From: Botryllus schlosseri
Lineage: Eukaryota
Direction of reading: 5' to 3'
DNA length: 64,000 bases
Assembly (NCBI GenBank): GCA_051294905.1
Contig: CM119377.1
Span: 4,340,001 to 4,404,000 of the forward strand
Shown here: piece by piece, positions 1 to 64,000 of the stretch
How the letters are laid out: every line of letters starts with the position of its first letter
How positions within the stretch are numbered: the first letter of the stretch is position 1
The notes under the pieces: model-generated
Database searches by the model: none
The model's input: only the letters and a program-made list of their open reading frames with translations
What the model was told of the DNA's origin: nothing
Position numbers and translations under genes: made by a program

Positions 1-482
1 TTTATTTGTCGTATGAATGATAGATAAGAAATATGAAATCGTACGACGTTGGGTTCATTTCGAGATATACGTGTGTAATACCACGTAGAGACGTTGGTGC
101 ATTCGTTGGTGATTATTAGCTGGTGAGGAAGTCGATATACATGCATGATTATGAGCCGGTTCGGAAGTCGATAGACATTTATAAGTGCTTCGCTAATTGC
201 GAGAGATATATTGCATTTTGAACCGTACGTGATATTCAATAAAGTTACAAGTCGGGGAGACGGAAACAAAATATATTCGTCAGTGTGATCCATCGAATAC
301 GTGTGCAATAGACAGGCCTGGTGGTACGTCAGCCAACAAGGTCGTACGGCGTGGGTTACGCCGGTCGTCGAACGGAAGAAGAAACACGCAGCGAATTGTA
401 AACGCAACCTTCTTGGAGTCAATAATACATCTTGGAGTCAGATATACAATTATACAACTACAAACGTTCGCTCTGCGTTAAA
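1..482 (+). repeat. 5' LTR (truncated at window start)
   Basis: Matches 4830-5311 (offset 4829) with no mismatch noticed by eye. Ends ...CTCTGCGTTAAA. Confidence 0.9.
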
Positions 483-483
483 G

Positions 484-500
484 TGGTGACCCTCCGACGT
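484..500 (+). other. Primer-binding site, tRNA-Trp-like
   Basis: TGGTGACCCTCCGACGT 1 nt after the LTR end, versus tRNA-Trp PBS TGGTGACCCCGACGT (2-nt insertion). A degenerate second copy lies at 626-643. Confidence 0.7.
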
Positions 501-1338
501 TCAATTAATCAAGACGACCGGCCGGCCGAGCGACAGATAAATATTCGCCTTGCACAACGACGACAAAGAACATTCAGATATAATACGAAGAGACTATTGA
601 ACGAAACGTTCGCTCTGCGTTAAAGTGGTTGACCTTCCGACGTTCAATCAATCAAGACCGACCGGCCGACCGACCGAACACAATCAATATAAAGATTCGC
701 CTTGCACGACGGCGAGAAAGAGCAATACAGCAACGGACCACGGAAACGATAAATATAAAGATTCGCCTTACACAACGGCGAGAAAGACCATTCAGAGAAA
801 ACTACGCCTCACACGACGGTGAGAAGGATCAATCAGCAATCAGTGACGAGGACAGATAACAAAAGTCATCGCGACATTCTCGCAAGAAGAATTGACAACG
901 AAGAGCAGGGTGCAGAAGATACGGAGGATTGTAACATATTTTGAAGTTAAGTAGCATTCCCGGAGAGGGCTTTGCATTTTATTTCGGTTTCAAAGACGGT
1001 GGAGTGTGTATTGAACTGCCTAAATATCGGAATTCATTCTTTGAGTCATGTCAGAGAGTCGAGATATGTTGTAAATGTGTATTGTGTTATGAATATGCCA
1101 TATCCGATTGAATAAGTTAATTAAAACGTAGAAGATTCCTAGTATTTCGGTGTAAATTCCATGTGGCTTACTTTAGTTTTGTTTTCTCAGTGATATAGCC
1201 AATAATTCGTGCTAGAGTCTCAGCTGTTATTGCTGCGGAATCTTCGTCTGTGTGCAATGCGACATTGGCGTGTACGGGCAACGGAAAAAGGTAATCATTT
1301 TCAATTCTCGCATGAGTAATTGCTATTCACTGTCATAA

Positions 1339-2350
1339 ATGGAAGTGGAAAGTAGTGACAACGAACTTCTGGATAGATTCACTTCTCGCGAGATCACTAT
1401 CAATCGACCTTTTAACGAGCAGGAACCGGCACTGTATTTCAGAATATTAGAACATCAGCTCGAGGGCGAGAATGTACGGTCGCAAAAAGCTAAATATCTC
1501 ATTTTGTTGAGGAACTTGAATGACGCACACTAGGGCTGTTCAAAAATAACTTTTTTTTCCGGATTCCAGCCATTCAGTGATTAAATCGTCAGGTTACCTT
1601 AAAAAACGCTGCACACCAAATTTGGTTCAATTCTAACAAGTATAGGGCTCCGCGGATCCAATTAAAATTTTTAATTTATACAGGAAAATTGAAAAAAAAA
1701 AAATTTTCAAATTTTTCTGTCAACCCCATGAAATTGATGAGCTGTCTTCAGAGACGATGCAAATAAAATTTGACTCAATTCGTACTAGTAGAAGTGGAGT
1801 TATTGGAGTTTTTCGTTGATAATTCTCCAATTATCCTTGATTGGTGGATAATCCGAGAATTATCAACGAAAAACTCAAATAACTCGGTTTCTACTGGTTG
1901 GAATTGACTCAAATTTCATTTGCATGGTCTTTGAAGACATCTCAACATTTTCATGGGGTTGAGAGAAAAATTTGAAATTTTTTTTTTTTTAATTTTACGT
2001 ATTAAATTTAAAATTTTAATTGGCTCTGCGGACGCTTAGACATGTTCGAATTGAACCAAATTTGGTGTGCAGCCTTTGTTGTGGCAACCTGACAATTTAA
2101 TCAGTGAATGGCTGGAATCAGGGAAAAAAAGTTATTTTTGAACAGCCCTAACGCACACTTCGCCGCTATCGATGGAAGTATTCCTGGCCCACATGATCGT
2201 AATTGCTACAACTTGTTTAAAAGTGTTCTGTTGGACCGTTTTGATGTTCCGATTAATCAGAAGTTGAATAACTTTTATGCCGAGGCAGTTCCGGGCATGA
2301 ACCCCAGAGCTCTGAAATCGCTGATTAATGCATCACACGGATTAGAATAA
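1339..2350 (+). pseudogene. gag-like ORF split by a hAT MITE
   Basis: Removing 1531-2158 (MITE plus one TSD) joins ...RPFNEQEPALYFRILEHQLEGENVRSQKAKYLILLRNLNDAH to FAAIDGSIPG...YNLFKSVLLDRFD in frame. This resembles the gypsy gag N-terminal PFW..DPELWF..LE.QF...KY motif. Confidence 0.75.
1531..2150. mobile_element. hAT-type MITE, family A
   Basis: TIR TAGGGCTGTTCAAAAATAACTTTTTT / AAAAAAGTTATTTTTGAACAGCCCTA. Perfect 8-bp TSD ACGCACAC (1523-1530, 2151-2158). The interior is largely palindromic. Confidence 0.93.
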
Positions 2351-3079
2351 TTTAAGGTAGATCGATTTTATTCTCATGCACTACGACATTAGTTGGTTAC
2401 TGTTATTGGGATATTGACAAAGTATAGTTTAGTAGAGTAACTTGCAATCATTGGTTTATAAACCCAGGTAGGGGTCGCATTTCCTGCGGGTCAAATACTG
2501 CGCAGCTTGCAGATGTAGGACGCAGGTGCTTATATAGCATAATGTTTTGATAAGAGAAGTGTGCGGGTAAACCCGTGGCAAGAAGGCTACCCTATTTATT
2601 CGATGCCATGATGCACCCAATAGCTGAATAGCTTATTATGTATGTATGATGAATGATGATATATTGCAAGCCTTTTGAAGAGATATTAGGCCTCTGCCGT
2701 ACGACGATACCCTTATGTTGAGTATATCATTGAGAAAATATGCACCGCGGTAGTGCATGATATTTGCAAACATTGCTTTGCATGTAATACAATAAATAGG
2801 GCACACTCTCGTTCTGTTGGTATATACCAATGTTAAATGCTTCGTGATATGAATTAGGAAGTTTCATATCAATTTAAAATAAAATGATTGCTGGTGAATA
2901 TTCGATTTTTTTTTATACCCATAACAGTATCTTGCTGATTAGTCGGCGTGCAAGTGATATTATCGGTTTTCTGAATGCCTAATGTAAGGTATCCTTTAAT
3001 GTTGTCGTGATATCGCGTATGTATTGTTTTGAGGTATTAAGTGATGTTAATGTTTTTTTGAGCGCCTAATGTTGTTGAT

Positions 3080-3480
3080 TTGTATTTCAGTAGTCTGCAT
3101 ACACAGACTGATGTTACTTTCCGCCGTTACTTTGACGTAGATAACGACATGTTCGATGATTTTGTGCGGCAGTTTCCGCCCGTTGATGCGGACAAAGTGG
3201 TACTAAACTCCGCGGTAACTCCGGGCGACGCGTGTGTAGTGTCGACTAGTGATGATGACAGCGGTAGCGACTGTCCGGGTAGTGTTAGTGACGCGTCTCG
3301 AGAGCGAATATCTGATAGCTTACCTGTTGAAGTCGATTGCGATAATAATGGACATGAATCCTAACCTAAGACCCAAACATGTAATGAAGGCAGAACTCTC
3401 AACGAGCCAAGTCCAAAGTATACGTCCAGAGGGAGACGAATTGTTAGACCAAGACATTTGAATGATTATGTGTTGCATTA
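3080..3480 (+). pseudogene. C-terminal remnant of pol (post-integrase tail)
   Basis: One frame ends YTSRGRRIVRPRHLNDYVLH*, the typical TRSGR.V+PP..L.DYV end of gypsy pol. It is preceded by an acidic Ser/Asp-rich tail. Confidence 0.6.
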
Positions 3481-4722
3481 AATCGCGTAGAATAAAGATA
3501 CGTGTGATGAAAATTGTGCCTTGTGCAATAATATGTTGCGTAAAGGCAGGATTGCTGCTTCGTCGATTGTTGAATCGCGTAAAGTAAAGATAGACGCGGT
3601 TAAAGTGCGCTTTATACAGTGATATGTTGTTGTGATATGTAAATGCAGGATTGCTGCATCATGTTGTGACTCCCGTCGTAGAATGTAAGGTGGGGTCACC
3701 GAAGCTAGTTGCTGAAGTGTTATGTTGATTGAAATTAATGCATTTCGATAAGTGTTGGGAGGGCCACGAAGGCAAAATGTTGGTCTCGTGTAGGCCCGGT
3801 TATGTGGCACGGAACTGTGCGTCATATTTGAGATGGTCACGGCAGAATTGCCGTTGATTTACCATAAGCCCTCTGTTGTTACGTAGACGTACGAGCGACA
3901 CGGATTTGGTAGGAATGATTGCTGTTCCCGCTGGACGGGTTTTAACAGTAATAGTGAGAAAGTAGAGGAAGTGATTGATGACAGTGAATAGCATGTTCTG
4001 TGGGTTTTGAAGCATGATTGCTGGATGAATTATGGTGTTGACCTTGCATACACGTTGATGGCATTCGTCAGCGCATATAGACTGGTTTCGTCTATGAATT
4101 ACATTGTATATGTGCCTTTTGTTTATCTTTATTATCCATTTTCAGTACTTTATTGTTTGCATGCGAAGATACCTTTAATGTATCCGCTGCCCCGCTGTTG
4201 TGCTATTGATATTTTAGTTTTGTATTTGTGTTTAATGATGGTATGTGTTGCAAGCAATGAGATCGTGAATGTCTCTATGGTATCAAGTTTGGACTAATTA
4301 TTATGTATGTTAGTGTGTTGATGATATAATATGTAATTGCAAGCGAAGTGACCTTTAATGTCGCTGTTGTAACGCTTTTGCGCTGGTTGAATTATGTATT
4401 TTATTTCTTTGTTTTGTTTGAACGCTATACCTATTATTGATCTCAGTTTCAGTTGCCAGTAGGACGGAACTATGATATTGCGAGTCATTCCGAGGTGGTG
4501 ATGTAAAATAGGGTTTCCGAATGCCACGCTTGGATGGTATGTCGTTTCATTAGTTTACTTTTGCCCCTGCATATAAAATCGTTTCCTGTCTCCAATCCCT
4601 AGGATTAACTTCAGTCCCTATGATTAGCCCCAGTCCATATGTCGTATGACCCTAGGTATGAGATATTGACCAATATATTCGTTTTTTTTTACACCAAGTT
4701 CTTTTGCTAGGAAGGGGGAACT

Positions 4723-5311
4723 TTTAACGAAATATATTGGTATAATGCCATCTTAATAATAGTCAATAGGGAGTTGGTAAACCTTACGTAATTCCCTGAA
4801 CTGAGACCCGATAAGACATGTGTGAGTCGTTTATTTGTCGTATGAATGATAGATAAGAAATATGAAATCGTACGACGTTGGGTTCATTTCGAGATATACG
4901 TGTGTAATACCACGTAGAGACGTTGGTGCATTCGTTGGTGATTATTAGCTGGTGAGGAAGTCGATATACATGCATGATTATGAGCCGGTTCGGAAGTCGA
5001 TAGACATTTATAAGTGCTTCGCTAATTGCGAGAGATATATTGCATTTTGAACCGTACGTGATATTCAATAAAGTTACAAGTCGGGGAGACGGAAACAAAA
5101 TATATTCGTCAGTGTGATCCATCGAATACGTGTGCAATAGACAGGCCTGGTGGTACGTCAGCCAACAAGGTCGTACGGCGTGGGTTACGCCGGTCGTCGA
5201 ACGGAAGAAGAAACACGCAGCGAATTGTAAACGCAACCTTCTTGGAGTCAATAATACATCTTGGAGTCAGATATACAATTATACAACTACAAACGTTCGC
5301 TCTGCGTTAAA
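4723..5311 (+). repeat. 3' LTR (~589 bp)
   Basis: Starts 2 nt after the PPT with TTTAACG and ends CGTTAAA (7-bp terminal inverted repeat). Its 3' 482 bp duplicate 1-482. Confidence 0.85.
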
Positions 5312-6281
5312 TTGGTTATACCAATCGAAGTATTCATCATTTCGCTTCTGAAACCACCGTCAAATTTGCGATATCCAACAAGGTTTAAAACTGTCAGACC
5401 ATAGTCGTTTACTGCCTAGCGTTATTTCAAAGCTACAGGGGTGAAATACCTTCGCAAATTGCTTTATGTTTCCTCTAAACTGCTTTCTAGAAAAGGCAGG
5501 TATTATTTTGTAGAGGTTGATTCCGCCGTTCGTATTTGAGCCCGTGCATTCGGGAATGCAGCAGAATGCGGGGAATGCAGCTTCTGCTTTTACAAACTTT
5601 CGAAGATGAGCTCATAGTTGAGACTACGTTGTTGTACCAACGCTAAACAATAACTGGAAATATAGTGCGCATAAAATGTAAAAAAAAACCAAGCGGATAG
5701 GTTTCACTCGTTGGAATAATTTACACTCGGAATCTGCTTCAACAACAGAATAGATGCAGCCGTCTCTCAGAAGAAAACAATGCGTTTCTATTGCTTAATT
5801 TAGCAACTAAATGCTTTTGTAATGAGTGGCGGGTCAGTGTACGTTCACATGATGCATTCACGGGAAAAGTTGGCTAAATAATTATATAGGCTACTGTTTA
5901 CATCTCTGTTTTCGCGGACGACGACATATTGTTACGTTAGCACTAGGTGACGTTGTAAACCACAAAATCGATTTTATTCAGATGGAACACTCATGCCAGC
6001 TACGCTGTAAATTGCCATGGTCAAACTGATACATCCAACCACTTTTGTATATGCCATTTGATACAGATAGAAACATGCGATGTTTCAATCACTTACAAAG
6101 GCATATAAAAACAAAATCGCTTTCGAGTACTCTCGCGAGTGCGACACGTCGCAGTTTACACCAGACCTGCATAAACAACACAACGGAACGACTCAATAGA
6201 ACACGTGTACTATACGGCAAATGTTGAATTGGTATGGTTGTTAGAAGCAGTTAGCGGTCTTCACGTTTCTTATAGATAGTG

Positions 6282-9200
6282 ATGAAGACGTTCATTGTCT
6301 TAACTCTTCTATTACTAAATGGTTTCTTCGAAAAAACCGACGGAGGAACTGGATCACCAAAGAATCGAGTAATTTATGAATTGACTGACAAAAATATCGA
6401 AGTAGCCGTCAAGAAGAATTATTTTGTTGTGATATGTTTTTGTGAGTATATAAAAAAGCGTACATAGGTTGTCACGTCGACTATATTTTAAAATTCGATT
6501 GTTCACTAGATTCAGGGAAGTCAAGAACTAGTCGTGAATTTGATCAAACTTTCCTTCAAGTGGCGCAAGAGGTACGCCGGGAGTTTAAATTTATACACTT
6601 CACGCGAATCGACGTTACAAGATATCCTAGGATCGAAAACGAATATAAAATATCGGAGCTTCCTATGCTAAAATTTTATAAGAATGGAAGACATTATGAT
6701 TTCATCGGTAAGAAACTGTCCGAGATATTTGTGTCTGCTTGAAGCGTTTACGGTCAATATCTTTCTAGGGGATAAAAGCGTCAAGCACATTACCACTTGG
6801 ATACACATGGCATTGAACACTCCATTTGTATTGACGTCTGGCTCCCAACTCGATAGTTTAAGGAAAGCAGGAACCGTCATTTTAGGATGCTTTCCAAATG
6901 TATGTTGATTTTTCGTTCGTTAATTCCATAAGCGACAATTATTCATACGGAGAGCTCAAATACTATTACAGGAAAAACCAGCGGACGAATATGACAAATT
7001 TATCAACGCAACACACTGGTTTGTGTCAGCCAAGTACATGCCGTTGCCAATGTTTGCCGTGATAGAAAACGAGGAAACTATGTACGAGTGTGGAGTGGAT
7101 AAAGGATCCGTAACCGTTCTCAAAAGTGTCAGTAAAGCTTGTTGTTTGAATATATTTATTTCAATTCACGTTCAATCCATAATGATTAGTTCGATGGCCG
7201 GGAAAGAGTGACGTATAAAGGATTGCTTACTGACTCCGATCGCCTTCTGCAATTTTGCGAGGACGAGAGTCAACCAGTAGTATTTCCATACGGAAGAGAG
7301 GAGGTAACATAATTTTATTATACGGAACATAATAATTCACACCTTAGGTAGACTGCTGGGTATAGGCCTACGCGTGCAATTGTTTTTGTTTAACTTTGTC
7401 ATGTCACAGTTTACAATGAAATTGACTATGGGAAATGTCAAACATCAACACGTTTTATTCATGGATCCGAAAAGTTACAACTTCAAGGAAACTTACGACA
7501 ACTTCAGAACTGCAGCAAAATCTTTCATGTCAACTCCGGTTAGTGAAAATCGTTGAATATAAGAGTTCGTTAGGAAACTAAAATAATCATGAATATGAAT
7601 ATACGTAGATTTCAAAGATACAATAATAGCGTCATCTATGATGACAGAATATGATACCAGTCGTCTCTGTTTGAATTGTCACATAATAAATGTAGAACTT
7701 CAACCCATTTTCGTCAGATGCAGATCTACGTCAGCGCTGCTTTTCAATGCACCAAAACGTTTTCTGTTATTAAACTAATCTTAGTGATATCATGCTTAAT
7801 GAAAATGTGACTGCGCTGACCACTTTTCTCTGTGGCATTAATATATATTTTCTTACTCCATGTCAGCCATACATAGATCAATGGCTCACCATTCACCAAG
7901 TAGTTAGTCATGTGTGAGTTGTAGCCGTAAGCACATTGCACAGAGGACGGATTCGCAGAATTCCATGGGTTACGCTAGCCTAGCCTCGTGGTAGCCTTGT
8001 GTTCGGATGATGATAGTTCGTTACAACTATCGTTTCATGTTATAAGCGCTGCGTTATACCGTTTCAGGATGACATACAGGTACTATTTATACACGTTGAT
8101 CCGACGCAAGAGGGAATCGATAAAGTTACTTCATTCTTCCACGTCGACGTTACGCGAGATGCACCATGCAATCGCATGACCAAGTTAGATGAATACCATT
8201 CGAGATTTGTACCATCACAGAATGATTTTACCAAGGACGGATTCATATCTTTCACAAGACGAGTATTGCGTGGGAGTGTCAGGGTATGTATGCCAGTTTA
8301 AATGTTTTGAAAGTCGGTTGTGTAGGCATATTCTAATTTTATATGATAAGCTCTGTAGACAATCTAATGGTACTGCTCAACTTAAAGTTGACTCTTTTAT
8401 TCAACGCAAAAGATTTCATAATGTTGCAGGAGGCGTCTGAGTCTTTATATAGCCTATACATATAATCTTAGACCTGCTCACATGGTATAACAGGGATATC
8501 TTTGCCCAATTTCAGCGCACGACACGAAGTGAAGAACTTCCTTCGGATTGGAACAGATACCCTCTCAAAATACTGGTCGGATCCAACTATGAACGCGTAA
8601 CGCGTGAACGTGGAAAGACAGTCTTTGTTATGTATCGTAAGTATAGAATTCATTATATTGGTATCGAAAATCAGAATGTGCTTGAATTCAATTCACATTA
8701 ATTCAATTACTTGAAAGATTAAATAAAGATTAGGGCTCTATACAGTTTCGTCCTTGGTAGACTATTTACTGTGTGTCCCAATTTCAGGATATCGCCCGAC
8801 ACAATCATTAAATGTCATCCCCAATGACACTATTATATACTATATGATTTGGCATGAAATGGCTAAACCTTGTTAATAAACGATCCTTATTCCCAAATTG
8901 TTCATAGGCTATTGGTATTGCTCAATGCTCAAAAATGCTACTTTATATACCTAACGCTTGTGACGATATACCCTTAGCGGCCTTGCTGCTGAGAAAAAAC
9001 TGAGAACGGAGTTTAATAGGTGTTGTCGTACCTACTTGTGCTTTATCACAATACATAATTCACGCAAGCATCCCACATTTGACAGAGATCCCTTACAACG
9101 AGGCGTGTAAGAAGGCACTGCCGGTGATGGACGAAGTTGCGATGAAAAACAATAACAACAACTCGGTTGTCATCGCTACGATGGACGTGAGCAAAAATGA

Positions 9201-10076
9201 TGGCGAAATTGATGTGCATTTCGAATTTCCATCCTTCAAGTTATTTACAAGTGATAATAAAGTAAGGAGAACAGTTTTGAGTTTCCATAGATACGCAATA
9301 TTAACAGTAATAAATATCGTGAACGCGAAAATGAAATATTTTTCGAGTAGATAGAATTGTTGTTGGAGTTATAGAATTTTCTCAATATCGGTTGAGTAGC
9401 CAATACCTAATGATTTCCAAGGTAGTTGCACAGACCTTGCATAAGTACTGACGTAAGTAGCCATGCCAGTTGCCACCACGACTCACAGGCCCCTATTTTT
9501 CCATGTATCGAATTCCCTCATGAAACCGTATAGTGAAGGGTTTGATTATAATTATATTGTACATGCTGTCATTGCTGTGTACTTAAATTGTAGAATGTAA
9601 GTATTTTGGTGAGTCTATCTATACGAATCACAAGTTCATGGAAGTAAATGGCATAGGTTTATTGATGACATGGCTTGGCTATATATATTATGATTTAAGA
9701 TACCAAATGGCGTATAGGCCTACTTCGTGTAACTATAGATACATGACATCTCGTTGACAGTACTGCAAAAACGTTCTGCGTTTTTCACCAGGTTTTGAGA
9801 TTCACGGGAACACAGACTGCCGAAGCCATTCAATCATTTATTGACAGCAACGGGGCGATCCACATTGGGGTATATCATGTTTATTCGTAACTATATTCCA
9901 AAACTTTCTTCGATTTACGTGAATGTGATTTCGTCAGGGCATCGATCCAAAAACCAAACCTGCAAGTATCTACGAATTTGGAGATAAGAAATATCAACTT
10001 TACAAGGATCCAGATGCACTGGATTACGGGAAAATGGAAGAGTTACAGACATCAATTCTTCCGATCGGCAAGCACA
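6282..10076 (+). CDS. PDI module 1 (signal peptide + a-b-b'-a' + linker)
   Basis: Signal peptide MKTFIVLTLLLLNGFFEKTDG. a-site SRTS (6521-6532), a'-site NEAC (9097-9108). Ends at a phase-1 GTGAGT donor, not at a stop. Confidence 0.92.
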
Positions 10077-10390
10077 GTGAGTTAGCTAATTCATTTACGG
10101 TTGTTCGTAAATTAAAAATGATCAAGGTTGCTGGGTAAGAAATTTCCGCGAGAAAGTTAAACCTCGGAAGGTATTATAAGGATAATTGGAGTAATTTGTG
10201 GGGATTACCTGAATGGGATTTTCTGAAGATCACTTGAACAATGAACTGAACAAAAGTGAACAGAGGCGGTCAAGTTGAAAGGCAGTGGCCTACAGAAACT
10301 TGCTCAAGTACGACATTGTGGTGCGAAATGCCAACAAGCTATAAACACCAAATATTATATTTAAATAAGTATCAACAACAACAACAAAAC

Positions 10391-10421
<31 letters not shown>

Positions 10422-10582
10422 GCAACAATAACAATAACAATAGCAACAATAACAATGCCAATAACAATGCCAATAGCAATAACATTACCAATAGCAATAA
10501 CAACCAGTGTTCCCAGTATACTTTCTTCAGTGGAATTTAGCCGGAAATAATTCGCCGGCGGTTCGCGAAAAGGAATGATCTT

Positions 10583-10628
<46 letters not shown>

Positions 10629-13600
10629 TCAGATGTAGTAAACACTGTATACAGTATATCCAAAATAGATCTTGCGGGAGCAGCATCACGCCTCTCCGAT
10701 ACTTCAAAAAGGGAAGCACTTCGTTTTTAACACTATCTGCATGTAATTTAAGTGGACACGACATGGGTAGAAGTTGGCTCCCTCCTGCATGGTGGATGTC
10801 TTTGTATGCGAACAGGCTCGCGTTCATTTCAACATTTGGCGTTTCACTTCGACTCAATTCTTTGTGTTGCCTATACGCACCGTTGTTATAGTCAAAGGAT
10901 ACGAGCCACTGGCCTATAGTTGTTACTTTTAACTTGTGATAAATCTGTAATCAATTTTGTCTTTTATGCGTGCAGATCTACACAATGAGACTAACCGAGT
11001 GTTCGAGATTGACGATGACGGCCTTGCCAGCATTATAAAATATGCAGATTTTTACGTAGTATGCTTTTGTAAGTAAATGCCGTTCAACCTGAGGTGAGTA
11101 GGATCTTTCTAACAAATATTGTCTATGATATAGATTCGGAGAAGTCCAGACGGAGTCGCGAGTTCCAGTCTGAATATTTTAACGTGGTGGTGGAAGTGCA
11201 CAAGACAAACCCGTACATTCGCTTCGCAAGGATTGACCTTGACAAACATCAGCATATTGAGATTAAGCACAAAATTGATGAAATACCGCTGCTCAAGTTC
11301 TATAAGTACGGGCGACACTACGACTACAGAGGTAAAACACTTTTGTGTAGCTGGAATCTCATCATGTTAATTTCGAATGGGCCGTTTACGGTTTGGGAGG
11401 CGTGAACTTTTTAACAAACGGGAATGTCCACCTACAAGGTATAAATCCAATGAACAAAGTCAATTTTCGGTTACCTGTCCATTCAAAGCGACTGTTTGGG
11501 GGATGAGATTCTTCCATGTGCCGTTGCTAGACCGGTGATTTGATGCTGAATTTTGTATGCAGGGATTCCCAAGGCTGATAATATCACCAACTGGATTCAC
11601 GTAGCCATGAATTTACCAGCCATTGTTCCGTCCTCAAGCGAGTTTACAGAAATGAAAAAATTAGGTTCCGTTATCGTCGGCTGTTTTCCAGGAGTGAGTT
11701 GGAATCAATTTGTCGGTCTGCAAGTTTATTTCATCAACACTGGTTCTTTTCCAATAGGAAGCACCACAAGCGGAGTATAAGAAATTTTTGAATGCGAGCG
11801 CGTTTTTCGTTTCTGGTAAAAATCTGCCATTGCCACTCTTTGCTCTGATCAACACGGCGAGGTTGATGAGAGAACTCGGGTTCGCGAAAGGATCAGTGTC
11901 GGTTATTAAGAGTGTAAGTGTCATTTGTGGAAAGTGCTAATCAGTGACATCCAGGTTTCTCAAAGTGCAAGTACCTTGGTCTGATTAATACCTCTCAATC
12001 CTACTGGGATAACTTTTATTGGCTAGCGGTTCGTATATAGAAGTGACTCTCCATCGCAGGCTAATTTGTGATAGTTAACATTCGTGTTGGTTTATTTTTG
12101 AGCTTTGCCAATGACGATATGATTGTATATTGTCTCTTGTATTACGCCATGTTCCTTTTGTAAGCTATCGTTCTATATTCTACGCCAAACATCGGTTTGT
12201 GGGAAAGCGTGACGCGTACGAATTGCCTCCAAATGGTACCAACATATACTCTGTTTGAATTTCCGGCTATTATTTTTAAAAGTTATATTACAATCGCATT
12301 TCTATACGGTGATGGGTAACTTGAAAGTCGAATATCTATTTAGGAATATATAAACACTTCGTTCACTAACACGCCGGGGCCTACGATACAAGCGGAGTTA
12401 TTGCCGTCGAAAAATTTGGATTTGAATAAAATAGTATTTATGGTGGTCACCACTATAATAAATAATTAACGAATTGGTCACCGTAAATACTATTTTATTC
12501 ATGATCCAAATTTTTCGACGGAGATAACTCCGCTTCCACTGGTTGAAACTCAACCAAATTTGATGAACATCGTTTCTACAAACAACCTAACACTTTCATG
12601 GGGTGAACAAAAAATTTTCAAATTTTTTGTTATTTATTTTTATATATTTAAATAATAAATAATATTTATACAATGAATAGAAACTTTCTTCTCATGTAGC
12701 AATGCGGCTACTGGTTGGATTTGAACCAAATTTGGTGTATAGGCTTAAATTAGGTAACCTAACAATTTTATCAAGTAGCCAGTGCGATTTGAGAAAAAAG
12801 TCATTTTTGAAGAGCCCTAATGTACACTTGTTCTTAAACATTTTTTTGTTTGTAAGTTTGAAAACGGAGCGAAATCGGTGTACGGGGGATCAATGTCTGA
12901 CTCGGACAAGCTGCTGAAGTTTTGCGAGGAAGAATCCCAGCCGCTTGTTTTCCCTCACGGTCAAGCTGAGGTATAAGCGGATTAAACTTAACGATTCTAT
13001 GAATAAATGAAGCAATGTATTCATCCGCGTCGATATTCTTTCAGTTTTCTTATATTTTGACGAGACGAGACACTAAACTGCAACACTTATTGTTTATGAG
13101 CCCGAATGATTACAATTTCAAGTCCACTTTCAACAGCTTCAAGGAATCGGCGAAGAAATTCAGAAAATCACAGGTTCGCGATTGAATGAAGTTACGTTTC
13201 GATATATAACATTGTTCGTTCGTTTATTAACATCATTATTCTTTTGTCGCTATCCCAATACAATTACATCGCGATATTATGTGGTATTTATATTGAATAT
13301 TGTTATTATGGTAGTATTATCATGGTCACCATGTATCTAGTACTGAATACATATGTACAGTATTGGACACGTGACAAAGCATGTCACCTGTTATTTGAAC
13401 GTCTGGATGTAAGGTGGAAAATATAGCTCTCTAAAACGTTCTGTTGCATCTGCGTTAATCTACATTCTACAATGTCAGGAGATTTTCGCCTTTATTATTC
13501 GAAAGCATTGTCAGACCTGTCAATACAGCATAAAATGTCTAATCACTAATGCTACTCTTTTAGAGTGACATCGAGGTTTTGTTCATCCACGTCGATACAA

Positions 13601-16600
13601 CGAAGAAAGACATTGAAAATGTTTTGGCGTTCTTTCACGTCGACCCAAAAAAAGACGTGCCTTGCAACAGGATCGCAAAGCCCGACGAATTTCATTCGAG
13701 ATACGTTCCGGAGAAGAAGGATTTGACGGAATCGGGATTCACTGATTTTACGAGACGAGTTTTGGATGGGAAAGTATCGGTGGGTAAATGACCAAGCTGT
13801 GTAATCTAAAGTGACATGAATGTATTTCTTCGGCTTAATTATGAAGTGCTAGGTTTTATTACTTGAAAAGAAATTCATTCAGTAGTTTTGAAAAGTTCAT
13901 TTAGACGTGGGTGTCGCATGCCTTTGATAGCAGGGGTATGGAATCTATTTCGTCAAAAGAGTCATACCCTATGATTTCAATTGTAATTCTGAAAGAGCCA
14001 TATGAGGATTTCTATTTACCATTACGTCACAATTGAGGATTTGTGAAGTCATGGGGACACGTACAATCGAAGTAAACTATGCACAAATACATGTAAATCG
14101 TCTTGTGCACCATATTTGCTGTGTAATCTCGTGTTAATGCCCCACTCAAGCCCGTTGCTCGACGTTTGCACATGCGACGCAATGAAAAACGCCAGTTGGG
14201 CAAGGCACAATTATGCTTAGGTACAGGTTTTGGGAAGCTTTTGCAAGCTTCACATTTTTAATTTTATTTCCCTGAGAGCCAATATGATGTTTTTTTAAAC
14301 TTAAGGCAATTAAAATGTACATTTTACCTCAAAGCAGACAATGGTAGACAACATTAAACATGTGAATTTACTGTTTCTTCCTCAGTAACACACCCTAGTA
14401 CTGTCAGCGACTTTCCAAGGAATCCGCAGCATCCGCGAAGGGAGCCATGGCTAAATTGTTGAACTGGCATTTATGCAGGCTCAATCAGTTCCTATGTACA
14501 GTAATAATATATTTAGCCCACACTCATCGCATATTCTCTTTGCCAATTATGTGTCATATACGTACAGAAAACCGTCCGAAGCGCAGACCTACCGAGCGAC
14601 TGGGACAAATATACTTTGAAGATACTCGTCGGTAAAAATTACGAAGAAGTTACGAGGAAAAAGGGACAAATAGTGTTTGTAATGTACTGTGAGTACACTG
14701 GCATCAATGGGCTCGATCCTCGGAAAATACTAGTCGTTTTTTTCACGATAAGATGTTCCCCAAGTCGACGAATGCAAAAGGGTGATGCCGGTTATGGAAG
14801 AGGTGGCGATGAGATACCGTGGTAACAGCACTGTTACCATAGCGACGATGGACATAAGCCAAAACGACGTCGAAATTGACGTTTTCCAAGAAGTGCCAAC
14901 GTTCAAAATGTTTACCGCGGACAATAAGGTGCACTTTCGAATTTTAAATACTGATATCACACGCGTAAATAATGTTGTGTTCAGATATACCGATTCAATG
15001 GAACCAAGTCGGTGGAAGCCGTAATGGAGTTCATCGATAGCAATGGAGAGAGCGAAACCGATGTGAGTTGATAATTATGTTCAGAGGTAGTCAGCGTTAG
15101 CGTTACTCAATTGCAAGTACAATAGGAAATTTACAAGACAGTATCGTAGAAGTAGGGCTGTTGCCTGGGCGATTCGGTTATGAATCGACTTTATAGGGAT
15201 AGGCAACGTATTCGAGTATATCTTTTTGTGACGTGATAAGATGATGGATGCTATGAAATTTTAAATGTGTAATTTAATGCGGCCGCAAAGAATATGATGT
15301 CAGTCCCTCACCACATCAAATATCATTTGGTAGTTTTTTATTGCACTTTGTGGCAATATTGCGGGTTGATCCCTAGCTCACGGCGTAGTGGTATAATCCA
15401 CAGCTACAACACCAATGGATTGTGGGTTCGATTCTGACCGAGGTCGACTCCAGAATTTCTACCTAAGTGTTAAAGGTTTATCTAGGCTCCTCCTCGCCAT
15501 CTCATCCGTGTAAGCCAGTGGTTCTTAACCTTTTTTCCTCCAGCGCCCCTTTCAAAAATTATCGTGCTCCAGCGCCCCCCACCTCATATTGTAAGGACTG
15601 TATTAAAGACAATGGGCAAGAGGGCCCTAAGCACTTCGTCAGCCCCCTAAAAACGGGTTCTATACCACTACCGAGAAAACCATTACCGAGAATGGACATT
15701 ACCGAGAATGCTATTACCAAAAATGGACATTACCGAGAATGGACAACACCGAGAATGGACAACACCGAGAACGGACATTACCGAGAATGGACATCACCGA
15801 GAATGGCCAGTGCCAAGAATCCAACTTACTGGGACGGAAATTATCGATATTTGCACCTGAGAATCGACACCTAATGTGACAACGTCGTGATGCACATACA
15901 CACGACCTGTACACATGCATAACATGCCTGCATTGCATGTATTGCATTCTCGGTAATGTCCATTCTCGGTAGTGTCCATTCTCGGTAATGTCCATTCTCT
16001 GTGGTGTCTATTCTCGGTAATGGCATTCTCGGTAATGGTTTTCTCGGTATTGACCGGACACCCTAAAAACGATTTTCTTGCGCATTCATAGCGTGATAAA
16101 CCAAACTTCTGCGGGCTTCGCCCCCAAGAACCCCGTCGCGTGATTTCGATTGTCAGCAAAGTTTGTGTGGCCTGGTCGCCCTGGGCGTCAAATTTTTTTA
16201 TAATGCATGAATGAATAGGTGGTAATTGCATATATATGTCGCTATAAACTTTCTATCCTCTCCACCCAGGTAATCAGATTTACTAGTAGCGCTGAGTGAG
16301 CTGTTGTATTAGAAAATGAAGGCCACGTAATTTATAATTGAACATATTCGGGCGTGCCTGTTGGTACAATTAATTTGTTACATGTTGTTATTTTGTTACC
16401 TCTTGTCCGGTATATAGTCAAAAGATATTGAAACGCATAAACGTATTAAACCAATGTAAGCACACGATTCAGAATTGGTATTTCTTAACAGGCAAATAAT
16501 TTTATCTGATGGATGTTATTTGTCCTGTGGGGTGCAGATTGCGACAATACGATAATTCGGCACGAGCGATTTAAGAACCTATGGACAATTAGACTTATAT

Positions 16601-19600
16601 ATATCGAAGATTTACGTCAACATAAGGGCAATCCTCTTCGGCTAAGATTTTCTCGCTGAGGATCTTTTTGACACACTTCTCGGAGTCCCATATTGACCGG
16701 AACTTCTCGTGTCTTCGTGCGTCGTGGCGTGGTAATGTCCGACGCCGGAATGCCTATTACTAATTTCTATAATTATGCGAATTCTTCCGTGGGGGAGTCG
16801 TCAAAACATGATGTGTAATTTATGTTCATTCACCGAAATAATTTAGGGCACCCTTCGAGCTCACGGATTGGGGATTTGGGTTGCAACAGTTTCGGTTCTG
16901 GTAGAGGTCAAAGTCCAGTCGGTCTCTTCGAGACTTTGGTATTGGAAATATTTCGCGCTTTAATCGCGCTCGAGGACCATTCGACTATAATAAACCATTT
17001 AATATTTGTTTGTGGTATATTGAGGGTTAAATCAAGGTTGTTATAACAACAATCGGGCACGGTCTCATACCCTGTGGTTCGAACCATCCCGAATTCACAT
17101 CTGCGATTGGCAATACGGGGAAATTAATGGTATTGGATTTTGTCTTAGTGCTTTGTGTAACTACAAGTAAGTCAACTGAGAATGGGATGCATACATCTGC
17201 TCACATTGAATTTAGTACTGTACCCAGTTATTAATTTTAGCGTGAATGTATTCCAAACAAAGCAACTCATATTATATATTAAAACGTTCATGTAAGGTTG
17301 TGAACCACAACACTTGATAGTATCATCCTCTATGATACGATAAAGAAATATTCTGACGATTTAATTTTGTAGCTCTGAAATACAAGTATATTTAGTTATT
17401 CATTTCGTACACAAAGCTTCAAACCTATTTTATGTACGAGGGGGCTCTAAAAGTACCCGCAATTCGTTTTACATGAATTATAATAATCCATTACATTTAT
17501 TAAAACATATGTAGCAAACATCGTCGAGTAATGCGACCAAAAATTTTGGGATTTGACATGTTCTGTGGAATGTTAATTTGCTCTGAATACTCACTAAGTA
17601 TATGTCTTACTATCACATCATCTACTACGAAGACATTTTTCTTCAGCGCCCCCCATATCGCCCCCTGAGCGTTACCGCCCCCTTCAAAATCGTCAGCGCC
17701 CCTTGGGGGGGGGGGGGCTGGAGGCAAGGTTAAGAACCACTGGTGTAAGCGGTTCCTTATGAAAGCCTAGAAGTGAGCCGTGCTACAAGTCGACAGATAC
17801 GGAATCATAAATAAGGAATATCTGCTTATGCAAATGACCATAGTAGTCGACAAACACCATGAATATACCACAAACAACGTCACGAGTTCATAGAAATGTC
17901 ATTCATACTAACGTGCGTAGTTTTGCACCACATCTTTTGGATATTTACCACACGCTTTTGAACCAATCGAGACTTTCCAGGTTTCCACATTTGAAAAATG
18001 TATAAAAACTAGAATTTTCGTTTATAATTATTGGTGTGAAATAGACGTATAATTTGAGTAAACTCGAAAAAAAAGTCTCTCACAATTCGACAGGAATTAT
18101 TTCAAACAATACTTGATTCGGGTTGGGATACTCGAATCATAGTGCCCGACCCTACAGTCAAGCCTATACTTCCAATGGAAGCATAGAATATGAAAGGTCA
18201 GAAAAGGCGCGAGATACAGTAAATACCAGGGATAATAGCCGCATAAACCTTATTTTACCTGTTTAAATAAACATGCTAAGAGTGAGAAAATGAATAAATT
18301 ATGGATCCGAGGCTTTCGATATCACCCAAGAGTTTCACAGAAGTGATTTGTACCTGATTTGAACTCGATACCGAACAGTAAACACTATGACTTGGACTCG
18401 GTGGTGAATTGAAAGTGACTCGACTTGACTCGAGTCAAAACTATAAAACTAAAATTGACTTGTGACTTGGCTACAACCCTGGTAAACACGTAGAAGCACA
18501 GTTTAAAATCTTTTGCCTGTAATGCAAAATTCTGTCGCGTTTTTTCGTCGTGTTTTCAGGGTATAAACGACGTTCTTGTACTTTGCGTTTCCCATATCTG
18601 TTGGACGCATGCACGCACAATCGCACGCACGCATGCACGCACAATCGCACACCCTTTTGACTAATGTATGCATAAATGATTATTATCGATCATATTTCTC
18701 GCAAGGAGAAAATGGGTGAGGAAGCTATATTCCACTTCCAAAAGCTACCCGAGGATGTCCGAAACCCAGAGGAATTGAGGTACGAAGAGGCGGAGAAGAG
18801 AGAGAAAATGTGGAGCCAGGACGAGATGAAATCCATGGAAAGCGCAATAGACGGTTCTCAAGGTACGTGGGAAACGGACACGAAGGAGTATAGGCCTACT
18901 TCGTTTATTTTATCCCAATCCGCATATATAAATTGAAGCTCAGGCTCCTATCCACCACTCTCAATCCGCATTCTGACTCCACAACACACAGCTTGATGGG
19001 CTGAAAGGTTGGGGTTTAGGGTTGTATACTTAAAACAAGTGATGTACTAAAACACTTATTTTTGACGAATGCCATGTTTTTTCCCATGAAGTTTTACAAT
19101 TATGCCATAATTCCGTAAATACTTTCAAAAATACATGTGGTACACGATACGGAATGGTTGGAGCCTTCGAAATGGTCCTCGGGCTGTTATAGCACGTAGT
19201 TTATTGTATATCATTGGTATGAAATGGATATTCTGATGATGATTATGACCTCCAACTGTAAAATTATTGCACATCCGGTTAACCTGTCCTGAAGCATAAC
19301 GTACCTATTTATTGCGATAGCTACTTATAGGTCCATTGTAATTCAAATCTGGTACGCCCCAGTACACCCCGTACGAGTGGTGCACCCTTTAAACATTATG
19401 GTACACCCTAGGCCTAGGGTGTACGATACACACGGTTGAAGAGCCCTGCGATCCGGCCAAACTATTCTGAAGCGTGAGCTTGCCTATTTATGGTGATAGC
19501 TAGTAAATTGTACACTGTAATGCAAATCTGGTACGCCCCAGTACACCCCATCCGAGTAGTACACCCTTTAAACATGATGGTACACCCCCCGGTTGATGAG

Positions 19601-22600
19601 CCCGGTTCTAGAGCACAAACGCCGACATACAGTTGAAGTGTCATCAAACGAATTATGCCTCGTTTTCAAGGCTTTATATATGCATTGGTGTGTTGCATGA
19701 TTGCTGCATGACATATTGCAGGACTGCATGACAAAATACAAGACACGCAGCACCCGCACGACGGCGTCTACGAGTTGGATAATGTCGCTGTTGAACGACT
19801 GATCAATGAGATGTCTTTCTTGGTCGTTTGGTATTGTAAGTGACGTTTACTACCTCTTTCCATGAGACTCATATTTTGCCGACGATGACGACACAGAAAT
19901 GTCATTTCCACTACTGTGCGTGTAGCTTTTTAACGTATTGGATGCTGTGATAAGATCAATTGAGGTTCGGAAGATTGGACCCGCAAAAGTATTGAAACCA
20001 TAAATAACGTTAATGATTTTCTTTAATTCTTGATGGGAAGTGAAGTATAATTTCATCACTCGAAAATCCGTCTCTCACTGTTTGTTTGTTTGTTTTGGGG
20101 TATTCATGGTGTTTGTCGACTACTATGGTCATTTACACCAGACCGATATTCTTCTTATTTTCCGTAACTGCCGACTTATAGCACGGCCCACCTCTAGTCT
20201 TTTGTAAGACACCGCTGACGCGGATGAGGTGGCGAGGAGGAGCCTAGGTAAACCTCCAACACTTAGGTATCGGAATTCGGAAGTCGACCTCGAACCCGCA
20301 CCCATTGGTGTTGCAGCCGCGGATTATACCACTGCGCTATCTCGCCACCTGTATCTCTAACTGTTCGGACTTGAATCATGTCAGTAAATGCTCCATTCGG
20401 ATTCCATTACTCGAATCATTGTTCCCAGTCCAACAAATGACAACAATAGTCAATTTACGATACTTAGCCTATATAGTTTTTTTTTCGTACAGTAGTTATT
20501 GATTCAATACATTCACAACAGTACAAACGTGAATTATATCGATATATATAATTAGATTCCAAGGAATCCCGTGCTAGCAATGACTTTGAGCGCCTATATT
20601 ACAACGCGGCCGCTGAGCTGCACAAGGAGAACAAGCACATCTGCTTCACGAGAATCAACATTGACAAATACCGAGACATTGAGAAAAAGCACGCCCTGAA
20701 GGAATTACCCATGCTGCGGTTTTACAAGCATGGACGCCATTTCGATTTTGTCGGTAATGGTATTTTGACGCCGACAACCTGATCCTGTTGTGACGTGTCA
20801 TGTTTTGTTAGGAGAGAAAACCGTGCAGCATATCAAGTCATGGGTGCATCTTGCCATGAACACTCCGTTCTTACTGAAAACCAAGGCCGAACTGGAGAAT
20901 TTCAAGAGTACCAGCACCCTTGTCGTGGGTTGCTTTCCCGATGTTAGTGGTGGTATTTTTTCTGGACGTGACCATTCACCAATTTAACAGAACTATTGTA
21001 ATGGAAGGAAGAAGGGCGGTTTATTTTCGCCAGCATCAAACTTGGACATATGGACAAGTATATAATTTTAGTTATGCAATTAGACCAATTAAAGCGAAAT
21101 GCCGGTAATATAATTGTGATAAAATTTGTGAAATGTATCTATTCTCTAACATCAAATCTAATTTGATCTAATCTAATTTCAGGATTTGCTGAAAATGCTA
21201 CAGACTTACTGTATAGTGCGAATCGAGCCAAGCATGCTGTACATACATTTTCCATTTTATGCTCATAAAAACGAATTTTGATTTGATATGATCTTGATTT
21301 TTGTTTTATTTCTTTCTAATTCGGAATATAATTCAATTTCAAAGTTTTCGCGAATCCTGCAATTCAAATTCAAATCTAATCTGAAAAACTGTGTAGCTCT
21401 AACTCTAGTGCTACTAATTTGGAAGTTTACCAGTTGTGCATGTACTACAACTCTGGTCCGAACCGTCGCGGTGCTTTGGTAATATAGATTCTGAAACAAT
21501 CGTAAAGATATCTACTCAGTCCCACTATTTATTCTTCTCCACGTGAACCTATGATGTGCATAACGCCTCGCTGCAATCATTATTTTGAATAGCTTTTTAT
21601 TTGTGTTCTGCATGTTCTGATGTCTGTCCTTGCGTTGACAGGGGAATCCAGAATTGGAATATGGACATTTTTTAAACGCCAGCGCTTTTTACATGCCAGC
21701 CAAGTATTTACCAACGCCCATGTTTGTAATTTTGACAACGAGAAGCCTGGTGCAGGACGCAGGGCTGACGACCGGTTCCGTCGCAGTGTATAAGGTATAA
21801 GATATAACATCTAGGGTTGCATTTAAAACAAATGGTGTTATAAAACACTTTGTTTAAAACATGTTTTGAACAGCGTTTAAAAATCCGTTTAGATCACGTT
21901 ATACAGGGGCTATTTCATGGGGTTGTTATGACTATCCCACTCACAGAAGTGATGAAACTCATCTCAAAACAAATATGTAGTATTCAAAACGCAAATGATA
22001 AAAGTAAACAGTGTTTCCTATAAAACTGATCAACTATAGAATTTGAAGCAGTATAAATGCACTTGGGTAATTGATGCAGAGAAGAGCCTAGGCCTACTTG
22101 AGTTACTCTCGATCATGAAGTCACAAACTTGAATGGCCTCATGATGTCTGAGTATTACCCGAGTTTGATACGTCCAAAAGCATTTTCCACCCATTGGATG
22201 TGTTATTGTTCAGAAATTTGAAGGAGGGGCCAAAGTCGAATACGACGGGTCATTGTCGGACACACACAGACTCTTGGATTGGTTGGAAGACGAGACGACG
22301 CCCATTGTCTTCCCGTATGGAAACACTGAGGTATATTTTTGGATCGCAGCAAAGCGAAATTGGAGAATATTATCTGCATTCGCTTGGTTTTAGTATGCGT
22401 TCCGATTGTCGAGGGGTGACATGAAGATGCACCATATTCTGTTTATGGATTCGAGGGCGCCGTTTTTCAAAGAAACGTTTAGGAATTTCAAAGCCGCCGC
22501 AAAATCGTTTAGAAAGAACCGGGTAAGATGTGGACGTGATCCACCGATCAAGGATAATCCGATAATTATCAACGAAAAAATCAAATACCTCCCCTTCTAC

Positions 22601-25600
22601 TACTTGGAATTGAGTCCAATTTGTGTTGCATCGTCTTTGAAGACAGCTCAACAATTTCATGGGGTTGACAGAAAAATTTGATTTTTTTTAATTTTCCCTA
22701 ATAAATCAAAATTTTGATTGGATCTGCGGAGTCTTATACTTGTTAGAATTGAACCAAATTTGGTGTGCAGCGTTTTTAGGGTAACCTCACAATTTAATCA
22801 GTGAATGGCTGGAATCCAGAAAAAAAGTTATTTTTGAACAGCCCTAGTGGACTGGCACGGGTTTTGGCAAATGCAGAGAAGTATTGATTCGAGTCACGAT
22901 TTTTTAGTGGCTCGACTTGACTCGGGTCATTTTTTAAAATGCGTTTAATGACTCGACTCGACTCGAGTCAATTTGTGTATTGACTCGACTTGTACTCGAG
23001 ACATTGTGCATGACTTGAACCAAGTCATATGACTCGAAACTAGGACGGCCAAGACAGACATTTCATTGTAACTTCGAAGAATAGTAAAGTCACGGGATTT
23101 CGTCTATCACTCCTGATACGTGACAAATAGGACCAGAAGCTGTTAGGACTGAGGAAAATTTCGATAATATGAATCCGATCCACTCTATATCACTCAAGCA
23201 GAGTTGAAAAAGTGGGCCGAACCGGATTGAACTGAAAACTAAACAATAAACATAATGGTTGGGACTCGAGAGTCAAAACACTTTGACTCGGACTCGACCC
23301 TCTTACTAACTAACTTGGACTCGGACTTGACTCGGGGGTGAATTGAGAATGACTCGACTTGACTCGAGTCAAAACTACAAAAGGGAGATTGACTTGTGGC
23401 TCGTAACCTTGTGACTCAGAGATGGAAGTCGGGCCGGGCTTTTCGGGTTCGGGCCGGGTTCGGGCCGGGCTCGGGCCGGGTTCGGGCCCAAAGTTATAAA
23501 AATTATCGGGATTGAATCGGGCCGAATAGTCACTACGAAAAGCATTTGATTTGCAATTTTGTTCGAAAGTGGCACAACTACATATAAAATACACCAATAC
23601 CGTATCACGTATAAGTATGGCAATATCTGTGAATAAATTTTATACGAAGTACGAACCCAGATAAACTTCATTATAAGACGGCGGTGTTAATATTTATTAA
23701 AGAAAGCTTTTAGATGCGCCATAGTGATTTTGTCGTCCATGGTGAATTGCTTTAGGTCTATACGGAAACTAACTTATATTGTATTAGGCTATGTGACAGC
23801 GGTAGTATTGTTATATAGCAGTGTTGGGATCAAGTCACTTCCTTCGAGTCACGAGTCATTTCGAGTCATTGCGCATTTTGACTCGAGTCAAGTCAAGTCA
23901 ATCGATTTTCAAAGGTGACTCGAGTCAAGTCGAGTCAAGTCAAGTCAAGTCACGAGTCAAGTCACAATTCAAGTCAAGTTGCCATTTCGAAGTATGAGGC
24001 ATGATTGCATCATTGCATTTTGCTAGCTGTCTGAAATACATATTGAGTGGTCCCTGATTCTGAACCGCTAAACGAATATAGAGTTGAATATACACGCAAG
24101 CAGGCGCTGTATCGCTCACATATACGTATAACTGGTAAACTACGTTGATAGTCACCAGCCAAAATAGAGAATAGAGAATTGATTGAGAACGAATTGATAA
24201 GATGCAATACATTACCCATTTACAAATTGAGAGACGAACCCGACTGTATCCAGTAACTGTTGAGGCTATTGAAATAATCAATTCTTCGCATAACGTGTGA
24301 ATGCAACGCCCTTTGTATGGATGACAGTTGACTTGTATTTTGAACACACTATTTTTTCTCATCTTGGCCAATTTCATTCCTTTATTGCTTTAATTTAGTT
24401 TAATATTGAACCATTTAATACAGTCCACATTTTGCAAAAAGGATGGTGGAACTAAGTTAACAGTGGGGCTGTTTTCAGCGTATTCTCATTCAGACATATT
24501 AAGTTCTCTTGTCATATGCAAGATTGCTATCGAAAGAAAACAAAGTGAGAGCATTGAAAGCGTTGAAAAGCTCGAAATTTGAATCGTATATCAGCTTATT
24601 TGCTCGCAACAGTTGAAAATTGCTATTTGAACTAGGTTTCGGGCCGAAACGGGCTCAAAACTCTACCGTCGGGTTCGGGCCGGGTTCGGGCTGAACTTGT
24701 CGGGTTCGGGCCGGGTTCGGGTCCGGCTCACCCGGCCCGCTTCCATCTCTGTTGTGACTTGGTTACAACCCTGGACAAATGTAAAGCGTAAATAGATAGT
24801 CTGAACATCTGCATCACTAACCTAATTCTGAGCCTTACCGGGATGTTGTCAAGACCAGTGTTGGTCAGTAATGAAGGACTTATATTTTTTCAGAGTGATC
24901 GAGTAGGTTTTGACTATACTTACGCTCACTTACTCAATGAGGCTATACCTGTGTTGATGGACAGCTTTGAAAGGCTAATCTACTTTCTTCATAAACTCTG
25001 TATTTTGTAAACTATAGAAAAGAGTTTTGGGATGTTTTCATTGGCATAACAACTGCATGGGCGAAAGAGCCGGACATCACGGTAGCCGAATGTAATTTCC
25101 AAAATTGAACAACTCATGTGCATTGTCGTTAGTCATTTTGCATTGATCGCAAAGATACATGTTGCTTTCAGAACTTTATTTCAAACTTCCAAGTAGTTTC
25201 GGTATATCTCCTTAAAAAACTACTTTTAAATGTAATTGAGTAGAAATATACGGCGTCATTGTAACGCTAATTATTTTCCCCATGCACCCCCGTTCGAAAC
25301 AGTGTTCCCCACAAGTCACTTCATTAGAATGGGTCTAAAGTCATGCAATGGGTAATATTTATTTTGTGGGGGCGCAAGAACCGCAAAGTGCCTTTGTTGT
25401 GACGCAGCTTGCTCTACGCCAGGGGTCGCCAACTCAAAACGGGAGCGGGCCACTTTTCAAATCTCATAGAGGCCGCGGGCCGCAAGAATGCAATATCGAG
25501 ACAAATCAGGCCAGACCTTTTGCAACCACGCTGCTTCAGTTATTTATGTCTGTACAACGCTGTGCTCTGGGCGACGGGCATAGTGTCAACAAAAGAAGTA

Positions 25601-28600
25601 ATATGTTATTAGATAAATACAAATTCTACAAAAATATCATGATCATCAATTTAATATTATTTTGAAATATGAGCTGCACATGATACCTGACAACCCTTTT
25701 CAGCGAATAAGGAATCGATATTGGAGCTAGCGAGACACTGTACTATAGGTGAAAGACTATCTCCTCGTAAGCTTGATCCTATGGGTAGCACTAAGCCCTT
25801 TTCTAAGCGTCTCAGTCTTTGCAGTGTCTGGGCCGTTGTACGTCATGGCAATATACCCAATTTCCCATGCCCATTCAGATCAGCTGATTCTCCCTCGATG
25901 GAAAGCTGTAGACACAACATCGCCAAAGCCGTTTCAGCTAGTGAGGAGTAGTGATGTTAGGCGAAAGATGATAGCTTATTTTGAAACAGCAACAACAATA
26001 TTTTGAAACTGGAATTAATTTCAGCAGTTTAGAATGCTTTACTTAGCGTTCTTCTGAAATCTGAAATCAGGTCGCGGGCCGCGGAATATGACCTCGCGGG
26101 CCGCGTGTTGGTGACCCCTGCTCTCGGCTATACTGATCATTCTAAGGTTTTAACGTCGATTTACAGGATGAACTCGAGGTCTTATTTACCCTCGCCGATA
26201 CCAGCAAGCCAGACATAGCCAAGGTCATGTCATTCTTCCACGTAGAGCGGAACAATTTGCCGTGCAATCGCATCGGCAAAGCGGACAAGTTCCACTCGCG
26301 ATTCGTACCGAACAGACGGGATTTCTCGAGACAGGGTTTTGTGGACTTTACGAACGATGTCATGAAAGGGATGGTTCCGGTAAAATGCAATTCTTTGACT
26401 CACTTTGTATATACGTTGTATTTTAGTAGTCACAATATGACTGTAGCGCGTCGTTATAGAATATTTTGATTCTTTCCAATCTACACTGCTCAGAGTTCAT
26501 GGACAAGTTTTATCAGTAGAAGAAGGATTTGTAATTCTCTGTTGATGACGATTGATGATAGTGGGACATTACGAATATCGCGTTTTATGCGTGATGATGT
26601 CGTGAGACGAAACACCATAACCATGACCAAATTCTGTCATGTCTTTCAGCGTAATCATAAAAAATGAGACGGTACAAAATGACTGTGTGACATCGAAATA
26701 ATGCGAACCTTTATTGCAATTCTGTGCAATTCGCAGATTACTTGACAAAAAAGGGGTCAATACTGTTCTCAATTTTACTGTCTATGAGATTCATTTGCTA
26801 TTTCACTCGTAAAAAGACTTAACGCAATACCTATAAAAGGTATGTTATCTCAAGAAATTCCAATGATTGCCAGTACGAGGTCGACGTAGAATATTGTGAC
26901 TATCCATCAATCAAAGAGAGCCAGCGATGTTGCATATAGATACCACACTAAAATGCGGTCACACTGAAAACGAAATCCGTGCATTTGTAAAGATTTTCAA
27001 CATAGCGCCAGATGCTTATCATGTCACCGGCACTTTCAGTGAAAACTCATATTTCACAGCCAGAACAGTTATTGTGTATGTTGCCGTTTACCTTTACACC
27101 TCGATGACATATGCCTTCGTAAGGTGGTACAGTAAGCACACCAGATTTTGCTCTCAGATTGTTACATACCATTTATGCGACATCATTGAAAACGCACTTT
27201 ACTTCTATGCTTGATTATAAACTTCCAACTACCATTCCAACCCTCCGCTTATTTCAAGCGTACTATTCTGTCCGAACGACTCCCGGACGATTGGGACAAA
27301 TATCCCTTGAAGATACTGGTGGGCTCCAACTATGAACAAGTCACGAGACTGAAAGGAAAAGCCGTGTTTGTTGCGTACTGTGAGTATAGAAGGCGATACT
27401 TTGATAACTTTTGGAGCTGCAACGGCACTTTTTCAAAACGTTCGTGAACCTTTGTTTCGTTTGTGGATAGGTTGAAGTTAGCGTCAAAGCATTTTAACGA
27501 ACTCTGACTCCGACTAGAGAGGATGGTATAAAATTTTTGTGACTCCGACTCTGCAGCCTTGGCCATAGGTATTAGTAATATTACTATTACTATTACGGTA
27601 CTATATTTAAAACAAGTTGAGTGACGCTCATCACAACACTAGGTTTTTGGGTCCCACTTATACGATCACAAACAAGGGTAATCATATATTCGAAACATCT
27701 AAATTCTGAATCATTCAGTACTGTCTTATGTATTTTCGTTATTGTCTTACCACGGTAGAGGTAATACAATAATCGCAAGTTAATATATTCAACACGGCGA
27801 AGGATAGTTTGACTAAACTGCTTGGATATTCGGAAATTTTCGAAAACGCAATTCAAAGATGCTCTCAAAATTTTTCATCCCTGAAATCACCTTTTCACGA
27901 TAAGATGTAATTTTTCGTGTATAGACATCCCCGAGCACGCAGAGTGTGAAAGGTTACTGCCGGTCGTCGACGAACTCGCGATGAGATACAAGGACAACAA
28001 GACTGTCATCATTGCCGCTGTCGACGTGAGCAAGAATGACGTAGATATAGAAGTTCACACGGAATACCCGTCTTTCCGACTCTTCACTGCCGATAACAAG
28101 GTTCGTTTCTTCGGCATATCAAATGAAGTCGAAGTTCGTCGAAGTTTACTTCACCCCGGAGATAATTGGATGCGATTGTCAGCTTCGAACCTCGGATAGG
28201 ACATATGTTATCCCTACATATGGCGACACGTTGCTCTAAGTTGGCCAACCGAAACTACGAGCCCGAATTCTAAGACCCAGGTCACCAAATCTGTCTGCGA
28301 AGAATGGTTTTTGAACACTGGTGTTGAATTTTCCACTAAGAAGGGAATCAGTTCATTCTCTCTTTTAGATAAAAGCTCTCAGAGGTGAAAAATCTCTTAA
28401 CACCATGATGGCCTTCATCGATGCCAACGGAGCACCCAACTACATGGTGAGTGATCCAGGATACTTTTGTTTTGCAAATTTTCCAAATATCCCGACTGCC
28501 CCGCGAACGCATCTGGCCTTTTCCCGTTGTAGGACTTCGATTCGTATAGTCGCGGTAAAGGAGGCTACGAGTACGAAGAACAGGCTTACGGCACGTATGA

Positions 28601-31346
28601 AGATCCCTTCAAAATGAACTACGGAGCTGGCGATCAAAAGTGGGACAAATGGCGCGATTCCGATGGCAAGATGCAAGATGCCCTCAAAGATATCGAAGGT
28701 GCTCCATAGCTTGAGTGATTGCTCATTCTTCATTCAGAATTGCAGTCCGGACGCGGATGTGCTGTGCACATTGTGCATTCGTATGCCTAATTTTCCAGCA
28801 TGGATTTTAAGATAATGTAAACATGGTCAGTGTTATAGATTACTTGACCACGATCTGACATGTTGACTTCGCCTATCGTGACACGCCATGTCATCTCCCT
28901 CTCTTGTCCTGTTATGTTCTTGATCTTGTTTGAGCAATAACTCATACGACGAGGTTGTAGTATGAAATAATGTTATCAGCAGAATGACTTTGGGGCAGCG
29001 ACACGGCCCAGAGTGCAGTTCAACGAAAGACAATAGACAACAGAACACAGGGTATAAATACGATGCACGACACACGTGGAAATAATAATTGGCGGTAATT
29101 AATAATCCGAGAAAAATCAGAGATAAACGATACCAACGTAAAATGCAAAAACACAACATGTCCTTCTGCTGTTACTTTACATTAGGCGAGCATGCCTCTT
29201 ATTCGCATATTCTATAGGGCGGGCCAAGGTGCCTGATTGAAATACTACTCCCAGACGTTTCGACTCCTCACCGTCTATTCATTTTGCAACAATCTTGTGA
29301 TGGTTTAAACTGATGAAAATATAAATAAACGAATGAATGAATGATAATCATAATAGCAGAAATATCCATGAACAATGAACATATAATTGTAAACACTCAC
29401 ATAACCGGCGGATGCACAATGCACATATCTCTCCTAACATAGAATCTGGACATTGTTACATATTATCAGTGTTGGGATCAAGTCACTACCTTCGAGTCAC
29501 GAGTCATTTCGAGTCATTGCACATTTTGACTCGAGTCAAGTCAAGTCACTCGATTTTTGGAGGTGACTCGAGTCAAGTCGAGTCAAGTCAAGTCAAGTCA
29601 CGAGTCAAGTCACATTTCAAGTCAAGTAGCCTTTTCGAAGTATGAGGCATGATTACATCATTGCAATTTGCTAGCTGTCTGAAATACAGATTGAGTGGTC
29701 ATTGATTCCGAACCGATGAACGAATATAGAGTTAAATACGCTAGCAAGGAGACGCTGCATCGCTCACATATACGTAGAACTATTAAACTACGTAAGTAAT
29801 TGCATAGCCTACCAGCCAAAATAGAGAATAGAGAAACGAATTGATAAGATGCAATACATTACCCATTTACAAATAGATATGATACAATTCGAGCATGCGT
29901 TGAGGACAATATAAACTATATTCGAATTCAATTCAAATAAAACAAGAGGTTTGGTAAAGGTAACAGAACAGAAATAGACATTTTGCTATTTTATTATTTT
30001 ACTACTAGAGTGAACGACAGCGTAAGCTGTAAGCTTCGATCACTTCGCTTGCCGTCAATTTATTTATGAGAGAACAATCGCGGCTCGGTGAAACGCTCGA
30101 TCATTGAATGATTGGTCGCTTTCAAGGATTACACCAGCGTTACGCGAACAATACGAACATATGCAAGATACAGTGATTTTTAGCGACACCGATTACTTGA
30201 TGACTTAGGTGGCGAGATAGCGCAGTGGTATAATCCGCGGCTGCAACACCAATGGGTGCGGGTTCGAGTCCGACCGAGGTCGACTTCCGAATTCCGATAC
30301 CTAAGTGTTGGAGGTTTACCTAGGCTCCTCCTCGCCACCTCATCCGCGTCAGCGGTGTCTTACAAAAGCCTAGAGGTGGGCCGTGCTATAAGTCGGCAGT
30401 TACGGAAAATATGAAGAATATCGGCCTGGTGTAAATGACCATAGCAGTCGACAAACACCATGAATACCCCAAAACAAACAAAAAACAAACTTGATGACTC
30501 GTGAATTTTGCTCCGAGTCACGAGTCAATCCACATTTCTGATCCGCCGAGTCAAGTCAAGTCAAGTCATTTTAGCAAAGTGACTCGAGTCAAGTCAAGTC
30601 ATACGAAAAAAGTGACTCGAGTCTGACTCGAGTCAAGTCATGACTCGAGTCATCCCAACACTGCATATTATTATATTTATTTTTAACATCACGGATAACA
30701 TCCTACCAAGTCACACTACTTCGACTTTAACCCAACTCCAATTTTCAGTCTAATATTTTGAAATGATAGAACTCTTTGTATAACTGAATGAAACTGGTTA
30801 TGTCATAATGAAAGGAAGTTATCACGCTCTGTGCTTTGTCTTGAATGCAACTGGCTAGATCAGAAATCCTGTGATTTACATACACAATCAATCACGGATG
30901 CAATGTGTCACAATGTCCAGAATGTTCAGAACAATACGTATGTATGAAAATAAAGTCTCTCTCTCTCTCCCTCTCCCGTGTCTGAGTTATTGGTCGCGGT
31001 TCCGTGCATGCCTTCCTGGATTGTATATCGCGCTCCCCATAGCGACTCAATTTATACTACGCTTATAACCTACATACGGTCTGTATGAATTTATTAGTCC
31101 AAAATATATGTAACAACAGGCAGGGACCCGAGCGACAGCGCAGGAGACGCGGTGGACAAGACTTACCGGAACGTCGACGACGATTGGAATCTCGACTCGG
31201 CAAAGTACGCCGACTTCGACGAAACGCCGAGTTACAGCGACACCTCCCGGTCTTCGTATCAACGTTCTTCAAGCTCAAGCGGAAGCTCCAACTACCATCG
31301 CAGCTCCGGTAGCCGTTTCGACAATCGTTATCACGACGAACATTGA
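6282..31346 (+). CDS. Triple-module, redox-inactive protein disulfide isomerase-like ER protein (P4HB/PDILT family), predicted 1669 aa, 34 exons
   Basis: Exons: 6282-6441,6510-6707,6769-6899,6972-7127,7190-7303,7410-7538,8068-8283,8516-8636,9086-9261,9792-9869,9938-10076 | 10976-11068,11134-11331,11563-11693,11758-11913,12857-12970,13045-13173,13564-13779,14568-14688,14753-14928,14985-15062,18706-18862 | 19722-19835,20556-20753,20812-20942,21642-21794,22214-22330,22394-22522,26167-26379,27259-27379,27925-28100,28369-28446,28533-28698,31120-31346. All junctions are GT/AG and phase-compatible, total 5010 nt. PDI motifs include YELTDKNIE, LPMLKFYKNG, LPSDWD/NKYPLKILVGxNY, IATMDVSKND and FPSFKLF. 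PDI identity is high confidence; the single-transcript model is inferred. Confidence 0.8.
10372..10628. repeat. (AAC/AAT)n microsatellites, two blocks (10372-10505 imperfect, 10583-10628 near-pure)
   Basis: Visible trinucleotide runs in the intron between PDI modules 1 and 2. Confidence 0.95.
10976..18862 (+). CDS. PDI module 2 (a-b-b'-a' + acidic linker)
   Basis: Begins at a phase-1 acceptor (...TGCAG|ATCTA) with no signal peptide seen. a-site SRRS (11145-11156), a'-site VDEC (14764-14775). Internal exon lengths 198/131/156/114/129/216/121/176/78 are identical to module 1. Ends at a phase-1 donor. Confidence 0.9.
12390..12819. mobile_element. Partial hAT MITE, family B (right ~2/3)
   Basis: Ends AAAAGTCATTTTTGAAGAGCCCTA and is collinear with 45153-45814 and 47761-48421. 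The left TIR is missing. Confidence 0.85.
15516..17742. mobile_element. Non-autonomous hAT element (CAGTGGTTCTTAACC family) with nested inserts
   Basis: TIR CAGTGGTTCTTAACC / GGTTAAGAACCACTG. Perfect 8-bp TSD GTGTAAGC (15508-15515, 17743-17750). Subterminal CAGCGCCCC motifs. Confidence 0.92.
15656..16060. mobile_element. Foldback/Mutator-like element with arms of tandem ~16-bp CATTACCGAGAATGGA units
   Basis: Left arm repeats and right arm reverse-complement repeats (CATTCTCGGTAATG). Flanked by the duplicated CCCTAAAAACG (15645-15655, 16061-16071). Confidence 0.75.
18295..18481. mobile_element. Right-end fragment of a GACTCGAG-motif hAT MITE
   Basis: Ends GTGACTTGGCTACAACCCTG and is homologous to ~23170-23416 joined to 24752-24772. 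Confidence 0.65.
19339..19587. repeat. Duplicated ~70-bp unit (19339-19410, 19517-19587) around a hAT-like end (GGTTGAAGAGCCCTG, ~19434-19448)
   Basis: GTAATxCAAATCTGGTACGCCCCAGTACACCCC occurs twice, with repeated TACACCC subterminal motifs. Confidence 0.6.
19722..31346 (+). CDS. PDI module 3 (a-b-b'-a' + C-terminal tail ending HDEH*)
   Basis: Begins at a phase-1 acceptor. a-site SRAS (20567-20578), a'-site HAEC (27936-27947). The last exon 31120-31346 ends ...RFDNRYHDEH*; its donor at 28698 (GTGCTC) is weak but phase-consistent. Confidence 0.87.
20081..20350 (-). mobile_element. tRNA-derived SINE, young copy
   Basis: Near-identical reverse complement of 30207-30488, with a (CAAA)n tail at 20081-20096. 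Confidence 0.9.
22548..22846. mobile_element. Right half of a family A hAT MITE
   Basis: Collinear with ~1840-2150 and ends GTTATTTTTGAACAGCCCTA. Confidence 0.85.
23417..24751. mobile_element. hAT non-autonomous element (CAGAGATGGAAG family)
   Basis: TIR CAGAGATGGAAG / CTTCCATCTCTG. Perfect 8-bp TSD TTGTGACT (23409-23416, 24752-24759). TCGGGCCGGG subterminal repeats at both ends. Confidence 0.92.
23819..24350. mobile_element. Truncated CAGTGTTGGGAT-family MITE nested in 23417-24751
   Basis: Starts CAGTGTTGGGATCAAGTCAC and is collinear with 29467-~29900. No right TIR found. Confidence 0.8.
25420..26120. mobile_element. hAT (Charlie/Buster-like) MITE
   Basis: TIR CAGGGGTCGCCAAC / GTTGGTGACCCCTG with GCGGGCCGC subterminal motifs. 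Degenerate TSD CTCTACGC / CTCTCGGC (6/8). Confidence 0.8.
29467..30663. mobile_element. hAT MITE (CAGTGTTGGGAT family) carrying a SINE
   Basis: TIR CAGTGTTGGGAT / ATCCCAACACTG. Perfect 8-bp TSD CATATTAT (29459-29466, 30664-30671). GACTCGAGTCAAGTC subterminal arrays. Confidence 0.93.
30207..30488 (+). mobile_element. tRNA-derived SINE, full-length young copy
   Basis: Pol III A box TAGCGCAGTGG and B box GGTTCGAGTCC, (CAAA)n tail, and an ~11-bp TSD ACTTGATGACT (30195-30205, 30489-30499). Confidence 0.92.
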
Positions 31347-31379
31347 AGATACCTTCAAACGCCTACGTAATATCTGTCG

Positions 31380-31385
31380 TTTATT
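31380..31385 (-). terminator. Candidate polyadenylation signal of the Jagged-like gene
   Basis: TTTATT on the plus strand. It was the only minus-strand AATAAA I noticed between the Jagged stop (32072) and the PDI stop. Confidence 0.35.
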
Positions 31386-31464
31386 TAATCATTTCTTTTT
31401 TTAGCAATGTCGATGGTGATTTCAACGGGAAGGGTGTGCATTCTTATCTGTAAGCTAGAGATGC

Positions 31465-31470
31465 AATAAA
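31465..31470 (+). terminator. Candidate polyadenylation signal of the PDI-like gene
   Basis: First AATAAA noticed after the stop at 31346. Confidence 0.45.
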
Positions 31471-32071
31471 TGTTCCGACTATCTCTGTGGTTCGACATCA
31501 GTGTCACAAACGGAATACCAGACAATAACGAGAGACGTATGACTTTCTGGAGGGGAGTTTTCAATTCTGTTGACCGATTAGGAAGCCATTTTTTAGGAAA
31601 AGCATTTGTTTTGCAACACCACTTGTATATTTTTGCGTGAGCCGCAATGTTCAAATTTGCAATGATCTAACGTGTCTACACTGGCTCATGTACTCGATTT
31701 TGTGCAGCCCCACGCACGACATACCGCCCACTTTGCTAAATGCAATCACAGCCTGCTTATGTTCTCAATACATGTCGAAACTACGTGATTCTGTTCGGAA
31801 ATCAAGAAACCAACTCGGTTAAATAATAAATCTATTCCATCTTCATCGTACTGCAAGAGATCATAAGTTAAGCATGTACACAACGTGAAGATTGCGGGCA
31901 TATAAATACGAAAGAAAAATATAAAACAAATAGAATCTCGATTGTATATGAATGTCAAGTCATCATAAGCCTAATTGTAAATTGAAACAAGTCAGTTCAT
32001 ACAGCGTGCGAGATTGTTGGCTCGTGCATATTCGTTAGTAATGTTGACATTATGGAGAGATGTTCAGATCT

Positions 32072-35000
32072 TCATCTCTTCGAATTGTCACTATCGGAAA
32101 AATTTTGCGTTGATTTATCCGCCACGACAGACGATACATTGGTTGATGTGTCTTTACTCGTGAGTTCCATCCGAGAAATGTCCTTATTCTTTTCGGTATC
32201 CACGTAGAATACTAAACAGATATGATTGTGGAAAACGTAACTCAACATTAAAAACTTCATGTGGTATTCGCTAGCACACACACATTGCATACAAATACAT
32301 CAATCGAAAATCAATCTTTTGCAAGATGGGATCTTTCATATGATGCATATTAAATCCATTATATTGTTGGAGGAGAAAAACAAAACGCGCAGGTCGTGTG
32401 CTGAAACACGCAATGAATATATAGTGATCCCCATGTCCGGTGTTAAAATTTTACTGGAGAGATGACGGACAAATGAATTCTATTACGAAAATATTAATAC
32501 ATGAACCATGCCCATAATGGATACCACTGTATTAGTCAAAATACACAGAATTTAAGCTATACAAGACCGACTGTTGAAACCTTTATCGTGTTTTGCATGA
32601 CTTTGGCCGGGGATGACTTTTCACAGCACAATTACTTTGATTGCGACAACTTCAACATGTTTCCATCCGCCTTGTTTCAGTGTGATTGATCAGTGACGTC
32701 AAATACGTATCACAATAAAATGTAAATGTAAGTTACAGTTCAACTCACCTTCAGTGTGGTCTTCGAAAAACAGTGGATTAACCTTCCCGTTACTTTGTTT
32801 CGAATATTTTACGGAATCAACCTTTCGAAGAAGTAAATGATTGTCACTTGTTGAAATAAGGGACTGAACAGTTGATAACTATTTACCGGGAAGTTATTAT
32901 TCTCAGCTCGCGTCGCTACAGGTGATTGTGCCGTGGACGGCTTTCGTTTTTTCATCCACAGTAACAACCCGATTGCGAAGACGACGATGACAAATAGGGC
33001 CACGCAGCAGATCGAAATTATCAAAGTCGTTTTCGCAGAGCTTCCTGAGTTCGGCGTGCGCGCGCGATTGTTCGCATAGATAGCATAGCGACCGTCTGTC
33101 ACGTTGGCGATTGCTTCAAATATCGTGACTGTAGATTCATCTTCGATTTCTGCAAAGACAAGCAAATGATGATGCTTTGCTAAGCGCAAATCGAATGGTA
33201 TCCTCAAAAGACTATAGAGACCGGAATTATTAGGCATGGGAGATTAGGGAAGATTTGAGGCAAATAATATTCTCAGTTTGGGCATATATACCATATATAA
33301 CAAAAAGAATCCTCCACATACCCACACATATACACATAACACACACAAAAAAGAGAAAAAGAAAACCAAGTTATTTCATTCCTAGTTTTGCCTACAAAAC
33401 AACTGAGAAACTGTTAAGCAGAAGTGGAAATAATCTAAAATCATAATCACATGAGTAAGTGGTGTAAGTATGAGACAAAATCTACTAGAGTACTCCGATA
33501 AAGTAGAAGTATACTTCGTTATCCTGACCACCTCTGGATCTATTCTCTTCAATTCTCGAAAAATCGATCCGTTTATGGAAGACTATACTATCACTACTGA
33601 TGAAACCAAAGAAGCCATGAAATTATAATTTACAACGTTAAAAGCTTCGGACATCATTGCATGTTTTCAAGCTAGAATCTGGTATAGATAATAAATTAAT
33701 ACTTGGAACTTGGAAGAAATCTATGACAACCAAATTCATTACACGAAATTCCAGGTACGCTAGTGAAGCGAGTTGTATCACGACAGTTACGTGGATGCTT
33801 CACGCGGGTAAAACGCAGCTGTGCGGCTTACCGATACGGGCACGTTACCATAAATATACTTGAATTACCAAAATGTGTGGGTGGGAAATGAGAATGGGTG
33901 TCGGAATATACAATTATTACGAGGAAAATTGGGTTTAATGAAGCAGAGTTGTCTGAAATTAAGATGTACGATAAGCGGTATAAATTATTTCTATTAAGAG
34001 CTTACTTGTGAGATTATCCGTCGTTAGTAAGTCTTCCAAGTATTTCAGGAATTCTTCTCTCACTCGAAGCGAGTTTGATTTACGCCGTCCTTCCTGTTAC
34101 GATACGTTTTATATTAATTATGACCCCGGTAGGTAATTTTATAACACGGTCAAAGTATTGCGATGTCCTTACTAGAGATATCGATATCACTGATGTGCTG
34201 TCGGTCTGCGAGTGTAGAAAGCATTTGGCCACGATGTTGTGAACATTTTTCAACACTGGGATCTTTCTGACTCTATTGCATACTCCTTGAACTGTGGTCT
34301 CCTGGCGAAAAATCGAAATCATTAAATTTGTATTCATGCGCAATATCAACATGATATACCGATGGAAGTTCAGCTCGATTCAGGGTTATCCACACTCTGG
34401 CGCATGCCATATATTTCCCTTCCAACACCTCCGGACTGATATCTGGAAAATTCTCATTTCTAAACTCGTGATTTTGAAATTCACAAATTTCATTCAAGAT
34501 ATATGAATAGCATCGCAACATTTCCTCCATCACATTATTATCATTCAATATTTAATAGTGTTGGATCTAAGATTTCATAATGCATATGCGCAATATATAA
34601 CAAACGATTATTCGACACGTGTTTATCAAACCCAAATAGCAGTTGAGTACAGTTTATTACTAATATTATCATTTCAAAACGCCGATGAAATGAAAAGACA
34701 GGAAATATCGGAATGTACTGATACTGCGTCAGTTAGGATGCCAGTCTAACCACAGATGTTAATGCTGACGTAATCATTATTTGTATGCTATCTCAAATTT
34801 TGGAATTACGATGACATAATGAAGCGGTGACGAAACTTACGGTTTGGGCACAAAGGTATTATGTTAATTGGTAATGTAAAGGTATATATACAACATACTG
34901 TATAAGTTGACCATATATACGCTTACCTTCATCCGCACATTGCGAGTTATATTGACATGTGAACTGAGGCGGAGTTCGGCAATTAGCAGTCAGGCATTTT

Positions 35001-38000
35001 GAAGGGGAGCAAGTCCCCAGCCCGTAGCTCGGATGCTGGCAAGAAGACTTCTCTTGTTTTCGATTCAACGATCTGTGGTTGGGCAACGCAGATTCGCAAA
35101 CACAATATGGGTCCTCGCATTTGATTATTCGAATTTCTGTGAATGCGGAGTAGCAATACGCGTTATAAAATTCTCCCCTACGAAGACGGCTGGCTGCTAA
35201 CCTTGATCACAGAATGTCCCAGTGTACCCTGGCATGCATTTACACTTGTAGTCTGTTTCTCCGTTCGGCTGGCATATCCCGTTAGACCCGCAATCTTTTC
35301 GAGGGACATACTCGTAGGTACCATCGATAAGTTCTTTCTTAGTCGTACACGGGTGAATCCCTATAAGTTAAATTGCGCAGCGTGAATGTGATATGCTCAG
35401 GGATACATAGTATTGTGCTCTAGCTGGATATCTCGTCATCCTATTCGCGTAAACGGTGTCTTGCAAAAAGCCTAGAACGAATGTTGACCGTGCCAAAAGC
35501 ATCTAAGAATCATAAAAGAATATCGGCCTGGTGTCAAATGACCGTCGCATGAGTTGAAACATCATGCATGAACAGACTGAAACAACTATAACTGGATCTC
35601 TATACGGGAATTATGAACATGAACATCCCCATTTCTCAACGATACATGTTTTGGTCGGCTAGCAATAAATTTGCCATTCAGTCATCCATTCATCAGCTAA
35701 TATGTGCTGAATCGATATGGTATATATATTCCGGCTATAAATTATTATTAAATTTTAGACCAATTTGTATTTGTACGTGGGAAATTAGAACCTAGCCTTT
35801 TTAAAGAAAATCTTTGAAGTTCAGCGGTTATAAAGCACTTATTTCTCGCAATTACGATGCCAGAGATACGGTTAACACATATCGTCTGTAATATTAGTCT
35901 TACAGGAACATTCTTCTGCTAATCATACCCTATGTCCGCCAATACCTTATAATATTATTATCTACAAGTATTTTCAAGTCTATAGCTATTCCACAATTTA
36001 GGAAATTGTATTCATTCAATACACACTCACTTTGCTCGCAATGCCGTCCGTGGAAGCCTTCTGCGCACACGCACACGTAATAATCGTCATGCTCCGGCTT
36101 AATTTCGCATTTGCCTCCGTTTTTACATAGATTGTCTTCGCAAGATACTGCTTGGTCGCAGAGCCTTCCAACGTACCCTAAATTGATCACATCAATCTAT
36201 ATTCTTATCCGCAAAGAAAATTGGATTACCTGGCACGCACTCGCATTTGAAGGAGTATTCGTCTTGGGATCGGCAGAGTCCGCCATTATGACACGGATTG
36301 TTATACGTACAGGCATCGATGGAAAGTTCGCATAATCTAAAAATAGTTTTGAATATTAGAGGAAATTTAAGATAACGGACGGAAACTGAAACTTTCGAGA
36401 GTATAAAGACAATATTGTGATTTGATATCCCCATGCAATACTATATATGAAAAATTCTCTCATGAAGCTAGATTACATGTTAAGGAACGGTTCTTTTAGT
36501 AAACACCATATAAGTTACATATTCGTATGTACCGTACGATGTTAGCACTATCGTTCTGGCGCCATGCAAACAATTAGTGAGATCCAATTACCTTAAGAAT
36601 ACATCACACTATTTTCATCGGTTAAGTGATGTTGTGTATATGTTAGCCATCAAGAATATGGAATGCTGGAAGATTGTGTGTAAGGAGTGTATGGTTCGCA
36701 TTAGATCAATCGATTTTTGAAAGCGACTCGAGTCAAGTTAAGTCACTCGATTTTTGGCGGTGACTCGAGTCAAGTCGAGTCAAGTCAAGTCAAGTCACGA
36801 GTCAAGTCACAATTCAAGTCAAGTTGTCTTTTCGAAACACGAGGAATGATTAAGTCATTGCATTTCGCTAGCTGTTTGATATTCATATTGGATCGGTATT
36901 CATTTTAAATCGAGGGATGAAATATAGAGTTAAATTTTCATGCAAAAAGGCGTTGTGTATCTCACGAATGCGTAGTACCCTATCCGCCAAAATACGAAAC
37001 CGCAGGCAGGGGAAACGAATTGATATGATACAGTACCCAACTACATATCCACGGGATACAATTTAAGCAGCGCCAATGCTTGACTAGTAATATAAACTTG
37101 TAAAGTATATTCAAATTTGATTTAGATCATACAAGTGATCACATAACACGAATGACCACTGACCAGGCTATAGAACAGAGATAGATACCTTGTTATAATA
37201 CTTTACTACTGCGAAAACGTACGCTGTACGAGATCAATGTATTTGTGATAGAACAATGGAGGTTCAGTAAAACGCAAAATAATTGAATGAATGAGATTTG
37301 TCGCTCTTACAAGTCACACCAGCCTATCGAAAACAATCCGAACATTTGTAAAGAATATAGCGATTGTTATCGACACCGATTACTTGACGACTTGAAATTT
37401 CGCTCCGAGTCACGAGTCAATCCGCATTTCTGAAACGCCGAGTCAAGTCACGTCAAGTCATTTTTGCAAAGTGACCCGAGTCAAGTCAAGTCATACGTAA
37501 AAGGTGACTCAGGTGACTTAGAGGAGACTTAGACCAGAATGAAGCTAAGTAAAACCAAAGCAAGCTGTTGTCCAATGAATCATCACAAATCATGAACCAG
37601 GTCTTATGACAAGCCAAAGGAGAACAGCAGGCTCTTTACATACGTTCCAGCGTATCCCTTGCGACAAGAGCATTCATATCCACCGGGTGTGTTGACGCAT
37701 TCCCCTTCATTCTTGCACAGATTCACGGAATCCTTGCATTCGTCAAGATCTTTTTCACACCTGTCTCCCGTGTAACCCTGTGACGAAGACAAAACAATTA
37801 CGAAACGCGCTCCGCATAGCCCACAGCGATTCGCTTGTGCTTACGCATTGTCGGGGGAAGCTGGTTTGTATGATTTGGTGACAGCATAGTTATCGAAGCG
37901 TGGTAACAGTATAGTGACTAAATGCTTACCTCCTCACATAGACACTTGTGTCCTTCTCTTGTGGACTCGCAAATACCGTGTTTGCAAGGGTGCTGTAGGC

Positions 38001-41000
38001 AGTAGTTGATTTCGTAGTCGCACCGCGATCCGAAAAATCCCCTCCTGTAATATAGGTAAATCTTGCTTGTATTGGCCTTTCTAATATCATTTCATATCTC
38101 ATATTATATCATACATTTGATCAGATGATCGCATATGCCACAGCCAATGATCGTATCAATCTAGTAAAACAATAACAACACAAAAACACACCGGTATTAG
38201 GTTTGCGTAATAGCAAATAATACAATGATGCTTCGCTGAGTAAAGAGTTTCAATAACAATGGGATATGCGGATTGCAGCTTGCATTTACGTACTGGCAAA
38301 CGCATCGTATATCTTGTCCTGCAGCTACACATCTCCCGCCGTTCCTGCACGGGTCTTCCTCGCATCGCAATTCGTCCATTAGCTGACAATCTTCGCATTC
38401 CTCGTGACAGTACAGCCCTTGAAAACCAGTCGGGCAGAGGCACCTGCAGCAATGGCATTTTAACGGCATATCGCTATATAAGTATAGTCAACTTTGCTTA
38501 CGTATATTCCTCGTTTAGGCTTACACAAGTCGCGTTCGTTGGACAGGCCCCGGCCACGTCGCAGAAGGAAACTGATAGCTCGCAGTGTTCTCCGATATAT
38601 CCCGGATTACACGAGCAGGCCGCAACATTCTGTGATATATATATCGAGATGTCAGTTACAAAAGCCTACACCGGTCTCGCACCAGGTAGTAATGGACGAA
38701 TGGATTGGATCTTATAATGAGAAAGCCATTAGCCATCGTATGGAAAACCCCGCATAAGAAACGAACAGAGTTTGAAGGCACATTGATGTATTTGGATATA
38801 TATATGCAGTAAATTTGATCGAAAGTCTTCATGTTTTAATTAAATCAAATAAGATGTTTTCAGTTGTGATTCCATCCCGTTTGCATTCGGCCTATAGCTG
38901 TGTTGATTTACGGGACGAAAATAGGCTGCAATTTCTGATTACTAACCTTGTATGAATTGTTTTCTGGGTCCTCCTTCAACTCTGCATAGCAGGATCCTTG
39001 CCCGTTGCACGTATTTGGATCACAGGGATTCGTAATATTGTCTAAGCAAGTCACACCGCCGTATCCTTCCGGGCATTGACAATGGAAATCCATGCCATCA
39101 TTGGAGCAATTCCCTCCTGTTATAAACAGTTATGTAACTGATGTGAGGAGATAAGACTATACCGTATCGTAATTCTAAACGTAGGCCGATCTGACGTGGA
39201 ACGGGACGGAATAGTTACTATACTTAACGAGAAGTTGAGACCAACGACACTCCTGCAAAAGTCGCTCATCAATTGCCACTTTGCCACGCACATCGTAAAG
39301 TTCGGAATCAAATGATGCAATCATTGTAATCAAACTGCTTTATCGAATAAAATTAGTAATGCAGGCCTAATCAGATGGATTTTGGTTTAATTCGAATGCA
39401 GAGTGAGCATTATAAACGTCTGGACAGCATACACGAGTATTGAAGTATTACTATCTTGGGAATAACTATAATATCAAGATTGGTCATGTTCTGCCATTTC
39501 CTGCATATTTTTGGCATTAGAAGTTGAAGAGAAGCAGCAGAAGTCGGAAATCTAATCTGCATACTTATCCCAAACCCGAAATTACCGACCAGCTCTATCA
39601 TACGTGGCTGTCGCTATATACAGATCAAGGTCAAAAGATCAAATGACATTTAAAATCCATAAGAGAAGTTCAAAGGCATGGAAATGGAATGGGAATGGAA
39701 ATGATCTATTGCAATATAGTAGCAGTAAATTGTCGATCGAACTTTTTCCTTTTAGGCCGCTGATTTATATAAAATGAAATAATCGTGTGAGCTAGATCTC
39801 CCACACAGGCTAAATGTGAGTTGAATATGTTGCGAAATTTCCCATTTACGGCATGAATCACGGATTTAATTGGATTCCCAAAACGATCGGCCTACCATTT
39901 TGACACGGATCGCTTTCACATCCGTTCAATTCGTGTTCGCAGCTTTTTCCGTAGAACCCCTCATAGCAATCGCAATCGTAGGTGTTGCGACCGTCGTAAC
40001 AGTGACCGCGTCCCAAACACGGCTTGTCGGCGCATTCGTCGATGTCGATCTCACAGCGTTCGCCTGTACGGGATAGTAACACTATTACGATCACGAGGAA
40101 GACTTACACTAATTAAAAACCACAAAAACGATAGCAATGCCGTTCTTGTTACACAACCACTTGAAGTTGATCACACTTATTAACGCGTATGTTTACCGAG
40201 AACGCCGGGAAAGGTATCAATTCAAACCGCCGATCTACTTTATGTCATCGGCCTGGCATGCCAATAGGCGTCAATCATAAAATGGATAAGACTCATCGCT
40301 AATTGGCCTACGTTAGATTACGATAATGCGTCGAAACGTAAGAAAGTCATTGCACCTTTGAAGCCTGCGTCACAGGTGCACCGGAAACCGGTAATATCCG
40401 ACACGCACTCTCCAAACTCGCCGCACGGTTCGTCCAAGCAGTTGTCGATTTCGGATTCGCAGAACCTGCCCGCAAAACCGTCGGGACACTCGCAGACCGA
40501 TTCTCCATCTTCAAATCTCTGGAAGTTAAAACACGGAGTAGATTACGATAATATCAAGATCTTCTAAAAACAAAAAAATCTTAAACACGGCTGAGTCATC
40601 GGGAAATATTACTAGCGCATGCCAACTCATATATTTTCTATCGCGAAAACGTTTTCAGCATCGCATGGCCTACAGGCACGTCAACGCATCGCGATGTTTG
40701 TTGTGATGATGTTTTGTAATATAAGCCTCACACATATGAATACGTGACTGGCCGGCTTCTGAACGCACACAAAAAAATTGACTTCGTAATACAAAGATTT
40801 TCAAGTCGACGAGAAACTTATATGACTATATGTCGCGATTCGGAACGGACGCAAATTTTGAATGATCTTGAATCTACAGCTCGTAGGAAAGTCAAATCAT
40901 TCAACTACAAATATTGTGATTTCCCCTCCCTCGATTGCCCCTGAAGAGTTTCAGCTCGAAAAGCTTCGGGTTTTTATATATTTGCGTAGTGAATATATTA

Positions 41001-44000
41001 TTAAAACGTATGTTAAAGTTCTGTACCACCAAAAGTCTCTTCGATTATGAATAAATACTACCAACGTGTAATTTTTCACGGTGAAACTATGTTGAAGATG
41101 CTTATTGCACAAAATTATAGACCCTTGGGTACTACGCTGCCCCAATATGATACATAGTTATTAGTTACTCCGATGGTAGAGTAAAGGGATGGAACTAAAT
41201 ATCGTCCTAGCATTCGTTCCGACATTTTATTTCCGATCCAAGGATATTGAGAACAAAGTCAAGAGTATATCTTATCTTCTGATTGATGGCTGACATTTAT
41301 CTCAAAATCATAGTAGCGGACACCTACTTAACCCATAATTACGTCGTTATAGTGACTCAATTAAATAAAATGCTACTAGAATAAGATATTGCTCGCTGCG
41401 AGTTTACAGTGACACAAAAGGTGATGCATAATCCACCAGCATATGTTATCAGTTGTCGACACGACGTGCTTTGGATTGATCATAACATTGCGCCATGACG
41501 TGAATCTTGAACCGGATATGTTTGCGCACTTCCTATTACATTTCTTCTGATAATACCAGGAAAACAAACGGCCAGTCAAGATTTCTCCGCCCAATCCATT
41601 CAAATCAACGGCTCCATGAAGTGATATACTTGGTACTATAGTGTGTTCCAAAATCTTAAGTATGCGATACAGGAGACACATTTTCGAGAGTAGTTTACTA
41701 AGAATTTTTATTTGCGAAAACTGGATTAAAGTCGATTTCGGAGCAACGACATGCAACACTCACTCGGGCATGTTTTCGATGGCACAAGTCTCGTCAAGTT
41801 GAGGAATGCGCGCCAATTTGAACTCATCCGTTGACACCAGCTGTGTCATTCGTAATTGAGAATAGAACTATTATACGATCTTTCGATATGAGATCTCGCG
41901 GCTATTATGCGTATAGCGGCCGGGCCAAATCTCTCTACATATCGTCACAGTACACCCCATTATCGACAGAACGTAGCACATAGGATGCAGTCCGTTCAAG
42001 TTGTGAATAGTGCTCAGGTAATTTCCTATGTTACATACTGCTCCCGTGTTTTATATTGTGTCGCATGTCTTCAGGACTTCATTCACGACCTTCAATGTCT
42101 TCCAGAATGTAAATCTCTATTCCGAGCTATCGAATACATGAGATCGTGATATGGGCAATGGGCATACATTATGGCTGTGCTGTGTAACCTCTAAAGATTG
42201 AGGATATAGTTCTAGAAGTCTTTACACAATCACGTATCGCTCGATGACTGAAACGTGATGAACTACATCACAAAATCTGTCGAATGGGCAATTTTCAGAG
42301 GGGCACACACCACCCGGATGTTGTTGTCGCCTAAAGCGCACACTGTTATCAAATCTATTATTAAGCGACGAATTTATTGTAGTAAACAAACATGCGGATG
42401 TACCTTGCATTCTGCTCCATTTTCGCACAGCTCGAAAACGCAGATGTCCATCTCTAAAAAGGACAATGACGTCATTCTTGTATAGAATTTCATTTGATTA
42501 AATTTGGGAAATCAAGGAATGTTCCGTCGGTATCGTAGGCCCCGGTTCCGTCACTATTGGAAATGACTGATGACAGAATATTTTACGAGATTTGACTTCG
42601 GAAAATGTGGGTCTAATTATATCAATGCGGGATGTTTAGTATAGAAGAGGTGTTTATATAACGGAATACATATTTAACACTAAGCTAATCAGAGTTCTGA
42701 TAACATATGTATGCCATTGCTATGGTAATTCTAATAATTTCAAATTATACTAGTATTTAACAGGACAATTATTTGAACCTTCCACAATATATGCAATTCA
42801 AGTAGCTGAGTGCGTGCTTGATATTTCTTCATATGAGTTCGACTTATCTACCTATCTATATTCTACATAGATATTCTATCACAATTACCTGTACATTTGA
42901 TTCCACTGTATCCTGGTTTACATTTACACAAAGATCCTTCCTCTTCATCGACCATGCAAAGTTGCGTCCCAGCTTGACTGCAATCCGCACTGCAGCCATT
43001 CAAGCCTCGAAAATGACACGAATACCATGAATATACTTCAAATCAAGACAATGAATTTCCACAATGGCGGATTTACATCGTATTGATGGCGGATCGAAAA
43101 TAAGCAATTATTGCTACAGTTTGCACCATGTTCGTGACATGCCTTTTTAGGTATTGGCGAAGTATAAAAATACTACATAAACAGTATAGTCGTCATATCC
43201 TTATTTACGATACGAATTCAACGCATGAAGTGCATATGTATATATGCACGCGTGCAAACTATTATAGGACTACATTGTACATTCTTTAGGTGCCTTCCCT
43301 TGGGACTTGCCAGCATATCGCCTCAATTTTTTTGGATGCCTTTTTGGTTATGACTAACGTCAGCTTAAATATACGAAAAGAAATACCGCAAGGAAATTCG
43401 ACAGCGTATCATAAAAGTATAGATAGATAGATAAATTACTCACTTTCTGCCCCGAGATAGTCCATTTCGATTCTACCCTGTTGAATAATCAAATAAATCA
43501 GTACGTTTATAGATTACTAACCTATACGTAGGTTAGTAATGTATGTTACGTTACTCTTTAGCAGTGGTTCTTAACCTTTTTCATAACGTTACCCCCAAGA
43601 AGAACATGACTGGATGCAATTACCCCTTTTCAAAAACTGATAAATATGACGTCATAATGTACACTGAAATCTGCACATTTACAAATATCAAGTCAATGTG
43701 AATACTGATGCTGTTTTCGTGTTAGTGGTCAAATCTGGACAAAGGATAGGATGATAATAGACAACATCTGTCCTGTAATTGTCAATCGCAAGCTCATTTC
43801 TTTTTGATAGATACGCCATTGCAGAAAATCCTACTTCACAGCAATAAGTTGAAGGGAATTCAGAAGGTTCAATGCCATTATGACAAAGACTGGTTATTCT
43901 TTTATGAAGGCGAAACCAAAATGCTCCGAAATCTTCTCCTCGTTTCTTCGGAGGATTTTTGATGATTTCAGATTTAATTTTACAGATTAGACTAGACGAC

Positions 44001-47000
44001 CACTACACTTTTCAATAATAACAACTATATTGATACGATATTGTTTTGTTACTGCATTATAGGTGTAACGTTAAACTTAGACGCCCCTTGTTCTTTTTCA
44101 ATTTGTCAGCATGCGCAACAATATTTGATCCGCACTACTGCAAAATATATTGAACTTACCTAACACTATACTAAACTACATTCGGCCCTGTGATTCATAA
44201 TCACTAATGGTTACAATAATATCACAGCAGGCGTGGTGTGTTAAGTGAAATGAAATATATAGACGCTCGCAAAAACATATGTTAGCTTACATTCATATTT
44301 AAGTTTGAAAATACGTCAGGCGGCGATGATAAGTATAAAGATTCTAATTACCCCCCATAAATTGGTAAATTACCCCTTTGGGGGTAATTACCCCCAGGTT
44401 AAGAACCACTGAGATTATCACGTGACGCATAACTGAGAGTGGTTGTTACGTACATTACAGGATTTATAGATTAAAATTGCATTCTTGTGGGAGGACGTAG
44501 AAAAATTTAAAAAGAGTCATATACGGTTAGGAAATTATCTTGTGGTATTTAGAACACGTCTTCAAACAACTGATGTCCATGTCTAATAGTGAAATATACA
44601 GATAGCTCGAACATTTTGGCTAGAATGAATACAAATACATTGTAATATTCATGTTGTCATATGCCATTATGTTGTCAATCAGACTATATGTCATCAAAAC
44701 TTGGAAATTTCGAAAATAACTATCAAAATTACGATTGCTGATTGGCACCAGCTCGGAGTAAATTGACAAATACGTCTTGATTGGACGTTCCAGTATTTAC
44801 GTACACATGACGCCAAATTCACTGCGTGGTTGCCCACCATTGATGGCAAGGATTCATTTATAGATTGTAGCTATACCTATGGTGAAAGAGAGACTAGTTG
44901 AAAAACGTACTATTGGTTTAGAGCACCCCGATCAGAATGTACGACGCATCAGCACTAATTGCCCATTTATATATATTCGCTTTCTCGAGTCATAGCCATC
45001 TATAGGAATCGCACTGTACTACTTTTAATATAGTTGAAATTACAGCGAAATATTCCATACCATTCATACGATCAGGGTCGCGAATCGGCGTTCTATTATT
45101 TAATTATATAGGCATACCTTTATCTGCGTGACACCGGGTGTACACAGTACATGAGGGCTCTTCAAAAATGACTTTTTTCTCAAATCGCACTGGCTACTTG
45201 ATAAAATTGTTAGGTTACCTAATTTAAGCCTACACACCAAATTTGGTTCAATTCCAACCAGTAGCCTCATTGCTACAGGAGTAGAAAGTTTTTATTTATT
45301 ATATAAAAACAAATAACAAAAAATTTGAAAATATCCTTTTCACCCCATGAAAGTGTTAGGCTGTCTATAGAAACGATGTTCACCAAAGTTGGTTCAATTC
45401 CAACCAGTAAAAGCTGAGTTATTGACGTCGAAAAATTTGGATTTGAATAAAATAGTATTTACGGTGGGCACCACTATAATAAATAATTAAGGAATTGGTC
45501 ACCGTAAATACTATTTTATTCATAATCCAAATTTTCCAACGGCTATAACTCCGCTTTCACTGGTTGGAATCAAACCAAATGTGGTGAACGCTGTTTCTAT
45601 AGACAACCTAACACTTTTCTGGGGTGAACAGAAAATTGTCAAATTTTTTGTTATTTATTTTTATATAATAAATAGAGACTTTGTTCTCCTGTAGCAATGC
45701 GGCTACTGGTTGGAATTGAACCAAATTTGGTGTGTAGGCTTAAATTAGGTAGCCTAACAATTTTATCAAGTAGCCAGTAGGATTTGAGAAAAAAGTCATT
45801 TTTGAAGAGCCCTACTGTACATGCACGTTGCACATATCTGGTAATTGATTATTTGGTAATTTGGCGGTCTGCCCGGCCATACGGTTCATTTCAGTACACG
45901 ATTTGCTTTCCCTAATTATTGCAAGCAAGAAGTAATGAGAATGTCTCTTCTCAAAATATTCGGCCATCGCCGGACTAAAGTATTGGTAGGTCGTTACGCG
46001 GATAACGTTGACGAAATATACTTCTCCACATCTGTAATTCCTATAAAGGTTCCAAATGTCTGCATTATCGCTATTCGTCATTTTTGAAGGCCGAGTTTAC
46101 CGGAACACACACATTTACAAGCTTAGTTCAGTCTACTCCAAACCTCAAGTCGCAGTTACGTAATAACGCGCTATTTATTTCCTACAACTTATTTCTCCAA
46201 TACCGGGAATGGAAGGCAACTATACGGTTGCAAGGGAAGTGCCAATCACGTCAAATAGAATTAGTGAAGAATAGTTCCAAATGCGTGTGGCATAAAAGCG
46301 CGGCGATTGTAATGATAACCACCTACAGTCACAAGAGTAGATTTTAATTTTAGGTCATTTGAATATTGTTTTTATCAATACGACTTGACCTTTTAACACG
46401 ACACGTTATGAAGGTGTCTAGAATTGCGAAGGTAACTCGGATCTGTAACCACGTAATATATATCATGGACATGAATTGGGAACTGCATTGCCATTGACGA
46501 TGATATCACATTAGTCATCTGGTATCCCGGTAATTCACGAAGCACAGGAAGGTCAAATGTGCTGAGGAAATGAGACCAAGTGTGACTTAGTGAGTTATAC
46601 TACGGCAATGATCATTGGTTATATAAATATAAAAATTATGCTCACTTACACCATGCGATAATTCTCCATTTGAACAAGGCTCCTCGGCACAATCGCTCCG
46701 TTTTGGACGACTTTTCACCACTTCGACGTTGGTACTAGTTCCATTTATAGCTATATGGTGATAAATAAGGGTACTGATTACTGTTGCTCTTTCACAGTGA
46801 TTATCGTAGCAAGGTTGTCGATTTTGAGAATAGTAGCTTGTCTTGTAAACTAAACGGTTGCCAGTGAACTCGGCCCTTAGTGAACTCGGCACCTTTAACT
46901 CGGCACTTGGTGAAATCGGCGATTGTATTGTGACGCAACAATGCCGTCTGTCGGTTAGTTTATTAGTTATTGATAAGTTCAACTGTTAGGTTTATTAGAT

Positions 47001-50000
47001 AGGGTTACCATACGTCCTCTTTTAAGAGGATTTGTCCTCTTTTTTGACTTTTTTGAAAGTGTCCGCGGAGTACGCCCTTTTGTCCTCTTTTTTGAGATTT
47101 TGTCCTCTTTTTTGAAAATTTAGGTCAGATTTAGAGCAAATTGCGAGTGATATGCCGTAAATTAGCACAGAACTGACGCTCCGGCGGGTATTTCGGAGCG
47201 AAAATCGGTTATTTTAGCTCTAGGCGGAAAGATGACCTTTCTTTTATTTTTATTTTTTAGTCATCCACCCAGCAATGCGGGAAGAAAAACGGTATTTTGT
47301 GCTCTGAGCGGAAAATATGACCTTTTTTTTAGTCAACCGATCTCAAAGTGGGAAAAATTCACCGGTTTTGTATTAGCTGATTACTTATAGAAAAGTGTGA
47401 TTTTGTCACAGGTATCTGGTCATGAGCAGGTTGAAGGGTGACGTTAGGGAAACATCCTGCTAACAAAATATAGTTAAATGGCGATATTTAATTTATAATA
47501 TCCGTTTCTTCGAACGCAAAAAATAATTATTTTGGCCTTTATAAGTTTCGATGTGTTCATGGGAAAGATTTATTGGTGTCACGGGAAAGAGTGTGTTGTC
47601 ATAAACGTAAAACAATAGAGATCGCTAAGCATCTATGGTCAAACGAAGTGCCGAGTTCAATGTGCCGAGTTGAAGGTGCCGAGTTCACAAAGGGCCGAGT
47701 TCACTGGCAACCAACTAAACGGCACACTTAGTCAATGGTCAATGGGTCACCCATGTCCAGTAGGGCTCTTCAAAAATGACTTTTTTTCTCAAATCGTACT
47801 GGCTACTTGATAAAATTGTTAGGTTACCTAATTTAAGCCTACACACAAAATTTGGTTCAATTCCAGCCCGTAACCGCTTTGCTACAGGAGAAGTAAGTTT
47901 CTATTTATTATGTAAAACTAAATAATAAAAAATTGAAAATTTTCTGTTCACCCCAGGAAAGTGTTGGGCTGTCTATAGAAACGACGCTCACCAAATTTGG
48001 TTCAATTCCAACCAGTGGAAGCGGAGTTATTGCCGTCGAAAAATTCGGATTTGAATAAAATAGTATTTACGGTGAGCACAACTATAATAAATAAACAAAG
48101 AATCGGTCACCGTAAATACTATTTTATTCAAATCCAAAATTTTCGACGGCAATAACTCCGCTTCCACTGGTTGGAATTGAACCAAATTTGGTGATCGTCG
48201 TTTCTATAGACAGCCCAACACTTTCATGGGGTGAACAGAAAATTTTCAATTTTTTTATGATTTATTTTTATATAATAAATAGAAACTTACTTCTCCTGTA
48301 GCAAAGCGGTTACTCGCTGGAATTGAACCAAATTTTGTGTGTAGGCTTAAATTAGGTAACCTAACAATTTTATCAAGTAGCCAGTACGATTTGAGAAAAA
48401 AGTCATTTTTGAAGAGCCCTTATGTCCAGTGGTGGTCAGTAACGATGTACCTACCTACACTCTTTTATAATACTAAGGTAGCTAACTTCCACTGCTACTC
48501 CACAGTTGTCATTTTTAGTCAAGACCAGGCCCATACAATAGTCACTTTTTTTACTTTCATACAAATCGCTAATTCTTCTTCTACTTAGTAAGAATTTTAC
48601 GACGTTACTTCTACGCCTATACTTTAGTGCCAACGATGACTACGTTGACAACCTCCATCCATGCCCCGTTTGAAAAACATATTAGCGTCTTATCATGTAT
48701 TTCCTATTCTTCAATAGCCCAAGCCCGCGTGATAGGTGTAAAATAATCGAAATCCAAATGCTTCTTTAGTTGTTAAATGAAGGCTGTAATTTCCAGAAGC
48801 TCACTTCGAGCAATTATGCATTGTTCGAATAGTACATTTTATCTCGCCACAAATAATGACCGGTTTAAAGATTAGCGAATTTCAACAATGTCACTTGAAA
48901 ATAAAGTTTAGGTAACGTGCTAGGATGCGGTCGATATTTGACATCACTGAATAACTTCGCAAATTGCCATATCAATCTTTACATCACATTCCATTCTTCA
49001 ATTTTACCTTTCCTCGAGCATTCTTTTCCGACCCAACCCGCCTCGCAAATTTTCTCTCCTGTTTGTGGATGACAGAAATATCTTCCGACAGACTCTGTTT
49101 CATTGCACATTTGCATACATCTGGGGCCGAAGTGGTGGGGAATACATTCCAGAACCATTCCAACCGCCAGGCCTGTAACAGAATAAGAAAGAATTGCAAA
49201 TGGATCTAGCAATTTTATTATAGATTACTTCTTGACCAATTCATACATTGCTGTGCATTAACAGCATTCTTTCTGCACATCCCTTTAACATTCATATCAC
49301 CACGTTAACTGTATAAATGTATCATTGAATTGTCCAGTGCTTTAATTGTTCCCGCCATCTTATGACGTTTCGTCAGTATTTGAGATGATTTGAGTTGATA
49401 ACTCGCCAGCTGTGGCGTGAGCTGCAAAATTACGTGTGTTGTGTCGTTGGGAACCAACGTTGTCATGGGAACTCAAGAGAGCTCTCTAAGTCACTCAATC
49501 GGTGAGATTCACGGTTGAGGACGACTGTTGGTGTTGGTGTTGGCGTATGCCTTAAACAATAGCGGGCTAAAACTAGGTTGATTAGTGAGTGATTTTGAAT
49601 ATACTTTATTGTGTTGGAAGCCTAATCAGTTTGATCACTGACCACTGACCAGCGAGCATGTGTGTTTTATAGGTTGTTCTGGTATATATGAGTAGACTTC
49701 GGATTTCACAAGTTCTCAAAAAGCCTGCATGCTACTCCGCGTATTTTGAATAGTTGGATTACTGGTGTAAGTGTGCCTATCCCATTGCATTGCGCAGACA
49801 TATCCAAAGAACGATGCCTCATTCGGGCGTGTCGTGCTATCATGCCAATTGTGCCGGTCCCACAAACCGTCGATACTCCGTCCTTCTACGACCATTTCAT
49901 TTTGACCATGTGCCAAAGTCCATATAAGGTGAGAAAAGCCACTCCTTCTTATCCGTATGTTATCTCAGTACACTTCCAATGCATTGTGATTAATTGGTGT

Positions 50001-53000
50001 GGTGGCGGCCGCGATTTTATGTCACAACATTGTGCTTCAGGTTATATAGTATCATGTTAGCGATAAAGTCTCTGAATGATAACATGAATGTTCATCTCAT
50101 ATCTGCTGCGGGTGGTAGCCACAGCGAATCGCACAGCGCCTGACGTTCTTATCTGACAAGTCTGTCTGCCCTGTCAAGCTTATAAGTAGCATTTGTCCTA
50201 GCTTTCTGAAGCCTATCAGTATAATATTACCGCAATAACATCCCGCTATCAGAATACATGATGCGAAATGTGTGTAACAATCTTTTGTAGTGCATGTTGC
50301 AATAACAGCTCACAGCACATTTGAATCGATCCATTCGCCACTATGGTCTTCATTTTGGAGAGAAACAATCACGAGTATTTATTTCTAGGGAGTGCGAATA
50401 TTTCCCGTGTGTCGATATGAGAAACGGATAGGATATATATGGCGGAGTCCCCAACCTTGGCAATTTCACATCTCTGATCCTAATTTCCCTTACGCACTTA
50501 CAAAATTCAGCCATTACCATGCCTGGTTTTATTCAGCTCAAGTTGTGTGGCTACTACCGGTACTTTCAATATTAAACGCGTTAATTAAGCCTGAAAACCG
50601 GCCGACCATAATTCGTCGGGCCCGATTGGAAAGTTTAACGATCTGTATGTTGCCCAGGCTTGATTTACCGGCTATTGTTGAGCCTATACTGGGACATCTT
50701 CCGAAAACCATGGCTAAATCAACACAAACCTTCTACGGTGAAGATAGACTGTCTCTCGTCTTCGTTAGGAAATATTGCTGGGATGGCAGCATAGTCGGTG
50801 ACAAAGTTTGATTCAATCTCCTTCAGCATTTTCATATTTCCATTGTCAGGATTCGCTTTCTGCCATGAATTTCTATCCAGAATCACCAAGTGTGAAAATA
50901 TCTGATGTAAAGACAACAGTAGTTAATTACTTTCTATTGAAATTCATACATTTTATTGGTTTCGGTAAGGCCTTAATCGGTCGGTATTATACATTTCAGG
51001 AGATTGAATGTTTGCGGGAATTAACAAAAACAGCGTTTTGAAAGAAATACATTAACACACTACACACGTTTTTGATAGCTATGTAACGCATAATTCAATG
51101 TATCATGCAAGGCATTGCAAAGTCGATTTTCATAGTTTCGCATTACATAGTGGAAAGTACTTCGGCATTATATTTTGTAAATTCAGTTTCAATAGTAATT
51201 AGGAGCTGTGCGTCAATGTTAATATAAGAGGTTATTGAATGGATTGTTCGCGCAAGTGAACCTTTCTCTGGAAAGATAGCATCCACGGAGCATCGTGATG
51301 ATGCAAGAGGTAGGATATTGTGTGAAATTCTCCCGTTGTCTATATGTTGCAGGGCAATGATTCAACTCACTAGGAGATGATCCTGGATGTACCGCACTCG
51401 CGTTAGGTCATGTTTACTCGAAACTATGCGATTCATGTGGAATTTGATATTTGGTTACCACCATGGCGGTGTCCAAGAGCGTGCCATATTCTTGGCGTAA
51501 TACATATTGATTCCCTAGGCCTCACGTCACAGCGACGCCATAACTATTCCAGCGGCCACACGGTTCTGCTAGCAACCGGAATAACTGGCAAATAAAACGC
51601 ACGTTTCAGACACAAGCCCTACCATCCCTACATTTCCTCGAGAATTGCCTTTGTCATAATATCTGATATATCGCCGGCATATAAGCACTTCCTTTGATCT
51701 GCCCATGACTTGGCAATTACTTACGATGCTTGTGTAAATGCAGCATTGTAATTAATATTGAAATTGCCGGTTGGGCGTTGGTTGAGTAATCGATCGCGTA
51801 ACTAGTAGCACGTCATGCCCGCGATTAATGATGGATAAGGCGTGAAGTGAAGATGTGCTAAAAATATACAGTATTCCATACGAATCCATTCTTTAAAAAT
51901 GCAAGTGGCCTTTGTCATAATTATATTTAAGAATGTCTGCAATAGCCTACCTTGCATTAGTTAAGCTAATCATAATCATGCATCATAATTTGCAAGCCTT
52001 GGCACTTGCGGGATTTGCTATGTTTTAAACATACATATCTTTGATTAAAAGTGTTTACGTATTATCGAAAATCCAACGATATGATTTAATGCATTTGGTT
52101 GGTATTGCTAGAATTAGGTCCTGCCGACATTTTTTGACAATTCACATCTATGCCATTGATGAATGTTATTTGACATGCGGTGTGCACTAAACAGAAACGT
52201 CCTGCAACACATCCTAGGTTTAATCGAGCGTCACTGCAAATGGAACGATACTGTTGCAGTTCGTGTTGTTAACGGTAATAATCGACTGAAACTTGGGTTG
52301 GTTGCGTGTCTGTTCGTTTTGGCCGTGAATAATCTGAATAGTATACTATATACCAATCTGACGGTGTTTAACAAGAGCACAAAACTGTATACAAACGCTT
52401 ATCCGAATATCTTCCTGAAACTTTTATGCCTACTCGAAGGTCATTGATTTGTGATTACTTTGCTACGGAAGCTCCAATGGATGGTGTGGGATGGATGTTT
52501 TTCTGGTCGGGTATTCTGCTTGCAAGACTGCTCAAGAGACAATATCAAGGACGTGCAATACAGACTATATCAGGACCGTGCTCAAGGTCAAACACATCGC
52601 CCCCTTGTGAAATTGGTAGTGCCAACACATTCAGTGATTGGTTAATCATAACAGTTAGTCTGATCAACCACAGCGAAAACTCACGCGAAACTAAATTTGT
52701 TTTTAATTTACATTTAATATCTCGTAGAATAGTACGGATCGCGGTATTACTGCTTTGGCTTAACAAGCAATATTTCGATAGACCGTGTCTGCGATTCTAT
52801 CAAAGCCACACCAACACAGGCGATCTCCACAAAAGTAAACTGTGACTTTGTTCTCACCTCTTTATCTTGAAACCAAACATTCACATATCTTTCCGAAGAC
52901 TCCGTGACTTCTATACAGCGCACAATTTCCACCGGCTCTGTTTTTCCTTCGACTTTCCCAAGACACACCGACGATTCCGAATTTGGATCGTCGAAAATAT

Positions 53001-53085
53001 CGGAAAATCGCAGCTTGCCGACAAAGTCGCTCCTCACCGAGTACAGACTTATCAGAAAAATCCAAAGCTTTGTGGAAGCTATCAT
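32072..53085 (-). CDS. jag: Serrate/Jagged-like Notch ligand (signal peptide, divergent C2/MNNL, DSL, 13 EGF, reduced Cys-rich domain, juxtamembrane domain, TM, ~92-aa tail)
   Basis: Exons (minus): 53085-52858 (tentative, signal peptide MIASTKLWIFLISLYSVRS), [unresolved], 50872-50730, 49172-49008 (DSL: CIPHHFGPRCMQMC...GRYFCHPQTGEKICEAGWVGKEC), 46750-46650, [unresolved], 43005-42889, 42453-42404, 40518-40356, 40063-39896, 39116-38947, 38629-38502, 38443-38294, 38044-37930, 37777-37644, 36336-36230, 36177-36031, 35360-35202, 35136-34927, 34442-34360, 34301-34173, 34093-34006, 33149-32887 (TM LIISICCVALFVIVVFAIGLLLW-MKKRK), 32821-32749, 32211-32072. Phase-consistent from 43005 to the stop. Jagged-specific features: an insert-bearing EGF like JAG1 EGF10, and CARVWITLNRAELPSETTVQGVCNRVRKIPVLKNV resembling JAG1 [35 protein letters not shown]. 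Confidence 0.88.
35410..35590 (+). mobile_element. Degenerate SINE body fragment in a Jagged intron
   Basis: GGTGTCTTGCAAAAAGCCTAG...GAATATCGGCCTGGTGTCAAATGACC matches the 30207-30488 body. Confidence 0.65.
36705..37515. mobile_element. Terminally eroded CAGTGTTGGGAT-family MITE
   Basis: Collinear with 29467-30663 without the SINE (it shows the empty site GATTACTTGACGACTT...). TIRs are absent. Confidence 0.8.
43562..44411 (-). mobile_element. Internally deleted hAT/Buster element with a transposase C-terminal remnant
   Basis: TIR CAGTGGTTCTTAACC at both ends. The minus strand ~43980-43693 encodes FPSTYCCEVGFSAMAYLSKKK and, frameshifted, KQHQYSH*, typical of the hAT dimerisation domain. The TSD is not intact. 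Confidence 0.85.
45153..45814. mobile_element. hAT MITE, family B
   Basis: TIR (G/T)AGGGCTCTTCAAAAATGACTTTTTT. TSD CAGTACAT / CTGTACAT (7/8). Palindromic interior. Confidence 0.92.
46856..47712. mobile_element. Non-autonomous DNA element with GG...CC ends (Merlin/P/MULE-like), containing a TAGGGTTACCA hAT-like fragment from 47000
   Basis: TIR GGTTGCCAGTGAACTCGGCCC / GGGCCGAGTTCACTGGCAACC. Perfect 8-bp TSD AACTAAAC (46848-46855, 47713-47720). AACTCGGC subterminal repeats. Confidence 0.85.
47761..48421. mobile_element. hAT MITE, family B
   Basis: TIR TAGGGCTCTTCAAAAATGAC. Perfect TSD ATGTCCAG (47753-47760, 48422-48429). Confidence 0.93.
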
Positions 53086-56000
53086 TCTAATTTAAATCTT
53101 TAGTATTGACTATTTCCTGAAACTGGCAAAAGCGATTCTGAGCCAAATTTTTCGCGTCGGCGCATTTTGTTCGTTCTTTCTTTCTTTTCTAATAATCGAT
53201 ACGTTTCAAAATATTCCGGTCCGTTAATAAACCAAATGTCTAATTAAAAACCAACTTTGTCCTGTATTGTTTCGATACATAAGGCTTATATAATTAATTA
53301 TTATTTTAAAATTTATTTTACGCTCAATATAACGCCACTGTGTTTCACATATTGTTAGAATACTAACATACTTATTGTAGGACAGAATGATGCTTTTGCT
53401 CTGCACAATATCTGCATCTTGACACATTCTGACAAAATATTTAGATCGTACAAAGTAGAATGATGCACGGCCACGTTGGTAAACCGTTGTATATCACGTT
53501 TTACAAACTGAAAAGGCTTCTGGTGAAATTGGCGACATTTTTCTTAGATCTTATCACCGTCTTCATCTTCGAAATAATATTCGCGTGTTAAGTTCCGAGT
53601 ACGGATTCTGAAATCCGACCAAAGTTATTTCGCCGTTGGGCATTTTGCGAACGCGTAGGGAAGATATGTTAAGTCTGGCAGACGTTAGCTCGCAAACATT
53701 CGGAACCGTGCTAGGCCGTGCTGTTTACTGATTTAATGAGATTATTATTAATCTACACCGTAGACACATTACCCTATAGACATCTTAGCATTATCACACA
53801 GCATCTCGGTCAAAATGCAGAAGCATATCACATATAAATCTGTGATGCTATCCATACGTAAGCTCTAGAAAAGAAAACGCACCGTATTATTATAGTGGTC
53901 CACAATGTTGGTGTCGGTACATTAATTGAAACAGCGGTGGTCACTAATCTTCAGCGTGCGATCTACATTCAAAATGAATCCTATATTGATGCTGTTTCTT
54001 TCACATAATTTGGTTGATGCTACCTTGATTTATAATTCAAATGATCATGGTGAAGGGAATATGATGGACGGCGGTGTGACTGCAAGACGTCAGGCGATGT
54101 ATGCAACCTGGTTCGCCTTACCAGTAAATTCTAATAGACCTTATGCGCTCCCCTGAATCGGTATTTCAGTTCAAGGTTGAAATGCTTAATGCTATAGAAA
54201 TGCATAATTTTTGACGGGTGACGGATTCCAACATATTCCATCACGCATACTACTATCTAAAGCTATTTGCGGAGTGTCTACCTAGCACCAATTCTACGGG
54301 GATTGACTCGTCGAATCATGCGATTTAGGCGTTATGTCTGGAGATATTGACGATTTCCAACTATATACCTATCTCAATTTTGTGCTATATAGTTGCGCGA
54401 CAGCCGCCATAGCCTTATAAGAAAGCACCGCACAGGTTTTCGGCAGGAAGGGCATCCGCCGTAAGTTCACCTTCAACCTAACAATAATGCAGTGACAAAC
54501 CCTACACGGGAAATGCTGAGTGATCTGCGCGAGTCGAATAATTCAAAGTGATATCACATTAAATCTTCCGAACAATCCAGAATTAATGTAATTACATCAA
54601 TCCATTAATTTCATTAAACTTCCGTTGCCGAACAACGTATTGGTATATTCTACTTTCTTCTAATGATTATAACACGATATACGTTGCAACTTCGTGCGCA
54701 AACCACTATCTACAACACAAAATGTCGTGACTCTGTGATGCAGCAATCTGGTTTTTCCAAAGTATTTTTCCAAAGTCTCGTGGCACCAGCAAAGCAGAGA
54801 CATTTTATTGAATTTGTAATTGATGAGTTATGAACGATGGTTTTAAGGAATTAACTCTAGCGGTGGCACGAAGAGATTAGTATTTCCGAAAGTAGGCTGA
54901 CTGTATCATTTCCGTATTATCTTGGAGGATGTAGCTTATAAATCCATAGATTCAGGGTCTGGATATGCAGGTTAAGATAATTACATCACATCGGGTTTCA
55001 TATTGCGACCTTCCAACTACAAGTTCATTCGATTTCACATGAAATACGGCCACAAGTACGAGAGAGCAGAGATATCTCAAGATATAATATTGCGGATTTC
55101 TCAAAATTTTCCGATATTCGTGTCCAAAGGAAGTACGTCAATGTCTCGACAGTTAGAGAGGAACACGCCTGCATTTCATCGTGCACATTGTGTAGGAAAT
55201 CATATCACGATACCGCGCGCGCGATCAAACAGGTTATGTCTACAATATGCAAAATGCAATCAAGTGACAATTTCTCTTATCTCTGAGAAACGCGGGGGTC
55301 AGCAGATCAAGAGCAAACCAATTTGTGATTATTTGATGCAGTGGATAAGATTGGGAAATGGAACCAATTATATGGATTTCGCTACAATGTACGTGCGCTC
55401 ACAGTGACTCATTTCCTACTGATTCGAACGAAATTTAGTGATGCCATCAAGTATCTTTCGTTTGCTGGTACTTATTCCACATTCTATTATATTGTCATTC
55501 TGTGAGCCATCTGAGACAAGAGCTCTTCAAGTCCTTGCGAATGATTCCTTTGCATAAATACTCGGTGGAACCACGTACCATAATTCCATAATGTCGCGGC
55601 TTATTATTTTGAATTCCACTTCACCGGTTAGCAACAATCAATTCATGACTTCCGTTTTAGTATAGACGGCCACCGTATTATGGAAAAGTAAATCGTTGAA
55701 TAACTCTACCTGTGAAATGTATAATAGTCCGTACTTACAGGTTCCACGCATTCAAGAAATGAACAGCTCCTTTCAAATGTTACATGGGGTCTACCTATAA
55801 CACATTATGTATAACCCGTAACATATGTGATGGTTTGCGTACTTCATAGTTCATAAGTAAATGTGTTTGGGGTTTTGATATATATAGTGGTACAATGCAA
55901 TGAACCTATACAATATCTACTCTACATCTTCTTACATCATCACACCAAGTGGCGTTGTTGATGATATCCAACTACCTATATCACCCAACCTTCGTACGGA

Positions 56001-59000
56001 TATACTGGATAGGTGATGCTTTGAGCGTTGTTTTTTTCTGATATTTGAAAATGAGTAAAAATTTTGTCAAAATTGTAACGTTAGGTCAAAAAATTGTCAA
56101 ATTATTTACAAAGTCAAAAAAATGTTGCCACCTGCATATCGTTTCTATCGTAAATGTTTGCACTGTCGGTGACATTTTACAGCTTTTAGCCTACTTTATA
56201 CGCCTACCGATGAGGTCATTTTTACATACATGAGGTCAAAATTTGGTCAAAATTAAGTTTTTTAAGGTCGGAAAATGTCAAAATCGTGATTTTTTAGGTA
56301 AAAAAATCGCCATAGTAATGATAGTTTAAAATTGAAAGCAATTGGTGCTGACCACAAGCACTTTACAGACATACCGAAGGTCGCAAGGGTCGTCGGAATC
56401 CTCTATCCACGAGGTTATCATATTTTCGTGATGTTGTATAATTCAACACGCGTTATTTTATCCTTTGAAGAATGCCTAAACGACCAAACAATATTAATTT
56501 AAGTGTTGGTTAAGGTTAGTTAATTACCCTTGAAAAAAAGTTGTAACTCACACAGCTTTCCATAACTAGTTCTTGATGGAATATTACATCTAATTTAACC
56601 AGTAAAACAACCCCTGTTGATATAAACCGACGATGATGCCGCCGCTGAAGGTCGAAAAGGTCTATAATTTTGACCAAAATCTCAACCAGTGAGCCGAAAA
56701 GAGTGAGACCGGTGTAGAGATTACGGTCATTGGTCATGTTCCACTGCGATAATGCCACGGAAATTCCAATGACTTCTTTATACTTCGTTATCAAGATTGC
56801 TTAAGTACATCATACGCGCGTTCTTGTCGTCCAACTACCATATGGTCGACGTATAAGATCATCGCTCCATCAAATATGCCGGACCTGCCCAGACCTGCAG
56901 TGGGGAACAGTATCTCGTCGGCTATCCGACAACCGTCGAGCATATCCAGTGTCCACATTCAAGTCGAAATACGAAAAATATTTACTAAATCAATACCATA
57001 GTCTGCCCTCATGTTTACCGGACCACGACCTGACATATCGATCTCGCTTTCCGGCACATGCCACCTCTTTTAGTCGCCTGTCCTTTTATATAATCTTATT
57101 TTACTTTCATTCAATGTACAACTGTGCAATGTGCATGCCTACTTTTTACACCGCCTAGGCCAGGTGGATATCTGATTTCGAAGACTTCTCCAAATCGTTT
57201 CGACACCTTCCTATCTTTCATTATATCGCAGTCTTGTGGTGTATTGCCATGATGAAATTGTTAACAATAAAATGAATTGAATTGGTTTGCCCTTTCAGTT
57301 TATGAACCCATGATTTAGGCTATGCTGTGCCTCAAATAAGCTGGTAGCCACATTCCCACTCACGGCGTCATTGCCAAAGGATAATAATCTGGTTTTGTAG
57401 TTTTGTAATGATGTAGTTCAACATTGCCCTTTCACGGGCCCCAGTTTAAGAACCCATTTGCATATGCCGTAATGCTTCGATGCTTCCTGATTGACGTCCT
57501 GCATGGAGAATGAAAAATAACTCGATTTGCTACCGCTTGATCCGCTGCATGATATCGCAAAGTCCGCATGTGCCTTTCGGCTTTCGACGACGCTGCCCTC
57601 AGTTTGCATATTGCGATATTGAAATGCCTGGAGGTTGGAATGAGTCACGGGTGGGAGAAATACAGAATATAAGGGATTTCGAAATTTTCAATGTTGATTT
57701 CAAACCCACAATTACACTCCAAAAATATAACATGACAGTTCCCGAGTGTCAGTCGAACCACACGAGCTTTCTATAATTGCGTACATCTATTTCAGTAAGT
57801 TATCCGTCACCCCCTCGCTGTCTGACACGATATTACTTTGATTTCCGAGTAACGAATTGGTAAATATATAGCTTGTTTATTGGTATATATATTTAAATTA
57901 CTCTAACAGCAATATTGCTGCGTCTTGCTTTACCAGATCGAAGCCAATTATTTTGCTGCCACACTAAAGTATGCCACACCTGCGTTCAGGCGCGACCCAT
58001 AGACAATATGTAGAATATGCAGAATGATTGGTGCCGTGAAAATATATAAGTGGAACCGGCGTAAATGTCATTCTTGTCGAGTACTTGAATATGTGGTCTC
58101 ATTCTCGAATTTATTCATTCACGCACGCCGAAGCTACGAGCAGTTTAAGCTGCCAATTGCGGCTTAAAACTATGTTGACGAACAAACTCTTCAAGATGGC
58201 ACGTAAGATATCTGACACACACAAAAGTGCAATCCACTTTAAATATACGATTTAGTAATGAGCTAGTATGAATATGATGAACTTTTAAACAAAGGTCCAT
58301 ACTCTGCATGTTATACGATTGATTATAGAAAATATAAGGATTTACGTTGGCGGTCAATCCGAACGCCGACTTCGTCAGATTTCAAAATCACTGACCATTG
58401 AAAAGTTTCTTGACCTTCGCAAAGTCTCGTGGTCATATTACCAGACATTTGCACTCCGGAAACGTAATATTTTAAAATTCTGATCAGTAACTTCGAGAGT
58501 ATTCTGTATCGCCCTTGAATAAACAAACAACGCGAAGTGATGGTGGTTTTTTTGACACACTATCCACTGACGAGAGTGTGGCGGCACGATACTGATTACC
58601 CAACATCATCATCCAATTGCAATTCTAAAATAGATCTGACTATAGGCCTCGCACCTTGTGCGTGAAGTCATATTCTACCCATGACCTAAATCTCACCATG
58701 ATTTACGATTTTATCCAAGGCGTTTATTGACATCTCTCAATTCCTACTCTTCAAAATCCCCCGCTTTAGCAGTGCAATGTGTCGTCAATTGTTGGATTAG
58801 CGAGAATTGCAAAATGCACATGCACAGCACATGCACGTAGCGATAAATTGGGTTTACCCAGTCCGGGCCCCGAAAACATTTTATGCATATCGAAACACAG
58901 CAGATGCTCCCGATTATAAGTTTACACATGCTTCATTACAATTTTGGACCCCGTCTCTGACACAGCGATATTGCTAGGCGCTTGCTGGATTATTTTGCGT

Positions 59001-60800
59001 AATCATGTCTGCATTTCATCTAAGGTTATATACAAGTCTTCTCTCATGCATTTAATTTATATGTATACAGCGAACAATGGGTGTTTGCACAGCAGAATGC
59101 AGTCTCCAAACTCGTTTCCCGGGGTTGCGATATCTGCACGAATGTAACGAGATGATGATTTATGAAGGTCTGAATCAAGCCTGCCACTCGTCAAGTAACC
59201 TAAAATTTGTTACGTTCAATCCCACATCCTTCGAAGCACAACATGCTAATACAATGAAGAATGATGCGTAATATTGGAACAAGTTCTTTATATTATTCTA
59301 ACGCACCTCGTGAAAGGTCGCGCTTGCAACGGACAAACCGCAATTGTTTCTGTACTTTCGGCACAAAAGCAGCGTGTTTTAATGTCTATTGTAGATTGTG
59401 CCCAAGTATTTGTAAGGTATTCGATTTATTATTAGCTATTCTAAATAGTGTTCTGTAAATAGTTAAAAAGTATATTCTTGTTTAAAATATTTTAATCCAC
59501 GAACAATTTATCGTGTTTAGCATTAAATACGTTATAATATTGCGATGTCTGCTGGCTATGTCAAGAAGATTATTAAACAGTTGATTCGACAAGAATGATA
59601 TATAGGAATTAAAAAAGAATGTGTTATGGGATTAGGAATTGGATATACAGGCTACACGTATTCGTTTTAGTCGGTTCACGTGAATGTAAACTAATATTTT
59701 ACGTATAGCTTGTCTTATCTATATACAATACATACTCTAATTATATAGCATTCGGACAAAAGGTCAGTCCATCGCTGTCAGCCCATGTATTCAGATGCGA
59801 CTTCCCCCTATCGGTGCGAAATGTGATGTCGCCGGTAAGATCGCGTTCATTTAGCCGACATCTCTCACCATTTACTTATTAAATATGCTTCTAACGCCGC
59901 AAGGTATGTCGCAAAATGTCAATACGCACCTAACGTGACCTCGGACTCGTATTGTATACTATTCGTTTCGTCTGGTTCTGGATTTGGCATGAGAAATGGC
60001 CTTACCCATCATCCTGACGTATCGCAACAGTCAGCAATAGAACACAAATGCACTCGTACGGAGGATTCTTGACACTCCATTTTACTCATTCGACAACTCG
60101 CGAATAATCCGATATCTTCATCTTTCTGAGAATTTTTTCTGGTAAAGAATAAGCATTCCAAGAATGCTGCATACTTCCAGCATGTTTGTATTATCGAGCA
60201 TGATAAACACATCGTTGCGACTATGCAATTTCTGCGCTTGTAACGGCAAATGACGCGACCTGAACAGTTTTAAATCCGTTTTAAGGCGGTACGCAATTCA
60301 TTACAGTAGCACGTCTCATTTACAGAACATACATCACTCTTAACGAACTGAACGGGAAGTCATCTTCAAAATGACGGGAGATTTGCGATAAACACAAACA
60401 ATTTGACGGGATAAGATTTGGAATTTAACCAATTATGCGGCGGACAGCTGGAATTATCGATTATGCACATATGTGTCGCAGGAAAGTTACAAAATTAGGA
60501 AGTACGATCGGTTCTAGAGGCTGACGCAGATCTTAATTTTGGATGGTCCTTATCTGTGTGGAGTGAAAACCTAATCTATATTGGCTGTAGCAGCATTCTG
60601 TGATTATATTATTTCATGGCATACCAGCTGAGTCGTTAAAAAATTCATTAAATACTGCGACGCGTTTGGGCTTTCTACCCACAGGATTCATTCGGTTCCA
60701 TAATTACCGTGACTGCTTCAAAAATATCCGATACACGATACGAATGTCATCTGTGATGTAACACAACGAGTTACGAGTTATCTATACGATTTTCGAAAAA

Positions 60801-61004
60801 TGTGGTTTTCAACCTGGGTGTCACAACCCGTCCCGGAGGATTGTTTGCCATTTTCCGAGGATCGTGAAGATGCTTACTTTTTTGTTTTGAGCGAAGGCTT
60901 ACATTTTTAATAACCAATCAGCTTACCAAATGTAAAGGTGGGTCGCGAAGCATTTTCATATCGCAAATTCAGTCGCGAGCATAAAAGGAGTTGAAAACCA
61001 ATGG
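60801..61004. mobile_element. Short degenerate hAT-like MITE
   Basis: TGTGGTTTTCAACC ... AGTTGAAAACCAATG imperfect TIRs with GGGTCGCGA motifs. Confidence 0.5.
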
Positions 61005-62369
61005 TGGAGTTCAAACTGTTGCAAAACTCATCGCTCCCTTATCGCCAGACACATCTTTATCGCCCCCAAAAGTCGGAGGTCATCAACAGCGAATTAATTT
61101 ACTTTTATAGATTACTCAGGTTTATGTTTATGTAGGCCTATATGTATTACTTATTCGAGTAGTTTTGTTTGTTTGCGACCTTTACCTCGACAGTTCTGAT
61201 GCTGAAATATACTAATATTTAACAAAACTACAGCGATGATGCCGAGCACACTAGAAAAATAATATTCAAGGAGGTTAATGTTCCAGACTATGATATGTAG
61301 ATTCTAAGGGCCCAGCAGGAGTCAGCATTTGCGTCAAAATTACCACGAACCATTTGGCAGAGTCTTGGTTTGGTTGCGTGTTTTTATTGTCAGAGACCAC
61401 TGCTATCGTTAGACGAAATAATCGTACTATGAAGCAATTAACAATAGGATATATAGGGCAATGGTGTCAAAATAACTATGTATTTTAGGGCGCATCGACC
61501 ATGTTTAATTGCACATTGTGCATGTGCATCAAGAAATCATTGAATCGTTTTAGCAATTCCCATGCCCCATTCTCCATCGATCTGAAATTCCACTTCTCAA
61601 AAACTGGAAATGAACGCCTGAGTGCTGGGCATTTTCGCACCGGAATCGCCCCGTGGATTTTCCTCCTCATTTGTTGCGCGAGATCACCCCTATCGGGTGA
61701 AATCGTCCTTATTGCGAACTTCCGGTCTAAAACTTAATTTCTGTAGCTCGCATACTCCAACATGCGGTCAGTTATAGTACGCACAGCACCCGGTACTTAT
61801 TTCAAATGCTGATACGACCAATCGGGGTTTCAAGACTTACACGTTGCTAATATAAGTCTTGAACGAAAGGGGCTTATAATTTATGTACTCGAAGAAATTG
61901 TCTTTCACTGCACGACTCCAATCATTAGAATTAATATTTGATTCGGATTCGAGTAGGCTACTCGAATCATTCGTAACCATCCCTATATTTATCGTTGTCA
62001 GTTGTCACCGGGAATAGCGTGATTTTTCAAACAAGAGCAAGTTGAAATTCAAGTCATTTTGATTTTAAATGCTAAAGTTCTGATATTTCGCTAGCGTTCA
62101 AGGTTGTGTTCACCTACAAAGGTTCGTTTTGGAACCCTATCCAGGTTGGCACACCGGAAGCAAACCTGAACGTAACGTTCGCGCGATCTTTACTAGCGTG
62201 AGAGAGAAAAAGAGAAGATGAATAGGACGCTGTTATTTTGTCTTTTGACGTTTTGCGGCATATGCAACGATTAACAACGCCATGGTACATAGACACGATA
62301 TATATGTGCAATTGTGCAATGTGCATGCATTTGCAATGCATGCATACCTTGCGTGCATGACGTGCATAT

Positions 62370-62579
62370 GACACTTGGCAAGCAGGGTACAGAAATAGCC
62401 TTGTAAGTCTTCAAAGTCTCGCACCACCCCTCCATGCCATCCCGGGAATGCTAAGCGCCTAAGCGATGAAGCCATGAATAACAGTATTATACTGTTCGGA
62501 TTTTTTGTCATGTCTGGCCGGGGATTGAATCCACGACTTACCGATCAAGAAGCCGGGTCGCTAGGCTATTCCGCTTGAG
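62370..62579 (-). mobile_element. Second-family tRNA-derived SINE fragment abutting a CAGTGGTTCCCAAA hAT end (from 62580)
   Basis: Minus strand GTAAGTCGTGGATTCAATCCCCGGCC is B-box-like. The 5' head is cut off at the hAT-type TIR. Confidence 0.5.
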
Positions 62580-63744
62580 CAGTGGTTCCCAAATTGGGCG
62601 CTGGCTACGAATTGGGTGGTAGGGAGGCGCTGAGAGCAAATGGGGGCGGTGTAGGTTTAGAGGCAATTGCTGCGTAGTGTTGAAACGATTGATGAATAAA
62701 ACATGAATATATGCAGTAAAACTGGGAAATCGGTTACGTCACGGCAATTTACGGTCGATCCAAGAGTCGGTCTGTTCAAGTGTTCAAGCGGCAGTACCGG
62801 AAAATTCGATTGTTCTTAACAATATATATCCTGCCCACCAATGGACTGATTCAGCAGTCAGCAGAATGACCAGAAAGCGTGGTATATTGTGTGGTGAGAA
62901 CTATGATGTATTTGAACACTTGTATTGATGCACAGTTAGGTGCGATGGCTTTAAGGAAAAGCGCCTTCCGCGATTTTACTCTCTGTTTCCAACGGTCGTG
63001 GAATTTTCACACTGATGCGACCCCGTCCCACAATAGTTCTGGTTGCGAGAAAAGATATCGCTAATAATTGACGGACAAAGGCTATTCATCATGTTTTATG
63101 AGTCGAACTTATCCTCTTTTGGTAATGATGGAAGCTCATCAACGTGAAAATGGCGCTGTCTGTATTCAGTAATAAGCTCGTGATAGATCAGAGAGATTTA
63201 TTAAGACGTGAACTTTTCCAATTCTCCAGCTTGCCTGGGCTTGATAACGGTCCTGCTCGCATAGGCCTATCTAATTTTGACGTATCAGCATACAGCAATC
63301 ATATCGAAAAACTGCATAAGGATTTATGGTAATTTCATTTCAGAATATATTCCAGTCAGAAGTTATCTTTACAGGATAATCAGTACATTCCGTGAAATTT
63401 CCGAGAATGGAATGATTTAGGAGCCTTCTACGTTGCAGAACAATTTTGCGCTCACACCAAAGTTCAACATCTCTTACTATCAATCGTTCTGGATACACAA
63501 TTGAATCGAATAGAAATACTCTCCTTGGAGTCGGGTTAAATTTGTCCTCATTAGCCCTCCCGGCTTATATTTATTAGAACGTGCTTTCAGTGCCGTGACA
63601 AATCTTCTAACTCACAGCAGAAACCTACTTCACATAGCCGGACGTGGAGATTTCAGATTGTTCTTATAAAATATTGAACCCAATATAATGATAAGGATGA
63701 TGACACATACAACAGCTTCATATGTCTTATTGTTAATTTCCGCG

Positions 63745-63915
63745 GCAGATGGCGTCACTGTCAGAGTTCAGGGTTATGCAGATGACACATGTCTGTGTGC
63801 TTCGTCTCGCGACTAGCTTCAAGCGCATTTAGATCTGTGCGATGAATTTTCTCGGTGGTCTGGTATGAAATTTAAACCCGCCAAGTGTCGTGTTCTTGCC
63901 TTGGGGTTCAAGGGA
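63745..63915 (+). pseudogene. Non-LTR retrotransposon reverse transcriptase fragment (R2/NeSL-like)
   Basis: ADGVTVRVQGYADDTCLCASSRD*LQAHLDLCDEFSRWSGMKFKPAKCRVLALG: YADD catalytic motif plus WSGMKFKPAKC, with one in-frame TAG. Confidence 0.8.
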
Positions 63916-64000
63916 AGTCGATCGTTCGTGGACTCATTTATTCTCATCTCCAGGTGGTGGTGTTGAGACGACTCCATACATAATTGAATTCGCCATTTTC

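What the first reader, a model, noticed from the sequence alone, without database searches (positions are those of the whole stretch)
6282..31346. Three PDI genes read as one: a 1669-aa protein with 12 thioredoxin folds
At first sight this is a tandem cluster of three P4HB-like paralogues. However, only module 1 has a signal peptide and only module 3 has a stop with an ER-retention-like end. Modules 1 and 2 end at strong phase-1 donors (10076 GTGAGT, 18862 GTACGT), and modules 2 and 3 begin at phase-1 acceptors (10976, 19722). Joining gives in-frame linkers (...GKH-N-LHNE..., ...SQ-G-LHDK...) and an uninterrupted 5010-nt CDS. Canonical PDI has 4 Trx folds, and I know of no described (abb'a')x3 protein. 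It could be a multivalent ER chaperone or scaffold.
Basis: partly seen in the sequence, partly recalled or inferred. Interest (0 to 1): 0.9.

Follow-up and report, generated by a model that had tools for sequence, protein, structure and literature searches.

The report
Triple PDI-like protein from one gene
Three neighbouring copies of a protein-folding helper gene (PDI-like, but without its catalytic cysteines) in a sea-squirt-type genome are spliced into one 5.2-kb messenger that encodes a single 1669-residue protein with twelve thioredoxin folds, an architecture I could not find described anywhere.

Summary
On the + strand, 6282-31346 carries three paralogous PDI-like modules (a-b-b'-a'), 44-50% identical, with matching exon lengths. 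All 34 exons have GT/AG sites and join into a 5010-nt ORF of 1669 aa.

- **Signal, stop, poly(A):** only module 1 has a signal peptide. Only module 3 has a stop and an AATAAA.
- **Junction 2 (18862>19722), seen directly:** RNA contigs from two studies cross it. One is a 5185-nt contig with no mismatches.
- **Junction 1 (10076>10976), indirect:** I could not lay reads on it. That contig's coordinates fit 32 nt 5'UTR + 5010 nt CDS + 143 nt 3'UTR, ending 19 nt after the AATAAA. This only works if modules 1 and 2 are joined too. RNA runs also hold only the exon words around this junction.
- **Catalytic sites:** none has CXXC. The a domains read SxxS and the a' domains xxxC.
- **C-terminus:** it ends HDEH. 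The single-module relatives in Ciona and Clavelina end HHEL and FDEL.
- **Origin:** the three modules form one clade, sister to the single-module tunicate proteins, so the triplication is lineage-specific.

This is a new variant of a known family. Function as a multivalent chaperone or scaffold is inferred, not shown.

The parts
6282..10076 (+). Module 1 (a-b-b'-a' plus linker), 11 exons, 1618 nt. Starts with ATG and a signal peptide. Exons: 6282-6441, 6510-6707, 6769-6899, 6972-7127, 7190-7303, 7410-7538, 8068-8283, 8516-8636, 9086-9261, 9792-9869, 9938-10076.
   Evidence: Splice-site and frame model. Aligns end to end with PDI-family proteins. Exon pieces hit Pfam Thioredoxin. Words of the last two exons (9792-9869, 9938-10076) are present in RNA runs.
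10077..10975 (+). Inter-module intron 1 (899 nt), phase 1. Holds (AAC)n microsatellites and an apparently unused ATTAAA at 10111.
   Evidence: GTGAGT donor and cag acceptor. RNA runs hold 0.16-0.17 of the words of 9700-11100, which is the exon-only expectation of 0.16. No first-exon or terminal-exon candidate lies inside. The joint itself is inferred from the coordinates of the 5185-nt contig.
10976..18862 (+). Module 2, 11 exons, 1569 nt, with no start codon context, no signal peptide and no stop. Exons: 10976-11068, 11134-11331, 11563-11693, 11758-11913, 12857-12970, 13045-13173, 13564-13779, 14568-14688, 14753-14928, 14985-15062, 18706-18862.
   Evidence: Model. The joints 14688>14753, 14928>14985 and 15062>18706 are seen in RNA contigs.
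18863..19721 (+). Inter-module intron 2 (859 nt), phase 1. It has no AATAAA or ATTAAA. An in-frame stop at 19709-19711 lies just before the acceptor.
   Evidence: The joint is reported as 18860>19720 with 'cut +2', that is 18862>19722, with GT..AG ends. It is seen in X3 (5185-nt contig, depth 24.3) and in X7 (401-nt contig, a different study). Spacer scan.
19722..31346 (+). Module 3 plus C-terminal tail, 12 exons, 1823 nt, ending ...RYHDEH and TGA at 31344-31346. Exons: 19722-19835, 20556-20753, 20812-20942, 21642-21794, 22214-22330, 22394-22522, 26167-26379, 27259-27379, 27925-28100, 28369-28446, 28533-28698, 31120-31346.
   Evidence: Model. The first exon is laid in RNA contigs, and the loose end after 19835 reads the start of the exon at 20556. 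The terminal exon has no second copy in the window.
6282..6350 (+). Signal peptide coding part of exon 1 (MKTFIVLTLLLLNGFFEKTDG...).
   Evidence: Translation. It aligns with the signal peptides of the Clavelina, Ciona and Logan relatives. In a related genome the signal and the start of the a domain also lie in one exon.
31465..31470 (+). Poly(A) signal AATAAA. The inferred cleavage site is near 31489.
   Evidence: Sequence. The 5185-nt contig leaves 143 nt after the stop, so it ends 19 nt past the hexamer (arithmetic).
18706..18862 (+). Linker exon of module 2. It carries the family's conserved tail helix (EKREKMWSQDEMKSMESAI). The counterparts are 9938-10076 in module 1 and 28533-28698 in module 3. 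All three end in phase 1.
   Evidence: Alignment with the tails of the single-module relatives. The matching stretch of the Clavelina protein is modelled as a helix, residues 520-540. The exon is expressed.

Best explanation
**Gene structure.** This is one gene, not three. About 25 kb of DNA is transcribed into a roughly 5.2-kb mRNA of 34 exons. It encodes a 1669-residue (193 kDa) protein that enters the secretory pathway through a single N-terminal signal peptide.

**Protein.** It has three consecutive PDI-type modules, each a-b-b'-a', so twelve thioredoxin folds in all. The modules are joined by linkers of about 50 and 70 residues. Each linker keeps the short conserved helix found in the C-terminal tail of the single-module relatives.

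**Chemistry.** No module has a CXXC active site.
- The a domains read SRTS, SRRS and SRAS.
- The a' domains read NEAC, VDEC and HAEC.

The protein therefore cannot work as a normal oxidoreductase. It most likely acts as a non-catalytic, multivalent client-binding chaperone or scaffold. PDILT is described that way in its structure paper (PMC4894388). Human PDI serves as a subunit in the solved prolyl-4-hydroxylase and MTP complexes.

**Origin.** The gene arose in this lineage from a single-module ancestor with an HDEL-type tail. Tandem duplication was followed by fusion. The phase-1 donor of the penultimate exon now splices to a new phase-1 acceptor, which lies just after the former signal-peptide region of the next copy.

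**Shown:** the exon structure, the open frame, junction 2, the splicing inside module 2, and the family relationship.

**Inferred:** junction 1 (from contig arithmetic and word shares), the fold of each module (by alignment), the function, and the order of evolutionary events.
For: 1. **Open frame.** The frame is open over 5010 nt across 34 GT/AG exons.
2. **Junction 2 seen directly.** X3 record 1 is a single 5185-nt RNA contig with no mismatches. It joins 14567-14688 | 14753-14926 | 14983-15062 | 18706-18860 | 19720-19835. X7 record 6, from another study, joins 14822-14926 | 14983-15062 | 18706-18860 | 19720-19780.
3. **Contig arithmetic.**
   - Record position 2687 falls at the end of module 2's seventh exon, and 2687 = 32 + 1618 (module 1) + 1037.
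   - Record position 3333 falls at 19835. Adding the remaining 1709 nt of module 3 gives 5042, which leaves 143 nt of 3'UTR.
   - The contig therefore ends 19 nt after the AATAAA at 31465-31470.
4. **Word shares.**
   - The same RNA runs hold 0.16-0.17 of the sampled words at both junction regions.
   - This equals the exon-only expectation of 0.160 at junction 1 and 0.164 at junction 2.
   - The spacers are therefore absent from the RNA and the flanking exons are co-expressed.
5. **No separate gene ends.**
   - There is no signal-like first exon or terminal-exon copy in the spacers.
   - There is no poly(A) hexamer in spacer 2.
   - An in-frame stop lies at 19709.
6. **All modules conserved.** Each keeps 83-88 of the 143 columns that are invariant in the single-module relatives.
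7. **Family and fold.**
   - The modules align over all four PDI domains.
   - The relative P0008 matches PDILT (5xf7) and human PDI end to end at E about 1e-25.
   - The AF2 model of the Clavelina relative matches human PDI abb'xa' with target TM-score 0.78-0.80.
8. **Tree.** The modules form a clade (99/97) sister to the single-module tunicate proteins (99/98).
Against: - Junction 1 was not seen directly.
- Logan contigs drop rare variants, so minor isoforms or separate transcripts cannot be excluded.
- No protein-level evidence exists.
- The 1669-aa protein and any multi-module relative are absent from the protein libraries searched. The architecture therefore has no comparative support outside this genome.
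- Two 2026 bulk RNA runs, sampled at 6%, show no reads on the exons. Expression is restricted and its site is unknown.
- The HDEH end does not fit the usual KDEL-type rule, so ER residence is uncertain. The rule is from my own knowledge.
Confidence: 0.87

Rival explanations
1. Three separate tandem paralogous genes. On this view the long RNA is only a minor read-through ('conjoined') transcript.
For: - Tandem paralogues are the default reading of such a cluster.
- An in-frame ATG at 10966 lies just before module 2's first exon, and an ATTAAA lies at 10111.
- Logan contigs show presence, not proportions.
Against: - Modules 2 and 3 have no signal peptide and module 3 has no possible start. A stop sits at 19709.
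- Modules 1 and 2 have no stop, no terminal exon and no poly(A) use. RNA word shares at both spacers are exon-only.
- The 5185-nt contig runs unbranched at even depth.
- No first-exon candidate was found in the spacers.
Confidence: 0.04
2. An operon-like unit. The acceptors at 10976 and 19722 would be spliced-leader trans-splice sites that release separate mRNAs for modules 2 and 3. Earlier notes of this scan read the genome as an ascidian with SL trans-splicing.
For: - Other agents' notes describe SL trans-splicing in this genome.
- Exon-only word shares would also fit trans-splicing.
Against: - After either acceptor there is no in-frame ATG for over 100 codons and no signal peptide.
- Cis joints are seen at junction 2 in two studies.
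- The contig has 2687 nt upstream of module 2's eighth exon, not about 1050.
- No loose end is listed at 19722, although 85 loose ends were not shown.
Confidence: 0.03
3. A module-cassette gene. Every module boundary is phase 1, so the locus could also make one- and two-module isoforms, for example 10076>31120, 18862>31120 or 6441>11134. The three-module mRNA would then be only one product.
For: - All of these alternative joins are frame-compatible.
- Logan contigs drop rare variants.
- Only one junction region was laid.
Against: - The 5185-nt contig is unbranched at constant depth.
- The only listed joint that uses the 18862 donor goes to 19722, in both runs.
- No evidence for any skipping joint was seen.
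Confidence: 0.12
4. A polyprotein. The 193-kDa precursor would be cut in the linkers into three separate PDI-like proteins of about 60 kDa.
For: - The linkers are long, about 50-70 residues.
- The matching tail of the Clavelina relative is modelled with low confidence outside one helix.
Against: - I saw no dibasic or furin-type site in the two linkers (my reading).
- Fragments 1 and 2 would have no retention signal or tail.
- Nothing was tested directly.
Confidence: 0.05

Closest known systems
Single-module CXXC-less PDI-like proteins of tunicates: Ciona intestinalis XP_026693694.1 ('PDI-like protein of the testis isoform X1'), Clavelina lepadiformis XP_076808897.1 ('PDI 2-like'), and a 588-aa Logan transcript protein
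   Same: - Same family, sister clade at 99/98 support.
- Same a-b-b'-a' order.
- Loss of CXXC in both catalytic domains.
- Shared family motifs such as GCFP, LPCNR, HSRF-P and PSDW.
- Same acidic tail with a conserved helix.
- In a related ENA assembly, signal peptide and start of the a domain lie in one exon, as in module 1.
   Different: - They have one module of 556-601 aa. The Ciona and Clavelina proteins end in FDEL or HHEL; the Logan protein ends AHSGL.
- The window protein has three modules in one chain and ends HDEH.
- Identity to the window modules is only 27-37%.
- The Ciona, Clavelina and Logan a' sites have Ser where the window modules keep Cys.
Vertebrate PDILT (PDB 5xf7)
   Same: - a-b-b'-a' PDI fold without catalytic CXXC.
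- PMC4894388 describes PDILT as lacking the catalytic cysteines and likely working as a chaperone.
- From my own knowledge PDILT has SxxS in a and SxxC in a'. This compares with SRTS/SRRS/SRAS and xxxC here.
- Best sequence match in the PDB for relative P0008, E 1.5e-25.
   Different: - Single module.
- Orthology is not shown. P0008 scores the same against human PDI (92.7 bits) as against PDILT (92.8 bits).
- The fold match of the Clavelina model is better to human PDI than to 5xf7.
- KEEL end and testis restriction of PDILT are from my own knowledge and could not be compared.
Classical PDI / P4HB (PDB 4el1, 7zsc, 6i7s)
   Same: - Same four-domain fold, target TM-score 0.78-0.80 for the Clavelina relative's model.
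- 24-27% identity over the whole module.
- The proline aligned with PDI's YPT/FPT loop, the cis-proline from my own knowledge, is kept in a and a'.
- In the solved complexes P4HB is a subunit of prolyl-4-hydroxylase and MTP.
   Different: - P4HB has two CGHC sites and KDEL, and is a single module of about 500 aa.
- It forms a separate clade at 100/100 support.
Multi-thioredoxin-fold ER proteins: ERdj5 (six Trx-like domains), ERp72, TXNDC16, UGGT (domain counts from my own knowledge)
   Same: They are secretory-pathway proteins built from several thioredoxin folds.
   Different: - None is a repeat of a whole a-b-b'-a' unit, and none reaches twelve folds.
- ERdj5 gives only a poor fold match to the relative's model, TM-score about 0.2.

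Membership tests
PDI family, PDIA1-type (a-b-b'-a') | Four thioredoxin-fold domains in the order a-b-b'-a' | tested here: met
   - Each of the three modules aligns over the full length of classical PDIs and of the tunicate relatives.
- Exon pieces hit Pfam Thioredoxin.
- The relatives hit Thioredoxin and Thioredoxin_6.
- The relative's model matches human PDI abb'xa' with target TM-score 0.8.
- The fold of the window modules themselves is by alignment only.
PDI family, PDIA1-type (a-b-b'-a') | Catalytic CXXC (CGHC) motif in a and a' | tested here: not met
   In the columns of CGHC the modules read SRTS, SRRS and SRAS in a, and NEAC, VDEC and HAEC in a'.
PDI family, PDIA1-type (a-b-b'-a') | N-terminal signal peptide | tested here: met
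   The protein starts MKTFIVLTLLLLNGFF..., aligned with the signal peptides of the relatives. No predictor was run.
PDI family, PDIA1-type (a-b-b'-a') | C-terminal KDEL-type ER retrieval signal | tested here: not met
   - The protein ends HDEH.
- Relatives end FDEL, HHEL and AHSGL.
- No ...[DE]EL-stop ending occurs in any + frame between 5000 and 36000.
PDILT | SxxS in a and SxxC in a' (motif pattern from my own knowledge) | tested here: inconclusive
   The a domains are SxxS in all three modules. The a' domains keep only the C-terminal Cys, as N/V/H-x-x-C.
PDILT | Orthology to vertebrate PDILT | tested here: inconclusive
   - Relative P0008 scores 92.8 bits against PDILT and 92.7 bits against human PDI.
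- No PDILT sequence was available for the tree.
- NCBI's automatic name for the Ciona protein is not a test.
PDILT | Testis-restricted expression | not testable with these tools
   Run metadata are coded. I can only say that expression is seen in some studies and absent from two 2026 bulk runs.
Calsequestrin | Three Trx folds with a very acidic, Ca-binding surface | tested here: not met
   - The window protein has four folds per module.
- D+E is 15% and pI is 6.25.
- Pfam Calsequestrin hits are weak and occur only in two relatives.
- The fold match to calsequestrin is weaker than to PDI.

The most novel reading that the evidence does not exclude
A lineage-specific 'poly-PDI': twelve redox-dead thioredoxin folds on one chain, made by fusing tandem gene duplicates. 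The fusion used a newly created acceptor behind the old signal-peptide region. The ancestral HDEL-type retrieval signal has changed to HDEH. On this reading the protein leaves the ER and acts as a secreted or extracellular multivalent binder or scaffold, rather than as an ER folding helper.
Probability: 0.25. Interest if true: 0.7.

Novelty: new variant of a known kind. Interest (0 to 1): 0.58.

Why it matters
**For the PDI field.** PDI-family proteins are defined by how thioredoxin folds are combined. The known members I am aware of have at most about six.
- A natural, expressed (a-b-b'-a')x3 chain without any CXXC site is a ready-made test of what non-catalytic PDI modules do, namely client binding, scaffolding and avidity.
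- It also tests how the flexible U-shaped PDI unit behaves when it is concatenated.

**For gene evolution.** The case documents how tandem duplicates can become one gene. All module boundaries are phase 1. The upstream copies have lost their terminal exon and poly(A) site, and the downstream copies have lost their promoter and signal peptide.

**For annotation.** Automatic pipelines would probably split or truncate this locus.

Tried and rejected
1. **Protein fragments across junction 1.** I searched the 5.8-billion-protein collection with the ORF around module 1's linker exon. No candidate was found.
2. **Full-length or multi-module relatives.**
   - An exhaustive profile search with the b' exon of all three modules gave only 41 hits.
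   - None is a true multi-module family member.
   - P0009 is an unrelated repeat protein and P0012 a chimeric classical PDI.
3. **Hidden gene boundaries.** I scanned the spacers and long introns for signal-like first exons, copies of the terminal exon and poly(A) signals.
   - One hydrophobic mini-ORF with a GTAAGT donor lies at 17127-17166.
   - Only a short, low-depth minus-strand contig of 105 nt (17099-17203, record 4) covers it, and no joint uses it.
4. **Raw-read runs.** X18 and X20 gave no reads on the exons, only on repeats. They provide no junction counts.
5. **Comparative loci.** Two ENA eukaryote assemblies carry one module each within +/-10 kb. The closest exon-level hit, P0001, is not clearly orthologous to any one module.
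6. **Literature.** Searches for PDIs with many thioredoxin domains and for ascidian PDILT found nothing relevant.
7. **Other scans.** Rfam and tRNA scans of 5000-32500 found nothing. Pfam on the long ORFs elsewhere in the window found nothing.
8. **Not done.** The spliced 1669-aa protein has no reference in these tools and could not be folded.
Full report
**What is in the sequence**

The window is animal DNA of about 40% G+C. Earlier notes of this scan read the genome as an ascidian. The nearest named relatives of the gene are from Ciona and Clavelina, which fits.

A translated self-comparison of 5500-33000 shows three collinear sets of exon-sized open segments on the + strand. They match one another exon by exon at 36-67% amino-acid identity.

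I rebuilt the exon model independently with a frame-aware donor/acceptor search and by reading the sequence.
- Module 1 has 11 exons (6282-10076).
- Module 2 has 11 exons (10976-18862).
- Module 3 has 12 exons (19722-31346).
- All 34 exons have GT/AG sites.
- Nine consecutive exon lengths (198,131,156,114,129,216,121,176,78) are identical in modules 1 and 2 and nearly identical in module 3.

Joined, the exons give a 5010-nt ORF of 1669 residues. The calculated mass is 193 kDa and the pI 6.25. There are 15 cysteines and 9 N-glycosylation sequons.

**Are the modules separate genes?**

The sequence alone argues against it.
- Only module 1 starts with ATG and a hydrophobic signal-like stretch.
- The first exon of module 3 is preceded by an in-frame stop at 19709-19711 and has no usable ATG.
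- Module 2 has an in-frame ATG at 10966. It would give a protein with no signal peptide.
- The terminal exon (31120-31346) and the signal-coding part of exon 1 each have only one copy in the window.
- Neither spacer holds a convincing signal-type first exon.
- Spacer 2 has no AATAAA or ATTAAA. Spacer 1 has one ATTAAA at 10111.

The penultimate 'linker' exon of each module ends in phase 1. In module 3 it splices to the terminal exon. In modules 1 and 2 it faces the phase-1 acceptor of the next module.

**RNA evidence**

RNA runs of the same organism were found from several studies dated 2015-2022.
- They hold 0.16-0.17 of the sampled 31-letter words of 9700-11100.
- Most of them also hold 0.14-0.17 of the words of 18600-19900.
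- If only the exons are in the RNA, the expected shares are 0.160 and 0.164.
- So the exons flanking both junctions are expressed together, and the spacers are not in the RNA.

That stretch contains a 3.6-kb repeat-rich intron where a gene boundary could hide.
- In run X3 one 5185-nt contig (depth 24.3, no mismatches) joins 14567-14688, 14753-14926, 14983-15062, 18706-18860 and 19720-19835.
- All its joints have GT..AG ends.
- In run X7, from a different study, a 401-nt contig makes the joints 14926>14983, 15062>18706 and 18860>19720.
- Junction 2 is therefore directly confirmed. So is the long 15062>18706 intron, and so is use of the 18706 acceptor.

- The end of module 2's seventh exon lies at record position 2687, and 2687 = 32 + 1618 (all of module 1) + 1037.
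- The end of module 3's first exon lies at 3333. Adding the remaining 1709 nt of module 3 gives 5042.
- That leaves 143 nt of 3'UTR, so the contig ends 19 nt past the AATAAA at 31465-31470.

A contig of 32 + 5010 + 143 nt is what a full-length fused mRNA should look like. A module-2 mRNA with its own start, or with a spliced leader, would have about 1050 nt upstream, not 2687.

I put junction 1 at about 95% and the single-gene reading at about 0.87 overall.

Two 2026 bulk RNA runs, read at 6%, gave no reads on the exons. Expression is therefore restricted to some tissues or stages.

**What the protein is**

- *Pfam:* exon pieces hit Thioredoxin.
- *Library search:* a profile of the b' exon of all three modules, run against 1.84 billion representative proteins, found only 41 hits.
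  - The real relatives are single-module proteins of 556-601 aa. They are Clavelina XP_076808897/8, Ciona XP_026693694 and related models, and a 588-aa Logan transcript protein.
- *Alignment:* all three modules align over the whole a-b-b'-a' length with these relatives and with classical PDIs.
- *Active-site columns:* where PDI has CGHC, the a domains read SRTS, SRRS and SRAS, and the a' domains read NEAC, VDEC and HAEC.
- *Loop proline:* the proline that aligns with PDI's YPT/FPT loop is kept in a and a'.
- *Solved structures:* relative P0008 matches PDILT (5xf7) and human PDI end to end at E about 1e-25.
- *Predicted structure:* an AlphaFold model of the Clavelina protein has mean pLDDT 72.7, with the domain cores at about 80-90.
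  - It shows four Trx folds and a mostly disordered tail with one helix, residues 520-540.
  - Its best structural matches are human PDI abb'xa' and PDI as a subunit of C-P4H and MTP, at target TM-score 0.78-0.80.
- *Linkers:* the tail helix corresponds to the conserved stretch in the window's linker exons. Each inter-module linker is therefore a shortened copy of the ancestral C-terminal tail.
- *C-terminus:* the window protein ends HDEH, whereas the Clavelina and Ciona proteins end FDEL and HHEL. By the usual KDEL-type rule, which I cite from memory, HDEH should not be retrieved. No alternative ...DEL-stop ending exists nearby.

**Origin**

In a maximum-likelihood tree the three modules form one clade (99/97). 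It is sister to the single-module tunicate clade (99/98), and both are separated from classical PDIs (100/100).
- Pairwise identities are 49.7% (M1-M2), 44.7% (M1-M3) and 44.0% (M2-M3), against 27-37% to the single-module proteins.
- Each module keeps 83-88 of the 143 columns invariant in the single-module relatives. All three therefore look maintained.
- Two ENA eukaryote assemblies carry one module within +/-10 kb.
- In one of these assemblies the signal peptide and the start of the a domain lie in one exon, as in module 1.

So the acceptors that open modules 2 and 3 are derived features. Both are followed by Leu-His.

I infer tandem duplication of a whole single-module gene. Fusion followed, through the phase-1 donor of the linker exon and a new acceptor behind the old signal region. 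A further duplication then carried that junction along. The order of these events is not shown.

**How it probably works**

With no CXXC site the protein cannot cycle as a thiol-disulfide oxidoreductase. What remains of a PDI module is the client-binding surface and the flexible U shape.
- PDILT is described as a non-catalytic chaperone (PMC4894388).
- Human PDI appears as a subunit in the solved C-P4H and MTP complexes.

Three such modules on flexible linkers would bind large or multimeric clients with avidity, or hold several partners at once.

The lone cysteine in each a' site could form mixed disulfides with clients. This is inference.

The site of action, ER or secreted, is open because of the HDEH end.

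**Rivals**

- *Three separate genes with a minor conjoined transcript:* about 0.04.
- *SL trans-splicing of an operon-like unit:* about 0.03. I considered it because earlier notes of this scan describe SL trans-splicing in this genome. It is rejected for lack of start codons after the acceptors and because cis joints are seen.
- *Module-skipping isoforms alongside the full form:* about 0.12. This is not exclusive with the main reading.
- *Cleavage into three proteins:* about 0.05.

**Novelty**

I found no multi-module member of this family in the exhaustive protein search. I found no paper describing a PDI built from repeated a-b-b'-a' units.

It is a new architectural variant of a well-known family, so far seen in one genome. 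It is moderately surprising to a specialist and easy to test.

Noticed in passing
window 15400-16310, 17758-17938 and 18301-18481 (inside the 15063-18705 intron): Dispersed repeats are very abundant in the RNA contigs, with word depth up to 7466 at 18301-18481. Many loose ends at 17865 run into poly(A), which suggests expressed SINE- or retroposon-like elements. There were no Rfam or tRNA hits.
   Followed up: partly
window 23691-24297 versus 29379-29911: Two copies of the same repeat lie in different introns of module 3, at 70-95% identity in translated comparison. Smaller shared pieces are 15389-15510 and 17749-17811 versus 30184-30411, and 18391-18462 versus 23331-23411.
   Followed up: no
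window 6260-6281: A pyrimidine-rich tract ending in ..ttatagatag lies directly before the ATG. It looks like a splice acceptor and could be an SL trans-splice site. The 5185-nt contig has 32 nt before the ATG, which I could not read.
   Followed up: no
window 18706 / 18709: The acceptor of module 2's linker exon is a NAGNAG tandem (caag|gag|). RNA contigs in both runs use 18706, so Glu is included.
   Followed up: yes
window 19781, 19784, 19789: Run X7 carries two contigs over module 3's first exon that differ at four positions. Three of them are listed in the variant table (A>G, G>A, T>C). They are probably alleles.
   Followed up: no
window 10370-10620: Long (AAC)n-type microsatellites fill the middle of the 899-nt inter-module intron 1. 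On the + strand they read through as poly-Asn and poly-Thr ORFs that are not expressed.
   Followed up: partly
protein P0043 (Ciona, 703 aa, MetaClust): This entry contains an exact internal repeat of about 110 residues spanning the b' region. It looks like a gene-model or assembly artefact, not a natural two-module form.
   Followed up: partly
window 46650-49172: Another first-stage note on this window reports a Notch-ligand-like gene here. I did not examine it. The long ORFs elsewhere in the window gave no Pfam hits.
   Followed up: no

What the first reader, a model, noticed from the sequence alone, without database searches (positions are those of the whole stretch)
6521..27947. All six catalytic sites inactivated in the same PDILT-like pattern
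Aligned to P4HB FYAPWCGHCK, the a domains read SRTS, SRRS and SRAS (both Cys to Ser). The a' domains read NEAC, VDEC and HAEC, losing the nucleophilic Cys and keeping only the buried one. The pattern is held across three otherwise diverged modules with intact frames, so it predates triplication and looks selected. It parallels vertebrate testis-specific PDILT (SKQS/SKKC), a redox-inactive chaperone. Non-site Cys in GCFP (b) and PCNR (b') are also kept in all three modules.
Basis: partly seen in the sequence, partly recalled or inferred. Interest (0 to 1): 0.7.

Follow-up and report, generated by a model that had tools for sequence, protein, structure and literature searches.

The report
Triple-module catalytically dead PDI-like gene
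A sea-squirt gene strings three complete copies of a protein-folding enzyme (PDI) into one 1,597-residue secreted-pathway protein, and all six chemical active sites are dismantled yet kept under selection, so it most likely binds or holds other proteins and does no redox chemistry.

Summary
Aligned with real PDI, PDIA2 and PDILT sequences, the CGHC columns read SRTS/SRRS/SRAS in the three a domains and NEAC/VDEC/HAEC in the three a' domains. The protein has no CxxC anywhere.

New here:
- The three modules are one 33-exon gene (6282-28709, + strand) with a single signal peptide. Exon lengths are the same from module to module, and linker exons join the modules in frame.
- The buried catalytic Glu and the Trp before the site are also lost in all six domains. 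The cis-Pro is kept.
- Synonymous sites are saturated while pN is only 0.31-0.33, so this is old purifying selection and not decay.
- The closest relatives are single-module proteins of other tunicates (Ciona, Clavelina, unnamed assemblies). They lack the catalytic Cys too, so inactivation long predates the triplication.
- In the maximum-likelihood tree, gnathostome PDILT groups with PDIA2 and not with the tunicate clade. The PDILT likeness therefore looks convergent, although an AU test does not exclude shared origin (p 0.05-0.12).
- The His-rich tail ending in xEL that the relatives carry was not found here.

Function (redox-independent chaperone or scaffold) is inferred. Transcription as one mRNA is untested.

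The parts
6282..28709 (+). Whole gene: 33 coding exons, 4,797 nt of coding sequence, 1,597 aa from the ATG at 6282, stop TAG at 28707-28709
   Evidence: Exons, all GT-AG: 6279-6441, 6510-6707, 6769-6899, 6972-7127, 7190-7303, 7410-7538, 8068-8283, 8516-8636, 9086-9261, 9792-9869, 9938-10076, 10976-11068, 11134-11331, 11563-11693, 11758-11913, 12857-12970, 13045-13173, 13564-13779, 14568-14688, 14753-14928, 14985-15062, 18706-18862, 19722-19835, 20556-20753, 20812-20942, 21642-21794, 22214-22330, 22394-22522, 26167-26379, 27259-27379, 27925-28100, 28369-28446, 28533-28709
6282..6344 (+). The only signal-peptide-like N-terminus (MKTFIVLTLLLLNGFFEKTDG)
   Evidence: Read from the sequence. Modules 2 and 3 have no Met plus hydrophobic start of their own.
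6282..9869 (+). Module 1, domains a-b-b'-a' (exons 1-10)
   Evidence: Aligns end to end with PDI-family proteins (25-28% identity, E 1e-42 to 1e-56) and with Ciona and Clavelina relatives (36-38%). Pfam Thioredoxin hits on the a and a' exons.
9938..10076 (+). Linker exon T1 (GIDPK...PIGKH). Phase-0 acceptor, phase-1 donor; joins module 1 to module 2.
   Evidence: Similar to the tail exon T3 (YEFGDKKYQLYKDPDALDYG against YEYEEQAYGTYEDPFKMNYG).
10976..15062 (+). Module 2, domains a-b-b'-a' (exons 12-21)
   Evidence: Exon lengths 198, 131, 156, 114, 129, 216, 121, 176, 78 are identical to module 1. 52-53% amino-acid identity to module 1.
18706..18862 (+). Linker exon T2 (EKMGEEA...AIDGSQ). Phase-0 acceptor (tandem AAGGAG, so 18706 or 18709), phase-1 donor.
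   Evidence: Resembles the acidic tail of Clavelina (EEAEKREKMWSQDEMKSMESAI against EEEEERRAKWEKEEKEILKNAI).
19722..28446 (+). Module 3, domains a-b-b'-a' (exons 23-32), with a 3.6-kb intron at 22523-26166
   Evidence: 47-48% identity to modules 1 and 2.
28533..28709 (+). Tail exon T3 (DFDSYS...ALKDIEGAP, then stop). It keeps a phase-1 GT at the position where T1 and T2 splice onward. No His-rich terminal exon ending in xEL was found downstream.
6521..6532 (+). a domain of module 1: SRTS in the CGHC columns
11145..11156 (+). a domain of module 2: SRRS
20567..20578 (+). a domain of module 3: SRAS
9097..9108 (+). a' domain of module 1: NEAC (only the second Cys is kept)
14764..14775 (+). a' domain of module 2: VDEC
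27936..27947 (+). a' domain of module 3: HAEC
6885..6896 (+). GCFP Cys of the b domain, module 1 (the same motif lies at 11679-11690 and 20928-20939)
   Evidence: Also GCFP in Ciona and ACFP in Clavelina.
8164..8175 (+). PCNR Cys of the b' domain, module 1 (the same motif lies at 13660-13671 and 26260-26271)
   Evidence: Present as P-C-x-R in every relative seen.

Best explanation
This is one gene of an ascidian. It encodes a signal peptide followed by three complete PDI-type modules (a-b-b'-a', twelve thioredoxin folds in all), joined by two short acidic linker exons.

Shown:
- All six active sites lack the nucleophilic Cys.
- All six also lack the buried Glu and the Trp before the site.
- All six keep the fold-defining cis-Pro.
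- The modules arose by an old internal triplication of a single-module gene that was already catalytically dead. That gene belongs to a family seen so far only in tunicates.
- The modules have been kept under purifying selection since.

Inferred:
- The protein cannot act as a dithiol oxidoreductase or isomerase.
- It works as a redox-independent binder, that is a holdase chaperone or non-catalytic scaffold. It would use its three b'-type domains multivalently, much as PDILT does, or as PDI does when it serves as the non-catalytic subunit of prolyl 4-hydroxylase and MTP.
- The linkers come from the first tail exon of the ancestral gene. Their phase-1 donors now splice into a new phase-1 acceptor just after the former signal peptide of the next copy.
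- Because the terminal His-rich exon ending in xEL that relatives carry was not found, the protein may leave the ER.
- The single conserved a' Cys could tether partners by a mixed disulfide.
For: Gene model: 33 GT-AG exons with matching phases, no stop, and module exon lengths 198/131/156/114/129/216/121/176/78 repeated three times. Module 3 reads 153/117 and 213 at three of these places.

Active sites and auxiliary residues. The buried Glu is replaced by C/C/W in the a domains and M/M/A in the a' domains. The Trp is replaced by K/K/E and Y/Q/E. The cis-Pro is kept in all six.

No CxxC anywhere.

Selection: pS 0.78-0.84, pN 0.31-0.33, and the codon-position identity pattern.

Family: the b' exon profile finds only 41 proteins among 1.84 billion representatives. 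The full-length ones are Ciona, Clavelina and the transcript-like P0008, all single-module and all without catalytic Cys. Loci L001 and L003-L007 each show a single module in the stretch held.

Tree: the modules form a clade (99/97) inside a tunicate clade (100/100).

Fold: the Clavelina relative models as four thioredoxin folds (pLDDT 77). Its best PDB matches are human PDI in C-P4H-II, in MTP and alone, then PDILT 5XF7. TIGR01130 aligns end to end.

PDILT biology: it has no oxidoreductase activity, binds non-native peptides, and carries SKQS and SKKC (PMC4894388).
Against: No transcript evidence for this species was obtainable, so the single-mRNA reading rests on splice phases and on the lack of separate starts.

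No activity, binding or localisation was tested.

The b' binding pocket was not examined residue by residue.

A terminal exon could have diverged beyond recognition, or could lie beyond the part searched (the sensitive scans went to 37-40 kb, the tail tblastn over the whole window). In that case the protein would still be ER-resident.

A lone C-terminal Cys of a thioredoxin motif is normally buried, so its role as a tether is speculative.
Confidence: 0.7

Rival explanations
1. The tunicate family, this gene included, is the true orthologue of vertebrate PDILT. On this view the SxxS / xxxC pattern is inherited from a common ancestor of tunicates and vertebrates and is not convergent.
For: The residue pattern is the same in the same columns. 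NCBI names the Ciona protein 'PDI-like protein of the testis'. The AU test does not reject a tunicate+PDILT clade (p 0.0525 and 0.122). Both a' domains replace the buried Glu with Met.
Against: The maximum-likelihood tree joins 11 gnathostome PDILT sequences to PDIA2 at 100/99, inside a vertebrate P4HB/PDIA2/PDILT group (93/91). The tunicate clade lies outside all canonical PDIs. Published work places the PDIA1-subfamily duplications in the last common vertebrate ancestor (PMC5722932). The other tunicate relatives have Ser, not Cys, at the a' position, and N, not S, at the first a position. PDILT keeps APW and the Arg, which the tunicate family lacks. Both groups sit on long branches, which favours artefactual attraction in the constrained tree.
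Confidence: 0.15
2. These are three separate tandem genes and not one. Each module would be its own transcription unit, and the linker exons would be the 3' ends of modules 1 and 2.
For: Tandem duplicates are common. The relatives are single-module. There are no transcript data. A fused gene model of ordinary PDIs exists in the database (P0012), which shows that such fusions can be artefacts.
Against: Module 2's first coding segment has no signal peptide, and its only in-frame Met gives MRADLHNE. Module 3's first in-frame Met lies inside the a domain. Both segments begin at good acceptors in phase 1. The preceding linker exons end at consensus donors (A|GTGAGT, G|GTACGT) in phase 1, with no stop in frame. 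The terminal exon that closes the reading frame in relatives is missing after T1 and T2.
Confidence: 0.1
3. The protein keeps a thiol-based function through the conserved a' Cys. It might form a regulated mixed disulfide with clients or a partner (thiol-mediated retention or covalent multimerisation). Passive binding would then not be its whole function.
For: The a' Cys is kept in all three modules and in locus L002 (DDGC), although everything else around the site was lost. Each module carries three family-conserved Cys, an odd number. PDILT is reported to engage in disulfide-dependent interactions (title of van Lith 2005, cited in PMC4894388).
Against: Ciona, Clavelina, P0008, L003, L004 and L006 have Ser or another residue at that position, so the family does not need this Cys. 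By general thioredoxin-fold knowledge, the second Cys of the motif is the buried, poorly reactive one. The residues that tune thiol reactivity are gone.
Confidence: 0.2
4. A decaying pseudogene array left over from duplicated PDI genes.
For: All catalytic residues are lost. There is no ER-retrieval tail. Transposon-like repeats sit in the introns.
Against: 4.8 kb of open frame runs across 33 exons with intact splice sites. Synonymous sites are saturated while replacement divergence is only 0.31-0.33. Structural positions such as the cis-Pro and core hydrophobics are conserved. Relatives are expressed or annotated in other tunicates.
Confidence: 0.03

Closest known systems
Tunicate single-module 'PDI 2-like / PDI-like protein of the testis' predictions (Ciona intestinalis XP_026693694 / UPI0005217E81; Clavelina lepadiformis XP_076808897)
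   Same: Same family: 35-38% identity over a whole module, and a 100/100 clade. Same a-b-b'-a' order. No catalytic Cys. The same GCFP and PCNR Cys. An acidic tail carrying a W-x-K/E-E-x-K motif, to which the linkers here are related.
   Different: They have one module of 590-600 aa, a His-rich tail ending in HHEL or FDEL, and Ser in place of Cys at the a' site. The window gene has three modules and keeps the a' Cys. No such tail was found for it. These proteins are automatic predictions; I found no paper on them.
Vertebrate PDILT (crystal structure 5XF7; b' domain paper PMC4894388)
   Same: A four-domain PDI-like protein with SxxS in the a domain and only the second Cys left in the a' domain. 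The buried Glu of a' is replaced by Met. It is glycosylated, acts as a non-catalytic chaperone, and has a C-terminal extension.
   Different: PDILT keeps the Ser of SxxC, the APW before the a' site and the Arg. It passes the TIGR01130 cut-off (366 bits against 168 for the tunicate relative). It has one module and ends in KEEL-type signals. In the tree it is sister to PDIA2 and not to the tunicate clade.
PDI (P4HB) acting as the non-catalytic subunit of collagen prolyl 4-hydroxylase and of MTP (7ZSC, 6I7S)
   Same: These are the best structural matches of the relative's model (E 2e-44 to 2e-41). In these complexes PDI is generally held to act without needing its active sites (my own knowledge, not checked in a paper here), which is the kind of role proposed for this gene.
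   Different: P4HB has two working CGHC sites and KDEL, and has one module.
Calsequestrin
   Same: Thioredoxin-fold repeats without active sites, and an acidic character. P0008 gives a weak Pfam Calsequestrin hit (39 bits), and there are structural matches at E about 1e-20.
   Different: Calsequestrin has three domains, not four. The matches are much weaker than those to PDI. The domain order and the a' thioredoxin signature here are PDI-like.

Membership tests
PDI family, PDIA1-type (a-b-b'-a') | Four thioredoxin-fold domains in the order a-b-b'-a' | tested here: met
   Each module aligns end to end with P4HB, PDIA2, PDILT and oyster PDI. There are Pfam Thioredoxin hits on the a and a' exons. 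The Clavelina relative has Thioredoxin plus Thioredoxin_6 and a TIGR01130 end-to-end alignment. Its model shows four beta-alpha-beta folds and matches hPDI abb'xa'. The fold was modelled for the relative, not for the window protein.
PDI family, PDIA1-type (a-b-b'-a') | CxxC active site in the a and a' domains | tested here: not met
   SRTS/SRRS/SRAS and NEAC/VDEC/HAEC occupy the CGHC columns. There is no CxxC in the whole protein.
PDI family, PDIA1-type (a-b-b'-a') | Auxiliary catalytic residues: buried Glu, its Lys partner, the Arg, and the Trp before the site | tested here: not met
   The Glu is replaced by C/C/W and M/M/A. The Trp is replaced by K/K/E and Y/Q/E. The Arg is not kept. The Lys is replaced by R in the a domains and by T/T/A in the a' domains. 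Only the cis-Pro is kept in all six.
PDI family, PDIA1-type (a-b-b'-a') | Signal peptide at the N-terminus and a KDEL-type retrieval signal at the C-terminus | tested here: inconclusive
   A signal-like N-terminus is present, read by eye with no predictor. The C-terminus reads ...KDIEGAP. No exon ending in xEL was found: the scan for [DEH][DE]L-stop ran to 46 kb, the EL-stop and His-rich scan to 40 kb, the charged-tail scan to 37 kb, and the tail tblastn covered the whole window. Relatives end in HHEL, FDEL or SYEL.
PDI family, PDIA1-type (a-b-b'-a') | Score above the curated cut-off of NCBIfam TIGR01130 (ER_PDI_fam) | tested here: not met
   The Clavelina relative scores 168 bits and P0008 108 bits, against a cut-off of 344. 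PDILT scores 366. The spliced window protein could not be submitted.
PDILT | SxxS in the a domain | tested here: met
   SR[T/R/A]S here, against SGPS/SGAS in frog and lizard PDILT and SKQS in human (PMC4894388).
PDILT | Conserved SxxC in the a' domain | tested here: not met
   The Cys is kept, but the first position is N, V or H (D in L002). It is not a conserved Ser.
PDILT | Descent from the PDILT branch (orthology) | tested here: inconclusive
   The maximum-likelihood tree has PDILT+PDIA2 at 100/99 with the tunicate clade outside. The AU test of a tunicate+PDILT clade gives p 0.0525 and 0.122, so it is not rejected.
PDILT | Testis-specific, developmentally regulated expression, and partnership with calmegin and calreticulin-3 | not testable with these tools
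   No expression data for this species could be reached.
Calsequestrin | Three thioredoxin-like domains with a very acidic Ca2+-binding surface | tested here: not met
   There are four domains per module. The PDI matches are far stronger (E 1e-44 against 1e-20). The Pfam Calsequestrin hit occurs only in P0008 and is weak.

The most novel reading that the evidence does not exclude
The gene encodes a twelve-thioredoxin-fold protein: a catalytically dead PDI concatemer that has lost its ER-retrieval tail and is therefore secreted. It would be a multivalent extracellular or late-secretory holdase or scaffold, kept for a very long time in one ascidian lineage. Its one surviving a' Cys per module would be used to tether partners covalently. 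Because all module junctions share the same phases, whole modules could be skipped in frame to give isoforms with one, two or three modules. As far as I know, no PDI-family protein made of repeated complete a-b-b'-a' modules has been described.
Probability: 0.25. Interest if true: 0.65.

Novelty: new variant of a known kind. Interest (0 to 1): 0.5.

Why it matters
Catalytically dead members of enzyme families show which functions survive without the chemistry. PDILT is the best-known dead PDI, and its mode of action is still unclear.

This gene gives a second and probably independent case of the same residue pattern. It has three internal replicates that have each been tested by selection for a long time. 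Together they show which positions matter (cis-Pro, the b and b' Cys, the second a' Cys) and which do not (the rest of the active site).

The threefold concatenation would also be an unusual architecture for the family. With the apparent loss of the retrieval tail, it points to a multivalent binding role that can be tested directly.

It also corrects annotation. The 'PDI-like protein of the testis' label on tunicate proteins is probably a name borrowed from a convergent look-alike.

Tried and rejected
- Module 3's first exon at 20248-20499 ('IVFFSY'): rejected. That stretch is a polypyrimidine tract plus acceptor. The real exon is 19722-19835.
- A terminal His-rich exon ending in xEL after T3: none was found. 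I tried a regex for [DEH][DE]L-stop, tblastn with the tails of Ciona, Clavelina, P0008 and L002, and a scan for charged or His-rich segments.
- A fourth module upstream or downstream: none by tblastn.
- A word-indexed search with Clavelina alone, then with a three-sequence profile. It returned only ordinary PDIs and no further family members, so the second search added nothing.
- Placing locus L002 relative to the three modules: unresolved polytomy on 199 columns. Whether the triplication predates that species is unknown.
- dS and omega by Nei-Gojobori: dS cannot be estimated because pS exceeds 0.75. Only pN/pS and the codon-position pattern are reported.
- A RhoGDI neighbour, as for PDIA1-type genes (PMC5722932): I did not search for one with a RhoGDI sequence or profile. 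The ORF lists of the flanks (>=70 aa for 1-6200, >=85 aa for 28750-46500) show only EGF-repeat exons on the minus strand and unassigned ORFs.
- tRNA origin of the 211-nt repeat: ARAGORN finds nothing.
- The spliced window protein could not be given to Pfam, NCBIfam, structure prediction or the database look-ups, because only contiguous references are allowed. Relatives were used instead.

Full report
**What is there.** The window is AT-rich eukaryotic DNA (about 40% GC, no N). On the + strand, between 6.3 and 28.7 kb, stop-free segments carry three sets of PDI-like coding pieces. I enumerated GT-AG pairs that keep the frame and compared the three sets with each other. This gave ten exons per set. 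From the second exon on, the lengths are 198, 131, 156, 114, 129, 216, 121, 176 and 78 nt in modules 1 and 2. Module 3 reads 198, 131, 153, 117, 129, 213, 121, 176 and 78.

**One gene, not three.**
- Each module's last exon ends at a phase-0 donor just after F-I-D-S/A-N-G (GGG|GTATAT, GAT|GTGAGT, ATG|GTGAGT).
- Each is followed by a short acidic exon with a phase-0 acceptor: T1 9938-10076, T2 18706-18862 and T3 28533-28709.
- T1 and T2 end at consensus donors in phase 1.
- The first exons of modules 2 and 3 (10976-11068, 19722-19835) start at good acceptors in phase 1. Both begin L-H, downstream of where a signal peptide would be.
- Joined this way, the 33 exons give 4,797 nt with a single stop at the end, which is 1,597 residues from the ATG at 6282.
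- The only signal-like sequence is at the very N-terminus. Module 2's only upstream in-frame Met gives MRADLHNE, and module 3's first Met lies inside the a domain.
- Because all junctions of one kind share a phase, skipping a whole module would stay in frame. This is an inference.
- I could not test transcription. The spliced protein cannot be submitted by reference, and no sequence of this species appeared among the database hits.

**The observation.** I aligned the modules by MAFFT with frog P4HB, frog PDIA2, frog and lizard PDILT, oyster PDI and the tunicate relatives.
- The first CGHC column block reads SRTS, SRRS and SRAS.
- The second reads NEAC, VDEC and HAEC, with no gaps nearby.
- The coordinates are exactly those of the finding.
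- PDILT reads SGPS/SGAS and SQEC/SHNC in the same columns. Human PDILT is SKQS/SKKC (PMC4894388).
- The protein holds no CxxC at all and has 15 Cys. GCFP (b domain), PCNR (b' domain) and the a' Cys are the three present in every module.
- The loss goes beyond the Cys. The buried Glu is C/C/W in the a domains and M/M/A in the a' domains. The Trp before the site is K/K/E and Y/Q/E. The Arg is not kept. The Lys partner is R in the a domains and T/T/A in the a' domains.
- The cis-Pro is kept in all six domains.

**Selection.** Pairwise amino-acid identity of the module cores is 47-53%. Nei-Gojobori counts give pS 0.78-0.84 (saturated, so dS is undefined) and pN 0.31-0.33. pN/pS is 0.37-0.41, with bootstrap intervals between 0.32 and 0.48. 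Identity by codon position is 62-65%, 71-73% and 35-39%. Since pS is at its ceiling, true omega is well below 0.4. The a' and b' domains are the most constrained, and the linkers the least (pN/pS 0.65-0.81). This is old purifying selection and rules out decay.

**Relatives.** A profile of the three b' exons was searched against 1.84 billion representatives and found only 41 proteins at E<=0.001.
- The full-length relatives are Clavelina lepadiformis 'PDI 2-like' (556 and 601 aa), Ciona intestinalis 'PDI-like protein of the testis' (an older 703-aa model with an artefactual internal repeat, which I removed for the tree), and an unnamed 588-aa protein from Logan contigs of about 2.1 kb.
- All are single-module, and none has a catalytic Cys: NQES/DKKS, NKES/DQGS and DHNG/EKKS.
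- Genomic loci from unnamed assemblies (L001, L003-L007) also show only one module in the stretch held, again without Cys.
- L002, a 2.3-kb genomic contig with tiny introns, has DDGC in its a' domain. This is followed by an acidic exon, a phase-1 intron at the same place as in T1-T3, and a His-rich terminal exon ending in SYEL.
- Ciona and Clavelina end in HHEL and FDEL.
- No such terminal exon was found in the window, so the protein ends ...ALKDIEGAP.
- Notes from other agents on this genome say it is an ascidian close to Styela clava. This fits my hits.

**Phylogeny.** With 25 rows, and then 33 rows (IQ-TREE, LG+C20 PMSF):
- The three modules form a clade (100/97 and 99/97).
- That clade is sister to Ciona+Clavelina+P0008 (99/97-98).
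- All six form a clade at 100/100, on a long branch outside every canonical PDI.
- Eleven gnathostome PDILT sequences, from shark to bird, form a clade that is sister to PDIA2 (100/99). This lies within a vertebrate P4HB+PDIA2+PDILT group (93/91).
- This agrees with published dating of the PDIA1-subfamily duplications to the vertebrate ancestor (PMC5722932).
- Forcing tunicate+PDILT together costs 19.7 and 14.5 log-likelihood units. The AU p values are 0.0525 and 0.122, so convergence is favoured but not proven.
- Path lengths (module to module about 1.0, module to Ciona about 1.9) make the triplication roughly half as deep as the split from Ciona and Clavelina.
- L002 could not be placed relative to the modules.
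- The second Cys of the a' site descends from the CGHC ancestor. Its presence in the window modules and in L002, and its absence in the Ciona/Clavelina/P0008 clade, is most simply retention here and one loss there.

**Fold.** Pfam finds Thioredoxin on the a and a' exons, and PDB sequence hits are PDIA4 and thioredoxins. The Clavelina relative has Thioredoxin_6 plus Thioredoxin, and it aligns end to end with TIGR01130 at 168 bits. That is far under the 344-bit cut-off, which PDILT passes at 366. Its AlphaFold model, built from a 30-row alignment, has pLDDT 77 and pTM 0.65. It shows four thioredoxin-type folds and a low-confidence tail. Foldseek ranks human PDI first, as the subunit of C-P4H-II and of MTP and also alone (E 2e-44 to 4e-41). 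Next come full-length PDILT 5XF7 (6e-35), ERp57 and yeast PDI. Calsequestrin is much lower.

**How it most likely works.**
- Shown: one reading frame, three complete PDI-like modules, six dismantled sites, long-term constraint, and membership of a family seen only in tunicates that was already inactive.
- Inferred: the protein does no dithiol chemistry and acts as a multivalent, redox-independent binder or scaffold through its b'-type domains, by analogy with PDILT and with PDI's non-catalytic subunit roles.
- Inferred: the linkers are recycled first tail exons, and the protein may escape the ER for lack of the retrieval tail.
- Speculative: the conserved a' Cys may form mixed disulfides.
- I found no paper on this tunicate family.

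**Verdict.** The thing itself is a new variant of a known kind, the catalytically dead PDI-family proteins. Its threefold whole-module architecture is unusual.

Noticed in passing
window 20082-20292 and 30275-30485: A 211-nt inverted repeat, 98% complementary, with arms 10 kb apart. It brackets exons 2-11 of module 3. It looks like two young copies of a short dispersed element. ARAGORN calls no tRNA there.
   Followed up: partly
window 23816-24115 and 29464-29763: A 300-nt direct repeat, 91% identical, with a low-complexity 'SSQVKSSHESS'-like reading. One copy lies in the 3.6-kb intron of module 3 and the other lies downstream of the gene.
   Followed up: no
window 10250-10700: Long AAC-type microsatellites that read as poly-Asn, poly-Thr or poly-Leu/Val depending on frame and strand. 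They lie in the intron between linker T1 and module 2.
   Followed up: no
window 15467-16231: A block of short tandem and palindromic repeats reading 'PRMDITENGHYREWT' on both strands (inverted pair 15697-15789 / 15945-16037). It lies in the 3.6-kb intron after module 2.
   Followed up: no
window 35930-36190 and 38197-38469, minus strand: EGF-repeat-like ORF pieces (CxxxxCxNGGxC). They probably belong to the Notch-ligand-like gene that another note places at 46650-49172, or to a neighbour of it.
   Followed up: no
window 18701-18709: A tandem acceptor, AAGGAG, at the start of linker exon T2. Either AG keeps the frame, and the two choices differ by one Glu.
   Followed up: no
L002:995-1586 (Logan SRR25569774) and the tails of P0043 and P0048: The single-module relatives end in a strikingly His-rich tail (for example HYHADVDQNIGDHVAEAIKAQDPDGAHEHDPIHHVIGHDHSYEL) placed before an xEL end. 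It could bind metal. No trace of it was found in the window gene.
   Followed up: partly
P0012 (1,002 aa): A database protein with two to three PDI-like b' stretches and working CGHC sites. It looks like a gene-model fusion or an internal repeat artefact of ordinary PDI genes. It is a reminder that multi-module PDI models in databases need checking.
   Followed up: no
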